Assembly: GCA_963575745.1 (NCBI GenBank)
Contig: CAUYUJ010000207.1
Location: 1 to 64,000 of the forward strand
Direction: 5' to 3'
Length of the DNA stretch: 64,000 nucleotides
Source of the DNA: Prorocentrum cordatum
Lineage: Eukaryota
The notes below the pieces were generated by a model. It was not told the DNA's origin. It made no database searches and saw nothing but the letters and a program-made list of their open reading frames with translations. A program made the translations under genes and the position numbers. Positions 1 through 64,000 of this stretch are shown here, one piece after another. Within the stretch, counting starts at the first letter, position 1, and each line of letters begins with the position of its first letter.

Positions 1-1203
1 GAGGATGGCAGTTCCTGGACCTGGACAACAGTCGGTGTTTCCTCGTGCGCATCGAGACGCACGCCGGCTTCTGATGTGCTGTACCCCGAGGTGGGAGGAG
101 AAAAGGACACTTGAGTCAAAATATTTGCGTTCCCAGTGGAAGTGGAAGGAGGCCTCGAAACTGACACGATTAGGCAGTACTAAGGGGCAGGCGACGGGTG
201 AACATCCTTGGTGTTTCATGTTCCAGACGATATTTCCCTAGTTTGTGAATCTGGAGGATCGGTGGTGGAGGGCGTGCTCTTTCTCTTACTCTGACTTCGT
301 TCAGTATTGCAGGCAGTTCCTGGAAGCTTGTACTTTGGGTTCTTTGTTTGACTTGTTTGTTGTCCGTGGAGGAACTGGAGGACGAGGAAACTACATAAAG
401 GAGAGGGGGGAGGAGATGATGGCTCGTCCGTTGTCGGTGAAGGAGTCTGAGAAGCTGGCCCAGAGATTGGCCTCGAACAATGAACAGGAGCCGACTTGGG
501 ATCTGAGTGATGACGGGATCGGTCTGGAGCTGACGGGAGATTCGCTTCTTATCTGTAATTGGATCAACGGTCTCTGGTAGGTTGAGGGTGGAGAAGGAGG
601 AGATGGGGCTTCTTATCGTAGGCGGGTTGCAAATATTATTTCTCTGTTGGAAGAATTGGAGGAGGAAGGAGTACGACCCCCCTCATGGGGCAACGACTTT
701 ATTCGACACATATATCGGGAGAGTAACACAGTAGCTGATGAACTTACCCATCTAGCACGGGAAGGCCAGATATTCAGAGAGCTGTTCCACCACCGTATCT
801 TTCGCCCTGATGTTCAAGACAACTTTCGAGTTATTGGCCTCCGCGGATCCTTCGACGGCGGAGTGTGTGCCCAAGGTGTGGGCGTCGGCTGGTTTCTGCA
901 GATTGGATATATCCCTCGCTTCCATGATCCGTACCCTGACCCTGAACATATAGATAAGAGAGCTCGGGTAGTCTCCCTCTTCCCCCAAGCCTCCTCTCCT
1001 TGTCCAATCATATGGGAAGTAGTAGGGCGTTGTGCACAGGCACTCCCCTCCATAGCAGTATCACTGACGCTGAGCTTTCGGGTCTCGAGGGCCTCTTGCG
1101 GGCCGCAGCCCAGGTGGCCCAAGACCTCCAGCTGCAGAGAGACTAGGTAGGCACTTAACGGGCGCTGGGGCGCTCGGTGCCTGGTCAGCCTCCCCAAAAA
1201 AAA
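1..1203 (+). mobile_element. 3' fragment of a degenerate non-LTR retrotransposon (LINE-0): permuted RNase H region and 3' tail
   Basis: Broken ORFs 5-241, 245-580 and 647-1150 carry LELTGDSLLICNW, HIYRESNTVAD and LRGSFDGG..GVGVGW, matching the other LINEs. The A-rich tail joins GAGGTTGACGGTTTACCGCCGG. Confidence 0.85.
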
Positions 1204-2782
1204 CGGAGGTTGACGGTTTACCGCCGGCGCCCACTTCAAAATTATGTTCTCAAAATTTGAACATTCGTTCGAGCTCTAGTATTTTTTCCCGTGATATTCG
1301 ATCTTATTCCCGCTCGCCATCTTGATCTCAGCTCGATCGGGTGAATATTACTCTCGAAAAGCACTGTGGCGGGATCGGCCGTTTCGAGTCATCTTGATAC
1401 GCGCTGTCGGTATATTGGACTCAACTCGAGATACAGGACAGCTTGAGAGCTGATAAGCACACCTTATCGATTCAGAATGATCAGGCGCGTTCGTCTGTCG
1501 CATCCAGAGATCTGAAATCGGTCTGCTAGCTGAGCTAGGTCCGCAAACCTGTTCGTATTATTCGAGTCATCTTGACAGACGTTGTCGGCTTTGTGTACTT
1601 ACTCGAGCTGTAGCACAGCTACAGACTTACAGAAACCGATTCAGGATCATCGGTCGCGTTTGTCTGTTAATTCAGAGCTCTGAACTTGGTCTGCTGCCCG
1701 AGCTAGGTCGCAAACTTTTCGTCATCTTGAGAGGTGCTGTCGGTTTTCTGCACTTAACTAGGGCTGTAGGGGGGCTACAGGGCTCATAGCCACAGGAATC
1801 GATTCAGAGACATCAGGCGCGTTCGCTTGTCGCATTTAGAGGTCTGAACTCGGTCTGCTACTCGAGCTAGGTTCGCGAAACTATTCGTATTGGTCGAGTC
1901 ATCTTGGGAGGTGCTGTCGGTTTTCTGCACTTAACTCGGTCTGTAGGGGGGCTGCAGGGGGCATAATCACAGGAAACGATTCGGACATCAGGCGCGTCCG
2001 CCTGTTGCATTCAGAGGTCTGAACTCGGTTTGCTACTCGAGCTAGGTTCGCAAACCCATTCGTATTGTTCGAGTTATCTTGACAGGTGCTGTCAGTTTTC
2101 GCACGTAACTCGGGCTGTAGGAGAGCTACACAGCTGATGCGCACAGAAACTGATTCGAAATCATTTTGCGCGCTCGTCTGTTGCATCCAGAGGTCTGAAC
2201 CGGGTTTGCCTCTCGGACTAGCTCCGCAAAACTATTCGCATTCTTCAAGTTACCTTGGCAGATTTCGCCCCTCTTCTGCATTGACCTCGGGCTGTAAGAG
2301 CTACGAGCTGGTACGCACACAAAACGATCCAGAAGTATGAGAGGCGTTCGGCTGTTGCATCGAGAGGTCTGAAATCGCTGGGGCTGAACAACTATTCGTT
2401 CTCTACAACTTTTTTAACAGTATGCATGATCAGGAAGCTCTACGAGTCCCCCGGCGGTAACAAAGGTTGCTCAAGGCGTGGTTGCTCAAGGCGTGGTTGC
2501 TCAGCGCAGCCGACAGGGGTTTTAAACTCTGCCTGGACCTCGCCTCCAGTTTAGAGCCCCTACGCCAGCAAAGTTCTGTTTCGCTTACGTTACGAGGGCA
2601 TGCACGCATCAAGCCCCTTGGGGAGTGGGCTTCATAGCTTCCCTCTCGCCAGTTTTCAATCAGCTGAATCTTGTTGTGCACTCAGGACGCGTTACAGATA
2701 GCAGATTCGACTTGGTTGTGGCAATTTCTTCAGTTGTACTTGTACTTTGTCTCCTTGCCTCGTTCTCTTTCACATTGCAGTT

Positions 2783-3955
2783 ATGGAGGAAATGACAAAA
2801 GAAGAGGAGTTGGATATCGAAGGAATGGGAGGGGATGATCTTCAGAGCAAGATCCGTGGGGGTATACCGCCAGGTCTCTTGGACGCAGCTGCGGGAGCAG
2901 CAGGTGGACTTTTGGAGGAAGAAAAGGATGCTAAACGTCGTCGTCAGAGTGAGTTGGCACGGCAGCAGCGTGAGCAGGCATTGATTCAACAACAACAACA
3001 GCAGCTCAATCCTCAGTTGGCTGCACTCTCGCAGCTGCTCGACTCGAAGTTTGCCACGCAAAAGGAGAATTTCCAGTCTATTATGCAAGGTGAAGTTGCG
3101 CCGATCAAATTGAAGTTGGAAGAACACAGTACCGATTTGCAACGCCTCAATGCACAGGTGCAGTCACAGTAGAGACAGTTAGAAACCCTCCAAAGTAAAA
3201 CGAATGCCGATGCCTCAACAGTTGCTTCATCACGTGGGACTGGGTCGGGGAATCCTGGCTTCCAGTTCCAGGGTACTCGTGGGGAGTTTGGCTTCAAGGG
3301 TCCGAGGCCAACATTTCAACCAACGATGATAACTATAAAAGGATGGGCACGCACAGCGTCAGAAGAGCTTCATAAACGATCCAAGGCTTTACTCCCTGGA
3401 GCGGTGGCCCAGCGCCTCCTTGCGACTCTATTTCAGAAAGCGAATTGTTTGGCGCACGTGGATGAGATAAAAACGAACGATGAGAACAGTAAGAACCCCA
3501 TGGGATGTTATCAGCCCAAGATATGCTTCAAAGCCACGGCGACGAAGGATATGATGTGGGATTTTGGCAAAGTGTTCATTCAATGTTTCGAGCAGAAAGC
3601 CATCTTTGAGGATCCACACGGCGCGACCACGTATAACCACATCTGTGATGAAAGGATCACGGTCACTGTGGAGGCCTCTCCGTGGCAAGAACCGCACATC
3701 AAAGCTGCTGGCAAATTCAAGGCCCTATTTTATAAGCATCGTTCGTGTGCCAGCGCCTTTGTAAAGGTTGAGAAATATGGACCCCCAGCCACGTTTCTTT
3801 GGGCTTACCCGTCCGAGCAGCAGCTGCAAAAGGGACAGTGTGTTGCCTCATGGAAGCCTGATCGTGCAGTGGGTTGGAAGATTGATGAGGATATGATCAA
3901 GGAAGTCGATCCAAACTTCAAACTGGGGGATTTCAAAGCTGATCTCATGAGTTGA
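2783..3955 (+). pseudogene. LINE ORF1 (coiled-coil, Q-rich N-terminus) with premature stop
   Basis: Same protein as 10710-11882, but TAG at 3170-3172 where copy 2 has CAG. Confidence 0.85.
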
Positions 3956-6900
3956 CGGTGCCCTGGCAAGTGGCACGAACAATTGGCTGAGGTTGATCGC
4001 TCAATTTTCAGCTGGAACGTTCGTTTGCTAGGGATTGCACAATGCCACGAGATTTTCGCCCAGGTCTTCAATTCAAGCAATGTGATTCTCCTTCAAGAGT
4101 GCCAGTTTGTCTCCGATCGTGTTGCTGAGGAACACGGTTGGAATCTTTGGCGCTCCTCTTGTGAGCGATCGTGCGTGGGCCTCCGTGGTGTTTGGAAGGA
4201 CGATGTCCAACGCGAGGCCAGAGGCGACCGTTGGGTTGCCGTTGTTTGCTCTAATGTCATCTTTCTCTCTCTTTACTTGCCGCATAAGTATTTGCATGGA
4301 AAGTCTCGTGAGCAGGTTTTGCGTACGCTTAGTGTATACCAAGAAGTGCTGAGGGATACAGCGCTCAATGTTGCCAGACTGAAAAAGCAGTTTCGAATTC
4401 AGGATGTTGTTTTAGGAACCGATGCTAGTGTGGAGGTTGAGCCTCAGGTTTTCCACATGTCTCAGGCTGTCTCGGGTCCTAGTGTTGTTGGTGTGCCTAT
4501 TGTCCCTCGTACGAGGGATGGCGGATTTCAGAGGCGATCTAAGGAGTTTGCTTTGGAACTCAGCGAGGCTCTTACTTCAACTATTGGCACCCTGGGCCTC
4601 CAGTTGGCCGACACTTTCAACCCTACGAGGCTCCCTACCTGGCGCTCTGCTAAATGGGCTCACTACAGGCACCTACCTCAAGAACAGCAGTACTCTCACG
4701 TCTATGACTACATAGGTGTACCTTCGTCTTGGGGAGCTCCTGAGGTCTCCGTCTTGTGGCCACAGCCGGGGGCAGCACATATGTCTGGGAGCTCGGCCTC
4801 GAGTTTTTGGAGTGATCATGGTCTGTTACACTTGCGTGTCCCTGCTCGTGTCTTGCCTCGTCGAGTTGAGCGTCCCAATCCTGTCCGCAACACACGTTGG
4901 CATGTTCAGTCTCATCGTGTACCTCTTTTGCGCTATGCGGTTGGTGCAGCCCTGGTGTCTGGCAACAGCCAGACAGAACAGACCGATTGGAGTGGACATA
5001 CGGGTCTCTCGCCCACGGAGCTAGGTGACATGATTCGACAGCCCTGTGAGGAAATCGGCGAGGTCCCCACCAAAGCAGACCTTGCCCCGAAAGTTTCTGA
5101 GCAGTATGTTGCCGCTCGGGAGGCCGCACTTGAGATGAGGAGGAAGAGAAATAAGGGTGAATGCACGGAGGAGGAGTTCAAGAAGGCGAGGAGGAGGTAT
5201 AGATATGAGAGGAGGAAGCATGGGAGGAATATCTTGGAGTATGAGTTCCGTCCAGGTCTACAGCATCGAACATACCTTAAGACGCTCAAAGTCGAGGGGG
5301 TGCTCACTTGGGACAAGTCTAAGTGGGAGAAGGCCCTCAGAGCGCACGGTCTGGCCATGTATACTGATGAACATGAGCGTGCACGCACAAACAGTAAGCT
5401 GGAGGAGATGAGGAAGAGGTTGCAGGAGGTGAATACGCAGGAGTACCAGCCTATCGATATCGGCCTGCTCATGCGTGCTAGGTCTCGTCTTCGTTCAGGA
5501 AAGGCCGTAGGTAAGGACAACATCAGCGTCTCCATGCTTAAGCACATCCCTTGGTCAGGTTGTCTTCAAGTCTTGCGGTGCTTTCAGCAGCTGTTTATGC
5601 GCGAGTATTGCACACCCACAGAATGGTGCCATATATGTATACAGCTGATGCCGAAGTCTGTGAAGACTTGCGAATTCAATGACACACGAGCTTTATCATT
5701 ATTATCTTGCCTGTCAAAATGGTATATGTCATGTCTCACCTTGTTGGCCGTGGACCATCTCAAACGGAGTGTTGCCCCCGAGGTCATGCTCTTCGGGTTT
5801 GTTGCTGGAAGACGGACACACGATATTACTGGTGGTTTGAAGAGAGTTGCTCAGCACGCGACAGAATGGGGGAAGTCATATTGTATGCACATGGCGAGCT
5901 TAGACGTGTATCGTGCTTTTGATAACGTACAGGTGGCAGACGTTGCTGACTGCCTGGAGGAGTTGAGGTTTCCACCTGAACTTAGTTATGCGCTCATGGA
6001 GGGCCTAGCTGAGAACAGGGCCGATTTATCTTTCCAGCAGGTGGATGTCTCGGACATAGCTTGGGATAGTTGTAACCGCACAGGTAGTGTTGAGGCTCCG
6101 CTCTTTTAGCTATGTGAGAGTGTGCTCATGTTCCGTTCTGTTGTCTTGAGTTGGCAGGAGCGGGGGATGGGTGTGCAGTTGACGCAGCAGGCAGGTACTC
6201 GTCATCTTACACATGCTATTTGGGCCGACAATGTTCTGTTGTGTGCCAGGGATCAGGGTGAGTTGACGACCATGATTGCGGAGATCAGTGTCCCACTTTA
6301 TCACAGGAAGTACAGATGGAAACCGAGTAGCTTGCAGTTTATTCGCTTTGGCTATGATGAGCCTGGGATCGAGAGTTTGGATGTCTCTTTTGCGTTGCCG
6401 ACTTCCCAGGATAAGCGTCAGAGAGTGACTATAACGTTGCAGCAGACAGATCGTTTGGAAATACTTGGCACGATTCTTGAAAACAGTATGCGACAACATG
6501 AGGACTTAAATCATCGGATTTCTCTCGCACAAAAGGCGTTTTGGCAAGATAAGAAGTATTACATGTGCCACGGTATTAAGTTGAAGAAAAGATTGCGGCG
6601 ATATGACTCACGTGTAAGAAGCCGATTCTTGTTTGCAGTGGAAGGGATGACAGCTGACAAAAATGCTATTGAATCGATTCATGCGTTTGAAGGCCGCTTA
6701 CTGTCGAAGATGGTATGGAGACGGAAACGTGACACTGAGAGTTGGCCACAGTTTTTCCAGAGCGTGTACTTGACGGGGCGGAAAGCACTCAGGACAGCTC
6801 AGATGCCGAGTGCGGTCCAGCTCTTTCTTTTCAAACAGTGGAGTTGGGCAAAGGATGTGGCGACGACAACTGCTCAAAACGGGATCCGCCAAGTTGATGA

Positions 6901-8326
6901 CGCCCAGCCTACAATTGATCCAATGGAAATGGATGGTGCAGTGTCTCTTCATATGGATGGGATGTCTCAGAATGCGGGTGCTACTGTACCGATTACCACG
7001 GATTTGATGTCTCAGAATGCGGGTGCGAGTGTACCGATTACCACGGGTTCGATGTCTTTGAATGCGGGTGCTGCTGTACCGAGCACCGGAGATCTGAAAC
7101 GACGGAGAGTGACTGTTATTGTGGCCCCTGTCCTTACTGCCCGAGGGGACCTCACTGTTGCTCTGCCTGAGGGTCTGGAGAACAGCGCCACGAGTCAGAA
7201 CCGACGACGGCTTATCTCTCAGGCGTCCCGTGCTGCTGCCAAAAGGAGCAGGAATGCTCCCACATCATCAACGCCATCATCATCATCAGCCCCTACACCA
7301 GCGCCAGCTGCCATGCGAAGAAGGTTTCGAAGTGATATGGTGGGGGCGAGTGCGGATGACCCTTTCTTGCAGGCCCGTTACACGATGATGCATGCCGCCA
7401 GCCCGTGGACTCAGCAGATGGATGCCGTTATTCGCACATATAACTCGCAGGAAGCACGATCCTTTACACGTCGAAGGGAAGGTGGAAAAACAGTGGGACT
7501 TCGTCCGTGGGGCTTGCCTTTTGAAACGGTGGGTGGAGATGCTTGGTATGATACTCTTGAGTGGACTCAGGCAGGGTGGAGATGTTTTATCCGTACGTTG
7601 CTTTCGGAATGGGACCTACAACATGTTTTAGAATATGCTCACCTGCCTGAACCAAAACCCTGGAGGCAGAAAAACGACGAGGAGGAGGTGGAGGGGACGG
7701 AGGAGAGAAATAATGAGATTGCAAAGCGGCTCGCCTATAACTTCGAGAATGCCAGCGTCTGGAACTACGAGGCTGAAGGGGTTCCCGTCGAGCTCTGTGG
7801 TGACTCCCAGGTGGTAGTGAACTGGCTGGTGGGACAATATGTATGTACGACGGAAGTGTATTGTGAGACCATTGCACACATTCAAAGTATATTATACAGA
7901 CTACACTTGAACTACCGCGTGAATCTGAGGCCGCCGTCTTGGGGTTTAGATCCTTGGAAGTGGTTTTATCGTGAGGGAAATGAGCGTGCTGATGCTGAAA
8001 CTTGGAAGGCCCGCGCGGGCCAGAACCATCGTACTTTCGACCCGTACATTCATACTCTCAGAAGGGAACAAATAAAGGGGATTCGCGGCTACTTCGATGG
8101 TGGTCGGTCCTCCCACGGTGTTGGCATTGGTTGGGTCATTGACTTATTCGTGCTCCCCCTCCCTGCTCTTCAACACTCTCAAGGCTCTTGGCTATTCAAC
8201 ATAGCCTCCGAGGCTGCCGCCATCCCGCCGACCTGCACGGTTAGTCAAGCTGAGCTCTTGGCCAGCAAGCGCCTCGCTGAAGGTGTCGAGCACCTGCTGC
8301 TCCTCTGCTGCGGACCTGAATCCTGA
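3956..8326 (+). pseudogene. LINE ORF2 (APE endonuclease, RT, permuted RNase H) with premature stop
   Basis: Motifs SWNV, LLQE, SDH, LDVYRAFD and WADN (6221-6232). TAG at 6107-6109 where copy 2 has TGG. APE DAN changed to DAS. Net 72 bp shorter than copy 2 near 5430. Confidence 0.9.
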
Positions 8327-8765
8327 GCGGGGGCTCCCCTGTCCCTGTGGGCTCCGAGCAAAGCAAAAACAAAGGTTGACGGTTTACCGCTGGCGCCCAG
8401 TTTTGGACGCTACAAAGTGGACGCTACTAAGTGGTCAGTTGAAAATTCCTCGTAGAGCTCTTCGTCATCCCTCGTAGAGCTCTTTGACATCGATGAGCTA
8501 GAGGAACTCTGGCGCGGGATTGAGCTAGTACCTCGTAGAGCTCTTCGGCATCGAAGAGCTAGAGGAATTCCGGCGAGGGGCGGAGCTAGTTGGCCCACCC
8601 GGCTGGGGCGGACAAATTGGTGACTTTTGGTTGGTTTTGCGAAAATTTGAAAGATATTCAACAATGTATTTTTCCTGGAGAGCTCTCTGAGAGCTAGAAG
8701 GTTTTAGATTAGAAGCCGGACGGTGGTGGTGTCTGCCAGCAGCCCATCTTCGCCGCTCCAGAATC

Positions 8766-8886
8766 CCCGCAGCGACTTGTAAAACGTCGTTGCGGGTCCG
8801 GGAGCGCTTCGGGCACGCGTCCACGCGTGCCTGCACGCGTGCAGGCACGCGTGGAAGCGCTCCCGGCAGCGCTTCAGAAGCGCTGC
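8766..8886. repeat. Cluster of three GC-rich inverted repeats including a perfect 36-bp palindrome
   Basis: TCCACGCGTGCCTGCACGCGTGCAGGCACGCGTGGA at 8820-8855, with extra arms at 8798-8809 and 8855-8866. Further hairpins at 8766-8796 and 8866-8886. Confidence 0.85.
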
Positions 8887-10709
8887 AGGGGAGCCCCCAG
8901 AGCTCCAGAAGCGCTTCACGAGAGCGTCCGAGGGCCCCCAGGAAAGCTTTCCGGCGTGTATTCGAGCTCTAGTTTTCCCACCATATTCGATCTAATTCCC
9001 GCTCGCCATCTTGATCTCAGCTCGATCGGGTGAATATTTCATCAAAAAAGCGTCGCGGCGGGATCGGCTGTTTCGAGTCATCTTGATACGCGTTGTCGGC
9101 ATTTTGTTCTTAACTCGAGCTGTAGGGCAGCTACAGAGCTCATTATCACAGACATCGATTGCGAATCATCAGGCGCGTTCGTCTGTCCCATCCAGAGGTC
9201 TGATCTCGGTAACTCGTAGAGCTTCCCTTAGCAAGTTATTGCTGGAAGCTTCAGAGTAATTCTGGGGCGCTGGAGAGCTAGTTGGCAAGAAAAATCTCGA
9301 CGGACCTTTTGGTGACTTTCGGTCGGTTGAAAATTTTGTTTTCGAAATTCCCTAATTCGTTTGAGCTCTAGTATTTTTTCCCCTGATATTCGATCAAATT
9401 CCCGCTCGCCATCTTGATCTCAGCTCGATCGGGTAGCTTTTACTGCCAAAAAGCACACTGGCGGGATCGGCCGTTTCGAGTCATCTTGTCACGCGCTGTC
9501 GGTTTTCTCAAGATAACTCGAGCTTCAGGACAGCTACAGAGCTGGTGAGCACAGCTAATCGATTCAGAATGATCAGGCGCGTTCGCCTGTTGAAGCCAGA
9601 GGTCTGAACTCGGTCTGCTAGCCGAGCTAGGTCCGCAAACCTATTCGTATTATTCGAGTCATCTTGACAGACACTCTCGGTTTTCTGTACTTAACTCGAG
9701 CTAAAGGACAGCTACAGAGCTGATACGTACAGAAATCTGATTCAGAATGATCAGTGGCCGTTGTCTGTTGAATCCAGAGCTCTGAACTCGGTCTGCTGCC
9801 CGATCTAGAATCGCGAAACTATTCGTATTGTTCGAGTCATCTTGAGAGATGCTGTCGGTTCTCTGCACTTAACTCGGGCTGTAGGGGGGCTGCATGGCTG
9901 GTAATCATTGGAATCGATTCGGAGACATCAGGCGCGTCCGCGTGTCGAATCCAGAGCTCCGAACTCTGTCTGCTGCCCGAACTAGGTCCGCGAAGCTATT
10001 CGTATTGTTCGAGTCATCCTGAGAGGTGCTGTGGGTTTCCTGCACTTAGCTCGGGCTGTAGGGGGGGCTGCAGGGCTGGTAATCACAGGAATCGATTCAG
10101 AGACATCAGACGCGTATGCAGAGGTCTGAACTCGGTCTGATACTCGAGCTAGGTTTGCCCAACTATTCGTATTGTTCGACTCATCTTGAGAGGTGCTGTC
10201 GATTTACGCACGTAACTCGGGCTGTAGGAGAGCTACAGAGCTCGTACAGAAGACAATCCAGAAGCATCGGGGGCGTTCGGCTGTTGCATCCGAGAGGTCT
10301 GAAATTGCCTGGGCTGAAAAAATATTTTTGCTGTGTAATTTTTTTCGACATTACATGTTGTCAGGAAGTCTACGAGTCCCCCGGCGGTAACAAAGGTTGC
10401 TCAAGGCGTGGTTGCTCATCGCATCCGACAGGGGTTTTAAACTCTGCCTGGACCTCGCCTCCAGTTTAGAGCCCCTACGCCAGCAAAGCTTTTGTTTCGC
10501 TTACGTTACAAGGCACACACGCAGTCAAGCGCTGACTCCGTGACAGGCATCACGGTGCCCGATCTTTGCACTCTCGCCAGTTTTCAATCAGCTGAATCCT
10601 GTTGTGCACTCAGGACGCGTTACAGATAGCAGATTCATCTTGGTTGTGGCAATTTCTTCCGTTGCACTTGTACTTTGTCTCTTTGCCTCGTTCTCTTTCA
10701 CATTGCAGT

Positions 10710-11882
10710 ATGGAGGAAATGACAAAAGAAGAGGAGTTGGACATCGAAGGTATGGGAGGGGATGATCTTCATAGCAAGATCCGTGGGGGTATACCGCCAG
10801 GTCTCTTGGATGCAGCAGCGGGGGCAGCAGGTGGACTTCTGGAGGAAGAAAAGGATACCAAACGTCGTCGTCAGAGTGAGTTGGCACGGCGGCAGCGTGA
10901 GCAGGCATTGATTCAACAACAACAACAGCAGCTGAATCCTCAGCTGGCGGCACTCTCGCAGTTGCTCGATTCGAAGTTTGCCACACAAAAGGAGAATTTC
11001 CAGTCTATCATGCAGGGTGAAGTTGCGCCGATCAAACTGAAGTTGGAAGAGCATAGTACCGATTTGCAACGTCTGAATGCACAGGTGCAGTCACAGCAGA
11101 GACAGTTAGAAGCCCTCCAGAGTAAAACCAATGCCGATGCATCAACAGTTGCTTCATCCCGTGGGACTGGGTCGGGGAATCCAGGCTTCCAGTTCCAGGG
11201 TACTCGTGGTGAGTTTGGTCTCAAGGGTCCGAGGCCAACCTTCCAACCAACGATGATAACTATAAAAGGATGGGCACGCACAGCGTCGGAAGAACTTCAT
11301 AAACGATCCAAGGCCTTACTCCCTGGTGCGGTTGCCCAGCGCCTCCTGGCGACTCTATTTCAAAAAGCGAATTGCTTGGCGCACGTGGATGAGATAAAAA
11401 CGAATGATGAGAACAGTAAGAACCCCATGGGATGTTATCAGCTCAAGATATGCTTCAAAGCCACGGCGACGAAGGATAGGATGTGGGATTTTCGCAAAGT
11501 GTTCATTCAATGTTTCGAGCAGAAAGCCATCTTTGAGGACCCACACGATGCGACCACGTATAATCACATCTGTGATGAAAGGATCACGGTTACGGTGGAG
11601 GCCTCTCCATGGCAAGAACCGCACATCAAAGCTGCTGGCAAATTCAAGGCCCTATTTTATAAGCATCGTTCGTGTGCCAGCGCCTTTGTAAAGGTGGAAA
11701 AATATGGACCCCCAGCCACGTTTCTGTGGGCTTACCCGTCCGAGCAGCAGCTGCAAAAGGGACAGTGTGTTGCCTCGTGGAAGCCTGATCGTGCAGTGGG
11801 TTGGAAGATTGATGAGGATATGATCAAGGAAGTCGATCCAAACTTCAATCTGGGGGATTTCAAAGCTGATCTCATGAGTTGA
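10710..11882 (+). CDS. LINE ORF1 protein, 390 aa (coiled coil plus conserved C-terminal domain)
   Basis: ATG at 10710 follows a pyrimidine tract ending GCAG. Motifs FQPTMITIKGW, VEASPW..PH and GPP are shared with the ORF1s at 28701, 41495 and 47290. Confidence 0.85.
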   Translation: MEEMTKEEELDIEGMGGDDLHSKIRGGIPPGLLDAAAGAAGGLLEEEKDTKRRRQSELARRQREQALIQQQQQQLNPQLAALSQLLDSKFATQKENFQSIMQGEVAPIKLKLEEHSTDLQRLNAQVQSQQRQLEALQSKTNADASTVASSRGTGSGNPGFQFQGTRGEFGLKGPRPTFQPTMITIKGWARTASEELHKRSKALLPGAVAQRLLATLFQKANCLAHVDEIKTNDENSKNPMGCYQLKICFKATATKDRMWDFRKVFIQCFEQKAIFEDPHDATTYNHICDERITVTVEASPWQEPHIKAAGKFKALFYKHRSCASAFVKVEKYGPPATFLWAYPSEQQLQKGQCVASWKPDRAVGWKIDEDMIKEVDPNFNLGDFKADLMS

Positions 11883-14800
11883 CGGTGCCCTGGCAAGTGG
11901 CACGAACAATTGGCTGAGGTTGATCGCTCAATTTTCAGCTGGAACGTTCGTTTGCTAGGGATTGCACAATGCCACGAGATTTGCGCCCAGGTTTTCAATT
12001 CAAGCACTGTGATTCTCCTTCAAGAATGCCAGTTTGTCTCCGACCGTGTTGCTGAGGAACACGGTTGGAATCTTTGGCGCTCCTCTTGTGAGCGAGCTTG
12101 CGTGGGCCTCAGAGGTGTTTGGAAGGATGATGTCCAACACGAGGCCAGAGGCGACCGTTGGGTTGCCGTTGTTTGCTCTAATGCCATCTTTCTCTCTCTC
12201 TACTTGCCTCATAAGTATTTGCATGGAAAGTCTCGTGAGCAGTTTTTGCGTACGCTTAGTGTATACCAGGAAGTGCTGAGGGATGCAGCGCTCAATGTTG
12301 CCAGATTAAAAAAGCAGTTTCGAATTCAGGATGTTGTTTTAGGAACTGATGCTAACGTTGAGGTTGAGCCTCAGGTTTTCCACATGTCTCAGGCTGTCTC
12401 GGGTTCTAGTGTTGTTGGTGTGCCCATTGTCCCTCGTACGAGGGATGGCGGATTTCAGAGGCGATCTAAGGAGTTTGCCTTGGAACTCAGTGAGGCTCTT
12501 ACTTTCACTATGGGCACCCTGGGCCTCCAGTTGGCCAACACCTTCAACCCTACGAGGCTCCCTACCTGGCGCTCTGCTAAATGGGCTCACTACAGGCACC
12601 TACCTCGAGAACAGCAGTACTCTCATGTCTACGACTACATAGGTGTACCATCGTCTTGGGGAGCTCCTGAGGTCTCCGTCTTGTGGCCACAGCCGGGGGC
12701 AGCACATATGTCTGGGAGCTCGGCCTCGAGCTTTTGGAGTGATCATGGTCTGCTACACTTGCGTATCCCTGCTCGTGTCTTGCCTCGTCGAGTTGTGCGT
12801 CCCGATCCTGTCCGCAACACACGTTGGCACGTTCAGTCTCATCGTGTACCTATTTTGCGCTATGCAGTTGATGCAGCCCTGGTGTCTGGCAACAGCCGGA
12901 CAGATCAGACCGATTGGAGTGGACACACGGGTCTCTCGCCCACGGAGCTAGGTGACAAGATCCGACAGCCTTGTGAGGAAATCGGCGGGGTCCCCACCAA
13001 AGCCGACCTTACCCCGAAAGTTTCTGAGCAGTATGTTGCCGCTCGGGAGGCTGCACTTGAGATGAGGAGGAAGAGAAATAAGGGTGAATGCACGGAGGAG
13101 GAGTTCAAGAAGGCGAGGAGGAGGTACAGATATGAGAGGAGGAAGCATGGGAGGAATATCTTGGAGTATGAGTTCCGTCCAGGCCTACAGCATCGGACAT
13201 ACCTTAAGACGCTCAAGGTTGAGGGAGTGCACACTTGGGACAAGTCTAAGTGGGAGATGGCCCTCAGAGCGCACGGTTTGGCCATGTACACTGATGAACA
13301 TGAGCGTGCACGCACAAACAGTAAGCTGGAGGAGATGAGGAAGAGGTTGCAGGAGGCTTCAGGCAAAATAAGAGCAGAGGAGAAAATTGAAGCACAGGTT
13401 GAGACAAGATGGCCGGCGCGCCTGACAAGACCTCTGCGCGAATACCAGCCTATCGATATCGGCCTGCTCATGCGTGCTAGGTCTCGTCTTCGTTCAGGAA
13501 AGGCCGTAGGTAAGGACAACATCAGCGTCTCCATGCTTAAGCACATCCCTTGGTCAGGTTGTCTTCAAGTCTTGCGGTGCTTTCAGCAGCTGTTTATGCG
13601 CGAGTATTGCACACCCACAGAATGGCGCCATATATGTATACAGCTGATGCCGAAGTCTGTGAAGACTTGCGAATTCAATGACACACGAGCTTTGTCATTA
13701 TTATCTTGCCTGTCAAAATGGTATATGTCATGTCTCACCTTGTTGGCCGTGGACCATCTCAAACGGAGTGTTGCCCTCGAGGTCATGCTCTTCGGGTTTG
13801 TTGCTGGAAGACGGACACACGAGATTACTGGTGGTTTGAAGAGAGTTGCTCAGCACGCGACGGAATGGGGGAAGTCATATTGTGTGCACATGGCGAGCTT
13901 AGACGTGTATCGTGCTTTTGATAACGTACAGGTGGCCGACGTTGCTGACTGCCTGGAGGAGTTGAGGTTCCCACCTGAACTTAGTTATGCGCTCGTGGAG
14001 GGCCTAGCTGAGAACAGGGCCGATTTATCCTTCCAGCAGGTGGACGTATCGGACATAGCTTGGGATAGTTGTATCCGCACAGGTAGTGTTGAGGCTCCGC
14101 TCTTTTGGCTGTGTGAGAGTGTGCTCATGTTCCGTCCTGTGGTATTGAGTTGGCAGGAGCGGGGGATGGGAGTGCAGTTGACGCAGCAGGCAGGGACTCG
14201 TCATCTTACACATGCGATTTGGGCCGACAATGTTCTGTTGTGTGCCAGAGATCAGAGCGAGTTGACGACCATGATTGCGGAGATCAGTGTCCCACTTTAT
14301 CACAGAAAGTACAGATGGAAACCGAGTAGCTTGCAGTTTATTCGCTTTGGCTATGATGAGCCTGGGATTGAGAGTTTGGATGTCTCCTTTGCGTTGCCGA
14401 ATTCCCTGGACAAGCGTCAGAGAGTGACTATAACGTTGCAGCGGACAGATCGTTTGGAAATACTTGGCACGATTCTTGAAAACAGCATGCGACAACATGA
14501 GGACTTAAATCATCGGATTTCTCTCGCTCAAAAGGCGTTTTGGCAAGATAAGAGGTATTACATGTGCCAGGGTATTAAGTTGAAGAAAAGATTGCGGCGA
14601 TATGACTCACGTGTAAGAAGCCGATTATTGTTTGCAGTGGAAGGGATGACAGCTGACAAAAATGCGATTGAATCAATTCATGCGTTTGAAGGCCGCTTAC
14701 TTTCGAAGATGGTGTGGAGACGGAAACGTGACACTGAGAGTTGGCCACAGTTTTTTCAGAGCGTGTACTTGACGGGGCGGAAAGCACTCAGGACAGCTCA

Positions 14801-16325
14801 GATGCCGAGTGCAGTTCAGCTCTTTCTTTTCAAACAGTGGAGTTGGGCAAAGGATGTGGCGACGACAACTGCTCAAAACGGGATCCGCCGAGTTGATGAC
14901 GCCCAGCCTACAATTGATCCAATGGAAATGGGTGGTGCAGTGTCTCTTGATATGGATGGGATGTCTCAGGATGCGGGTGCTACTGTACCGATTACCACGG
15001 ACTTGATGTCTCAGAATGCGGGTGCGGTCGTACCGATTACCACGGGTTCGAGGTCTTTGAATGCGGGTGCTGCTGTACCGATTATCGGAGATCTGAAACG
15101 ACGGAGGGTGACTATTATTGTGGCCCCTGTCCTTACTGCCCGGGGGGACCTCACCGTTGCTCTGCCAGAGGGTCAGGAGAACAGCGCCACGACTCAGAAC
15201 CGACGACGGCTTATCTCTCAGGCGTCCCGTGCTGCTGCCAAAAGGAGCAGGAATGCTCCCACATCATCAACGCCATCATCATCATCTGCCCCTACACCTG
15301 CGCCAGCAGCCATACGAAGAAGGTTTCGAAGTGATATGGTTGGGGTGAGTACGGACGACCCTTTCTTGCAGGCTCGTTACACGATGATGCATGCCGCCAG
15401 CCCGTGGACACAGCAGATGGATGCCGTTATTCGCACATATAATTCGCAGGAAGCACGATCCTTTACACGTCGAAGGGAAGGTGGGAAAACGGTGGGACTT
15501 CGTCCGTGGGGCTTGCCATTCGAGACGGTGGGTGGAGATGCTTGGTATGATACTCTTGAGTGGACTCAGGCAGGGTGGAGATGTTTTATCCGTACGTTGC
15601 TTTCGGAATGGGACCTACAACATGTTTTAGTGTATGCTCACCTGCCTGAACCAAAACCCTGGAGGCCGAAAAACGACGAGGAGGAGGCGGAGGGGACGGA
15701 GGAGAGAAATAATGAGATTGCAAAGCGGCTCGCCTTTAACTTCGAGAATGCCAGCGTCTGGAACTATGAGGCTGAAGGGATTCCCGTCGAGCTCTGTGGT
15801 GACTCGCAGGTGGTGGTGAACTGGCTGGTGGGACAATATGTATGTACGACGGAAGTGTATTGTGAGACCATTGCGCACATTCAGAGTATATTATACAGAT
15901 TACACTTGAACTACCGCGTGAACCTGAGGCCGCCGTCTTGGGGTTTAGATCCTTGGAAGTGGTTTTATCGTGAGGGAAACGAGCGTGCTGATGCTGAAAC
16001 TTGGAAGGCCCGCACGGGCCAGAACCATCGTACTTTCGACCCGTGCATTCATACTCTCAGAAGGGAACAAATAAAGGGGATTCGCGGCTACTTCGATGGT
16101 GGTCGTTCCTCCCACGGTGTTGGCATTGGTTGGGTTATTGACTTATTCGTGCTCCCCCTCCCTGCTCTTCAACACTCTCAAGGCTCTTGGCTATTCAGTA
16201 TAGCCTCGGAGGCTGCCGCCATCCCGCCGACCTGCACGGTTAGTCAAGCTGAGCTCTTGGCCAGCAAGCGCCTCGCTGAAGGTGTTGAGCACCTGCTGCT
16301 CCTCTGCTGCGGACCTGAATCCTGA
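11883..16325 (+). CDS. LINE ORF2 polyprotein: APE endonuclease, reverse transcriptase (WADN), circularly permuted RNase H
   Basis: Open frame of about 1480 codons. APE motifs: SWNV, LQE, YLP, DAN, DY, SDH. RT motifs: GKAVGKD, LMPK..RALSLL, FGF, LDVYRAFD, IRTG, WADN. RNase H motifs in the order GDS, REGNERAD, FDGG, AE. Confidence 0.93.
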   Translation, partial: RCPGKWHEQLAEVDRSIFSWNVRLLGIAQCHEICAQVFNSSTVILLQECQFVSDRVAEEHGWNLWRSSCERACVGLRGVWKDDVQHEARGDRWVAVVCSNAIFLSLYLPHKYLHGKSREQFLRTLSVYQEVLRDAALNVARLKKQFRIQDVVLGTDANVEVEPQVFHMSQAVSGSSVVGVPIVPRTRDGGFQRRSKEFALELSEALTFTMGTLGLQLANTFNPTRLPTWRSAKWAHYRHLPREQQYSHVYDYIGVPSSWGAPEVSVLWPQPGAAHMSGSSASSFWSDHGLLHLRIPARVLPRRVVRPDPVRNTRWHVQSHRVPILRYAVDAALVSGNSRTDQTDWSGHTGLSPTELGDKIRQPCEEIGGVPTKADLTPKVSEQYVAAREAALEMRRKRNKGECTEEEFKKARRRYRYERRKHGRNILEYEFRPGLQHRTYLKTLKVEGVHTWDKSKWEMALRAHGLAMYTDEHERARTNSKLEEMRKRLQEASGKIRAEEKIEAQVETRWPARLTRPLREYQPIDIGLLMRARSRLRSGKAVGKDNISVSMLKHIPWSGCLQVLRCFQQLFMREYCTPTEWRHICIQLMPKSVKTCEFNDTRALSLLSCLSKWYMSCLTLLAVDHLKRSVALEVMLFGFVAGRRTHEITGGLKRVAQHATEWGKSYCVHMASLDVYRAFDNVQVADVADCLEELRFPPELSYALVEGLAENRADLSFQQVDVSDIAWDSCIRTGSVEAPLFWLCESVLMFRPVVLSWQERGMGVQLTQQAGTRHLTHAIWADNVLLCARDQSELTTMIAEISVPLYHRKYRWKPSSLQFIRFGYDEPGIESLDVSFALPNSLDKRQRVTITLQRTDRLEILGTILENSMRQHEDLNHRISLAQKAFWQDKRYYMCQGIKLKKRLRRYDSRVRSRLLFAVEGMTADKNAIESIHAFEGRLLSKMVWRRKRDTESWPQFFQSVYLTGRKALRTAQMPSAVQLFLFKQWSWAKDVATTTAQNGIRRVDDAQPTIDPMEMGGAVSLDMDGMSQDAGATVPITTDLMSQNAGAVVPITTGSRSLNAGAAVPIIGDLKRRRVTIIVAPVLTARGDLTVALPEGQENSATTQNRRRLISQASRAAAKRSRNAPTSSTPSSSSAPTPAPAAIRRRFRSDMVGVSTDDPFLQARYTMMHAASPWTQQMDAVIRTYNSQEARSFTRRREGGKTVGLRPWGLPFETVGGDAWYDTLEWTQAGWRCFIRTLLSEWDLQHVLVYAHLPEPKPWRPKNDEEEAEGTEERNNEIAKRLAFNFENASVWNYEAEGIPVELCGDSQVVVNWLVGQYVCTTEVYCETIAHIQSILYRLHLNYRVNLRPPSWGLDPWKWFYREGNERADAETWKARTGQNHRTFDPCIHTLRREQIKGIRGYFDGGRSSHGVGIGWVIDLFVLPLPALQHSQGSWLFSIASEAAAIPPTCTVSQAELLASKRLAEGVEHLLLLCCGPES

Positions 16326-17500
16326 GCGGGGGCTCCTCTGTCCCTGTGGGCTCCGAGCAAAGCAAAAACAAAGGTTGACGGTTTACCGCCGGCGCCCAGT
16401 CTGCTGCCCGAGCTATGTACGCGAAACTATCTGTGTTGTTCGAGTCATTTTGAGAGGTGCTGTCAGCTTTCTGCACCTAACTCGGGCTCTAGGGGGGCCA
16501 CAAGGGTTCGTACTCACAGGGATCGATTCAGAGACATCAGGCGCGTCTGTCTGCCAAATCGAGGGCCCGAGCTCGGCCTGATATTCGCGAGACTATTTGT
16601 ATTGTTCGAGTGATCTTGAGAGATGCTGTCGATTTTCGCTCGTAACTCGGGCTGGAGCAGAGCTACGGAGCAGAAGCATGAAGGGCGTGCGGCTGTTGCA
16701 TCGAGAGGTCTCAAATCGCTTAGGCTGAAAAACTGTTCTTTCTTTGTAATTTTTTTCGACATTAAATGTGATGAGGAAGCTCTACGAGTCTCCCGGCGGT
16801 AAGAAAGGTTGACGGTTTACCGCCGGCGCCCAGTGGTGACTTTGGGTCGGTTTTGATCAGATTTGAAAGATATTCGACAGTTGCTTTTGAGAAAGCAGAT
16901 TTTTACGTCGAGCATTGGCATATAAACTTCGTTGCCGGCGCCAGTAATTCCGGCGCGGTGGAGAGCTAGTTGGGAAGAAAAAACTCGACGGATTTTTTGC
17001 TGACTTTTGGTCGGTTGAAAATTTTGTTCTCGAAATTCAACAATTCGTTTCAGCTCCAGTATTTTTTTCGAACATATTCGACCTTATTCCCGCTCGCCTT
17101 CTCATTCTCAGCTCGATCGGGTAAATATCTCTGCCAAAAAGCATCGCGGCGGGATCGGCTGTTTCGAGTCATCTTGATACGCGTTGTCAGTATTTTGTAC
17201 TCAACTCGAGCTGTAGGGCAGCTACAGAGCATCGATTGCGAATCATCAGGCGCGTTCGTCTGTTCCATCTAGAGGTCTGAACTCGGTCTGCTGCCCGAGC
17301 TAGAATCGCGAAACTATTCGTGTTGTTCGAGTCATCTTGAGAGGTGCTGTCAGTTTCCTGCACTTAACTCAGGCTGTAGGGCGGCTACAGGGCTGGTAAT
17401 CACAGGAATCGATTCAGAGACATCAGGCGTGTCCGTCTGCCGAACCCAGAGCTCAGAACTCGGTGTGCTGCTCGAGCTAGATCCACAAAACTATGCGTAT

Positions 17501-18034
17501 TACCTCGTAGAGCTCTTCAGCAAAGAGCTAAGAGGAATTCCGGCGCAGAGTAGAGCTAGTTGGCCGGCCCGACCAAAAGAGAGGATGTGGTAACCTGGAG
17601 TCGTTTTTTTTTACTGTGTGCAAAGATTTGAAGTTTGTTTTCAGAAGTGAGATTTTCATTATCTGTAGTTTGATATGGCGTATTCGATGGTTAAAGTTTT
17701 ATAGCTCTAGGTGCAGTATTACTATCAAATCACTTGGAGGAACCGACTTTGTATTAACATTAAAAAATGCGTTTGCCTGCGTAATCTGATAAGGTTTTCG
17801 TTGAACGAAGAGTTATGATGCGTTTGTCAGTCGAATTCTCAGATCCGTTAGATGCAGTATTACTATGAAACTTGGAGGAACTGATTCGATGAGAACCGAA
17901 AAATCGTAATTTTTCGAATTTCCTGGCTCTCGCTTCAGAGCTCCCTTCATGTGTTCCGAGGAGCGCTGTGCAAGAGAAGAGCTCTACGAGGTGCCCGGCG
18001 GTAACCTGGTTGACGGTATGCCGCCGGTTCCCAG
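17501..18034 (+). mobile_element. Helitron2-like family B element (with internal duplication)
   Basis: Runs TACCTCGTAGAGCTC ... GAGCTCTACGAGGT, hairpin, TTCCCAG. Interrupts a 178-bp monomer after CGTAT. Confidence 0.72.
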
Positions 18035-18938
18035 TCGTCGATTCATCTTGAGAGGTGCTGTCCGTTTTCTGCACTTAACTCGAGCTGTAAGGGGGGCTGC
18101 AGGGCTGGTAATCACTGGAATCGATTTGGAGACATCAGTCGCGTCCACCTGTCGCATTCAGAGCCCTGAAATCGGCCTGCTGCCCGAGCTAGGTCCTCGA
18201 AACTATTCGTATTGTTCGAGTCATCTTCAGAGGTGCTGCCGATTTTCTGCACTTAACTCGGGCTGTAAGGGGGCTGCAGGGCTGGTAATCACAGGAATCG
18301 ATTCGGAGACATCAGGCGCGTCCGCCTGTTGCATTCAGATGTCTGAACTCGGTCTGATACTAGATTCGCGAAACTATTTGTATTGTTCGAGTGATCTTGA
18401 GAGGTGCTGTAGATTTTCGCACGTAGCTCGGGCTGTAGGAGAGCTACGGAGCTCGTGCGCACAGACAACGATCCAGAAGCATGAGGGGCGTTTGGCTGTT
18501 GCATCGAGAGGTTTGAAATCGTTTAGGCTGAAAAACTATTCGTTCTCTGCAATTTTTTTCGACATTATATATGGTCAGGAAGCTCTACGAGTCCCCCGGC
18601 GGTAAGGAAGGTTGACGGTTTACCGCCGGCGCCCAGTAATTCCGGGGCGCTGGAGAGCTAGTTGGCAAGAAAAATCTCGACGGTCCTTTTGGTGACTTTT
18701 GGTGGGTTTTTTTTTGTTCTCGAAATTCAACCATTCGTTAGAGCTCTAATATTTTTTCCAGTGATATTCGATCTTATTCCCGCTCGCCATCTTGATCTCA
18801 GCTCGATCGGGTACCTTTTACTGCCAAAAAGCACTGCGGCGGGATCGGCCGTTTCGTGTACCTTTTACCGCCAAAAAGCACTGCGGCGGGATCGGCCGTT
18901 TCGAGTCATCTTGATAGGCTCTGTCGGTATATTGGACT

Positions 18939-20028
18939 TAACTCGTAGAGCTTCCCTTAGCCAGTTGTTGCTGGAAGCTTAAGAGTAATTCCGGGGCGCT
19001 GGAGAGCTAGTTGGCAAGAAAAATCTCGACGGACCTTTTGGTGACTTTTGGTCGGTTGCAAATTTTGTTCTCAAAATTTGAACATTCGTTAGAGCTCTAG
19101 TAGTTTTTTCCCGTGTTATTCGATCTTATTCCCGCTCGCCATCTTGATCTCAGCTCGATCGGGTACCTTTTACTGCCAAAAAGCAGGCAGGCGGGATCGG
19201 CCGTTTCGGGTCATCTTGATACGCGATGACGGTTTTCTGAAGATAACTCGAGCTTCAGGACAGCTACAGAGCTGGTAAGCACAGCTAATCGATCCAGAAT
19301 GATCAGGCGCGTTCGCCTGTGGAATCTAGAGCTCTGAACTCGGTCTGCTAGCCGAGCTATGTCCGCAAACCTATTCGTATCATTCGGGTCATCTTGACAG
19401 ACGCTCCCGGTTTTCTGTACTTAACTCGAGCTATAGGACAGCTACAGAGGTGATGCTTACAGAAACCGATTCCGAATCATCAAGAGCTCTCAACTCGGTC
19501 TGCCGCTCGATCCAGAATCGCGAAATTTATCGTATTGTTCGAGGTATCTTGAGAAGTGCTCTCGGTTTTCTGCACTCAACTCGGGCTGGGGGGGGGGGGG
19601 GGGCACAGTGCTGGTGGTCACATGAATCGATTCGAAGACATCAGGCGCGTCCGCCTGTCGAATTCAGAGCTCGGAACTCGCTGGCCGAACTAGTCCGCGA
19701 AACTATTCTATTGTTCGAGTCATCATGAGAGGTTCGATTTACGCACGTAACTCGGGCTGTAGGGTGGCTGCAGGGCTGGTAATCACAGGAGTCGATTCGC
19801 AGACATCAGACGCGTCCGCCCACTCAGAGGTCTGAACTCGGTTTGATACTCGAGCTGGGTTGCCAAACTCGAGCATCGGGGGCGTTCGGCTGTTGCATCG
19901 AGAGGTCTGAAATCGCTTGGGCTGAAAACTATTCGTTCTCTGCATTTTTGTCCACATTATATGTTGTCAGGAAGCTCTACGAGTCCCCCGGCGGTAAGAA
20001 AGGTTGACGGTTTACCGCCGGCGCCCAG
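18939..20028 (+). mobile_element. Helitron2/Helentron-like non-autonomous element, family A (empty hairpin)
   Basis: 15-bp subterminal inverted repeat at 18941-18955 and 19970-19984, then the hairpin and CCCAG. Flanks rejoin ATTGGACT|TAACTCGAGATA. Confidence 0.8.
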
Positions 20029-22122
20029 TAACTCGAGATAGAGGACAGCTACAGAGCTGGTAAGCACACCTTATCGATTCAGAATGATCAGGCGCTCTCG
20101 TCTGTTGCATCCAGAGGTCTGAACTCGGTCTGCTAGCCGAGCTAGGTCCGCAAACCTATTCGTATTATTCGAGTCATCTTGACAGGCGCTCTCGGTTTTC
20201 TGTACCTAAATCGAGCTATAGGACAGCTACAGAGCTCATACGTACAGCAATCGATTGAGAATCATCAGTCGCGTTCGTCTGTTGAATCCAGAGCTTTGAA
20301 CTCGGTCTGCTGCCCGATCCAGAATCGCGAAACTGTTCGTATTGTTCGAGTCATCTTGAGAGGTGCTGTCGGTTTTCTGTACTTAACTCTGGGTGTAGGG
20401 GGCTTACAGTGCTGATGGTGACAGCAATCGATTTGGAGACATCAGGCGCGTCCGCCTGTGAAACCCAGAGCTCGGAACTCGCTCTGCTGCCGGAACTAGG
20501 TCTGCGAAACTGTTCGTATTGTTCGAGTCATCCTAGAAGATGCTGTCGGCTTTCTGCACTTAACTCGGGCTGTAGGGGGGCTGCAGTTCTGGCAATCACA
20601 GGAATCGATTCGGAGAGATCAGACGCGTCCGCCTGTCGCATTCAGAGGTCTAAACTCGGCCTGATACTCGAGCTGGCTTTGCCAAACTATCCGTTTTGTT
20701 CGAGTCATCTTGAGAGGTGCTGTCGACCAACGCACGTAACTCGGGCTGTTGGAGAGCTACAGAGCTCGTACAGAAGACAATCCAGAAGCATCGGGGGGCG
20801 TTCGGCTGTTGCATCGAGAGGTCTGAAATCGCTTAGGCTGAAAAACTATTCGTTCTCTGCATTTTTTCGACATTATATGTTGTCAGGAAGCTCTACGAGT
20901 CCCCCGGCGGTAAGAAAGGTTGACGGTTTACCGCCGGCGCCCAGTAATTCCGGGGCGCTGGAGAGCTAGTTGGCAAGAAAAATCTCGACGGACCTTTTGG
21001 TGTTTTTTGGTCGGTTGAAAATTTTGTTCTCGAAATTCAACCATTCGTTAGAGCTCTAGTATTTTTTCCCGTGATATTCGACCTTATTCCCGCTCGCCAT
21101 CTTGATCTCAGCTCGATCTGGTAGCTTTTACTGCCAAAAAGCACTGCAGCGGGATCGGCCGTTTCGAGTCATCTTGATACGCGCTCTCGGTATATTGGAT
21201 TTAACTCGAGATACAGGACAGCTACAGAGCTGGTAAGCACACCTTATCGATTCAGACTGATCAGGCGCGTTCGTCTGTTGCATCCAGAGGTCTGAACTCG
21301 GTCTGCTAGCCGAGCTAGGCCCGCAAACCTATTTGTATTATTCGAGTCATCTTGACAGGCGCTCTCGGTTTTCTGTACTTCACTCGAGCTATATGACAGC
21401 TACAGAGCTGATACCTACAGAAACCGATTGAGAATCATCAGTCGCGTTTGTCTGTTGAATCCAGAGCTCTGAACTCGGTCTGCTGCCCGATCTAGAATCG
21501 CGAAACTATTCGTATGGTTCGAGTCATCTTGAGAGGTACTGCCGGTTTTCTGTACTTAACTCGGGTTGTAGGAAGGCTAGAATGCTGGTAATCACAGCAA
21601 TCGATTTGGAGACATCAGGCGCGTCCGTCTGTCGAATCCAGAGCTCGGAACTCGGTCTGCTGCCCGAATAGGTCCGCGAAACTATTCGTATTGTTCGAGT
21701 CATCCTGAGAGGTGCTGTCGGTTTTCTGCACTTTAACTCCGGCTGTAGGGGGGGCTGCAGGGCTGGTAATCACAGGAATCGATTCGGAGACATCAGACGC
21801 GTCCGCCTGTCGGTCTGATACTCGAGCTAGATTTGCCAAACTATTCGTACCATTGAGTCATCTTGAGAGGTGCTGTCGATTTACGCACGTACCTCGGGCT
21901 GTAGGAGAGCTACAGAGCTCGTACAGAAGACAATCCAGAAGCATCGGGGGCGTTCGGCTGTTGCATCGAGAGGTCTGAAATCGCTTGGGCTGAAAAACTA
22001 TTCGTTCTCTGCATTTTTTTCGACATTATACATTGTCAGGAAGCTCTACGAGTCCCCCAGCGGTAAGAAAGGTTGACGGTTTACCGCCGGCGCCCAGTAA
22101 TTCCGGCGCGCTGGAGAGCTAG

Positions 22123-23336
22123 TAACTCGTAGAGCTCCCCTTAGCTAGTTGTTGGAAGCTTAAGAGTAATTCCGGCGCGCTGGAGAGCTAGTTGGCAAGA
22201 AAAATCTCGACGGACCTTTTGCTGACTTTTGGTCGGTTAAACATTTTGTTCTCGAAATTCAACAATTCGTTTGACCTCTAGTATTATTTCTGACCATATT
22301 CGATCTATTCCCGCTCGCCTTCTTAATCTCAGCTCGATCGGGTAAATATTTCTGCCAAAAAGCGTCGCGGCGGGATCGGCTGTTTCGAGTCATCTTGATA
22401 CGCGTTGTCGGTATTTTGTTCTTAACTGGAGCTGTAGGGCAGCTAGAGAGCTCATTCTCACAGGAATCGATTTCGAATCCTCAAGCACGTTCGTCTGTTT
22501 CATCTAGAGGTCTTAACTTGGTCTGATGCCCGAGCTAGGTTCGCGAAACTATTCGTATTGTTCGAGTCATCTTGAGAGGTGCTCTTAGTTTTCTGCACTT
22601 AACTCGGGCTGTGGGGAGGCTATGGGGCTCGTACGCACAGAAATCGATTCGGAGACACCAGGCGCGTCCGCCTGCCAAATGCAGAGCTCAGAACTCGGTG
22701 CGCTGCCGGAGCTAGGTTCGCAAAACTGTTCATATTCCTCGAGTCATCTTGAGAGTTGCTGTATTTTTTCTGCAAGCTCGAGCTGTAAGGGGGCTGCAGG
22801 GCTGATAATCACTGGAATCGATTCGGAGACATCAACCGCTTCCACTTGTCGCATTCAGAGCTCTGAACTCGGTCGGCTGCCCGAGCTAGATCCGGGAAAC
22901 TATTCGTATTGTTCGAGTCATCTTCAGAGGTGCTGTCGGTTTTCTGCACTTAACTCGGGCTGTAAGGGGGGCTGCAGGGCTGGTAATCACAGGAATCGAT
23001 TCGGAGACATCAGGCGCGTCCGCCTGTCGCATTCAGAGGTCTGAACTCGGTCTGATACTCGAGCTAGATTCGCGAAACTATTTGTACCATCGAGTCATCT
23101 TGAGAGGTGCTGTCGGTTTTCGCACGTAACTCGGGCTGTAGGAGAGCTACGAAGCTCGTGCGCACAGAACACGATCCAGCAGCATGAGGGGCGTTTGGCT
23201 GTTGCATCGAGAGGTCTGAATTCGCTTAGGCTGAACAAATATTCGTTCTCCGCAATTTTTTACATTATATATGGTCAGGAAGCTTTACGAGTCCCCCGGC
23301 GGTAAGAAAGGTTGACGGTTTACCGCCGGCGCCCAG
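22123..23336 (+). mobile_element. Helitron2-like family A element
   Basis: Same termini. Flanks rejoin GAGAGCTAG|CTGGCAAGAAAAATC. Confidence 0.75.
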
Positions 23337-25640
23337 CTGGCAAGAAAAATCTCGACGGACCTTTTGCTGACTTTCGGTCGGTTGGAAATTTTGTTCTCGA
23401 AATTCAACAATTCGTTTGAGCTCTAGCATTTTTTCTGACCATATTCGATCTTATTACCGCTCGCCGTCTTAATCTCAGCTCGATCGGGTGAATATTTCTG
23501 CAAAAAAGCGTCGTGGCGGGATCGGCCGTTTCGAGTCATCTTGATACGCGTTGTCGGTATTTTGTACTTAACTCGAGCTGTAGGGCAGCTACAGAGCTCA
23601 TTCTCACAGAAATCGATTGCAAATCATCAGGCGCGTTCGTCTGTTCCATCCAGAGGTCTGAACTCGGTCTGCTGACCGAGCTAGGTTCGCGAAACTATTC
23701 GTATTGTTCGAGTCATCTTGACAGGTGCTGTCAGTTTTCTGCACTTAACTCGGGCTGTAGGGGGGCTACAGGGCTCGTGCTCACAGGAATCAATTTGGAG
23801 ACATCAGGCGCGTCCGCCTGCCAAATCGAGAGCTCAGAACTCGGTGTGTTGCCCGAGCTAGGTCCGCCAACTATCTGTATTCTTCGAGTCATCTTGAGAG
23901 GTGCTGTCCGTTTTCTGCACTTAACTCGAGCTGTAAGGGGGCTGCAGGGTTGGTAATCACTGGAATCGATTCGGAGACATCAGTCGCGTCCGCCTTTCGC
24001 ATTCAGAGCTCTGAACTCGGTCTGCTGCCTGAGCTAGGTCTGCGAAACTATTCGTATTGTTCGAGTCGTCTTCAGAGGTGCTCTCGGTTTTCTGCACTTA
24101 ACTCGGGCTGTAAGGGGCCTGCAGGGCTGGTAATCACAGGAATCGATTCGGAGACATCAGGCGCGTCCGCCTGTCGCATTCAGAGGTCTGAACTCGGTCT
24201 GATACCCGAGCTAGGTTTGCCAAACTATTCGTATTGTTCGAGTGATCTTGAGAGGTGCTGTCGATTTTCGCACGTAACTCGGGCTGTAGGAGAGCTACGG
24301 AGCTCGTGCGCACAGGAAACGATCCAGAAGCATGAGGGGCGTTTGGCTGTTGCATCGAGAGGTCTGAAATCGCTTAGGCTGAAAAACTATTCGTTCTCTG
24401 CAAATTTTTTCGACATTATATATGGTCAGGAAGCTCTACGAGTCCCCCGGCGGTAAGAAAGGTTGACGGTTTACCGCCGGCGCCCAGTTCCGGGGCAGTG
24501 GAGAGCTAGCTGGCAAGACAAATCTCGACGGACCTTTTGGTGACTTTTGGTCGGTTGAAAATTTTGTTCTCGAAATTCCTCAATTCGTTTGAGCTCTAGT
24601 ATCTTTTCCCGTGATATTTGATCTCACTCCCGCTCGCCATCTTGATCTTAGCCCGATCGGGTACCTTTTACTGCCAAAAAGCACACTGGCGGGATCGGCT
24701 GTTTCGAGTCATCTCGATACGCGCTCTCGGTATATTGGACTTAACTCGAGATAAAGGACAGCTACAGAGCTGGTAAGCACACCTTATCGATTCAGAATGA
24801 TCAGGCGCGTTCGCCTGTTGAATCGAGAGGTCCGAACTCGGTCTGCTAGCCGAGCTAGGTCCGCAAACCTATTCGTATTATTCCAGTCATCTTGACGGGC
24901 GCTCTCGATTTTCTGTACTTAACTCGAGCTACACAACAGCTACAGAGCTGTTATTCACAGAAATCGATTCAGAGTCATCAGTCGCGTTTGTCTGTTGAAT
25001 CGAGAGCTCTGAACTGTGTCTGCTGCTCTAGAATCGCGAAACTTTTCGTATTGTTCGAGTCATCTTGAGAGGTGCTGTCGGTTTTCTGTACTAAACTCGG
25101 GTTGTGGGGGGCTACAGCGCTGGTAGTCACAGGGATCGATTCGGAGACATCAGGCGCATCCGCCTGTCGAATCCAGAGCTCGGAACTCGGTCTGCTGCCC
25201 GAACTAGATTCGCGAAACTATTCGTACTGTTGAGATGCTGTCGGTTTTCTGCATTTAACTCGGGCTGTAGGGGGGCTGCAGGGCTGTTAATCACAGGAAT
25301 CGATTTGGAGACATCAGACGCGTACGACTGTCGCATTCAGAAACCTGAGCTCGGTCTGATACTCGAGCTAGGTTTGCCAAACTATTCGTATTGTTCGAGT
25401 CATCTTCAGAGGTGCTGTCGATTGACGCACGTAACTCGGGCTGCAGGAGAGCTACAGAGCTCGTACAGAAGACAATCCTGAAGCATCGGGGGCGTTCGGC
25501 TGTTGCATCGAGAGGTCTGAAATCGCTTAGGCTGAAACACTATTCGTTCTCTGCAATTTTTTTCGACATTATATATTGTCAGGAAGCTCTGCGAGTCCCC
25601 CGGCGGTGAGAAAGGTTGATGGTTTACCGCCGGCGCCCAG

Positions 25641-26853
25641 TAACTCGTAGAGCTTCCCTTAGCAAGTTATTGCTGGAAGCTTAAGAGTAATTCCGGCGCG
25701 CTGGAGAGCTAGTTGGCAAGAAAAATCTCGACGCACCTTTTGGTGACTTTTGGTCGGTTGAAAATTTTGTTCTCGAAATTCCTCTATTCGTTTGAGCTCT
25801 AGTATTTTTTCCCGTGATATTCGATCCCATCCCCGCTCGCCATCTTGATCTCAGCTCGATTGGGTACCTTTTACTGCCAAAAAGCACACTGGCGGGATCG
25901 GCCGTTTCGAGTCATCTTGACACGCAATAACGGTTTTCTGAACATATCTCGAGCTTTAGGACAGCTACAGAGCTGGTAAGCACAGGTAATCGATTCAGGG
26001 ATCAGGCGCGTTCGCCTGTTGAATCGAGAGGTCCGAACTCGGTCTGCTAGCCGAGCTAGGTCCGCAAACCTATTTGTATTATTCGAGTCATCTTGACAGA
26101 CGCTTTGGGTTTTCTGTACTTAACTCGAGCTATAGGACAGCTATAGAGCTGATACTTACAGAAACCTATTCAGAATCATCAGTCGCATTTGTCTGTTGAA
26201 TCCAGAGCTCTGAACTCGGTCTGCTGCCCGATCTAGAATCGCGAAACTTTTCGTATTGTTCGAGTCATCTTGAGAAGTCTCTGCTTTTCTGCACTCAACT
26301 CGGGCTGAGGGGGGCTACAGTGCTGATGGTCACAGAAATCGATTTGAAGACATCAGGCGCGTCCGCCTGTCGAATCTAGAGCTCGGAACTCGGTCTGCTG
26401 CCCGAACTAGGTTCGCCAAGCTATTGTATTGTTCGAGTCATCCTGAGAGGTGCTGTCGGTTTTCTGCACTTAACTCGGGAGGTAGGGGGGGCTGCAGGGC
26501 TGGTAATCGCAGGAGTCGATTCGCAGACATCAGACGCGTCCGCCTGTCGCATTCAGAGGCCTGAACTCGGTCTGATACTCGAGCTAGGTTTGCCAAACTA
26601 TTCGTATTGTTCGAGTGATCTTGGGAGTTGCTGTCGATTTACGGACGTAACTCGGGCTGTAGGAGAGCTAGAGAGCGTGTACAGAAGACAATCGAGAAGC
26701 ATCGGGGGCGTTCGGGTGTTGCATCAAGAGGTCTGAAATCGCTGTGCTGAAAAACTATTCGTTCTCTGTTTTTTTTCCATATTATATATTGTCAGGAAGC
26801 TCTACGAGTCCCCCGGCGGTAAGAAAGGTTAACGGTTTACCGCCGGCGCCCAG
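25641..26853 (+). mobile_element. Helitron2-like family A element, head-to-tail with the previous copy
   Basis: Junction GCGCCCAG|TAACTCGTAGAGC at 25640/25641. Ends CCCAG at 26853. Confidence 0.75.
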
Positions 26854-26866
26854 TTGGCAAGAAAAA

Positions 26867-27265
26867 TACCTCGTAGAGCTCTTCGTTATCGATGAGCTAG
26901 AGGAATTCCGGCGCGGGGTGGAGCTAGTTGGCCGACCCGGCCAGAAAGGACAAAGTGATAACTTTTGGGTGTTTTTGCGAACAATTCAAGGATAGTTGAT
27001 AATTCATTTTGAGGAAGCAGATTTTTCGCACCTGTAAACGACTATGATGGCCTCTCTGTCTTAATATGAGCTCTGTAGGCGCACTTTCACGATCAAAACA
27101 CTTGGCGGAACCATCTCCATGTCGACACGAAAAAAATCAAATTTTCCTTTTTTCGAGAAATGCTTCCAGAAGCTCTCTCTTTCGACTCTGAGCACTCTTA
27201 CGCGTGTAAGGAGCTCTACGAGGTTCCCGGCGGTGACCAGGTTGACGGTTCACCGCCGGCGCCAG
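26867..27265 (+). mobile_element. Helitron2-like family B element, 399 bp
   Basis: Perfect 14-bp subterminal inverted repeat at 26868-26881 and 27211-27224. Hairpin at 27227-27259. Flanks rejoin GCAAGAAAAA|TCTCGACGGACC exactly. Confidence 0.85.
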
Positions 27266-28700
27266 TCTCGACGGACCTTTTGGTGACTTTTGGTCGGTTC
27301 AAAATTTTGTTCTCGAAATTCAACAATTCGTTTGAGCTCTAGAATTTTTTCCCATGATATTCGATCTTATTCCCGCTCGCCATCTTGATCTCGCCTCGAT
27401 CGGGTATCTTTTACTGCCAAAGAGCACACGGGCGGGATCGGCCGTTTCAAGTCATCTTGACACGAGATGACGGTTTTCTGAACATAACTCGAGCTTTAGG
27501 ACAGCTACAGAGCTGGTGAGCACATCTAGTCGATGCAGAATGATCAGGCGCGTTCGCCTGTTGAATCCAGAGGTCTGAACTCGGTCTGCTAGCCGAGCTA
27601 GGTCCGCAAATCTATTCGTATTATTCGAGTCATCTTGACAGACGCTCTCGATTTTCTGTACTTCACTCGAGCTACAGGACAGCTACAGAGCTGATTGGAC
27701 AGAAACCGATTCAGAATCATCAGTGGCAGTTGTCTGTTGAATCCGGAGCTCTGAACTCGGTCTGCTGCCCGATCTAGAATCGCGAAACCATTCGTATTGT
27801 TCGAGTCATCTTGAGAAGTGCTCTCGGTCTTGTGCACTCAACTCGGGCTGAGGGGGGCTACAGTGCTCGTGGTCACAAGAATCGATTTGAAGACATCAGG
27901 CGCGTCCGTCTGTCGAATCCAGAGCTCGGAACTCGGTCTGCTGCCCGAACAAGAATCGCGAAACTATTGTATGTTATCCTGAGAGGTGCTGTCGGTTTTC
28001 TGTACTTAACTGGGGCTGTAGGGGGGGCTACAGTGCTGGTAGTCACAGGAATCGATTCGCAGACATCAGATGCGTCCGCCTGTCGCATTCAGAGGTCTGA
28101 ACTCGGTTTGATACTCGAGCTGTGTTTCCAACCTTTTCGTTTTGTAGAGTTATCTTGAGAGGTGCTGTCGATTTACGCACGTAACTCGAAGAGAGCTACA
28201 GAGCTCGTAAACAAGACAATCCAAAAGCATTGGGGGCGTTCGGCTGTTCGATCGAGAGGTCTGAAATCGCTTGGGCTGAAGAACGATTCGTTCTCTGCAT
28301 TTTTCCACATTATATATTGGCAGGAAGCTCTACGAGTCCCCCGGCGGTAAGAAAGGTTGACGGTTTACCGCCGGCGCCCAGTTGGCCGACCCCGCCAGAA
28401 AGGACAAAGTGGTAACTTTTGGGTGGTTTTGCGAAAAGTTGAAGGATTTTTGACAATTCATTTTGAGAAAGCAGATTTTTCGCACCTGTAGTGGGTTATG
28501 GCGCGTCCGCCAGTAGAAATTTCAGGCCCATAGGTGCAGTATTACTATCAAAACACTTGGGGGAACCGACGTTGGATAAAAACAGAAAAACGTGATGTTT
28601 CGAGTTTTTCGTTTCCCGCTCTAGAAGCTTTCTTCATGTGTTCCGACTATTGCTGTGCAAGAAAAAAGCTCTACGAGGTTCCCGGCGGTAACCAGGTTGG

Positions 28701-29591
28701 AAGCGTTCAGGTTGTGTTGCGATTTCTAATCTGGAGACGAGCGTTCAGGGGCTTGAGACTGAACATAATCGACTCGAGACGATCGTCCAGGGACTCCAGG
28801 GACAGGTTCGTGCGGGTTCCGTTGCCAGTGACGCTTCGACGAGGCCTGATAATACCAGGACGGGAAGATACCAGGCTCCTGGAACCACCTACTTCTCTCC
28901 AACGTATGTCGAACTCAAGGGATGGGTCACCAACTGGAGTGACAGGGATAGGAGGTCTCAGGAGATGCTCATGTGGGAGGATGTGAAGGTGCTCATAGAT
29001 AACATTACAAATCATTGTCTTTCGGAGGATGATCGTGTGCACGTGTGTGTTGACGGTACGGAGCGCATTAACGCTGGCCGTTACATGTTCGGATCGGCCA
29101 AAATCAAATTCAAGCCAGGGACCGACAGGGATATTATTTGGAGGGTCAAACGGTGCATCGACCTTGTGACGGTACCCCCTGCTAAACGCCCCGCGCCTCC
29201 TCCAGGAATCCAGATCGCTGCACCACAGTGCCTCATTGAGAATATGAAGCAGGTAATCAACCCTGAGTCGATCAAAGTCAGTGTCGAGTGCCCCGAGTGG
29301 AAGAGGGACCACGTTAAGGCGGTGGGGAGATTCTGCGGCACTATTCGGGGCATGTGTACACAGATTGGCATAGAGGTTATTGCTGTGCGAGGGGAAATGG
29401 GACCGCCCAAATCGACTATATGGACAGTGCCCACGACGGCCGCTCCGAGGCCAATGCTTCCGGCCGAGTTTACCACGACACAAGCGACGTGGGAGGTATC
29501 GAGTGAGACTGTCGACAGGTTGCATCAACTCATACCTGCGTTTACTAAGACGAAGGCTGATATCGAGACGGAAGTCAACGGGAGGGTGTGA
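28701..29591 (+). pseudogene. 5'-truncated LINE ORF1
   Basis: Open from the junction. FSPTYVELKGWVTNW, TERINAGRYMFGS and VECPEWKRDHVKAV match the ORF1 at 41495-42898. Confidence 0.8.
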
Positions 29592-32500
29592 CGACGACGA
29601 CGCCGAACACCGTTCAAGGGGATCCGACTGGGCAGCTGGAACCTCAATCGGGCGGGGTCGGCCAATTTCAAGGGGAATGAGATTCTGAGGAGCCTTTCAA
29701 TGCGAGATTGCATCTGGGGTGTTCAGGAATGCCAGAATCTTTTTGGAGGCAAATTCGATGCATATATCAGACGGTGTGGTCTATCATATCGTGTGAGTTG
29801 TGACGGTAAGTGTGGGTTATTATTTAACAAAGAGTGGAGTACATGTGTGCGTGAATCAATATGTCAATATGAACGGTTCTGTGTGGTGGTCTTTGGTAGT
29901 GGAAGTGCCCCTGTGATAGTTGCCTCTGCGTATCTTCCCGACCCCGGCGTCGAGAACGCCGTAGATGTGCAGTGCGGGGTGTTGGACACGCTCGAGTCAG
30001 TCATTCTCACTCTGCGCAGTCGTTGGACGGGGGCGACTGTCTCTGTGCTGCTCGATGCCAACGTCTAGCTACCCCCATCAACTCAGCTGCAGTGCTCACG
30101 CACTGGGACTGTCTATGAGGCGGTGGGAAGTGCTACCAAGGAGGAGAGGAGGACTTGCGAGGAGGGAGGTGCACAGCGGGTGAGGAGGGACGTACGACAA
30201 CAGTTGCGCGAGCGTGTTCTCTGCTTTCTAGGGCGCCTGGGGATGAAGGCTGCCAATTCGTTCTTGCCACGACGACTACACGCATGGGAGAGTAACGGAG
30301 TATCTCGGTGGGGGACGTGTAAGAAGGTTCTTGACTACATTTTTGTTCCCAGGACGTGGGTGATCGATAAGATGACGGTTGAAACGATCATGAGTAAGGG
30401 GGGGAGGACAAATCGTAGTCGTCTCAGCGACCATGGCCTGCTTCAGGGGACTTTTAGTGATACAGGCGCTGAGCTGGTCAAACGTAGTATCCCGACGGCA
30501 GCTCGTGAAAAGAGTTTGGTGGGTTATAAGACGGTGAATTGGGGGGACCTCAATATGGCGCGAAAGGAAATCGATCGGGTCTTGGGAGATGCCAATACTA
30601 CTTGTTCTCCAGGGGACCTTCTGTCGACCACTATTCGGGCCTGTACTGAGCAGGAGGAAATCAAATTCACGACTGCCACCACGGGGCGGGGACTACCGCC
30701 AATTAGGCCTGCAGGGCTCACGGCCTGCCAGGAGATTTTGCGACGGAAGCCTTTGCCGGCGTCAGTGGACGTACCCAGCTTGCGCAGACGTGCCAACGGA
30801 CTTCGGAGGGAGTATCGTGCGGCGTTGGCCGCGTGGACCTCTCCTGCCTCCAGGCGCAAAGAGCGTTATGGTATCAAGCACCTCATTGTGCAGGGGCGGA
30901 TATCTGAGGACAGGGAGGAGTGGGTGGAGGAGATCAGAGCACATACCAGACAGAGGTATACTTCGGAGGAGGTCAGAGGACGGGATATGGCGATGTTGGA
31001 GGAGTTGAGGAGGGATGCACAACAGAACCTATGTGACGGGTACTGCACTGAGGGACTGACAATGGCGGTGGTATGCCAGGCACGGTCACGTCTCAAGTCC
31101 AGGCGTGCCACTGGCCCCGACAGGCTGCCTTGTGAAATACTCAAGGCATTGCCGTGGGCGACTTTGCGTGGCGTAGCTCGGATGTTTGATGAGATATTTC
31201 GCTTGGCACGGCAGTATCCGCAGGACTGGAGGCAGATTTTGATCGCCTTCATGCCCAAGCTGCCGAGCTTGACATCACTGACAGATGCACGGTACCTCTG
31301 TCTGCAAAACAGTCTCAGCCGTTGGTATTCTGCTTGTGTGGTGATCCTGGTCGAACAATTTGTGTCTCGGGCTGGCCTCATGGGACCCCTGGGCATCTAC
31401 GGCTTCCAGGAGGGACGTAGGGCGGTGGAAATTGTGGGGGCCCTCAAGGCTCTGGCTCAACATGGGGACATCTGGGGAAAGGATCAGACGGTCCATATCG
31501 CTAACGCCGATATCAAACAAGCGTTCGACCATTGCAGCCTTCAAAACGCCAAGCGAGCTATGTGCCATGCCAATATTCCTGCCTATCTCCAGTATGCTTT
31601 GCTTTCACCGCTGGTTTGCACTACGGGGTCGTTAGTTGTCGAGGGTATGGCCATTCACGACATCAACTGGGACGTCTGTATACGGACGGGCGGCCCTGAG
31701 GGGCCTCTTCTCTTTAACCTTATCATATGTGCCATGTGGGGACCTATATTTCGGGATTGGGACAGTAGAGGAGTGGGGTATGTGCTGGAGGGCGTCTGTG
31801 GTGAGTATGAGCGACGGACAATCGTGAACCACTTTGTGTGGGCGGAAAACTGCTACCTTGTCTCTGCCTCCTCAACTGTGTTGGCTCAGATGATGCACGA
31901 TCTAACACTACCACTACATGACTGGGGGGTGAGATGGAAGGATAGCAGCCTGTTGTACATGGCATGTGGGGAAAATGCGAGAGTGGACGGTGACGGACAT
32001 ATACTTGCCAGCGAGGATTTGTGTATACCTGCGTGCTCGAGATATCAGGACTTTAGACTTCGACGTGTGTGCAGAATGAATGTACTGGGTCGTGAGATTT
32101 TCTCCACCTACCTAGTGCCCGCTCATCCTGATGTGGAATATCGCATCAAGGAGGCTCGTGCTTGTTTCATTGGACAGTCGGATTTCTTTCGTAACAGAGC
32201 GGTAGCTGTTCGTGATAAGTTTTGTCGTTATCAAGACAAGGTGCAGAGTATGGCGTTGTATTGTCTAGAGACATGTACTGCTGATACTTCCTCGCTACAC
32301 ATGCTCAATGCCTTCGAGGGGTGGTGTTTGTGCCGTATGTTTCGACGGCCGAGGAGGGAGGAGGAGACTATGGCGGACTGGAACCGACGACGGTACCGCG
32401 AGGCCAGAGAGCAATTTCGATCTTATGGATTTGCGAGTTTGGTGCAGCGATTTCTCCGTATGGTGTGGAACTCCGCTAAGGATGCTGCAGATTTCATTTC

Positions 32501-33561
32501 TATATTGTGTACTGCTTCTCATGAGGAAATATCTTCGACGCAACGTACGTGGAGAGATCACCACATGACTACTGTTGCATACGGCCCACTGTGGGACAGG
32601 CTCAGGACGGATGCGTCTGAGTGCCTGCGGGGTATGTTTCACTTCCAGGAGGCTTCAGCTAAAATGGAGACATGTTAGCTCAGGTCGAGCTATTGGCCAG
32701 AGATGCTGGCTATTTTCTTTCTGCGAATTCTACGGACTCAAATGGTGGGAGTCCTTTGTGCCGACAGATGCTGCGTATGTTCAGTTCTGCGAACACATGT
32801 GTACACGGACGATTCTGAGTTATTTTCAGAAAAGAAAAGGGTACGGTACAACAGGTGGGGCCCTGCAGGAGGTACATACCATCGCACAAAACGACCTACA
32901 CACCTATGGGGCCCAAGAGGGCACTGCGGCTTTCAACGACAAGCTGGCCAAGCGTATTGCGTTACAAAATATGAAGGAGGTTGAGTACGACCTCGACTCA
33001 TTTGGGATCCCTGTGTACATTTCTGGGGACAGTCTTCTGGTGGTGTCTTGGCTGCAGGGTGTCTGGAGGGTGCTTAATCGTACTTATCAGGATAGGATCA
33101 ACAGAATGATAAACCAACTTGACAACATGTGTCAGAGGTTTGGAATTAGGCCTGCCTGTCATGGGAGGGAAATTGTCGACCACACATATAGGGAATGGAA
33201 CACGCGTGCAGATGTACTCACTCATACGGCCCGTGTCGGGCCACCAGTGATTCGAGATAGGATAGGGCTTCACGCCCCTCAGTTACAACAGGTGTTTCGC
33301 GTTTGTGCCATCAGAGCTGGATTCGATGGTGGTGTCTCTTGCGACGGCGTGGGAGTCGGGTGCTGGATAGATGTTGGACGGGTATCGAGGCTCTCAAGGC
33401 AGCCACTCAGCCATGATATTATTTGGACGGAGGTGTACAGTGCGGCACTCTCGATTGATCCAACTTCAACAGTGACTGATGCCGAGGTCTCGGCCGTTGA
33501 GCATACGATTATAATCTTGCCGCGGGTTGTACAAGCGTATTTCGGACAGGATATGATGTGA
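29592..33561 (+). pseudogene. LINE ORF2 (APE-RT-permuted RNase H), disrupted
   Basis: Motifs GSWNL, VQE, SDH, ADIKQAFD, IRTGGPEGP and WAEN (31839-31850). Stop at 30066-30068 and a frameshift near 32650-32680. Confidence 0.88.
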
Positions 33562-34061
33562 TTTTGATTGTGCTCACTCACGCCATGCCTTTGTTTGTCG
33601 TGTGTGTGTGCTTGACTTCTCATCCTCCTAATAAGAGTTGGCTTTCGCCTCTGATCGTTTGGATCGGTGAGGCTTCCGCCTACTCCCGATGCGCCCGCTC
33701 CTTGCTTCCGACTAGGCTGGAAAGCCTGCACAGTCGACCGCAAAGTCCGCAAAACCAGGTTGACGGTTTACCGCCGGTTCCCATTATTGCTGGGAGCTTC
33801 AGAGTAATTCCGGAGCGCTGGAGAGCTAGTTGGCAAGAAAAATCTCGACGGACATTTTGCTGACTTTTGGTCGGTTGGAAATTTTGTTATCGGAATTCAA
33901 CAATTCGTTTGAGCTCTAGTATTCTTTCGCATGATATTCGATCTTATTCCCGCTCGCCATCTTGATCTCAGCTCGATCGGGTACCTTTTACTGCCAAAAA
34001 GCAGGCAGGCCGGATCGGCCGTTTCAAGTCATCTTGACACGCGATGACGGTTTTCTGAACA

Positions 34062-34461
34062 TACCTCGTAGAGCTCTTCGTCATCGATGAGCTAGAGGAA
34101 TTCCGGCGCGGGGTGGAGCTAGTTGGCCCACCCGGCCAGAAAGGACAAAGTGGTAACTTTTGGGTGATTTTGCAAATATTTCAAAGATATTTGACAGTTC
34201 ATTTTGAGAAAGCAGATTTTTCGCACCTGTAGTGGGTTATGGCGCGTCCGCCAGTAAAATTTTCAGGTCCGTAGCTGCAGTATTACTATCAAAACACTTG
34301 GGGGAACCGACGTTGGATAAAACAGAAAAACGTGATTTTTCGAGTTTCTCAAATCTTGCTCCAGACGCTTTCTTCATGCTTATCGAGGAGCGCCGTGTGA
34401 GAAAAGAGCTGTGCGAGGGCCCCGGCGGTAACCTGGTTGACGGTTTACCGCCGTTTCCCAG
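34062..34461 (+). mobile_element. Helitron2-like family B element, 400 bp
   Basis: Same termini. Flanks rejoin TTCTGAACA|TAATTCGAGCTTTAGG. Confidence 0.8.
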
Positions 34462-36229
34462 TAATTCGAGCTTTAGGACAGCTACAGAGCTGATAAGCAC
34501 AGCTAATCGATTCAGAATGATCAGGCGCGTTCGCCTGTTGAATCCAGAGGTCTGAACTCGATCTGCTAGCCGAGCTAGGTCCGCAAACCTATTTGTATTA
34601 TTCGAGTCATCTTGACAGACGCTCTGGCTTTTCTGTACTTAACTCGAGCTATAGGACAGCTACAGAGCTGATACTCACAGAAACTGATTCAGAATCATCA
34701 GTCGCATTTGTCTGTTGAATCCAGAGCTCTGAACTCGGTCTGCTGCCCGATCTAGAATTGCGGAACTATTCGTATTGTTCGAGTCATCTTGAGAAGTGCT
34801 CTCGGTTTTTTGCACTCAACTCGGGCTGAGGGGGCTGCAGTGCTGGTGGTCATAGAAATCGATTTGAAGACATCATGCGCGTCCGCCTGTCGTGTCCAGA
34901 GCTCGCAACTCGGTCTGCTGCCCGAACTAGGTTCGCGAAACTATTGTATTGTTCGGTCATCCTGAGAGGTGCTGTCGGTTTTCTGCACTTAACTCGGGCT
35001 GTAGGGAGGCTGCAGGGCTGGTAATCGCAGGAGACGATTCGCAGACATCAGACGCGTCCGCCTGTCGTCAGAGGTCTGAAGTCGGTTTGATACTCGAGCT
35101 GGGTTGCCAAACTATTCGTTTTGTTAGAGTCATCTTGAGAGGTGCTGTCGATTTACGCACGTAACTCGGGCTGTAGGCTGGAAAACTATTCGTTCTCTGC
35201 AATTTCTTCCCACATTATATATTGTCAGGAAGCTCTACGAGTCCCCTGGCGGTGAGAAAGGTTGACGGTTCACCGCCGGCGCCCAGTGAGAAAGCAGATT
35301 TACGCGTCGCAGTGGCATGTAAACTCCTCTCTGACAGCAGCTCAGCTCTCCTGATGTATTTTCTTAAGAGTTGACTTCCGGGAACTGAGCGAATATGAAC
35401 ATGAAAAAAATCAAGAATAAAGATTTTCGCACTCTTTCTAGTGTGAGGAGATCTACGAGGTTCCCGGCGGTGACTAGGTTGACGGTTCACCGCCGGCGCC
35501 AGGAAAGCTAGCCAGCCAGACAGGACAATGTGATAACTTTGGGTCCGTTTTGCTGAGATTCGAAAGATATTTAACCATTCATTTTGAGAAAGCAGATGTT
35601 TCGCACCTGTAATGGGTTATTCGACGGTTCACCGCCGGTTTAAAAAATTGAAAGATATTTGACCATTTATTTTGAGAAAGCAGATTTTTTGCAGTTGTAT
35701 ACGACTGTAAGGGCCTCTGCTTCTTATTATCAGCTTTTTAGGCGCTTTTTCACTGTCGAAACACTTGGCGGAACCAACTTTATGTCGACAAGAAAAAAAT
35801 GAATTTTGAGGAATGCCGCCAAAATCTCTTTCCTTCGACTCTGAGCACTGTCACCCGTGCAAGGAGCTCTACGAGGTTTCCGGCGGTGACTAGATTGACG
35901 GTTTACCGCCTCTTCGGCATCGATGAGCTAGAGGAATTCCGGTGGCAACTTGTGGTCGGTTTTGCTAAGATTTGAGAGATATTTGACCATTCATTTTGAG
36001 GAATCAGTTGTTTCGCACTTGTAAACGACTATGAGGGCCTCTGCGTCTTAATATGAGCTGTGTAGGCGCAACTTTATTATCAAAACACTTGGCGGAACCA
36101 CCTTTATTTCGACATGAAAAACATGAATGTTCAATTTTTCGAGAAATCCCTCCAGAAGCTTTCTCTTTCGACTCTGAGCACTTTACGCGTGGAAGGAGCT
36201 CTACGACGTTCCCGGCGGTGACCAGGTTG

Positions 36230-37484
36230 CTGCTGTCCCTCCTCGGGGATCTCAGCGGTGGCCTGGCCCGTCGGGGGCTTCCTCAAGCCTGTCTCCTCAG
36301 GCTGCCCCCTGGGCGGCCGTGTGCGCGCGGGCGGGCCGTGCAATAAATTCGGGTACTTCGTCGGCTGCGACGACCTTCTCTCCTTGGGCCTACAGACGAT
36401 AGGTGCTGGAGGCCAGCTCTGTTTGGCATCAGAAGTGGACTGACTTCAGCGCATAGGCCGCTGTCGTCGCTTTGTACTTGTTTGTGCTGCCTGCTTGCGC
36501 TTTCTCCATTCTTGCTCTTGCACGTGTGTGTATTCTTTGACATTGAGGTACTTTGACAGTTCTGTGACATTGGAGTATCTTGAGATTGAGGTTCTCTGCA
36601 TTGTATCGGCGTGCCTGTTTTCATTCTTTCTTTGAATCGTTTCGTTCAGAGTTCAAGATACTTGAGTGCGTTATCAGACATTCAGTTATGCAGGTGATTC
36701 AAGATACTGAGTGCGTTATCAGACATTCAGTTATCCGAGAGTTACTTCTTGAGTGCGTTATCAGACATTCAATTATCACACATTTGACGTGAGCATACGA
36801 CTCTTGTCTTACCGCGGGTTGTTACGACATATTTCGGACTTTGTGTTTGCGTTGACTCTTGCCTCGCTGTGTGTGTGTGTCGGACATGCGCGTATGTTGG
36901 TATAAGAGCTCCGCGTGATCTGGACTTTGTTCGGAATAAGAGTTTTGCATTTGCCCACTCCCGCTCAAAGAGTGGTGGGTGTCTTGCCTGACTCTGTGCA
37001 CAGTCGCCCGCAAATTCGTTGTGTTTCACGTGCATGGTCTTTCAGTGGTGCTGAGACGGTAATCGCTATATGTGGTTACTGCATGGTCTCGCATTACTTT
37101 GAAGTGACTCGTCATTTTAGTTGTTGGTTTTGTGTTTGTCTCAGTGGTGTTGAGACGGTAATCGCTGTATAAACCAGTTGTTACTGTATGGTCTCTCACT
37201 GCTTTTATTTTCAGTGGTGCTGAGACGGTAATCGCTATATGTGGTTACTGCATGGTCTCGCATTGCTTCTTGCTGTCTTGCACAGCTTCTTTCATCATCT
37301 TTGTTGTTTTGTATTTTAGTGTATTGGCAGTCTTGTGCATATCTGTACAGCTTCGCTGTTTGATGCACCTCTGCTTTAATATTTGCAGCTTCGCTGTCTT
37401 CCTGTACAGCTTCGCTGTTTAGGTTCTTTGTGTTTAGGCCTGCTCCCATGGGAGCTCGAACCGGCCTTCGCAAAAGACGCAAAA
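36230..37484 (+). mobile_element. Non-coding composite retroposon (SINE-like) in the hairpin target
   Basis: TSD GACCAGGTTG at 36220-36229 and 37485-37494. LINE-type 3' stem-loop plus CGCAAAAGACGCAAAA. Contains internal repeats and a relic of a LINE 3' end at about 36790-37015. Confidence 0.8.
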
Positions 37485-40400
37485 GACCAGGTTGACGGTT
37501 CACCGCCGGCGCCAGATTGGCTGTTTCGAGTCATCTTGATACGCGCTGTCGGTATATTGGACTTAACTCGAGATACAGGACAGCTACACAGCTGGTAAGC
37601 ACACCTTATCGATTTAGAACAGGCGCGTTCGTCTGTTGCATCTAGAGCTCTGAACTCGGTCTGCTAGCCGAGCTAGGTCCGCAAACCTATTCGTATTATT
37701 CGAGTGATCTTGACAGGCGCTCTCGGTTTTCTGTACTTAACTCGAGCTATATGACAGCTACAGAGCTGATACTTACAGAAACCGATTCTAAATCATCAGT
37801 CGCGTTTGTCTGTTGAATATAGAGCTCTGAACTCCGTCTGCTGTCGCGAAACCATTCGTATTGTTCGAGTCATCTTGAGAGGTGCCAACGGTTTTCTGTA
37901 TTTAACTCGGGCTGTGGGGGGGCTACAGTGCTGGTAGTCACAGGAATCGATTTGGAGACATCAGGCTCGTCCGCCTGTCGAATCTAGAGCTCGGAACTCG
38001 GTCTGCTGCCCGAACTAGGGTCCGCGAAACTATTCGTATTGTTCGAGTCATCCTGAGAGGTGCTGTCGGTTTTCTGCACTTAACTCGGGCTGTAGGGGGG
38101 CTGCAGAACTTGGTCTGATACTCGAGTTAGGTTCGCCAAACTATTCGTATTGTTCGAGTCATCTTGAGAGGTGCTGTCGATTTACGCACGTAGCTCGGGC
38201 TGTAGAAGAGCTACAGAGCTCGTACAAAAGACAATCCAGAAGCATCGGGGGCGTTCGGCTGTTGCATCGAGATGTCTGAAATCGCTTGGGCTGAAAAACT
38301 ATTCGTTCTCTGCATTTTTTTTCGACATTATATATTGTCAGGAAGCTCTACGAGTCACCCGGCGGTAAGAAAGGTTGACGGCTTACCGCCGGCGCCCAGT
38401 AATTCCGGGGCGCTGGAGAGCTAGTTGGCAAGAAAAATCTCGACGGACCTTTTGGTGACTTTTGGTCGGTTGAAAATTTTGTTCTCGAGATTCAACCATT
38501 CGTTAGAGCCCTAGTATTTCTTCCCGTGATATTCGATCTTACTCCCGCTCGCCATCTTGATCTCAGCTCGATCGGGCTCCTTTTACTGCCAAAAAGCGTC
38601 CAGGCGGGATTGGCCGTTTCGAGTCATCTTGGTACGCGCTGTCAGTATATTGGACTTAACTCGAGATACAGGACAGCTACACAGCTGGTAAGCACACCTT
38701 ATCGATTCAGAATGATCAGGCGCGTCCGTCTGTTGCATCTAGAGGGCTGAACTCGGTCTGCTAGCCGATCTGGGTCCGCAAACCTATTCGTATTATTCGA
38801 GTCATCTTGACTGGCGCTCTCGGTTTTCTTTACTAAACTCGAGCTATAGGACAGCTACAGAGCTGATACTTACAGAAACCGATGCAGAATCATCAGTCGC
38901 GTTTGTCTGTTGAATCCAGAGCTCTGAACTCGGTCTGCTGCCCGATCTAGAATCGCGAAACTATTCGTATTGTTCGAGTCATCTTGAGAGGTGCTGTCGG
39001 TTTTCTGCACTTAACTCGGGCTGTAGGGGGGCTACAGTGCAGATGGTCACAGGAATCGATTTGAAGACATCAGGCGCGTCCGCCTGTCGAATCCAGAGCT
39101 CGGAACTCGGTCTGCTGCCCGAACTAGGTCTGCGAAGCTATTCGTATTGTTGGAGTCATCCTGAGAGGTGCTCTCGGTTTTCTGCACTTAACTCCTGTAG
39201 GGGGGCTGCAGGGCTGGTAATCACAGGGATCGATTCGGAGACATCAGACGCATCCGCCTGTCGCATTCAGAGGTCTGAGCTCGGTCTGATACTCGAGCTG
39301 GGTTTGCCAAACTTTTCGTTTTGTTCGAATCATCTTGAGGTGCTGTCGATTTACGCACGTAACTCGGGCTGTAGGAGAGCTACAGAGCTCGTACAGAAGA
39401 CAATCCAGAAGCATCGGGGGCGTTCGGCTGTTGCATCGGGAGGTCTGAAATCGCTTGGGCTGAAAAATTATTCGTTCTCTGCAATTTTTTCACACTGTGT
39501 ATATATATATATTGTCAGGAAGCTCTACGAGTCCCCCGGCGGTAAGAATTGTTGACGGTTTACCGCTGGCGCCCAGTTCGCCCACCCGGCCCGGGCGGAC
39601 AATGTGACAACTGGCGTCGGTTTTTCGAGGATTGTGAGAGATTTGAGAATTCGTTTCGGAAAGCACTATTTTTGTAACGTGGAGTCGATCGTGGCGCATT
39701 CGCCTGTCAAATCCTCAGGTCTGTAGCTGCAATATAACGATCAAAAAACGTGGAGGAAGCGTCGGCCGTCAGGCGATATTTTTCAAAATAATAACGGTCT
39801 CGTGCATTTCACAAGAGCTGAGCTACATTAATCCAGTATTTCTTTGCACATGTAGTGAGTTATGGCTCGTCGGCCTTTTGAATTCTAAGATCTTGAGCCG
39901 CCTTCAATTTCGAAGCTCGATGAACAACCTTCGTATTATACTTAAATATTATTATAAATTATTTCAAAGCCAATATCACTTGAGCTTTCTGGTCGACATC
40001 TGAGCACTATTACGTGATTCGAGAGCTCTACGAGGGCCCCGGCGGTAACCTGGTTGACGGTTTACCGCCGGCTCCCAGTTCCGGAGCGCTGGAGGAACCG
40101 ACATCACGTTGAGACCGAAAAATGAAAATTCGACGTTTTTCCAGAAAAGCTCCGAGAAGCTGTAACTCGTAGAGCTTCCCTTCGCTAGTTGCTGGAAGCT
40201 TAAGAGTAATTCCGGGGCGCCGGAGAGCTAGTTGGCAAGAAAAATCTCGACGGACTTTTTTTTATGACTTTTGGTCGGTTGAAAATTCTGTTCTCGAAAT
40301 TCAAGCATTCGTTAGAGCTCTAAGTATTTTTTCCCGTGGTATTCGATCTTATTCCCGCTCGCCGTCTTAATCTGAGGTCGATCGGGTAGATATTACTGCC

Positions 40401-41494
40401 AAAAAGCACTGCGGCGGGATCGGCCGTTCCGGTCATCTTGACACGCGGTAGCGGTTTTTTGTACTTAACTCGAGCTATAGGACAGCTGCAGATCTGATAC
40501 TTACAGAAACCGATTCACAATGATGCGGCGCATTTGTCTGTTGAATCCAGAGGTCTGAACTCGGTCTACTGCTCGAGCTAGGTCCGCGAAACTATTCGTA
40601 TTGTTCGAGTCATCTTGAGAGGTGCTGTCGGTATTCTGCACTTAACTCGTGCTGTAGGGGGGCTACAGGGCTGGTACTCACAGAAAACGATTCAGAGACA
40701 TCAGGCGCGTCCGCCTGTCGCATGCAGAGGTCTGAACTTGGTCTGATACTCGAGCCAGGTCCGCAAAACCATCCGTATCGCTCGAGTCAACTAAACGGGG
40801 ACTGTCGGTTTTCTGTACTGACCTCGAGCTCTAGGGGAGCTACAGAACTCATATGCACAGAAACCAATGCAGAATATTCAGGCGCGTTCGTCTGTTGCAT
40901 TCAGAGGTCTGAACTCGATCTGCTACTCGAGCTAGGTTCGCGAAACTGTTCGTATTGTTCGAGTCATCTTGAGAGGTGCTGTCGATTTCCGCACGTAACT
41001 CGGGCTGTAGAAGAGCTACAGAGCTGATGCGCACAGAAACTGATTCGGAATCATCGTGCGCGTTCGTCTGTTGCATTCAGAGGTCTGAACTGGGTTTGCT
41101 ACTCGGGCTAGGTCCGCAAGCCTATTTGTATTCTTCTGTCCATTTTCTGTATTGAAGTCGGGCTGTAGGAGAGCTACAGAGCTGGTGCGCACAGACACCG
41201 ATCCAGGAGCATTAGGAGCGTTCGTCTTTTGCATCGAGAGGTCTGAACTCGGTCTGCAACTACTGCTGAAAACTATTGTTTGAAAACTATTGCTGATAAC
41301 TTGCAGAAAACTATTGCTGAAAACTGCTGATTCTTTGGACAGAATGAATGGTCAGGAAGCTCTACGAGCCCCCCGGCTCAAGAAGGCGTGTCGGCTCAAG
41401 GTCACGGAGCCGCTGACTTTGTCCTGCCTGGGCTACCTCCGCCAAGGCCAGCGGTAGTGATCAGCAGAGCCTGAGGAGCATATCGTAATTCTTC

Positions 41495-42898
41495 GTGCAA
41501 GTATTTGGGACCACGTCGTACGACACACCCGAGTCGAGACAAGCTTTGTTGGAAGCAATTGGATTGGGGCGTTGGAACGAAACAGTTGCTCAGTGGCATC
41601 AGAATACAAGTCAAGATCTTGACTGCCCATTGACACCTCGAGAGGACCGTGTGGATCATTTCGACTACTTGGATCAATTTGAACCTTGGGACGCCGCTGA
41701 TTTAAGATCCTTGGAGCGTGCATCAGGGAAACGACAGCGTGAAGACGACAAAGCATTTCTAAACAAGTGGGGTATTCCATCACAGATTTCAGAAGCAATA
41801 ATGTTGGGTGCATCCTCTTCGGTTGATGCAAATATGAACGCTGCTGTGGACACAAATAAAGAAAACAAGAGACCGAGGAATGGAGGTGATATTCAAAAAC
41901 AACGTGAGGAGATGATGAAAACTGCCACCACTGGGTTTGAGCGGTTCGTCATGGACCATTTCTTCAAAGCAGAGGATAGTAAGGAGGAGATTTTACAGAC
42001 CATTCAGAACACGAACAATCATATCAAAGCCGTGGAGAGTACATTGCAGAAGCACGATGACAGAGCTAATAAGATGGAGGAGAGGATGAATAAATTTGAA
42101 GAGGCCCTGCGTCAAGTACATAATGGAAGTGGTGCTGGATCAGATGTTTCTCGTACTACGGCTGGTGGAGGTATTGGAGGCGGCGGGCCGCCTGGCTTAT
42201 CTCCCAGCTCGCGTTTCCAGGATTTCAGACCGACATACATTGAGTTGAAGGGGTGGGTGACGAATTGGTCAGATCATGGCGCGCGGGCGTAGCAACTCCT
42301 AACGTGGAGTGATTGCCAAAAACTTATCGACAATTGCTTGGAACGATGCAATCAACTCGAGAAGGATGCAGTAGATCGTGAAACAACTGAGCGTATCAAT
42401 TCGGGCAGGTATATGTTTGGCAGTGTCAAGATCAGTTTCAAACCCAATACGAGTAGGGACCTGCTCTGGACGATTAAAAAGAAGTGGGATGCAATCATTA
42501 AGAATACTGTTGATGGGCACAATGGTCTGCCCTTACCTGCAGTCTTGACTGAGGGCCTTGTGATTCAGTTCCCAGGATCAAATTTACGTGTCCAAATCGA
42601 GTGCGCACCCTGGAAAAGGGATCACGTTAAAGCTGTGGCGAGGTTTTGCGGAGCGTTCAGAACGATGACGCAACAGCACGCCCAGATCGAAGTGAGAGGA
42701 GAAATTGGACCACCGCGATCGTTGATATGGACCGTCGCCAAGGGTGCTTTGCGTCCCATCAATATTGCCACATTCACTTCAGCTCGTAATACTTGGGAGG
42801 TGCACGAGCCGCAGTGGCAGCAGGTTGTCAGCGCATTTCCTGCGGTGGCGGCTGTCACTAAGCAGATGTTAGAGAGTGAGGTCAACAGACGCCAATGA
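41495..42898 (+). pseudogene. LINE ORF1 with one premature stop
   Basis: ORFs 41495-42292 and 42338-42898 are in the same frame, split by TAG at 42290-42292. Contains a coiled coil and FRPTYIELKGWVTNW. Confidence 0.8.
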
Positions 42899-45800
42899 CA
42901 AAAACGATATTGGAGCAAGGGACTTCGTATCGGAACATGGAATGTAGGTAATTCGGGTGTTTCCAACTCACGTGGGACCGAGGTTCTAACATCTCTGAGG
43001 AAGATAGGAGCCTCTTCAATTTTCGGTTTGCAAGAGTGTGAGTTCTTTGACTCAGCTGAATTAGATAGACTCGGTTGGCATTTTAAACCTTCCAGGGATA
43101 GACGTGCAGGCTTGTTGTATGCCCATGGGTGGGCCCAACTCCTGCGCGAATGTGTCACAGACTGCGATAGATTTGTCTTGGGTGTGTTTGGAACGGAGGC
43201 GTCTCAGGTGATCATATGTTCGGCTTATTTTCCACATCATGATCGTGATCAGTGTGATCTTGAATCGGCGGAAATGCTGGGGGAGTTGGAGGGTCAGATC
43301 CGTCTCTTGAAGCAGAAATATCGTCAGGCCAGCTTTTGTTTGCTTGCGGATGCCAATGTTGAGTTGCCACCACTTGTTCAGCTTGAGGTTGCAGGTCAGG
43401 GTTATGCTGCCACTGGGACAGGTACGAAATCATGGAGGAGGACGGGATCTGAGGGGAAGGCGGAGAGGGAGAGGAAGGATAGGAGGCAGATATTGACGGA
43501 TAACTTGCTGACCTTTATGCAGACTTGGGGTTTGTTAGCTGCCAACACCTTCGACCGTCGTCGCCCGACCTGGGAGCCCTGGGGACAAGAGCGAAATCGT
43601 TCTCGGACTAGATCGATGAGGAGAGTCTTAGACTATGTGATGGTTCCGATGGGGTGGGAGGTGCAGGAGTGTAAGATCGATTTCAAGTATCGCAGCGGAG
43701 GAACTCATAATCGTAGTAGACTTGCTGATCATGCTCTAGTTATGTGCACAGTACGACAGTCCAGTCCTGGCAGGACTGATTGGACAGTCGAGCGTGTGCA
43801 TAGGGAACCTTCTTTGGTGGGATGGCGGGCTCAGACGTATGCGGACGAGATGATAGGGAGGGAAAGGGTTGACCTCGAGTTTTGCGGTGCCGTGTTTGCT
43901 GGATGTGGTTCCCCTCCAGCTGCGTCGACACGACCACAGGACGTGACAGAGACCGCTCCTGTCATTTTGAAAGCATTTACGCAGGAGGATGTGGATTACT
44001 CCACGGCCTCAGCTGCCCGGCCTCCAGCGCCTACTCGCCCGCCCGAGCTCACACGTCTCGAAGAGCGGATTCGGTCCCTTCAGAATGGTCCAGAGAAAAA
44101 GAGACTCAGAGCAGCTGCCAATGTTTGGAGGAGACAGTATCGGCGTGATCTTCTTGAATGGGCTGTACCCCCGACTCGTCGTAAGATTCGACATCGTATC
44201 AAACATGTGGTGGTTGATGGATGGGAGACGGAGGATAGATATATCTTGAAGGAGAAGTTGGAGGAGCATGTTAAGGGGAAGGTGACATCACAGCGTAGGA
44301 GGGAGGAGAACAGCAACTTGATGGAGGAAATCAGGAGGAAGGCGGAGGTGGAGATCAAGGGTGGCCAGATCATTCGAAGTATTACGATGTCGATATGTTG
44401 TGCAGCGAGGACTCGTCTTCGAACGCGACGGGCAACAGGACCGGATCGCGTACCTTGTGAAATGCTCAAGCTTCTCCCATGGTGCACAGTTCGGCACATC
44501 CAACAGATCTTCGACTCTCTTTTGAGGCTGGTTGTCCAGTATCCTGTTCGATGGAGGGACATTCTCATTGCATACATGCCTAAACTAAAGGGGATCACGA
44601 ACTTGGCGGATGCTCGACTCTTGTGCTTACAGAATAGCATAACTCGCTGGTTCTCGGCGTGCGTAGTTATCCTGGTGGAGCAGCATGTGGAAGAGTCTAA
44701 GCTATTTCATCCTCTGGGCCTCTATGGGTTCCGTCAGGGTCACAGCACATCCCATATCACGAGTAGCCTTACTAACATGTGTATGCACGGGGACAAGTGG
44801 GGGAAGCGTGAGTGTCTGTACGTTGCGGACATGGACATATACCAGGCCTTTGACAACTGCACGATACAGAACGTTCATAAGGGTCTTGAGCATGCACGTG
44901 TCCCTGCGTATTTACAGCACGCGTTTCTGGATCCGTTATCGCACAGCACGGGCTGCCTCTACTATGACGGGTTGGAGATTGATAACATCCAGTGGGACAC
45001 CTGTATTAGGACTGGAGGCCCAGAAGGGCCCTTGGGCTTTAACCTCATTATTGCTGCCATGTGGGGTGACGTTATTCACAATTGGGACGTTCAGGGCATG
45101 GGGTATGCGGTAGATTTCGGTACGGAGCATCGGTCGGTGGTGAATCATTTTATCTGGGCAGATAACGTGTACCTCGTCAGTCGCAGCCGTGAGGAGCTTA
45201 CTCGTATGGTAAGAGACTTGACACTTCCACTTTACAACTTCTCGATGCGATGGAAACCCACATCGCTGAAGTACATGGTGTGCGGAGCTCCTGCTGTCTT
45301 GGATGAGGACGGGAATATCCCGCGTTCGATGGATCTTAAAATACCGATCTTCTCAGATGCATGTGACGGGAGGAATGCAGTGCAGCAGATTGATGAGTTA
45401 TGTTACCGTCGAGTTGTTTCTATGGACGTACTGGGCACGCAGCTGCATAGTGAATATAACTGTTCTGTACATCGTGATGTTTCTTTTCGCCTAGACTGTG
45501 CTCGTCGCGCATTTTACTCTCAGGCAGGGTATTTCAGGTCGCACTGTATTCCTCTCAAGGATAAGCTGCGGAGATACCAGGACAGAGTCCAGAGCCTGGC
45601 TCTGTATGGTATGGAGACCACCACTGCAGATTCTTATACTCTCTCGTTTCTCCATTCCTTCGAAGGGAAATGCCTGAAGATGATGATCTCTTCTCGAAAA
45701 GGCCCGACGGAAACGGAGCAAGCTTATCAGCAGAGGAGATATCATGTCGCACGGGAACGTTTCTTGAAGGCTGGGTACTCCTCTCTTGTCCAGCGTTATC

Positions 45801-46888
45801 TGATATTGCACTGGAATTTCGCAAAAGACATTGCAAGTTTCGCAAATGGCATGATTGTTGAGAAAGTGATTGACTTGAAGGCGGCGGAGAGGACATGGCG
45901 CGATTCCCGTATGGCGAGTTTATGTTTTGGACCGTACACTGACCGCACTCGTACACTTATGAGCGAGACGATGAGACACTTTGGCAACTGGTCGGAGGCC
46001 TCTTCTTACAAACGTCGCTGTCGAGGTACGGAGAGTATTGGACAGAGATCATGGCAATATACATTAGCTGAGTTTTTCGGAGATGATTGGTGGATTCATT
46101 TCACAGGCTCCCAGCTTGGATTTATGCAATACGCCACGCACCTTTGTACTCATAGCATGCTTCAATGTTTCCAGGAGGTGTCGACGTGCGGACCTGTGAG
46201 TTCGCCCGCATATTTGGCGCCCTCCGAGCATGGTGAAATCCAGGTGAGCACGGATGATAGTCCGATGGCTGCTGAGAAACTTGCAAAGCGCATCGCTCTT
46301 CATAATATGAAAGCAACCCGTTGGAACCTGGAGGCCCCTGGAATCCCTCTGGAGGTGGTGGGTGACTCGCTTCTCGTGGTTAGCTGGGCTACGGGACGGT
46401 GGCGTGCAGATAATAGATCATATGCGGATAGAATATCAAAAATTATCAATACGCTTGATGGGCTTTGTTGCAGCTATAATATACGACCTCCAGCGCCGGG
46501 TATGGATCTTATTCGTCATGATTTTCGGGAGTGGAACACTCGTGCCGACGTTCTAACACACCAGGCCCGAGAGGGCCAGATTTCTAGTTCAGAATGTAGT
46601 CCGTATACACATGATTATGAGACAGAATTTTACGTTGCTGCTGCTATTCGGGCTGGTTTCGATGGCGGCGTGTCGTCTGAGGGATGTGGGTGCGGTTGCT
46701 GGATAGACATAGGCCTCAAACCTCGGTATTGGGATCGACGGGACCCCGCTCAGCTGATATGGAAGTCAGTTTTTGAGAGGGCTTGGCTTATTTCTCCGAC
46801 CACAACTGTTACTGATACAGAACTCAGTGCTTTGGAGTGCATCGTGACTGCGCTCCCACAGGCAGTTCTATGGTTATCACAGACTTGA
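42899..46888 (+). CDS. Intact LINE ORF2: APE, RT (WADN), permuted RNase H
   Basis: Motifs GTWNV, LQE, AYFP, DAN, LDY, ADH, MDIYQAFD, IRTGGPEGP, WADN (45155-45166), GDS, REWNTRAD, FDGG and TE. Confidence 0.92.
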   Translation, partial: QKRYWSKGLRIGTWNVGNSGVSNSRGTEVLTSLRKIGASSIFGLQECEFFDSAELDRLGWHFKPSRDRRAGLLYAHGWAQLLRECVTDCDRFVLGVFGTEASQVIICSAYFPHHDRDQCDLESAEMLGELEGQIRLLKQKYRQASFCLLADANVELPPLVQLEVAGQGYAATGTGTKSWRRTGSEGKAERERKDRRQILTDNLLTFMQTWGLLAANTFDRRRPTWEPWGQERNRSRTRSMRRVLDYVMVPMGWEVQECKIDFKYRSGGTHNRSRLADHALVMCTVRQSSPGRTDWTVERVHREPSLVGWRAQTYADEMIGRERVDLEFCGAVFAGCGSPPAASTRPQDVTETAPVILKAFTQEDVDYSTASAARPPAPTRPPELTRLEERIRSLQNGPEKKRLRAAANVWRRQYRRDLLEWAVPPTRRKIRHRIKHVVVDGWETEDRYILKEKLEEHVKGKVTSQRRREENSNLMEEIRRKAEVEIKGGQIIRSITMSICCAARTRLRTRRATGPDRVPCEMLKLLPWCTVRHIQQIFDSLLRLVVQYPVRWRDILIAYMPKLKGITNLADARLLCLQNSITRWFSACVVILVEQHVEESKLFHPLGLYGFRQGHSTSHITSSLTNMCMHGDKWGKRECLYVADMDIYQAFDNCTIQNVHKGLEHARVPAYLQHAFLDPLSHSTGCLYYDGLEIDNIQWDTCIRTGGPEGPLGFNLIIAAMWGDVIHNWDVQGMGYAVDFGTEHRSVVNHFIWADNVYLVSRSREELTRMVRDLTLPLYNFSMRWKPTSLKYMVCGAPAVLDEDGNIPRSMDLKIPIFSDACDGRNAVQQIDELCYRRVVSMDVLGTQLHSEYNCSVHRDVSFRLDCARRAFYSQAGYFRSHCIPLKDKLRRYQDRVQSLALYGMETTTADSYTLSFLHSFEGKCLKMMISSRKGPTETEQAYQQRRYHVARERFLKAGYSSLVQRYLILHWNFAKDIASFANGMIVEKVIDLKAAERTWRDSRMASLCFGPYTDRTRTLMSETMRHFGNWSEASSYKRRCRGTESIGQRSWQYTLAEFFGDDWWIHFTGSQLGFMQYATHLCTHSMLQCFQEVSTCGPVSSPAYLAPSEHGEIQVSTDDSPMAAEKLAKRIALHNMKATRWNLEAPGIPLEVVGDSLLVVSWATGRWRADNRSYADRISKIINTLDGLCCSYNIRPPAPGMDLIRHDFREWNTRADVLTHQAREGQISSSECSPYTHDYETEFYVAAAIRAGFDGGVSSEGCGCGCWIDIGLKPRYWDRRDPAQLIWKSVFERAWLISPTTTVTDTELSALECIVTALPQAVLWLSQT

Positions 46889-47289
46889 TAGTTGCAGTTT
46901 TTCTTATTTCACTGTTCTTCCTCATACTATGATTTACTCAGCTTTCGCTGGGACTTCTCTTTTCTCTTGCATGTTTAGTTGACTGCACTTTGATTCATTT
47001 CTGTGTGCGTTTGCTCGTTCGCTCATATTTGTGATTGATGATTCATCGCAGCTTCGCTGCTCTGGGTTGTCTTGACTTTAGGTTCGAATAAGAGCTTTCG
47101 CTTCCTGATGACACCTGACCTCATGCTTGCTCGTGGCCCTAGGGCCAGTAGGAGCCTCGCAAAGCCGCAAAAAGAGAGGTTGCATCGTGCAGTCAGGCAG
47201 CCTGCCCCTGGCCCGCCGCGCGGGGGGCGCGTGGCGATCGGGCCACTTCGGCGACGCCTGCACTTGTTTGCGGCATTGTTTGCACTTGT

Positions 47290-48672
47290 TTGCGAGCAGG
47301 CCGCCTGCACTTGTTTGCGGCATTTTGCCGCGTCGAGCTGGACGGGACGAGCCAGAGTCAATCGATCGATTTGGACCGCTGGGGAGCCAACTTCGGACAT
47401 TGGGAGTGGGAGTATCTTGCCAGACAGGTTGGTAGAGCTCGACACGACGATAAGGATTCTCTAGTCGACATACCATCTGGGTCACCTGATCTCTCTCCCA
47501 CTTTACCTCGCCATCCTGTTGCCCCATATAACTTTCATCAGTTGAGTGCACATCTCAAACGTACTCGTGAAGATCGATCGTTCTGTGCGAAGTGGAATAT
47601 CCCTTGTAATATCTCAGACGGCAAGATGGCTGCCTCATCAGCTGCTGCGGTCCCCGAGGTTTTCGCTATGGACGCCACTGATATGCCCGTTCCAGGAGCC
47701 AAGGAGGAGGAGGTCCCAGAGGGAAAACGGGTCAAAATTCAGACGGTTGAAGGCCTCGAGGAGGCCATGACAAAGGGGATGGACAAGATCACGACGCTTG
47801 TTGCATCTCTGGGAGGTAAGATGACGGAGGGCTTCCAATCAACACATCGAAGCATCACGGATCTCGGCACCCAGCTCAATGCTCGTGTTGATTCGGTGGA
47901 GAAAAATGTACAGCAGGCGATGACGGACATAGATGCTATTACTAAGAAGGTTGAGGATCAGAGGCTCCAGATAATCCAGCTCCAGCAGGCTCCTGCAGGT
48001 GGGGCCCCCAGAGCAGGCACCTCTACGACAGCGTCCTCGGCGGAAACTCGGCAGTCAGTGCAGAATTTCACCCCATCGTTCGTCGAGCTCAAGGGATGGG
48101 TGACGGACTGGAGGGATGCAGAGAAGCGTCAGGAGGAGATGTTATCACAGCAGGCGTTGAATTCACTGCTGAATGAGGTCCTGGCTGGAGAATGGTTCAG
48201 TGGTGTGAAGGAGTTTCTGGACCTGAACCAATCCAAGAGGTTCAACACAGGTAGAGAGGCGTGGGGGTATTCGCGTGCTCGGCTCTATTTCCAGAATGGG
48301 GTTACCAGTGACCAGCTGTGGGATCTTCGTCGTCGACTCGTTGCCGCGATCGCCGACAACAAACTCCAGCACGCTCCCAGGGCCCTCAAGGTCCACGTGG
48401 AGGCCCCCCCCTGGAAGAAGCCCCATCTGGATGCCGCTGGGATCTTTCAGGCCAAGTTCAAGAGTTTCAAGAAGCATCATTCGAATCTCAGGGCTGAGAC
48501 GGGACCACCGATTACGTTCATGTGGGGCTCCAGTGACCACTTACCACCTCCAGGGAAGATTGTGGCCAAGTTCTCTCTGCAGAATGGCTGGGAGATCACT
48601 CGTGCAATGAATCAGCTTGAGCCAGGGATCAACATTGATGAGTTGCGAGCGAGGATTTCCAGTACGAACTAG
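47290..48672 (+). CDS. LINE ORF1 (start codon uncertain; first ATG at about 47626)
   Basis: Open 460-codon frame with a coiled coil, FTPSFVELKGWVTDW, VEAPPWKKPH and GPP. Confidence 0.82.
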   Translation: MRAGRLHLFAAFCRVELDGTSQSQSIDLDRWGANFGHWEWEYLARQVGRARHDDKDSLVDIPSGSPDLSPTLPRHPVAPYNFHQLSAHLKRTREDRSFCAKWNIPCNISDGKMAASSAAAVPEVFAMDATDMPVPGAKEEEVPEGKRVKIQTVEGLEEAMTKGMDKITTLVASLGGKMTEGFQSTHRSITDLGTQLNARVDSVEKNVQQAMTDIDAITKKVEDQRLQIIQLQQAPAGGAPRAGTSTTASSAETRQSVQNFTPSFVELKGWVTDWRDAEKRQEEMLSQQALNSLLNEVLAGEWFSGVKEFLDLNQSKRFNTGREAWGYSRARLYFQNGVTSDQLWDLRRRLVAAIADNKLQHAPRALKVHVEAPPWKKPHLDAAGIFQAKFKSFKKHHSNLRAETGPPITFMWGSSDHLPPPGKIVAKFSLQNGWEITRAMNQLEPGINIDELRARISSTN

Positions 48673-51600
48673 AGGTGCCACGACACCATTGCGTCATGGA
48701 ATGTGCGTCGGGCAGGTGCAGAGAACGGCCATGACATAATTAATTCACTACGTCGTTTAGATGTGGGACTCGCGGGGTTGTGCGAGTGTCAGTTCCTTTC
48801 AGTTCGTGATCTCAGCATGCGAGGTTACACAATTTTTCGGAGTACTTGTCGGAAGGCTGCGGTGATTATGTCTAAGTCTTGGAGAGACTCGCTCAGAGCC
48901 ACATATCGTGGCAAAGGTTTTGTCATTTGTAGTTATTCTAGTGTTACGGTTATTGTTGCATATATGCCACATGAGAGTATCAATGCCCTTACGGAAGAAC
49001 AGTATGAGCATGATGTGTATGAGCAGATATTGTTTGATATATCCCAAGTGCTTCGCACACATAGGTCTAAGTTCCCGAAGCAGCCGCAGGACCTGGTCTT
49101 CTTGACAGATGCTAACGTCGAACTCGAGCCAGATTCGGAGGTCAACGGCTTTAGAGTTACTGGATCAGGGCTTCTGGAGGCGTCTGGGATTGCTGGGGAG
49201 TCTACGGAGATTGATACTGGGATGGAGGAGGGAGCGGATGACGGCAACCCGTATATGACTCAAACAAAACGTGGTGCACGCAAAGCCAGACCTCATAGGC
49301 TTGTCTCGGGCTTCGAAATTCGACGGGCGTCTAGGTTGCAATCGATGAGGAGGGCCCTACTGGACTTCTGCGGGCTCTGGGGCATCAGGATGGAGAACAC
49401 ATTCGGGCAGAGGAGGGTTACTTTCAAATCAGGTACGGGGGTGGAGAAGGTGCTCGACTATGTTGGTGTCAGCCGTCGTTTACACAGGCAGGAGCTCACC
49501 GTTGGCTGGATGCTGCCTTCGGAAGTCGGCCACGCCTGGACTGAGCACCCTTGCAGCAGATACGAGCGTGAGCTGTCTGACCACGCCTGCATAGTTGTTC
49601 GCTTGTCTTGTGCACCGTCTGCGAAGAGACGGACCCAGCCTGCTCGAAAATTCATCCACTTGCAACCGGTGTCACAGCTGGAGTTTGCGAAGAACATGGA
49701 CGATCGGGGCAGTCGTTACCGTGCTCTGTGCCAGGAAAATGCTGACCCAGAGGATCGACAGGAGATGTTGGATACGCTGGGACCTGACCTCATAAAGGCC
49801 GCCGAGGAGACCCCCCAGAAAGATATCAATCCCAGGAATAATGTGCCAAAGAAATCCGAGATCCACTGGGCCGCCCAGGCAAGTAAACGTGAAGCTCTTC
49901 GTCGGGGGGATAGAGAGGAGGCTAAACGGTGCTCAAAGATTGTGAGGAGAGAAAGAAGGAGGCTAGAGGCAAGAGTACAGAGGTGGAGGACGGAAATGAA
50001 CACGAGGAGGAGGAGGAGGGCCAAGACGGAGACGTTGATCCTTGCCAACGGGATGGAGTCTCAGAACCGCGAGGAGTGGGGGGACGAGATATTGGGGCAC
50101 ATGAAGTCTAAGGTGGAGGACCCCGAGGCCAGAGAGGTGACCCTGCGTGAGCTTCAGTCGCTGCGTGGTCTATGTTCGGGAAGCGGATCCTCAGAGGTGT
50201 TCTCGATGTCGCTCCTGCTGCGGGCGAGGGCGAAGCTGTCCACGGGAAAGGCCCCAGGTCCCGACAACGTGACTGTCACGATGTTGAAACAGCTCTCGTG
50301 GGCATCTGTGCGACGTGTTCTGGTGAGCTTCCAAGGTGTGTATTCCAGAAGGTTATGTTGTCCCGACAGTTGGCGTCAACTAGCTGCCACACTCATGCCA
50401 AAAGAAATGGACATACAACATTTGACAGATACACGTATGCTATGTCTACAGTCGTGTCTTATGAAATGGTACATGACATGTATTGTGATGTTGATTGAGA
50501 AGAGGATTGAGGAGCACCGACACTATGTATGCCTGTACGGATTCAGATCGGGACGCAAAACATCGGAAATCACCAGCGTTGCCAAGAGGCTCAGCCAGCA
50601 CTCCGCTGTCTGGGGCAAAGGAGACAGTTTGTGGCTTGCCAATCTTGATATCTTACAAGCTTTCGATAATGTTACTCCGTGCCTCGCCATGCGCTGTCTT
50701 CGTGCTCTTGACATACCTGCTGATCTCATTGTGGCGTTGATTGAACCCATGATGGATAATCAGTGCGTGGCCAGCTTCGAGGGCATCGAGGCATCGTCAG
50801 CGGTCTATTGGGACAAATCTATTCGAACGGGAGGAGTAGAGGGACCTATGATTTTTCTGGCAGTTTCTATTGTACTCTGGAGAGATGTTATCGACAGATG
50901 GAGGCAAGAAACGCAGTACGGCATCAAATTGGAAAATGATGAGCGCATGTTCAATGGTGAGCGTATGACCCACAGTTTCTGGGCAGATAATCTTTTGTTG
51001 TATTCGAAGACCCGCACTGACCTTGAGTTGATGGTGCGTGACATGAGTATCCCCCTGATGAATGCAGGAATGACCTGGAAGCCGAAATCTTTGATGTATA
51101 TTTACTTTGGTGCGCCGCCTGGCATCCCGCCGTCCCCTGAGCAGGATATCCGTGTGCTGGTGCCGTCTAGTGACGCCGCTCTTGGGACCCGAGAAGTGGT
51201 CCTACCGCGTGTTCAAGCGTTTGAGATCCTGGGAGCCACTCTGGAGGAGACCTGGAAGGACCACTCGGACTCAGAGGCCATGCTCCAGAAAGCCCAGAGG
51301 ATGTTCTTTGGGGAAATCGCGTATTACCGCTGTTCTGGGATTGACTTGGCTGAAAGATTTACTCGCTATCAAGCTAAAGTGATTGCTGCATTATTATTCA
51401 ACTGTGAGGGCAGAACGCCCGACTATTCTACCATTGCTGCTGTTCACTATTTTGAAGGCAGATGTCTAGCTATAATGTCAGGTATACGCAAGCGGAGAAC
51501 TGAAGGCTGGTCTGAGTTTCAACGTAGGCGATACAAAGCGGGACGACAGAGTTTTGCTGGACTTGGATTCCGAAGTGCGGTGCAGATATGGATATTTCGT

Positions 51601-52852
51601 TGTTGGGATTGGGCTAAGGATGTCTCAGTTGCTGCAAGTATTCGTATGAGGAGATACACAACACACACAGAGGAGGAGGAGGGAGAGACGGTACCAAATC
51701 GGCGTCAGAGGAAAACTCGGGCGATGGCGGCGGCGGCGACTTCTCAAACATATCATGTAACTCAGATATCCCAGATGTCGAGTGGCTGTCGCCGGCGTAC
51801 ACCAGATGACCAGCCTGCCATACCTGAGGAGTCGGACATGTCACGTGAATGGATGATATCTAGGCTGGCCATGATTACATGGAAGGGGGAAGTGGACGGA
51901 ACATCGTGACACATGTATTCTAGCAATGCCTGTAAAAGATAGGAAGCAGCTGACACGCGTGAACGTAGGCGGCCGCCCCCGTGGACATACTGCGTGGGAC
52001 TGGTGCTTGTGCGATCTCTTTGGTTGTGAGTGGTACCTCTCATTCGACAGTTCCGCTGGGTCCCGTGAGAAATACTGCAAGCATTTGCTGACTGTGATTG
52101 GTATGCAACACTTGTTCGACTTGTTTGTTCTACCCAGGCCGCCTGGTGTGAGACATGTGAAGGCAGAGGAGGAGGAGGAGAGTGAGATGAATGAGAGGAT
52201 GAGCAAACGTATTGCCGCAAATTTTGAGAATGAAACGGAGTGGAGGTGTGAGAATATTGAGCGTCTTGGGATGGAGATCTTGGGAGATAGTAAGACTGTT
52301 GTAAACTGGATGTGTGGTGAGTGGCAGATTCGCAACAAGCAGTATGTACGACTGGTGGGAACACTACAAAATACGGTATCGATGCTGTCTGGATGGGGAC
52401 TGACCTCACCTGCATCGGGACAGAATCTGTATAAGCATTTCTTTCGTGAGGGTAATGAGCGTGCGGATAAATTGTCGTGGGAGGCCAGAGGTGGCCAAAC
52501 TATTACTCGCTGGTTTGCATATGATAAGTTCCTCAGTACTCGTAAGACTGCTCTCCGTGGTGCATTCGATGGGGGTGTCAGTAATGAAGGATGTGGAGGT
52601 GGGTGGTGGCTTCAGATTGGCGTTGTAGGTAGGGGTTCCAGCGTGCAGGTTGATTTTCCCATCTCCTCCTCCTCCTCCTCCTCCTCCTCTTCCTCCTGCA
52701 CCAGCTCGCACAGCTTCCATTGGCACGATGTGGCCGAGGAGGCGATGAGCTTGCCTCCTGGTAGCACGGTAACCTGCTGTGAACTAGCTGCCTGCGCTGC
52801 CCTGACGAGAGCTGCTGCTAAGGTGGCGTGCGCTCTGCTACGACCTACCTAA
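48673..52852 (+). pseudogene. LINE ORF2 (APE-RT-permuted RNase H) with one frameshift
   Basis: Motifs ASWNV, DAN, SDH, LDILQAFD, IRTGGVEGP and WADN (50980-50991). Frameshift at about 51890-51925 before the RNase H part (51926-52852). Confidence 0.88.
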
Positions 52853-54517
52853 GATGGTGGGGGCTCAGTTGCACTGCTCCGCCGATTCGGATTCGGATTC
52901 TAGTGGCGGACCGCAAACCGCAAAAAAGAGAGGTTGACGGTTTACCGCCGGCGCCCAGTCTGCAATCTGAGTACTTTTACGCGTTCAAGGAGCTCTACGA
53001 GGTTCCCGGCGGTGACCAGGTTGACGGTTCACCGCCGGCGCCAGTTCCGGGGCGCTGGAGAGCTAGTTGGCAAGAAAAATCTCGACGGACCTTGTGGTGA
53101 CTTTTGGTCGGTTGAAAATTTTGCTCTCGAAATTCAACAATTCGTTTGAGCTCTAGTATTTTTTCCCATGATATTCGATCTTATTTCCGCTCGCCGTCTT
53201 GATCTCAGCTCGATCGGGTACCTTTCACTGCCAAAAGCAGGCAGGCGGGATCGGCCGTTTCGAGTCATCTCGACAGGCGTTGTCGGTTTTTTTGTAATTA
53301 ACTCGAGCTATAGGACAGCTACAGAGCTGATACTTACAGAAACCGATGCAGAATAATGAGACGCGCTTGTCTGTTGAATTCAGAGCTCTGAACTCGTTCT
53401 GCTGCCCGAACTAGGTCCGCGAAACTATTTGTACTGTTCGAGTTATCTTGAAAATTGCTGTCGGTTTTCTGCACTTTACTCGGGCTCTCGGGTGGCTACA
53501 GGGATGATAGCCACAAGAATCGGTTCGGAGACATTAGGCGCGTTCGTCTGTCGCATTCAGAGGTCTGAACTCGGTCTGCTACTCGAGCTAGTTTCGCGAA
53601 ACTAATCGTATTGTTCGAGTTATCTTGAGAATTGCTGTCGGTTTTCTGCACTTAACTCGGGCTGTAGGGGGCTAGAGGGATGATAATCACAGAAACCGAT
53701 TCGGAGACATCAGGCGCGTCCGCCTGTCGCATTCAGAGGTCTGAACTCGGTCTGCTACTCGAGCTAGGTTCGCGAAGCTATTCGTATTTTTCGAGTCATC
53801 TTGAGAGGTGCTGTCGATTTTCACAAGTAACTCGGGCTGTAGGACAGCCACAGAGCTGATACGCACAGAAACTGGTCCGAAATCATTGTGCGCGTTCGTC
53901 TGTTGCATCCAGAGGTCTGAACTGGGTATGCTACTCGAGCTAGGTCCGCAAAACTGTTTTCTTGAAGTCACCTCGGCAGATGTTGATTCTTTTTATGTAT
54001 TGAACTCCGGTAGGAGAGCTACAAGCTGGCACACACAGAAAACGATCAAGAAGTATCAGGGGCGTTCGGCTGTTGCATCGAGAGGTCTGACATCGCTCGG
54101 GCTGAAAAACTATTCCTTCTCTACAAAATGATTCACATTACATATGGTCAGGAAGCTCTACGAGTCCCCCGGCGGTAAGAAAGGTTGACGGTTTACCGCC
54201 GGCGCCCAGTTGGCAAATCCGGCCCGGGCGGACAATGTGGTGACCTGGGGTCGGTTTTTCGAAGATTGCGAGAGATTTTGAAATTCATTTTGCGAATTCG
54301 AATTTTGTTCTATGCAGTTAATCATGGCGCTTTCGATGGTGCAATCCTTAGGGCTCTAGCTGCATTATTTCGATCAAAAGACTAGGGGGAACCAACCGTG
54401 TGTAACACCGAAAACAACATTTCTTTTTTTGCAAGCTTGTTTTCAGAAGCGTTTTTCTGCTGTTATCAGGGAACTGACTTGGTCTATTCAGAGCTCTACG
54501 AGGGTCCCGGCGGTAAC

Positions 54518-54727
54518 GGGCGTGTGTGTGTGTGTGTGTGTCGGGCATGCGCGCATGTTGGTATAAGAGCTCCGCGTGCTTTTCACTTTGTTCGGAATAA
54601 GAGTTTCGCACGTGCCCACTTCCGCTCAAAGAGTGGTGGGTGTCTTGCCTGACTCTGTATGCCGCCCTTTTTCCTGCTAGCGACTGGGCCTGACGGCCCG
54701 CATAGTCGATCGCAAAGACCGCAAAAA
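54518..54727 (+). mobile_element. Short SINE-like or 3'-UTR-only retroposon in the hairpin target
   Basis: Lies between GGTAAC and ACAGGTTGACGG. Has a (GT)n start, is homologous to about 36867-37000, and ends in the stem-bulge-stem plus CGCAAAGACCGCAAAA. Confidence 0.8.
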
Positions 54728-56815
54728 AACAGGTTGACGGTTTACCGCCGGTTCCCAGTTATTCGAGTGATCTTGACGGTGCTGTCGGTTCTCTATACTT
54801 AACTCGAGATGTAGGACACCCACAGAGCTCATATTAACAGAAACCCATCCTGAATGATCAGACGCGTTCATCTGTTCCACCCAGAGGTCTGAACTCGGTC
54901 TCATACTCGAGCTATTTCCACGAAGCTATTCGTATTATCTGGGTGGTCCTGACAGGTGCTGTCGGTTTTCTGAACAGCACTCGAGCTGTAGGACAGCTAC
55001 AGAGCTGGTATTAACAGAAACCCTCTTAGAATGATCGGGCGCCTCGTGTGTTGCATCGAGAGGTTCGAACTCGGTCTGCTACCCGAGCTAGGTCCGCGGA
55101 GCTATTCATATTGTTCGAGTCATCTTGACAGACGCTGTCTCTACTTAACAGCAACCCATCAAAAATCATCAGGCACATTCATTTGTTGCACCTAGAGGTC
55201 TGAACTCGGTCTGCTCCTCGAGCTAGGTCCGCAAACTTATTTCTATTATTCGAGTCATCTTGACAGGTGCTGTCGGTTTTGGACTTAACTCGAGCTAGGA
55301 GAGCGAAAGAACTGATACGTACAGAAACCCATTTGAAATCATCAGGGCGTTCATCTGGTGCATCTAGAGGTGTGAACTCGGTCTGCTACTCGGGCTAGGT
55401 CCGTGAACGTATTCGTATTATTCGAGTCATCCTGAGAGAAGCTGTCTGTTTTCTGTACTTATCGAAATGTGGGAGGGCCACAGGTCGTACGCACATCAAC
55501 CGATTCAGCATCATCAGGCGCGTGCGTCTGTTGCATCGAGAGCTCTGAACTCAGTCTTGTATTCGAGTCTGCTATCAGCGGAGGCCGAAAAACTTTTCGT
55601 TCTCTGCCAATTCTTTGGACATAGAATATGGCAGGAAGCTCTACCGGAGGTAAGAAAGTTGACGGATTACCGCCGGCGCCCAGTTGGCCCACCCGGCCCG
55701 GACGGACAATGTGTGAACTTTGGGCCCGTTGGGCGAAAATTCTGAGGAATTTGAACATTCGTTTTGAGATCTGGTATTTTTCGCACCTGTAGTGGGTTAT
55801 GCCGCGTCTGCCACTAAAACTCTCAGGTTTCTAGCTGCAGTATTACTGTCAAAACACTTGAGGGAACTTTCTTTGGGCATAAACTAAAAAAACATGTTTT
55901 TCGAGTTTTCAGCTCATATACGAGAAAGCTTCTCCCGCGTCTTCCGAGCAGCGCCGTGCGAGCAAAGAGCTCTACAAGGCTCCCAGCGGTAATCTCGTTG
56001 AGGGTTTTCCGCCGGCTTCCAGTTGGCCGACGCGACCAGAAAGGACAAAGTGACAACTTTTGGATGGTTTTGCGAATATTTGAAAGATATTTGACCATTT
56101 ATGTTAAGAAAGCAGATTTTTGCGCGTAGCATTAGAATCGGAACTTATTCTTAAAGCAGCTCAGTTCTCTAGAGAGAGTTTTACTATCCGAAAATTAGCG
56201 GGAACTGACATCGGAGTGACATCGACAAATGGAAAGTTGACGTTTTTTTGAGAAAGGCCCCGAGAAGCTGTCTGCTTTGATTCTGAGCATTTTCGTGCCT
56301 GCAAGGAGCTCTACGAGGTTCTCGGCGGTGCCCAGGTTGACGGTTCACCGCCGGCGCCAGTTGGCCCACCTCGCCCGGGCGGACAATGTGACAACTTGGC
56401 GTCGGTTCTTCGAAGATTGTGAAAGATTTGAAAATTCGTTTCGGGAACCACTATTTTTGTAACGTGAAGTGGGTTGTGCCGCGTTTGCCTGTTCAATTCT
56501 CAGGTCCCTAGCTGCACTACTACTGTCAAACAACGTGGAGGAAACATTTGGCCGTCGGGAAATATTTTCCAAAATGATAATGGTCCCGTGCATTCGACAA
56601 GAGCCTCAACGCAAGATACATTACCCCAGTATTTCTCTGATATGTTTTAGATTATGGCGCGTCGGTCTGTTGAATATCGAGATCCTGAGTTGTCATTGAA
56701 ACACAACCTACACTGACATATATTTCAAATTATTGTTAGGCCAATATTTACTCGAGCTCTCTGGTCGACATCTGAGCATTATTACGTGACTCGAGAGCTC
56801 TACGAGGGTCCCGGC

Positions 56816-57266
56816 AAGAAGCATCGGAAACGGCACGGATGACATATTCATTGATTGTCGGTGCACAGTACACTTTCATTGACTGTCGGAGGATACGTTC
56901 GTTGACTGTTGGAGTACGCATACATTGATTGTCGGAGTACACATTCATTGACTGTTGGAGTATGCATTCATTGATTGTTGGAGGTCCATTAACTATTGGA
57001 ACATACACTCATTGATTGATAATTGATAATTCATTGCATGAGGTCTTACTTTGATAATTGTTAATTTCATTGCATGAGGTCTTACTTCAACTGCATTGAT
57101 GCTCTCTCTCGTTGCTCTTCGCTTCATTTGTAGCGGCGACGTGAGGCGTAGTAGATACTTCAAGAGTATCACGTTTTTCAGGGTACATCCAGCCCACAGG
57201 GGATGGCTGCACCAACCCGACCGCCCTTGTAGGGCCCCGTGGTCGGACCGCAAGCCGGAAAAAAAA
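56816..57266 (+). mobile_element. Non-coding retroposon with internal minisatellite in the hairpin target
   Basis: Lies between host CCCGGC and CAGGTTGACGG. Contains ~20-25 bp ACATTCATTGA(C/T)TGT repeats and a 3' stem CCGACC/GGTCGG followed by CGCAAGCCGGAAAA. Confidence 0.72.
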
Positions 57267-59127
57267 CAGGTTGACGGTTTTCCGCCGGCTCCCAGTTCTG
57301 GGGCGCTGGAGAGCTAGTTGGCAAGAACAATCTCGACGGACCTTTTGGTGACTTTTGGTCGGTTGAAAATTCTGTTCTCCAAATACAACCATTCGTTAGA
57401 GCTCTAGTTTTTTTTTTCCGTGATATTCGATCTTATTCCCGCTCGCCGCCTTGATCTCAGCTCGATCGAGTACCCTTTACTGCCAAAAAGCACACGGGCG
57501 GGATCGGCTGTTTCGAGTCATCTTGATACGTGTTGTTGGTATTTTGTACTTAACTCGAGCTGTAGGGCAGCTACAGCTCATACTTACAGAAACCGATTCA
57601 GAATCATCAGGCGGGTTCGTCAGTTGCATCTCGAGGTCTGATTTGGGGCTGCTACTCGAGCTAGGTTCGCGAAACTATTTGATTATTCGAGTCATATTGA
57701 CAGATGCTGTTGGTTTTTGTATACTTAACTCGGGATGGAGGAGAGCTACAGAGCTGGTATTCACAGAAACCCATGCATAATCATCAGGCGCGTCTGTCTC
57801 TAGCATCTAGGGGTCTGAACTCGGTCTACTACTCGAGCTAGGTCGCGAAACTATTCGTATTCTACGATTTTTTTGGCGGATACTGTCGATTTTCGGCGTT
57901 TAATTCGAGCTGTAGAGGTGCTACACAGCTGATACGCATACTTAACCGATTCAGAATCAGCAGGCGCGTTCGTCAGTTACATCTAGAGGTCTGAACTCGG
58001 TCTGCTACTCGAGCTAGGTCCGCGAAACTATTCGTATTCTTCGAGTCATCTTGACACGTGCTGTCGGTTTTCAGTACGTAACTCGGGCTGTAGAAACGCT
58101 TGAGAGCTGGTACTCACAGAAACCGATTCGAAATCATCAGGCGCGCTTGTCTGTTGCATCGAGAGGTCTGAACTAGGTCCTTTACTCGAGCCAGGTCCAC
58201 GAAACGATTGTATTCTTCGAGTTCTCTAAACAGGCGCTGTCGGTGTTCTGTACTTAACTCGAGCTTCAGAATAGCTACAGAGCTTGTACGCACACATAAT
58301 CGACTCAGAATCACAGGCGCGTTCGTTTGAAGCATCCAGAGCTCTGAACTCTGTCTGCGACTCGAGCTAGGTCGCAAAACGATTCGTATTGGACCGATTT
58401 TCCTTCGAAATGACGGTGAATTTCTTCACCTAACTTGAGCTCTTTGGCACATCAATGAGGCGCCGCTTGGCTGGATCTCTTCAGCGCAGCAATGGGAAGG
58501 GAATTATCAGCGACAATAGTAGACGCCTGAGATCAGTCTGCTATCAGCGCTCGGACTGAACAACTATTCGCCCCCTGCTACTTCCTTGGACATAATATAT
58601 CGAAAGGCAGCTCTACGAGTCTCCCGGCGGTAAGAAAGGTTGACGGTTTACCGCCGGCGCCCAGTTTTCCTAAGTTTTGAAAGATATTTGACAATTCATG
58701 TTGAGAAACCAGATTTTTCGCACCTGTAGTGGGTTATGCCGCGTCTGCCAGTCAAATTCTCAGGTCCGTAGTGCAGTATTACTATCAAACCGCTTGGAGC
58801 AACCGACTTTGGATGAAAACCGAAAAATCGTGATGTTTCGAGTTTTTCGGCTTTCACTTCAGAAGCTTCCTTCATGTGTTCCAGGAGGCGCTGTGCAAGA
58901 AAAGAGCTCTACGAGGTGCCCGGCGGTAACCTGATTGACGGTTTACCGCTGGTTCCCAGTTGGTGCAATTCTCAGGGCTGTAGCTTCATTATTTCGATCA
59001 AAAGACTAAGGGGAACCGACGTTGTGTAAAAACTTTAAAATTTGTTTCTTCAGTTTTCAAGCTCATATCCACAAGCGGTTTTCTCCTGTTGTCTGGGAAC
59101 TGGTTTGGTCTCTCCAGAGCTCTACGG

Positions 59128-62100
59128 GGCGAGGAGGGAGGTGCAGTCGATTCTGGAAGGTCTGGCATCGAAGCTCAACCAGTCCCAGTGCGTGAGCATC
59201 ACCATGCATGACATCTTGCGAGCGAGGGCTCGCCTCAAGAGTGGGGCGGCTGGACCTGACCAAGTGACACGGGAGATGCTGCAGCTCATCCCCTTTGCCA
59301 GCCTCAAGACAATCCGACATCATTTCAGCCTGATCGCTAATCGTCGTCAACAGGTCCCCTCGGATTGGAAGAGGTTTCTGGTAACTCTCATCCCGAAGGC
59401 GCCGTCCATTCAGGAGCTCTCAGAGACTAGGGCGATCTGCCTCCTGAGCCTGGTCCAGAAGTGGTACAACCATGTCCTAGTCATTAAAGGGGAACAACAT
59501 CTGGTGAATATCAAACACTCTCTTAACATGTATGGGTTTGTGCAGTTCAGGAAGGTTTCTGAGGTCACATCGTTTACCAAACATCTTTGCCAACATGCGG
59601 CACAATGGGGAAAAGGGGAGAAGCTCTATCTGGCCAGCCTCGATGTACTCCAGGCGTTTGACCACGTTACTATCAAGCTAGCGTTACAAAGTATGGAGAA
59701 GCTTGGTTTTGACCCCGCTTTGATTTATGCCCTTCTTTGTCCTATGACCGAAAACACGTGTAAAGCCACCTTCGAAGGGACCCAGAATTTGGATTGGATT
59801 GGTTGGGATCGGAGTATCAGGACGGGCGGGGTGGACGGACCATTCATATTCAAAGTGGTGAGTGTGGCCTTGTGGAATGATATCGTCGGGACCTGGCCAG
59901 GGCGTGATCTGGGTTATGTAGTCGAGTCCCCCGTTCCCATGCCCACTAGATCGACGATTTCACATGCCCTCTGGGCGGACAATTTGCTGCTGTACGCTAG
60001 AGATGAACGGCAGCTCAGGACCATGGTGACTGAGCTCACTCTCCCCCTGCTCCAGGCCGGCCTCAATTGGAAACCATCCTCTCTCAAGCTCATCCCCTTT
60101 GGCGTCAATGGCTCGAATGATGTAGTTCTTCATATCCAGGCCCACACGTATAAACTTGAATGCGTTAACACTTTGGACATCCTGGGTTACAGGTTGGACA
60201 GATATTGGACACAGCATAGCGATCTGCAGTTCAACTTGGATCGTGCCCGTGGGGCCTTCTTTGCCGACATTGAATATTACAGAAGTCATCGCATCCCGAT
60301 TGAGAGACGATTCCAGCGATACCGACTCCGTATCCAGAGTAAGCTACTTTTCGCAATTGAGGGGATGACGATTGACAACATCACGGCACAAAAAATATTC
60401 TCCTGGGAAGGAAAGTTATTAGCTATCATCGGAGGAAGGAGGAAAGGAGTGAATGAAGATTGGACGGTCTACCAAAAGAGGAGGTTCAAGTATGCTCGCG
60501 ACCAGTTCGCCAACCTTGGATTTCTGTCGGCGGTGGAACTCTTCATTCACAAGAACTGGCTCTGGGCCAAAGATGTCGCTTGCTTTGCCAGAGGCTTTGC
60601 GTGTCAAAATATCCCGACAGCTGCGCTGCACACGGACAGAGTACATGCTTTGTCTCAGAGTGTTTCGCCTGAGCCCCAGAGACCTGCGGCTATGTTTGAT
60701 AGCCGTGGGGGACTGACGGAGCACAAAAAAGATTGTCAACGTTCTTCTGGTCGTGTGTCGTCTGCGTCCAGTATAAGAGCTTCTTTGGAGCCGAACAAAA
60801 AGGATGCTCATTGTTCTTCTGGTCGTGTGTCGTCTGCGTCCAGAATAAGAGTTCCTTTGAGTGATCCGCTGCAGGTGGCGCATCTGTTAGAGTGCGCCAG
60901 GCTCCTGGAAGAAAGGAGCAGCCAGCGTGAATCCCAAGGCACTGTCAGTCCTGCGGCCACAGCCCCCCCAGTCGAAGGCGAGAGCGAACCCACGCCCGCG
61001 GCCAAGAACCGTCGCAGGCAGATTGTGGAGACCCGTCTGGCCGCCAGGGGAGAGAAGCGGTGCCCTGGCCCGAGTCTCACGGCGAGCCAGGAGGAGCTCG
61101 CCAAGCGTGTCAGACAGCCCCAGCGCCCATGCGACAAAAGAGATCGGGATGAAATATGTTCGCCGAGGGGCAGTCAAAAGAGACGGTGTATTGCTCAGGT
61201 GAATGATGACCCCATCGCTTCCGCCGATAGTCTGCCTGCTGCCCCACAGGGAAGTAAGCGACCACGGGACCTCCCCTCTTCTAGCCATGATAGTGAGCCG
61301 CGAGAGGCACGACCCTCTGGCGCAAACGTGAATGTCTTCAAACTCAACGCCTACTCTCAGGCGCGGTTGGGCATGATGCATGCGTCAGGTGACTGGGCCG
61401 CTCATCGTCGCGCGTTCGCTGCGCGCTCGAGGGATTCCCAGGCTGCTCTTCTTGGATGGCGTGGTGGTACTAAATACGTCGGCTGGAGAAAATGGGAAGA
61501 TGTCTTCATTGCGGATCAAGATGGCAACACTAAATGGTGGGAGACTATGACGTTTGGGAAAGAAGATTGGTCGATTTTCGTTGAGAAGTTGCTCAAAAGA
61601 TTGCACCTGCCCGCCATTCTTGACTATCTGGCCAAACCTAGAGTTTCGGTTGCCCGTACGGAGGAGGAGGAGACGAAAGTTAATAATGATAGGATTGCGC
61701 GTCGCATCGCTCATAACTTTGAAAATGAGACTATCTTTGACTATGAGGCGGATAAGATTCCATTTGAAATACTGGGTGATAGCTTGTGTGTGGTCCAATG
61801 GATAAGAGGGCACTGGAGGTGCACGAACATGGGCTATAATAACACCTTGGAGGCGGCACAAAACACTCTTGATGCTATAACGGACACCTGTTTGAGAACT
61901 GCGTGCGCGGGGGCTGACCCAATCAAACATCTTTATAGGGAGGGTAACAGTTATGCTGATGAACTCACGTGGGCTTGCAGAGCTTGCCCACACACATCGA
62001 AGAGAAACGAGTATCTTGCCCCTTTATATACTTCGAAAGTTTTAGGATTGAGGGGTTACTTCGACGGAGGCACCTCGGATATTGGGGCTGGGGGAGGCTG

Positions 62101-62357
62101 GTGGCTGCAGGCTTTTGTAGAACATAAAAATGCTATACAGTGTCACGTGATTGCCGAGGAGGCGTTTGGCCTCGATAGGGAGTCAACCGTGACGGTCTGT
62201 GAGTTAACGGCCGCCTCGAAGCTAATTCACGCAATCTCGCAGATTGCGTCTGTTATAGATAGCGTCTCACACGCTCGGTAGAGCCACTTGCGCCTGGTGG
62301 CCGCGGGGAGCACCGCTGCTTGCATGTGCTGGAGGACCCCACCGCAAAGCCCGCAAA
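59128..62357 (+). mobile_element. 5'-truncated non-LTR retrotransposon LINE-6 (family E): RT plus permuted RNase H
   Basis: Begins right after host AGAGCTCTACG. The frame is open to 62281 with LDVLQAFD, IRTGGVDGP, WADN (59972-59983), GDS, REGNSYAD, FDGG and CE. Tail CCGCAAAGCCCGCAAA joins AACCTGGTTGACGG. Confidence 0.9.
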
Positions 62358-62477
62358 AACCTGGTTGACGGTTTACCGCCAACTCCCAGTTTCCCCTCCC
62401 CGACGGTCTCTTCGCTCTCCGGGTCTTGGAGGCTACCAAGTGGACGCTACCAATGGACGCTACCCAGTGTACACCTG

Positions 62478-62764
62478 CTCCTCGTCGTTTCCCTTCTCCT
62501 CCTTCTCCTCCCGTTCTTCCGTCTCCATCTGCTCTTCTCCTCTTTCTTCCTCCTGCTCCTGTTTTTCCTCCTTCTCCTCATCTTCTTCCTCTTGATCGTC
62601 AGCGTCGTTCCTCTTCTCCCCCTCCGCCCTTCCCCCTTCTCCTCGTCATCCTCCTCCTCCTGCCCCTCCTTCTCCTCCGCCTGCTCCTTCTCCTCCTCCC
62701 TCTCTTCCTCAGCCTCCTCCATCTCCTTCTCGTCCTCACTTCTTCTCCTCCGCGTCCTCCTCCA
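62478..62764. repeat. Polypyrimidine (CCT/CTT) low-complexity tract
   Basis: Almost entirely C and T on the + strand. Confidence 0.85.
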
Positions 62765-63288
62765 TAAAACTGCGCCATCGCGCGCTCGGAATGCGAGACT
62801 GTCGCGCCCGCATTCCATTCATGTATATCGAGGTACCTCTACTCGTAGAGCTTCCCTTAGCTAGTAACTCGTAGAGCTTCCCTTAGCTAGTTGCTGGAAG
62901 CTTAAGAGTAATTCCGGGGCGCTCAAGAGCTAGTTGGCCAGAAAAATATCGACGGATTTTTTCTGACTTTTGGTCGGTTAAAAGTTTTGTTCTCGAAATT
63001 CAACTATTCGTTAGAGCTCTAGTATTTTTTCCCGTGATATTCGATCTGATCCCCGCTCGCCGTTTTAATCTCAGGTCGTTCGGGTAGATACTACTGCCAA
63101 AAAGCACTTCGGCGGGGTCGGCCGTTTCGGGCCATCTTGACACGCGATGGCGGTTTTCTGAACATAACTCGAGCTTTAGAACAGCTACAGAGCTGATACT
63201 AACAGAAACCCTCTTAGAATGATCATGCGCGTTCGTCTGTTGCATCCGGAGGTCTGAACGGTCTGCTAGCCGAGCTAGGTCCGCGAAG

Positions 63289-63690
63289 CTGGGAACTGGC
63301 GGTAAACCGTCAACCAGGTTGCCGCCGGGGCCCTCGTAGAGCTCTTTTCTCGCACGGCGCTCCTCGGTACACATGGAGGAAGCGTCTGGAGCAAGACCCG
63401 ACAAACTTGAAAATTCACGTTTTTATGTCTTTATCCAAAGATGGTTCCCCCAAGTGTTTTAATAGTAATACTGCGCCTACGGACCTGAGAATTTGACTGG
63501 CAGACGCGGCATAACCCACTACAGGTGCGAAAAATCTGGTCTCTCAAAATGATTTGTCAAATCTTTTTCAAATCTTAGCAAAACCGACCCAAAGTTACCA
63601 GATCTCCTTTTCTCGCCGGGTCGACCAACTAGCTCCACCCCGCGCCGGAATTCCTCTTAGCTCATCGATAACGAGGAGCTCTACGAGGTA
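63289..63690 (-). mobile_element. Helitron2-like family B element, inverted, 402 bp
   Basis: The reverse complement reads TACCTCGTAGAGCTC ... GTTCCCAG. Flanks rejoin CCGCGAAG|CTATTCGTA. Confidence 0.82.
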
Positions 63691-64000
63691 CTATTCGTAA
63701 TATTCGAGTCATCTTGACGGTGCTGTCGGTTTTTTTACTTAACTCGAGCTGCAGGACAGCTACAGAGCTGATATTGACAGACACCCATCCAGAATCATTA
63801 GGCGCGTCCATCTGTTGCATCTAGAGGTCTGAACTCGGTCTGCTACGCGAGCTATGTCCACGAACCTATTCGTATTATTCGAGTCATCTTGAGGGGTGCT
63901 GTCGGTTTTCTGTACTTAACTCGAGCTGTAGGACAGCTACAGAGCTGATATTAACAGAAACCCTCTTAGAATGATCAGGCGCGTTCGTCTGTTGCATCCA

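Follow-up and report, generated by a model that had tools for sequence, protein, structure and literature searches.

Tx1L LINEs, which belong to the Tx1 clade, insert in the Tx1D DNA transposons of Xenopus. Transposons are among the known LINE targets named by Kojima and Jurka (2015, PMC4640811), where the Tx1 and R1 clades figure as APE-type target-specific groups, and what is described there of R1/R2 in 28S rDNA and Utopia/Keno in U2 snRNA genes includes precise 3′ and variable 5′ junctions, tandem insertions and several families in one multicopy target with intact and disrupted copies mixed. Among DNA elements, HINE/DINE-1-like elements are non-autonomous Helentrons (Thomas et al. 2014, PMC4067079), and CRe-1/2/3 are Helitron2 non-autonomous elements with documented 5′ truncation (Bao and Jurka 2013, PMC3627910). 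In the descriptions given in these two papers, their inverted repeat is subterminal, lying 1–2 nt inside the 5′ terminus and ~45 nt short of the 3′ terminus, a palindrome sits 8 nt before the 3′ terminus, tandem repeats in the centre make up at least half of the unit, and 5′-truncated copies are in excess; by definition, the terminal inverted repeats are asymmetric, the 5′ copy being 0–4 nt from its end and the 3′ copy upstream of a hairpin; Helitron2/Helentron insertion occurs within T-T (or T-C), without a target-site duplication (TSD; PMC4067079).

Here, we analysed a 64-kb window (the whole stretch of DNA under study, 64,000 nucleotides from Prorocentrum cordatum), in which a diversified lineage of APE-type LINEs and three non-coding elements (C, F and G) very likely integrates site-specifically, and in one orientation, into the 3′-hairpin loop of a very abundant, non-autonomous Helitron2/HINE-type element. 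This arrangement resembles that of Tx1L in that APE-type LINEs enter one sequence inside another transposon in a fixed orientation. However, the present LINEs enter a rolling-circle element at its terminal hairpin loop, whereas Tx1L enters a transposon of the cut-and-paste type; one site is occupied by six or more deeply diverged families (A, B, D, E, H and I) together with non-coding dependants; and the proteins have a WADN motif C and permuted RNase H-like C-terminal motifs. All the features listed above for R1/R2 and Utopia/Keno are common to the LINEs in the window, but the targets of the former are host genes under selection, whereas here the element entered is itself selfish and has a terminus kept constant by the needs of its own transposition. 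A restriction-like endonuclease serves R2 and Utopia, in contrast to the APE domain of the present LINEs. In our reading, these LINEs form a guild of site-specific APE elements with a new target class. The sequence-only reading of this DNA knew of no described LINE with such a target, and our literature search agreed, finding, in the non-subscription papers that it covered, no description of a LINE targeting Helitron-type elements.

Non-coding units follow one another head to tail through the window. Each contains CTCGTAGAGC as subterminal inverted repeats, internal repeats of 177 bp and, towards its 3′ end, a hairpin of the form CCGGCGGT(A/G)A-loop-GGTTGACGG-T(T/C)ACCGCCGG. The 5′ inverted repeat lies 1–2 nt from the 5′ end as part of a 5′ hairpin (AGCTTCC..GGAAGCT at 40170-40200 and 25648-25680), and the matching 3′ subterminal repeat sits upstream of the 3′ hairpin; CTCGTAGAGC occurs 13 times on the + strand and 27 times on the − strand, where 0.12 would be expected. 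One unit (63277-63696, − strand) is a clean T-T insertion without a TSD (AATAGT^TTCGCGG), the single case of its kind, and all remaining full-length 5′ ends are preceded by T. Units are often 5′-truncated, starting directly after the preceding CCCAGT. The terminal repeats, hairpins, tandem repeats and T-T insertion without a TSD uphold the earlier description of the host as Helitron2-like, and the host has the anatomy that defines Helitron2/HINE-type rolling-circle elements, sharing every feature given above for the HINE/DINE-1-like Helentrons and CRe-1/2/3. It differs from these in that the units are packed head to tail, with the 5′ end directly behind the previous 3′ end, and in that no autonomous Rep/helicase partner is visible in the 64-kb window.

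A scan of genome contigs yielded seven loci, two of which (L009 and L012) carry a related element terminus; the other five were rejected as chance matches in bacterial sequence, and a scan of viral contigs for the target gave no matches. In another assembly, the inverted repeat and hairpin recur in AT-richer contigs with 88-92% identity over ~50 bp. Helitron_like_N had no match in the one assembly with a related terminus, and the control genomes were silent as well. Literature searches with the inverted-repeat motif returned only unrelated primer matches.

The target is strongly overrepresented in the window: GGTTGACGGT was found 39 times at ≤1 mismatch (3.8 expected; maximum over 100 shuffles, 10) and CCGGCGGTRA 67 times (4.5 expected). 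For the census of hairpins we used a fuzzy scan for the right half on the + strand, which returned 36 sites; the left arm lies directly upstream, leaving the hairpin intact, in 26 and is absent there in 10. In nine of these 10, an A-rich retroelement tail lies in front of the site, and GGTTG begins at 1208, 8374, 16373, 33758, 37490, 52932, 54732, 57269 and 62363, and the remaining one, at 35619, is a degenerate host fragment. A further intact hairpin is found on the − strand at 63296-63328. The predicted DNA folds range from −11 to −16 kcal/mol (z −2.3 to −4.0; −11.3 kcal/mol and z −2.3 for the example in Table 1), the stem exceeds 10 bp in the GTGA/TCAC and cct-loop subfamilies, and a compensatory A:T to G:C change separates host subfamilies.

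Nine of the 36 hairpins hold the 10 retro-insertions, one site carrying two in tandem. As claimed from the letters alone, all 10 elements share one orientation, that of the host, and one end point: 10 of 10 have their 3′ end against an identical position in the loop, ahead of GGTTG, and the 3′ coordinates proposed for them, which mark the last bases before the duplicated target, were correct within a few bases. By our own arithmetic, the probability that chance would bring 10 ends to a single offset in a motif with about 36 copies in 64 kb is negligible. Five of the nine visible 5′ junctions show TSDs of 10-14 bp ending in GGTTG; the number five and this ending had been predicted correctly, and the predicted length of 10-11 bp applies to A1, A2, B and C, but the duplication of E extends up to AAAAAGAGAGGTTG (14 bp, A run included). 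In the other four (D, F, G and H), the host 3′ subterminal repeat is retained and the loop, or the left arm in part or entirely, is gone, and the 5′ end of element I lies outside the window, again as previously described. Element F is preceded by an intact left arm and a (TG)n run, the loop being lost. On its 5′ side, every visible insertion is bordered by the corresponding left portion of a host hairpin, which excludes that the downstream GGTTGACGG belongs to the LINEs themselves. Moreover, the arm variants (GTGA/TCAC versus GTAA/TTAC) and the trailing bases match the host subfamily on both sides of the insertions, so that each site must have been one intact hairpin before insertion. No retroelement tails were seen outside the insertions among the low-copy intervals read, in keeping with the earlier statement that none lies elsewhere in the host repeat. 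In the tandem site, the GGTTG following the 3′ end of D (47178-47182) precedes the 5′ end of the next LINE, E, and the agagaGGTTG between the D tail and E is duplicated on both sides of E.

Table 1 Coordinates of the host units, target hairpins and inserted elements in the window
Feature	Position	Strand	Remarks
Full-length host unit, example	25642..26854	+	Helitron2/HINE-type, non-coding; ends CGCCCAGT
5′ inverted repeat of this unit	ACTCGTAGAGCTTCC from 25643	+	5′ hairpin AGCTTCC..GGAAGCT
177-bp tandem repeats of this unit	25906-26676	+	followed by 3′ repeat GGAAGCTCTACGAGT
3′ hairpin of this unit	26813-26846	+	
Short-subfamily host unit	63277..63696	-	reverse orientation, inside 177-bp repeat; hairpin intact
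Intact target hairpin, example	20904..20937	+	CCGGCGGTAA-gaaaGGTTGACGGT-TTACCGCCGG; 10-bp stem
LINE family I, 3′ part only	1..1203	+	C-terminal ORF2 domain, in-frame stop; 3′ end abuts cggaGGTTGACGG
LINE A1	2470..8367	+	in-frame stops; 11-bp TSD AACAAAGGTTG
LINE A2	10400..16366	+	apparently intact; 11-bp TSD AACAAAGGTTG
ORF1 of A2	~10710 to 11879	+	TGA stop follows
ORF2 of A2	11883-16322	+	1480 aa
APE-type endonuclease domain, A2 ORF2	11883..12800	+	AF2 model, Foldseek, motifs
Reverse transcriptase core, A2 ORF2	13680..14312	+	Pfam RVT_1 6.7e-07; motif C = WADN
C-terminal domain, A2 ORF2	15762..16322	+	RNase H-like motifs, permuted order
LINE B	28700..33752	+	degenerate; 10-bp TSD AACCAGGTTG
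Non-coding element C	36230..37484	+	LINE-type 3′ module; 10-bp TSD GACCAGGTTG
LINE D	41378..47172	+	host left arm cut to ..CCCCCCGG at 5′ junction; agagaGGTTG after 3′ tail
LINE E	47183..52925	+	tandem behind D, same hairpin; agagaGGTTG on both sides
Short non-coding element F	54517..54727	+	homologous to internal module of C
Non-coding element G	56814..57264	+	host left arm cut to ..CCCGGC
LINE H	59132..62357	+	5′-truncated inside ORF2; left arm and loop gone, host 3′ subterminal repeat kept

The inserted LINEs, several copies of which are degenerate, had been read as divergent and APE-bearing, and this was borne out by the predicted endonuclease fold, the reverse transcriptase (RT) and an ORF2 identity between families of 27-43%. 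The AF2 model of the A2 endonuclease domain (pLDDT 84.1, pTM 0.87) matched APE1, ExoIII and the TRAS1 EN in Foldseek (E ~1e-9, prob 1.00), the motifs WNV, QEC, DANVE, NTF and SDH are present, and families A, D and E all retain the catalytic N, E, D-N and D-H; an APE fold with its catalytic residues is thus confirmed. Pfam returned nothing at threshold for the endonuclease (best 0.0032, family D). Six of the 14 scanned ORFs matched Pfam RVT_1 (3e-12 to 5.7e-4), and the RT profile matched human L1 ORF2p, the one APE-type LINE protein with an RT whose structure is solved, with 2.6e-19. Its motif C reads WADN/WAEN instead of YxDD, and the record of past insertions suggests that the enzyme would be catalytically competent. 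The C-terminal ORF2 domain has the motif order GDS, RE.N..AD, FDGG, AEL and is possibly a permuted form of RNase H, whose catalytic residues are D-E-D-(H/N)-D; VIA-align superimposed its model (pLDDT 87.7) on RNase H1 with Z 3.6-3.7 and 24% identity, in the first half only; Pfam RVT_3 scored 0.052 (family H), below threshold, and Foldseek returned only unrelated low-TM matches for this model. A single in-frame stop separates ORF1, for which Pfam gave no match, from ORF2. TGA as a sense codon was considered and rejected, ORFs of 1329-1480 codons being free of any TGA. Homology searches of public proteins (billions of proteins) returned one match, then two, and a metagenome scan for relatives gave six loci with 26-33% identity on short contigs, GGTTGACGGTT being present in none of the six.

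Elements C, F and G are non-coding and have only the 3′ module in common with the LINEs, comprising a putative shared stem-loop and a CGCAAAG-CCGCAAAA tail. The 3′ stem-loops have a similar shape in 6-7 of 9 elements with four covarying pairs, the individual z values being weak (−2.2 to +0.4), and our impression is that this structure is shared among the elements. The short elements had been called SINE-like. SINEs in the strict sense have a head derived from tRNA, 5S or 7SL RNA with an internal pol III promoter; no such head was found in C, F and G, a scan of the whole window at Rfam gathering thresholds giving no matches.

Copies outside the window were sought in public Logan contigs, where, among the joints listed, the D tail joins directly to ..GGTTGACGG in four of four runs from four studies. 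In run X6, CCA stands between the D tail and GGTTGACGG, corresponding to a different host loop variant, and in run X9, among the loose ends listed, that after GGTTG at 53023 reads like the 5′ end of C (22 of 24 letters). With short sides of 19-25 letters and 90% likeness, such joints are a weak class of match. Run X1 may be the source sample of the window, and none of the runs listed as containing the sequence was an RNA data set. In summed contig depth, the host terminus exceeds LINE E by ~130-200x.

These observations can be accommodated in a model of target-primed reverse transcription. The ORF2 endonuclease would place a bottom-strand nick immediately 5′ of ACCGCCGG, where the left stem meets the loop, and the freed T-rich 3′ end would prime on the A-rich RNA tail; the top strand would be cut 10-11 nt downstream, after GGTTG, both positions being deduced from the junctions. 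A cut with this stagger would leave the 10-11-bp duplication ending in GGTTG, and imprecise 5′ joining could account for the lost loop or left arm. Recognition would be of the duplex DNA sequence and not of the extruded hairpin. D or E must have entered an already split hairpin, and insertion can therefore do without an intact one, as their tandem site shows. As was proposed from the letters, separation of the hairpin arms may disable the host copy.

The LINEs might instead take as a ready primer the extruded hairpin or cruciform, or DNA left single-stranded or nicked by Rep/helicase in the course of rolling-circle transposition, leaving the endonuclease a minor role in site choice. The target is indeed a stable palindrome, with the folding energies given above, and both junctions fall in the loop or at its edge, but the duplicated agagaGGTTG of the D/E tandem records an insertion at a place where the arms were already ~5.8 kb apart, the 10-11-bp stagger is regular and all families conserve the APE catalytic motifs, both of which fit two endonuclease cuts, and Rep nicks rolling-circle elements at their termini, not in the hairpin loop. 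We therefore regard this route as unlikely. Far less credible is the proposal that the retroelements have the right half, GGTTGACGGTTTACCGCCGG..CCCAGT, as their common 3′ tail and that the "host" is a SINE mobilised by them, with no foreign element being targeted. Host units truncated right behind a preceding CCCAGT do look like retroposed copies; however, such truncation is documented in Helitron2 non-autonomous elements (PMC3627910), the 5′ ends of the LINEs are flanked by the left arm and loop rather than by CCCAGT, the TSDs end inside the loop, the two arms covary with the host subfamily, the 5′ ends of the host are defined and bear an inverted repeat, and its T^T insertion has neither a TSD nor an A tail, so that this proposal is already contradicted.

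The tandem-like nature of the region and the 94-97% identity of A1 and A2 could also mean that a single ancestral insertion, or a few, became more numerous as the array was amplified through unequal crossing-over or segmental duplication, without any choice of target. Yet no nucleotide similarity exists among the inserts except between A1 and A2 (9 of the 10 inserts having none to one another), their ORF2s have diverged to the extent given above, and other copies of D lie elsewhere in a different loop variant. The host units of A1 and A2 are only ~82-86% identical, each being closer to other units; since these flanks are far more diverged than the LINEs, A1 and A2 represent independent insertions, and a segmental duplication was rejected for them. 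Amplification is contradicted for all pairs tested, and we give it next to no chance.

Site-specific integration by the LINEs, the reading that we prefer, has a further, speculative extension to which we attach a small probability. LINEs that split the terminator hairpin could force read-through, so that the rolling-circle machinery would copy the LINE and its APE gene as part of the host element. If true, this would provide a route for the capture of APE domains by Helitron-like transposases, and thus for the origin of Helentrons, and would let LINEs spread by DNA-level hitch-hiking. A1 and A2 look like independent retro-insertions rather than a mobilised composite.

Site-specific LINEs are natural models for programmable, RNA-templated gene insertion, and every further target brings with it an endonuclease/RT pair that recognises a defined sequence of about 20-30 bp. 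The lineage presented here is poorly sampled, and its WADN motif C, possibly permuted RNase H and the stop between ORF1 and ORF2 merit biochemistry. Being abundant, conserved and non-genic, the target would offer the LINEs a safe harbour comparable to that of R1/R2 in rDNA; because it is the functional terminus of another selfish element, this harbour is abundant, self-renewing and conserved by the rolling-circle element's own needs. The genome, the rolling-circle element and the LINE guild with its dependent non-coding elements form a testable three-level system, which opens the questions of whether Helitron-type elements are kept in check by hyperparasitism and how a single site can be shared by several LINE lineages.

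All ten retroelement 3′ ends in the window lie at one common point within the hairpin loop of an abundant host repeat, and all ten inserts share the orientation of their host. The coordinates and counts of insertions in the sequence-only reading proved correct when the junctions were re-examined in the window. Both halves of the hairpin motif occur ~10–15-fold above shuffles of the window; 27 hairpins are intact over both strands (26 on the plus strand and one on the minus strand) and nine more are occupied. The order at the 3′ junctions is A-rich tail, last loop bases, GGTTG, ACGG and right arm (right half of the hairpin: (loop)GGTTGACGGTT(T/C)ACCGCCGG); only at 47178 does another LINE, in place of the right arm, come after GGTTG. 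Duplications of 10–14 bp ending in GGTTG flank five insertions; in four, the loop is missing or the left arm is wholly or partly gone, with the host 3′ inverted repeat kept directly upstream, and one extends past the window edge. It had been considered that the sequence downstream of the junctions might be part of the LINE itself, which we could rule out: the arm, loop and trailer variants correspond to one host subfamily across both flanks of each insertion, hence each site started as a single intact hairpin, whose right half does not belong to the insert. Where other low-copy parts of the window were read, they showed no retroelement tails.

The 64-kb window consists of repeats throughout, and approximately half of it is one non-coding repeat arrayed head-to-tail on the plus strand, with a single reversed copy at 63277–63696. 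In a self-comparison, host parts gave 16–90 matches per position and the inserts none or one. A full host unit starts with A-ACTCGTAGAGCTTCC, a 5′ repeat that forms a 5′ hairpin with a downstream GGAAGCT, and contains a 177-bp repeat in two to five tandem copies. In the 3′ part, the inverse repeat GGAAGCTCTACGAGT is separated by three bases from the 34-bp palindrome CCGGCGGT(A/G)A-(3-4 nt)-GGTTGACGG-T(T/C)ACCGCCGG, and the unit terminates in CGCCCAGT. The repeat core CTCGTAGAGC is present 13 times on the plus and 27 times on the minus strand of the window, versus 0.12 expected, and the host termini consist of CTCGTAGAGC...GCTCTACGAG plus the hairpin. Folded as DNA, the palindrome reaches −11 to −14 kcal/mol (z −2.3 to −3.4), and the stem change between host subfamilies is compensatory (GTAA/TTAC versus GTGA/TCAC), with loop and trailer differing too. 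The reversed unit is placed between T and T of a 177-bp repeat without duplication, and T precedes every other full-length host 5′ end. Many host units are 5′-truncated right behind a preceding CCCAGT; stacks of units with variable truncation occupy 16401–28382, 37518–41377 and 53047–59131, and host 5′ ends are nested, e.g., at 8440–8560 and 62836–62880. Two further segments carry no retroelement tail, a GC-rich palindromic segment of 288 bp in one host unit (8673–8960) and a 450-bp CT-rich low-complexity stretch from a host 3′ end to the next full-length 5′ end (62392–62840).

These features are those published for Helitron2 and for Helentron-associated HINE/DINE-1-like elements. Among the characters that Bao and Jurka (2013, PMC3627910) give for Helitron2 are a 5′ T, terminal inverted repeats that are asymmetric, a hairpin at either end and an overabundance of 5′-truncated copies, and the stacked host units look like the one-ended or 5′-truncated copies reported for its non-autonomous elements. 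The description of the HINE/DINE-1-like group by Thomas et al. (2014, PMC4067079; summary in PMC13085455) includes tandem repeats in the center, insertion into TT, subterminal repeats at a distance of 2–4 nt from the 5′ and 38–60 nt from the 3′ end, and a palindrome whose distance from the 3′ end is 8–35 nt. A related element exists in another genome. Its terminus is carried by two short contigs from a single public assembly, with the inverted repeat and hairpin 88–92% identical over ~50 bp in an AT-richer context otherwise unrelated to the window. In these contigs, which belong to a marine assembly bin (L009, 457–1520; L012, around 1493–1546), the hairpin reads CCGGCGGAAA-cct/cca-GGTTGACGG-TTTACCGCCGG and is unoccupied in both, and L009 has the 5′ copies of the inverted repeat ~1 kb upstream of it.

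Positions of representative host and insert features in the window.
Feature	Position	Strand	Remarks
Full host unit (example)	25642-26854	+	5′ repeat, 177-bp repeats, inverse repeat, palindrome, terminus
3′ module, last ~55 nt of insert	e.g., 33703-33757, 54677-54731, 57214-57268		
C-terminal ORF2 domain	15762-16322 (A2); 46241-46885 (D); 61634-62278 (H); 430-900 (I)		RNase H-like motifs

The LINEs among the inserts are A (two copies, A1 and A2), B, D, E, H and I. Their ORF1 combines a coiled coil with a conserved C-terminal domain that lacks zinc knuckles, and ORF2 starts with an endonuclease (11883–12800 in A2; model pLDDT 84) that retains the catalytic motifs and matches APE1, ExoIII and the TRAS1 endonuclease at E ~1e-9. 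The reverse transcriptase of ORF2 gave a weak match to Pfam RVT_1 and, used as a profile, matched human L1 ORF2p at 2.6e-19. ORF2 identity between families is 27–43%, with a deep split into three or more groups (A, B/D and E/H). A full HMMER search of 1.8 billion representatives returned 166 proteins at or below 1e-30, and a handful 55–70% identical to single window families; a word-indexed search of 5.8 billion proteins gave one to two matches only. A1 and A2 are 94–97% identical, but the identity of their host units is only 82–86%, and either host unit is closer to others than to its counterpart; this divergence rules out a duplication as their origin and indicates independent insertions.

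Several further characters of the LINEs were noticed. Motif C of the reverse transcriptase at 14190–14210 in A2 is WADN rather than the usual Y/F-x-D-D, and the same column is WAEN in B; WADN or WAEN is found in all six aligned window sequences and in the public relatives P0001–P0003, P0006, P0007 and P0013–P0015, and WADD in the more distant P0049 and P0061. The C-terminal 200 residues of ORF2 contain RNase H-like motifs that run GDS, RE.N..AD, FDGG and AEL, a permuted order suggestive of circular permutation. For this domain, a confident AF2 model (pLDDT 87.7) had no relevant match in Foldseek, VIA-align gave a weak and partial similarity to RNase H1 in its C-terminal half (Z 3.6–3.7, 24% identity), and Pfam RVT_3 matched the family H domain weakly (0.052). 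ORF1 and ORF2 are in one frame, separated by a single stop at 11880–11882 (A2), 3953–3955 (A1), 42896–42898 (D) and 48670–48672 (E), which is TGA with C as the next base in A and D, and TAG in E, suggesting that ORF2 may be translated via stop-codon read-through; TGA as a sense codon was ruled out, as it is absent from the long ORFs. In family A, this stop (11877–11886 and 3950–3959) lies inside AGTTGACGGT, which matches the target core GGTTGACGGT in 9 of 10 bases; D and E lack this match, which probably arose by chance. The LINEs vary in their 5′ terminal repeat: A1 (2470–2510) starts with two copies of CTCAAGGCGTGGTTG, A2 (10400–10425) with one, and D with the similar CTCAAGAAGGCGTG.

The inserts C, F and G are non-coding, and none of the three contains an Rfam RNA head. 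F is homologous to an internal module of C (54517–54660 in F versus 36862–37005 in C), behind which C has a tail-like CGCCCGCAAA at ~36995; C may therefore combine two non-coding modules. An alignment of nine 3′ ends, one per element with A1 left out, showed that LINEs and non-coding inserts have the tail CGCAAAG-CCGCAAAA, followed by (A)n, in common (8/9). Just upstream, six to seven of the nine have a two-step stem-loop with differing stem sequences and weak fold z-scores. Stem-loop and tail together are likely a recognition module for the reverse transcriptase.

Junction positions, duplications, orientation, protein domains, the presence of several families at one site and the insertion into an occupied site were observed. 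Integration would proceed by target-primed reverse transcription, with the bottom strand presumably nicked directly 5′ of ACCGCCGG, that is, at the left stem/loop boundary, and the top strand after GGTTG, both in agreement with what the sequence-only reading had predicted. Between D and E we found agagaGGTTG, and once more after E, which points to two successive duplicating insertions, one of which consequently entered a site with the arms already 5.8 kb apart. This site favors recognition of the duplex-DNA sequence over dependence on hairpin extrusion. Insertion may also disable the host copy.

Beyond the window, LINE E was found, whole or in part, in 20 public runs from 14 studies, mostly aquatic metagenomes plus three coded organisms. 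Contigs from four of these runs (four studies, including X1, which may be the source sample) were compared with 41300–53100, considering joints with short sides of 19–25 letters at 90% likeness, from among the loose ends and joints listed. In 4/4 runs, the D tail was joined straight to ..GGTTGACGG, skipping E; in run X6 the loop letters CCA stand in between, so D resides there in another host subfamily. Run X9 shows a C-like 5′ end in the loose end that follows GGTTG at 53023. The summed contig depth of the host terminus was ~130–200 times that of LINE E.

Searches of full-text literature found no description of a LINE targeting a Helitron-type element. The behavior of the inserts is that of target-specific APE LINEs, as which Kojima and Jurka (2015, PMC4640811) name the Tx1 and R1 clades, with transposons among the known targets. 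Further parallels to R1/R2 and Utopia in that paper are the tandem insertions, the sharing of one target by several families, and 3′ junctions that are precise where the 5′ ones are ragged. Unlike the known target-specific APE LINEs, those described here belong to a sparsely sampled lineage without clade placement, have the terminal hairpin loop of a rolling-circle element as their target class, and form a guild of unusual breadth on one site.

Follow-up and report, generated by a model that had tools for sequence, protein, structure and literature searches.

Here, we identify a group of LINE-type reverse transcriptases (RTs) in which the second Asp of catalytic motif C is replaced by Asn. In the window, i.e., the whole 64-kb stretch of DNA analyzed here, this position is Asn in six of six element copies. 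From the sequences compared, WADN appears to be the ancestral, selected and normal state of a large, old and deep clade and not the product of damage. We consider it probable that the elements encode a selected LINE RT with a two-Asp-plus-Asn center, for which WADN is ancestral, and that they are copied by target-primed reverse transcription. A three-Asp center is taken as the signature of a working RT, and its loss is read as death by annotation pipelines and reviewers. An old, multi-copy retrotransposon lineage that apparently spreads by means of an Asp-Asn enzyme would, therefore, be a natural test of the role of the third carboxylate. Moreover, WADN RTs barely reach the Pfam threshold, and counts of them in the genomes and metagenomes of marine protists are too low.

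The window is a field of LINE retrotransposons

In the window, non-LTR (LINE) retrotransposons of a marine eukaryote follow one another head to tail. A six-frame motif scan of the 64 kb identified six LINE copies, all on the + strand. Each full element consists of ORF1 followed by ORF2, which encodes an APE-type endonuclease, a LINE-type RT and a C-terminal RNase H-like domain. Family A copy 2 (10400..16400) is a full-length LINE with a 5′ UTR, ORF1, ORF2 and 3′ tail, and both of its ORFs are open; its 5′ boundary (∼10395–10400) is the point at which identity to copy 1 rises, and the 3′ boundary of the family is the point at which the two copies diverge (16400 in copy 2 versus 8401 in copy 1). 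Family A copy 1 (2470..8401) is slightly decayed, with a gap of ∼72 bp relative to copy 2 and TAG stops at 3170 and 6107. Family B (41489..46888) has a TGA at 42896 followed by an open ORF2 (42899–46888), while its ORF1 is interrupted by an internal TAG at 42290. A decayed relative of family B (28692..33785) has a frameshifted C-terminal domain (32569–33558) and a 3′ tail near 33752–33785. Family C (47152..52959) comprises ORF1 (47152–48672), a TAG, ORF2 (48673–51909), an RNase H-like part in another frame (51875–52852) and a tail at ∼52926–52959. Finally, family D (59039..62390) has a diverged tail (62358–62390) and lacks the endonuclease domain because the copy is 5′-truncated. The intact ORFs on which the sequence-only reading of this DNA had relied are, therefore, not a general property of the copies: family A copy 2 is the single copy that is open throughout and, among the remaining copies, only family B has an uninterrupted ORF2. 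The elements occur in many dispersed copies; besides the six in 64 kb, contig word depth in sequencing run X1 is 105–228. The two family A copies are each located behind a repeat unit, at an equivalent position. Rfam gave no match, and no dinoflagellate spliced leader was found when up to three mismatches were allowed.

The window elements are APE-type LINEs. In family A, ORF1 (10710..11882, + strand) extends from the first ATG to a TGA at 11880–11882 and has a Gln-rich, coiled-coil-like middle; ORF2 (11883..16325, + strand; 1480 aa) follows directly after this TGA in the same frame, and its first Met is located only past the first endonuclease motifs. The same arrangement, with an upstream ORF1 in frame with ORF2 and a single stop between them, is found in families A, B and C, the ORF1s of which match no Pfam family. 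A profile of full-length ORF2 is collinear with residues 6–707 of human L1 ORF2p, i.e., endonuclease and RT (E = 9.3e-45). The endonuclease domain of the APE (EEP) type lies at approximately 11928..12752 (+ strand) in family A copy 2. While a Pfam search of the window ORF2s missed this domain, its profile (A4) matches L1-EN (1vyb; E = 1.8e-10) and exonuclease III (3fzi; E = 5.5e-11), and in the alignment D156, D251, D287 and H288 are invariant and Q47 and E48 nearly invariant.

The C-terminal RNase H-like domain (15771..16322, + strand) is apparently circularly permuted, as judged from the order of its motifs: its halves are swapped, with GDS and N..AD first and FDGG and AEL after. All six sequences retain the four RNase H carboxylates (D158, D221, D256 and E308 in alignment A3), and profile A2 matches RNase H 4e19 (E = 4.3e-18). 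A domain HMM matches a protein bearing a precomputed PF00075 RNase H match (P0156) as two pieces in swapped order. The swapped order was found by pattern in 12 of the 18 matches with both motifs and by HMM in a 13th (P0004). Using a model of the domain with a pLDDT of 70, VIA-align returned half-domain RNase H matches only (Z 3.6–3.7), and Foldseek returned no RNase H among the matches listed.

All LINE families, as well as repeat units of ∼1.15 kb, end in a conserved 34-nt 3′ tail without poly(A) (16367..16400, + strand, in family A copy 2). The tail core, GGTTGACGGTTTACCGCC, is kept in four LINE families of only ∼30% protein identity and in many noncoding units, which fits an enzyme that still recognizes and copies tail-bearing RNAs. 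Direct repeats of 10–11 nt flank the family A copies and the decayed family B relative. These repeats had been described as clean target site duplications (TSDs); however, they are the same as the start of the element's own 3′ tail, so that their status as TSDs is ambiguous and they may not be TSDs at all. When metagenomes were scanned for the 18-nt tail core, at least 125 contigs contained it, and an RT ORF was present at 1 of 120 loci. The DNA at two metagenome loci, L013 and L067, looks phage-like, and the matches there are probably unrelated or due to chance.

WADN occupies the position of motif C in a LINE-type RT

Several lines of evidence support that WADN is motif C of an RT. First, the six-frame scan of the window identified WADN at 6221–6232, 14220–14231, 45155–45166, 50980–50991 and 59972–59983, all on the + strand and within stop-to-stop ORFs of 738, 1480, 1329, 1078 and 1080 aa, respectively, and WAEN at 31839–31850 within an 869-aa ORF on the + strand; in this last case, in the decayed family B relative, Glu replaces the first motif C Asp. 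Thus, all six sites pointed out in the sequence-only reading lie in long ORFs. Chance occurrences were WADN at 3518 (− strand, 64-aa ORF) and WAEN at 19918 (74-aa ORF). The canonical pattern [YFW][AVILMC]DD is absent from every frame of the window. In family A copy 2, WADN (14220..14231) is encoded by TGG GCC GAC AAT, and the residue following the motif C Asn in the window copies is Val, Leu or Cys. Second, the five aligned ORF2s have only 29–34% identity to family A, yet W780, A781, N783, I731–G734, D674 and D680 are invariant. The WADN and IRTG matches are, therefore, at homologous positions and not due to chance. In addition, contigs from three sequencing runs (X1, X2 and X3) cover 14199–14249, and neither for the WADN codons nor for the RTG codons is an alternative letter listed; X9 does not cover these positions.

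Third, profile comparisons and structure prediction agree on the assignment. The RT domain with fingers, palm and thumb spans approximately 13440..14882 (+ strand), based on Pfam, profile searches, an AF2 model and Foldseek. The Pfam RVT_1 score is 29.7 bits for family A and 29.7–47.1 bits across the window, at a cut-off of 29.6, and a PDB search with a single sequence matched no RT. A profile of 54 sequences matches human L1 ORF2p (8c8j, 8sxt and 8uw3) with E-values of 9e-42 to 1e-41 and R2 at ∼1e-39, with the L1 and R2 structures close to each other in score. In the alignment to L1 ORF2p, "liWADNiyll" is set on "SLFADDMIVY", i.e., WADN on FADD, "GgrQGGvetP" on "GTRQGCPLSP" and "slDvkkAFD" on "SIDAEKAFD". 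In the AF2 model of the RT (pLDDT 90.9, pTM 0.88), WADN lies at the turn of a beta-hairpin between strands 277–280 and 283–288. The top Foldseek matches of this model are R2 and L1 ORF2p (E = 2e-17 to 7e-16), with Prp8 among the distant matches. The profile alignment and the model together bear out the earlier assignment of WADN to motif C and of IRTG to motif B.

Motif A is normal, as had been proposed: it reads DVYRAFD in family A (13902..13922, + strand; catalytic Asp D674, and D680), aligns to SIDAEKAFD of L1 ORF2p and has the form (L/M/A)D(V/I)xxAFD in five of five aligned ORF2s. Motif B reads IRTGSVEAP (14073..14099, + strand; ATC CGC ACA GGT at 14073–14084 for IRTG) and aligns to TRQGCPLSP of L1 ORF2p, with Thr at the position of the usual Gln of QG. 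This Thr is present in all window copies. The previously given motif B pattern, IRTG(G/S)x(E/D)(G/A)P, holds for five ORF2s, as (C/S)IRTG(G/S)x(E/D)(G/A)P, but not for family A copy 1, in which NRTG is followed by a TAG stop.

DN is found across a deep clade, with RTG nested inside

Protein searches identified 1984 relatives at E ≤ 1e-3. Motif C is readable in 122 stretches from the best 150 of these relatives plus three earlier matches, and among them 87 have xxDN (WADN 72, WSDN 6, WVDN 4, FADN 4 and YADN 1), 32 have xxDD (WADD 22, FADD 7, WMDD 2 and FLDD 1) and 3 have other residues. Word-indexed homologue searches gave 3, 3 and 12 matches, one of these searches covering proteins of 2548–5000 residues only. 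In a protein atlas, the matches were generic RVT_1 clusters with no useful taxa. We placed the window families on a 70-row tree obtained by a quick LG+G4 search with the trait columns removed, from which 93 of 163 proteins were excluded as too short or not covering both motifs. A starred 9-row clade, all of RTG and DN type, contains the window families and is itself nested in a starred 20-row clade that is entirely DN. Tree paths between clade members exceed one change per site, and the DN state requires 5 changes compared to a mean of 21 after shuffling. Conservation had earlier been argued from four families. It is in fact wider, given the 87 of 122 relatives with xxDN and the deep all-DN clade; however, the four window families form a single RTG subclade and, therefore, do not count as four independent witnesses.

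Among the 129 stretches that cover motif B, from the same best 150 of 1984 relatives and three earlier matches, RQG occurs in 52 and KQG in 28, and Gln is replaced by Thr in 29. RTG co-occurs solely with a DN-type motif C or, once, with WAGN, while most DN relatives retain QG. RTG is thus narrower than DN: DN is the hallmark of the clade, and the Gln to Thr change is nested inside it.

The remaining catalytic core is conserved. Across the 70 rows, the motif A Asp (D674) is present in 70 and the first motif C Asp (D782) in 69; in alignment numbering, the counts are K91 62, R102 68, D174 70, D180 64, G234 70, D282 69, L361 68 and G362 70. A search of these rows for a compensating carboxylate returned DN-specific acidic enrichment at column 436 only, in a thumb helix. 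The acidic residue of motif B (G-x-E/D) does not covary cleanly with DN; it is common in DN rows, yet roughly half of the WADD rows have it too.

The RT appears to be under purifying selection

A comparison of family A copies 1 and 2, i.e., one pair of copies with a dS of ∼0.10, gave a dN/dS of 0.19 for the endonuclease block, 0.16 for everything from the RT onward and 0.136 within the RT core. This test, proposed in the sequence-only reading, thus returned 0.14–0.19. Across families, the codons vary synonymously: AAT and AAC both occur for Asn, GAC and GAT for Asp, and ACA, ACT and ACG for the RTG Thr. The codon comparisons indicate that the RT is under purifying selection. With its shared position behind a repeat unit, the family A pair could also stem from a DNA-level duplication, but neutral divergence afterwards would give a dN/dS near 1.

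A site that is conserved and selected despite synonymous codon turnover is best read as part of a working RT whose catalytic site has changed; the earlier proposal to this effect stands, and the WADN enzyme is very probably active, as far as can be judged from sequence.

Mechanism and alternatives

We suggest that copying most likely proceeds by target-primed reverse transcription of the ordinary kind. The two-metal site would consist of the Asp of motif A together with the first Asp of motif C, and the Asn amide may substitute for the third carboxylate as a weaker ligand or hydrogen-bond partner. RTG in motif B would have arisen later, within subclades already without the second motif C Asp. 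In HIV-1 RT, the counterpart of the motif B Gln, Q151, contacts the sugar of the incoming nucleotide. With Asn in motif C and Thr in motif B, the nucleotide pocket of the window families would be altered at two positions. Altered metal use, fidelity or priming, as raised in the sequence-only reading, is a conjecture.

Mutating the second motif C Asp abolishes activity in HIV-1 RT and other RTs; activity of a WADN enzyme, therefore, presumes a compensating context. The same mutants lend some credit to a scenario in which the WADN enzymes are catalytically dead and the elements depend for their copying in trans on a canonical YxDD RT encoded elsewhere in the genome, as do the WADD and FADD relatives present in the same protein searches and the short noncoding units in the window, which show that trans-mobilization happens in this system. 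We nevertheless consider this scenario very unlikely. A dN/dS of 0.136 is not expected of a dead domain; K91, R102, D174, D282 and G362 are kept across 70 deeply diverged rows; the Asn itself is kept through synonymous codon turnover and in 87 of the 122 readable stretches from the best 150 of 1984 relatives and three earlier matches; and YxDD is absent from all frames of the 64-kb field.

Purifying selection alone does not tell which activity is selected, and polymerase-inactive RT-like folds exist, Prp8 being among the distant Foldseek matches. The RT fold might, accordingly, have been retained for a nonpolymerase task such as RNA binding or as an RNP scaffold, with cDNA made by a host polymerase. 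A scaffold would not be expected to keep, with little or no variation, the Lys and Arg that bind the triphosphate, the two Asp residues that remain and the Leu-Gly of motif E. The endonuclease and RNase H-like partners, sensible only around the element's own cDNA synthesis, are retained as well. These points make this reading very unlikely.

Restoration of the Asp is still less probable. A-to-I editing would need to act on just one base, the leading A of AAT or AAC, for AAY to be read as GAY and yield WADD, and Asn deamidation would have the same outcome. However, LINE RNA serves as template as well as messenger, and edited RNA would leave G in new copies; instead, A is found at this base in six of six window copies, and no alternative letter is listed at 14229 in the three covering runs. 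Gly after Asn favors deamidation, and the Asn is followed by Val, Leu or Cys instead. The idea that WADN is not motif C at all, with a true YxDD elsewhere or a misalignment, for which the RVT_1 scores barely at the cut-off and the single-sequence PDB search without an RT might speak, is extremely unlikely, given that the profile sets WADN on FADD of L1 ORF2p at E = 1e-41, the model has it on a hairpin after motif B and no frame of the window contains YxDD.

Altogether, we favor a selected two-Asp-plus-Asn RT that copies its own element. A bolder proposal, which we regard as possible but doubtful, is that the elements represent a major and hitherto undescribed lineage of marine-protist LINEs, in which a two-carboxylate-plus-Asn center with nested Gln loss would have a metal or nucleotide preference different from that of every characterized RT, and which would combine this center with a circularly permuted RNase H and with insertion targeted to the conserved 3′ tail of an element already in place, which would build head-to-tail arrays with tail-sharing noncoding partners.

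Comparison with known systems

Marine-protist LINEs have been described previously, i.e., SymbioLINE of Symbiodinium (de Mendoza et al. 2018, PMC5890265) and LEC1-3 from Tara Oceans (Lescot et al. 2015, PMC5029228). By their descriptions, these elements resemble those of the window in having an ORF1 and an RT-bearing ORF2 under purifying selection. They differ in that the ORF1 of SymbioLINE-Dnmt is a cytosine DNA methyltransferase (PMC5890265) and the window ORF1s match no Pfam family. The catalytic motif is unmentioned in the text of either paper (PMC5890265 and PMC5029228), and a literature search returned, among the matches listed, no paper naming WADN or a DN-type motif C in non-LTR RTs.

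Loss of the third Asp is rare in RTs, though precedented. The last Asp of motif C and the Gln of QG had been called nearly invariant in the sequence-only reading; this is correct as to rarity, but according to Simon and Zimmerly (2008, PMC2602772), the bacterial RT class G2L5 is an exception that lacks one of the three active-site Asp residues. RTs of this type are prokaryotic, i.e., bacterial or phage, and are not retrotransposons, whereas the window RTs belong to multi-copy eukaryotic LINEs that need an RT to propagate.

In the L polymerases of nonsegmented negative-strand RNA viruses, GDN is the normal and active motif C. These enzymes are RNA-dependent RNA polymerases without a close relation to the window RTs, and they are a precedent for Asp-Asn catalysis only.

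R2 proteins (9dou, 8gh6 and 9nl3) are the best or near-best fold and profile matches of the RT. The R2 motif C is YADD, and R2 has a C-terminal restriction-like endonuclease in contrast to the N-terminal APE endonuclease of the window elements. Among APE LINEs, an RNase H is carried by I, Tad1, LOA, ingi and some plant L1 elements, in the order endonuclease, RT and RNase H. The window elements share this domain order but differ in the permuted RNase H motifs and in the DN-type motif C.

Human LINE-1 ORF2p (8c8j, 8sxt, 8uw3 and 9hdo) has the same collinear APE endonuclease and RT and agrees with the window elements in its RT fold, in motif A and in the aromatic-Ala-Asp part of motif C, and it is likewise preceded by an ORF1. 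By contrast, LINE-1 has FADD and RQG where the window elements have WADN and RTG. The window elements also differ from LINE-1 by the extra C-terminal RNase H-like domain, by ending in a fixed 34-nt tail and not in poly(A) and by the one in-frame stop that separates ORF1 and ORF2.

Results

The core claim of the sequence-only reading, that the LINE-like elements of this Prorocentrum cordatum window encode a selected, working reverse transcriptase (RT) with a changed catalytic site, appears well supported by comparative evidence. Repeats, all on the + strand, fill the window, which has a G+C content of ~51% and a GC skew that is positive almost throughout. The window contains six LINE-like copies: two of family A (copy 1 at about 2470-8401, copy 2 at 10400-16400), one of family B (41489-46888) and a decayed relative of it (28692 to about 33785), one of family C (47152 to about 52959) and one of family D, which is 5'-truncated (59039-62390). 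Both reading frames of family A copy 2 are fully open: ORF1 begins at 10710 and stops with the TGA at 11880-11882, and ORF2, of 1480 aa, spans 11883 to 16325. Element sequence is also present in marine and freshwater metagenomes. Between the LINE copies lie arrays of ~1.15-kb non-coding units, arranged head to tail in tandem (18939-28359 and elsewhere) and containing internal sub-repeats of ~177 bp. Such a unit, at about 85-89% identity, precedes each of the family A copies. This is close to how far the LINE bodies have diverged neutrally, so the transposed entity might include the unit, as a 5' region resembling a monomer.

WADN had been placed at 6221, 14220, 45155, 50980 and 59972, and WAEN at 31839, together with RTG in motif B; a sequence check confirmed these positions. 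In a six-frame scan, every one of these motifs falls within a long ORF, the only further matches in the window are one WADN and one WAEN, both in short ORFs, and an aromatic-x-Asp-Asp motif is absent from all six frames of the 64 kb. The five ORF2s that were aligned are just 29-34% identical to family A, yet W-A-(D)-N, I-R-T-G, a Pro five residues downstream and D...AFD are invariant among them. The Pfam RVT_1 model scores family A at 29.7 bits against a cut-off of 29.6, and the other families at 34.6-47.1 bits. With a single sequence as query, no RT match was found in the PDB. A profile of 54 relatives matched human LINE-1 ORF2p (E about 1e-41) and R2 proteins (about 1e-39), and in its alignment to LINE-1 ORF2p, WADN pairs with FADD, RQG/RTG with RQG and D..AFD with its counterpart D..AFD. 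In an AlphaFold2 model of the RT built from the same profile alignment (pLDDT 90.9, pTM 0.88), WADN forms the turn between strands 277-280 and 283-288, a placement like that of motif C, and the top Foldseek matches of the model are R2 and L1 ORF2p in reverse-transcription complexes. A mis-assignment of WADN as motif C is excluded by this alignment and model. A profile of the full length runs collinear with L1 ORF2p over both endonuclease and RT (E 9.3e-45); the L1 endonuclease and exonuclease III are also matched individually. From the profile, fold and collinear endonuclease-RT matches, we therefore conclude that the elements are APE-type LINEs.

Several observations bear on whether the changed motif reflects decay or design. 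First, an exhaustive HMMER search returned 1984 relatives and, in the best 150 of these plus three earlier matches, motif C is xxDN in 87 of the 122 stretches that cover it (WADN in 72), xxDD in 32 (WADD in 22, FADD in 7) and something else in 3. Second, we built a tree of 70 proteins, each spanning 330 or more of the 450 RT columns as well as both motifs; the remaining 93 of 163 were excluded for being short or incomplete. Both trait regions were cut out beforehand, and the root was placed on FADD/QGDPLSP-type sequences. The search was a quick one under LG+G4, so that single stars need caution. In the tree, WADD sequences form a grade and DN sequences form large clades. The four families of the window fall within a starred clade of 9 rows, all DN and all RTG, which is nested in a starred clade of 20 rows, all DN; every near relative of these families is DN, and path lengths between clade members exceed one change per site. 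Third, dN/dS between the two family A copies, which differ by a dS of about 0.10, is 0.136 in the RT core, 0.16 over the stretch that starts with the RT and continues to the end, and 0.19 in the endonuclease block; therefore, most of their divergence arose in lineages needing the protein. Fourth, the codons differ across families (AAT/AAC for Asn, GAC/GAT for Asp, ACA/ACT/ACG for the Thr of RTG), a pattern in which the residues of WADN and RTG are held while their codons turn over synonymously.

The triphosphate-holding Lys and Arg, the two Asp residues that remain, the motif B Gly and the motif E Leu-Gly are each retained in 62-70 of the 70 rows. The selection data and the intact triphosphate-binding residues are difficult to reconcile with a dead WADN enzyme whose element is copied in trans, and likewise with an RT fold kept as a scaffold. 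Restoration of the Asp by RNA editing is unlikely because edited templates would leave a G in new copies, and no G is seen in the window copies or in three public runs, whose contigs covering the motif list no other letters at the WADN or RTG codons. The supporting claims of four independent families, intact ORFs and TSDs each proved weaker than originally put forward.

The Gln of QG in motif B is replaced by Thr in 29 of the 129 stretches covering this motif among the best 150 of 1984 relatives plus three; motif C is of the DN type in 24 of the 29, WAGN in 1 and not reached in 4. By contrast, Thr occurs at this position in 0 of the 32 xxDD stretches of the same set. The Q/T state changes about eight times on the 70-row tree. 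These counts, which are inflated by relatedness, suggest that DN arose first, as the hallmark of the clade, and that the change from Q to T came later, apparently repeatedly; it has been observed only together with loss of the second motif C Asp.

All LINE families, at ~30% protein identity, and the ~1.15-kb units have one 34-nt 3' tail with the core GGTTGACGGTTTACCGCC in common, and poly(A) is absent from the LINE and unit ends in the window. On the + strand, the tail lies at 8368-8401 and 16367-16400 (family A copies 1 and 2), ~33752-33785 (decayed B), ~52926-52959 (family C) and 62358-62390 (family D), and examples from unit ends lie at 22065-22098, 24455-24488, 28349-28382 and 54177-54210. 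The tail is probably the recognition element of the RT, and the units are probably non-autonomous partners. The tail core is found in at least 125 metagenome contigs. In one of these (L073, 259-2550, - strand), a 764-aa EF-hand ORF ends ~208 nt upstream of the tail, and in another (L053) the tail lies ahead of an uninterrupted Glu/Gln-tRNA synthetase ORF; these ORFs may be host genes beside tails or retrocopies made by the LINE machinery.

Both family A copies and decayed B begin directly after the truncated tail of a unit, with + strand junction repeats at 2459-2469/8368-8378 (copy 1), 10389-10399/16367-16377 (copy 2) and ~28680-28699/~33752 (decayed B). These had been taken as clean TSDs and are ambiguous, since the 10-11 nt leading up to the junction have the sequence of that LINE's tail variant (AACAAAGGTTG or AACCAGGTTG) and not the AAGAAAGGTTG of the units. 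This match suggests that insertion is directed into resident tails instead of generating ordinary TSDs, which would explain the head-to-tail arrays on one strand.

ORF1 and ORF2 are in the same frame with a single stop between them (TGA at 11880-11882 in A, TGA at 42896-42898 in B, TAG at 48670-48672 in C), and ORF2 lacks a Met before the first endonuclease motifs. These features make it probable that ORF2 is produced as an ORF1-ORF2 fusion by stop-codon readthrough, or by non-AUG reinitiation.

An RNase H-like domain lies on the + strand at the C terminus of family A ORF2 (15771-16322), in family C in another frame (51875-52849) and in decayed B (32569-33558), with the same arrangement at the C termini of B and D. 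All four RNase H carboxylates are present and invariant, and the motif order is swapped, with GDS and N..AD, normally the second half, before FDGG and AEL, normally the first. By pattern, 12 of 18 relatives carrying both motifs have the swapped order, one of them a WADD member, as does the relative P0004 by HMM; the HMM of the domain matched P0156, a protein with a precomputed PF00075 RNase H match, as two pieces in the opposite order. Thus, the domain appears to be circularly permuted; fold searches with it did not confirm the permuted order.

Discussion

We suggest that the enzyme would carry out target-primed reverse transcription, using a two-metal centre built from the Asp of motif A and the first Asp of motif C, with the Asn amide at the third position. 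As precedents, non-segmented negative-strand RNA viruses have GDN in their L polymerases, and in HIV-1 RT the Gln of QG touches the sugar of the incoming nucleotide. No compensating new carboxylate was found in the palm across the 70 rows. The sole DN-linked acidic enrichment found in the RT alignment is at column 436 in a thumb helix (residue about 936 of family A ORF2, near 14688), which is acidic in 98%, 50% and 11% of DN, WADD and outgroup rows, respectively. Among bacterial RTs, Simon and Zimmerly (2008, PMC2602772) report three aspartates in every group they studied except G2L5.

No paper found by full-text search, the scope of which excluded subscription journals and Repbase reports, names a WADN or Asp-Asn motif C in a retrotransposon. 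LINEs already known from marine protists include SymbioLINE (PMC5890265) and three environmental clades, LEC1-3 (PMC5029228); the text of neither paper mentions the catalytic motif. In SymbioLINE-Dnmt, ORF1 is described as a methyltransferase (PMC5890265), whereas Pfam finds none in the window elements. The elements depart from the canonical catalytic centre at the second Asp of motif C and the Gln of motif B, and their sequences have the features of L1-type APE LINEs, the broad kind in whose manner they are predicted to work.
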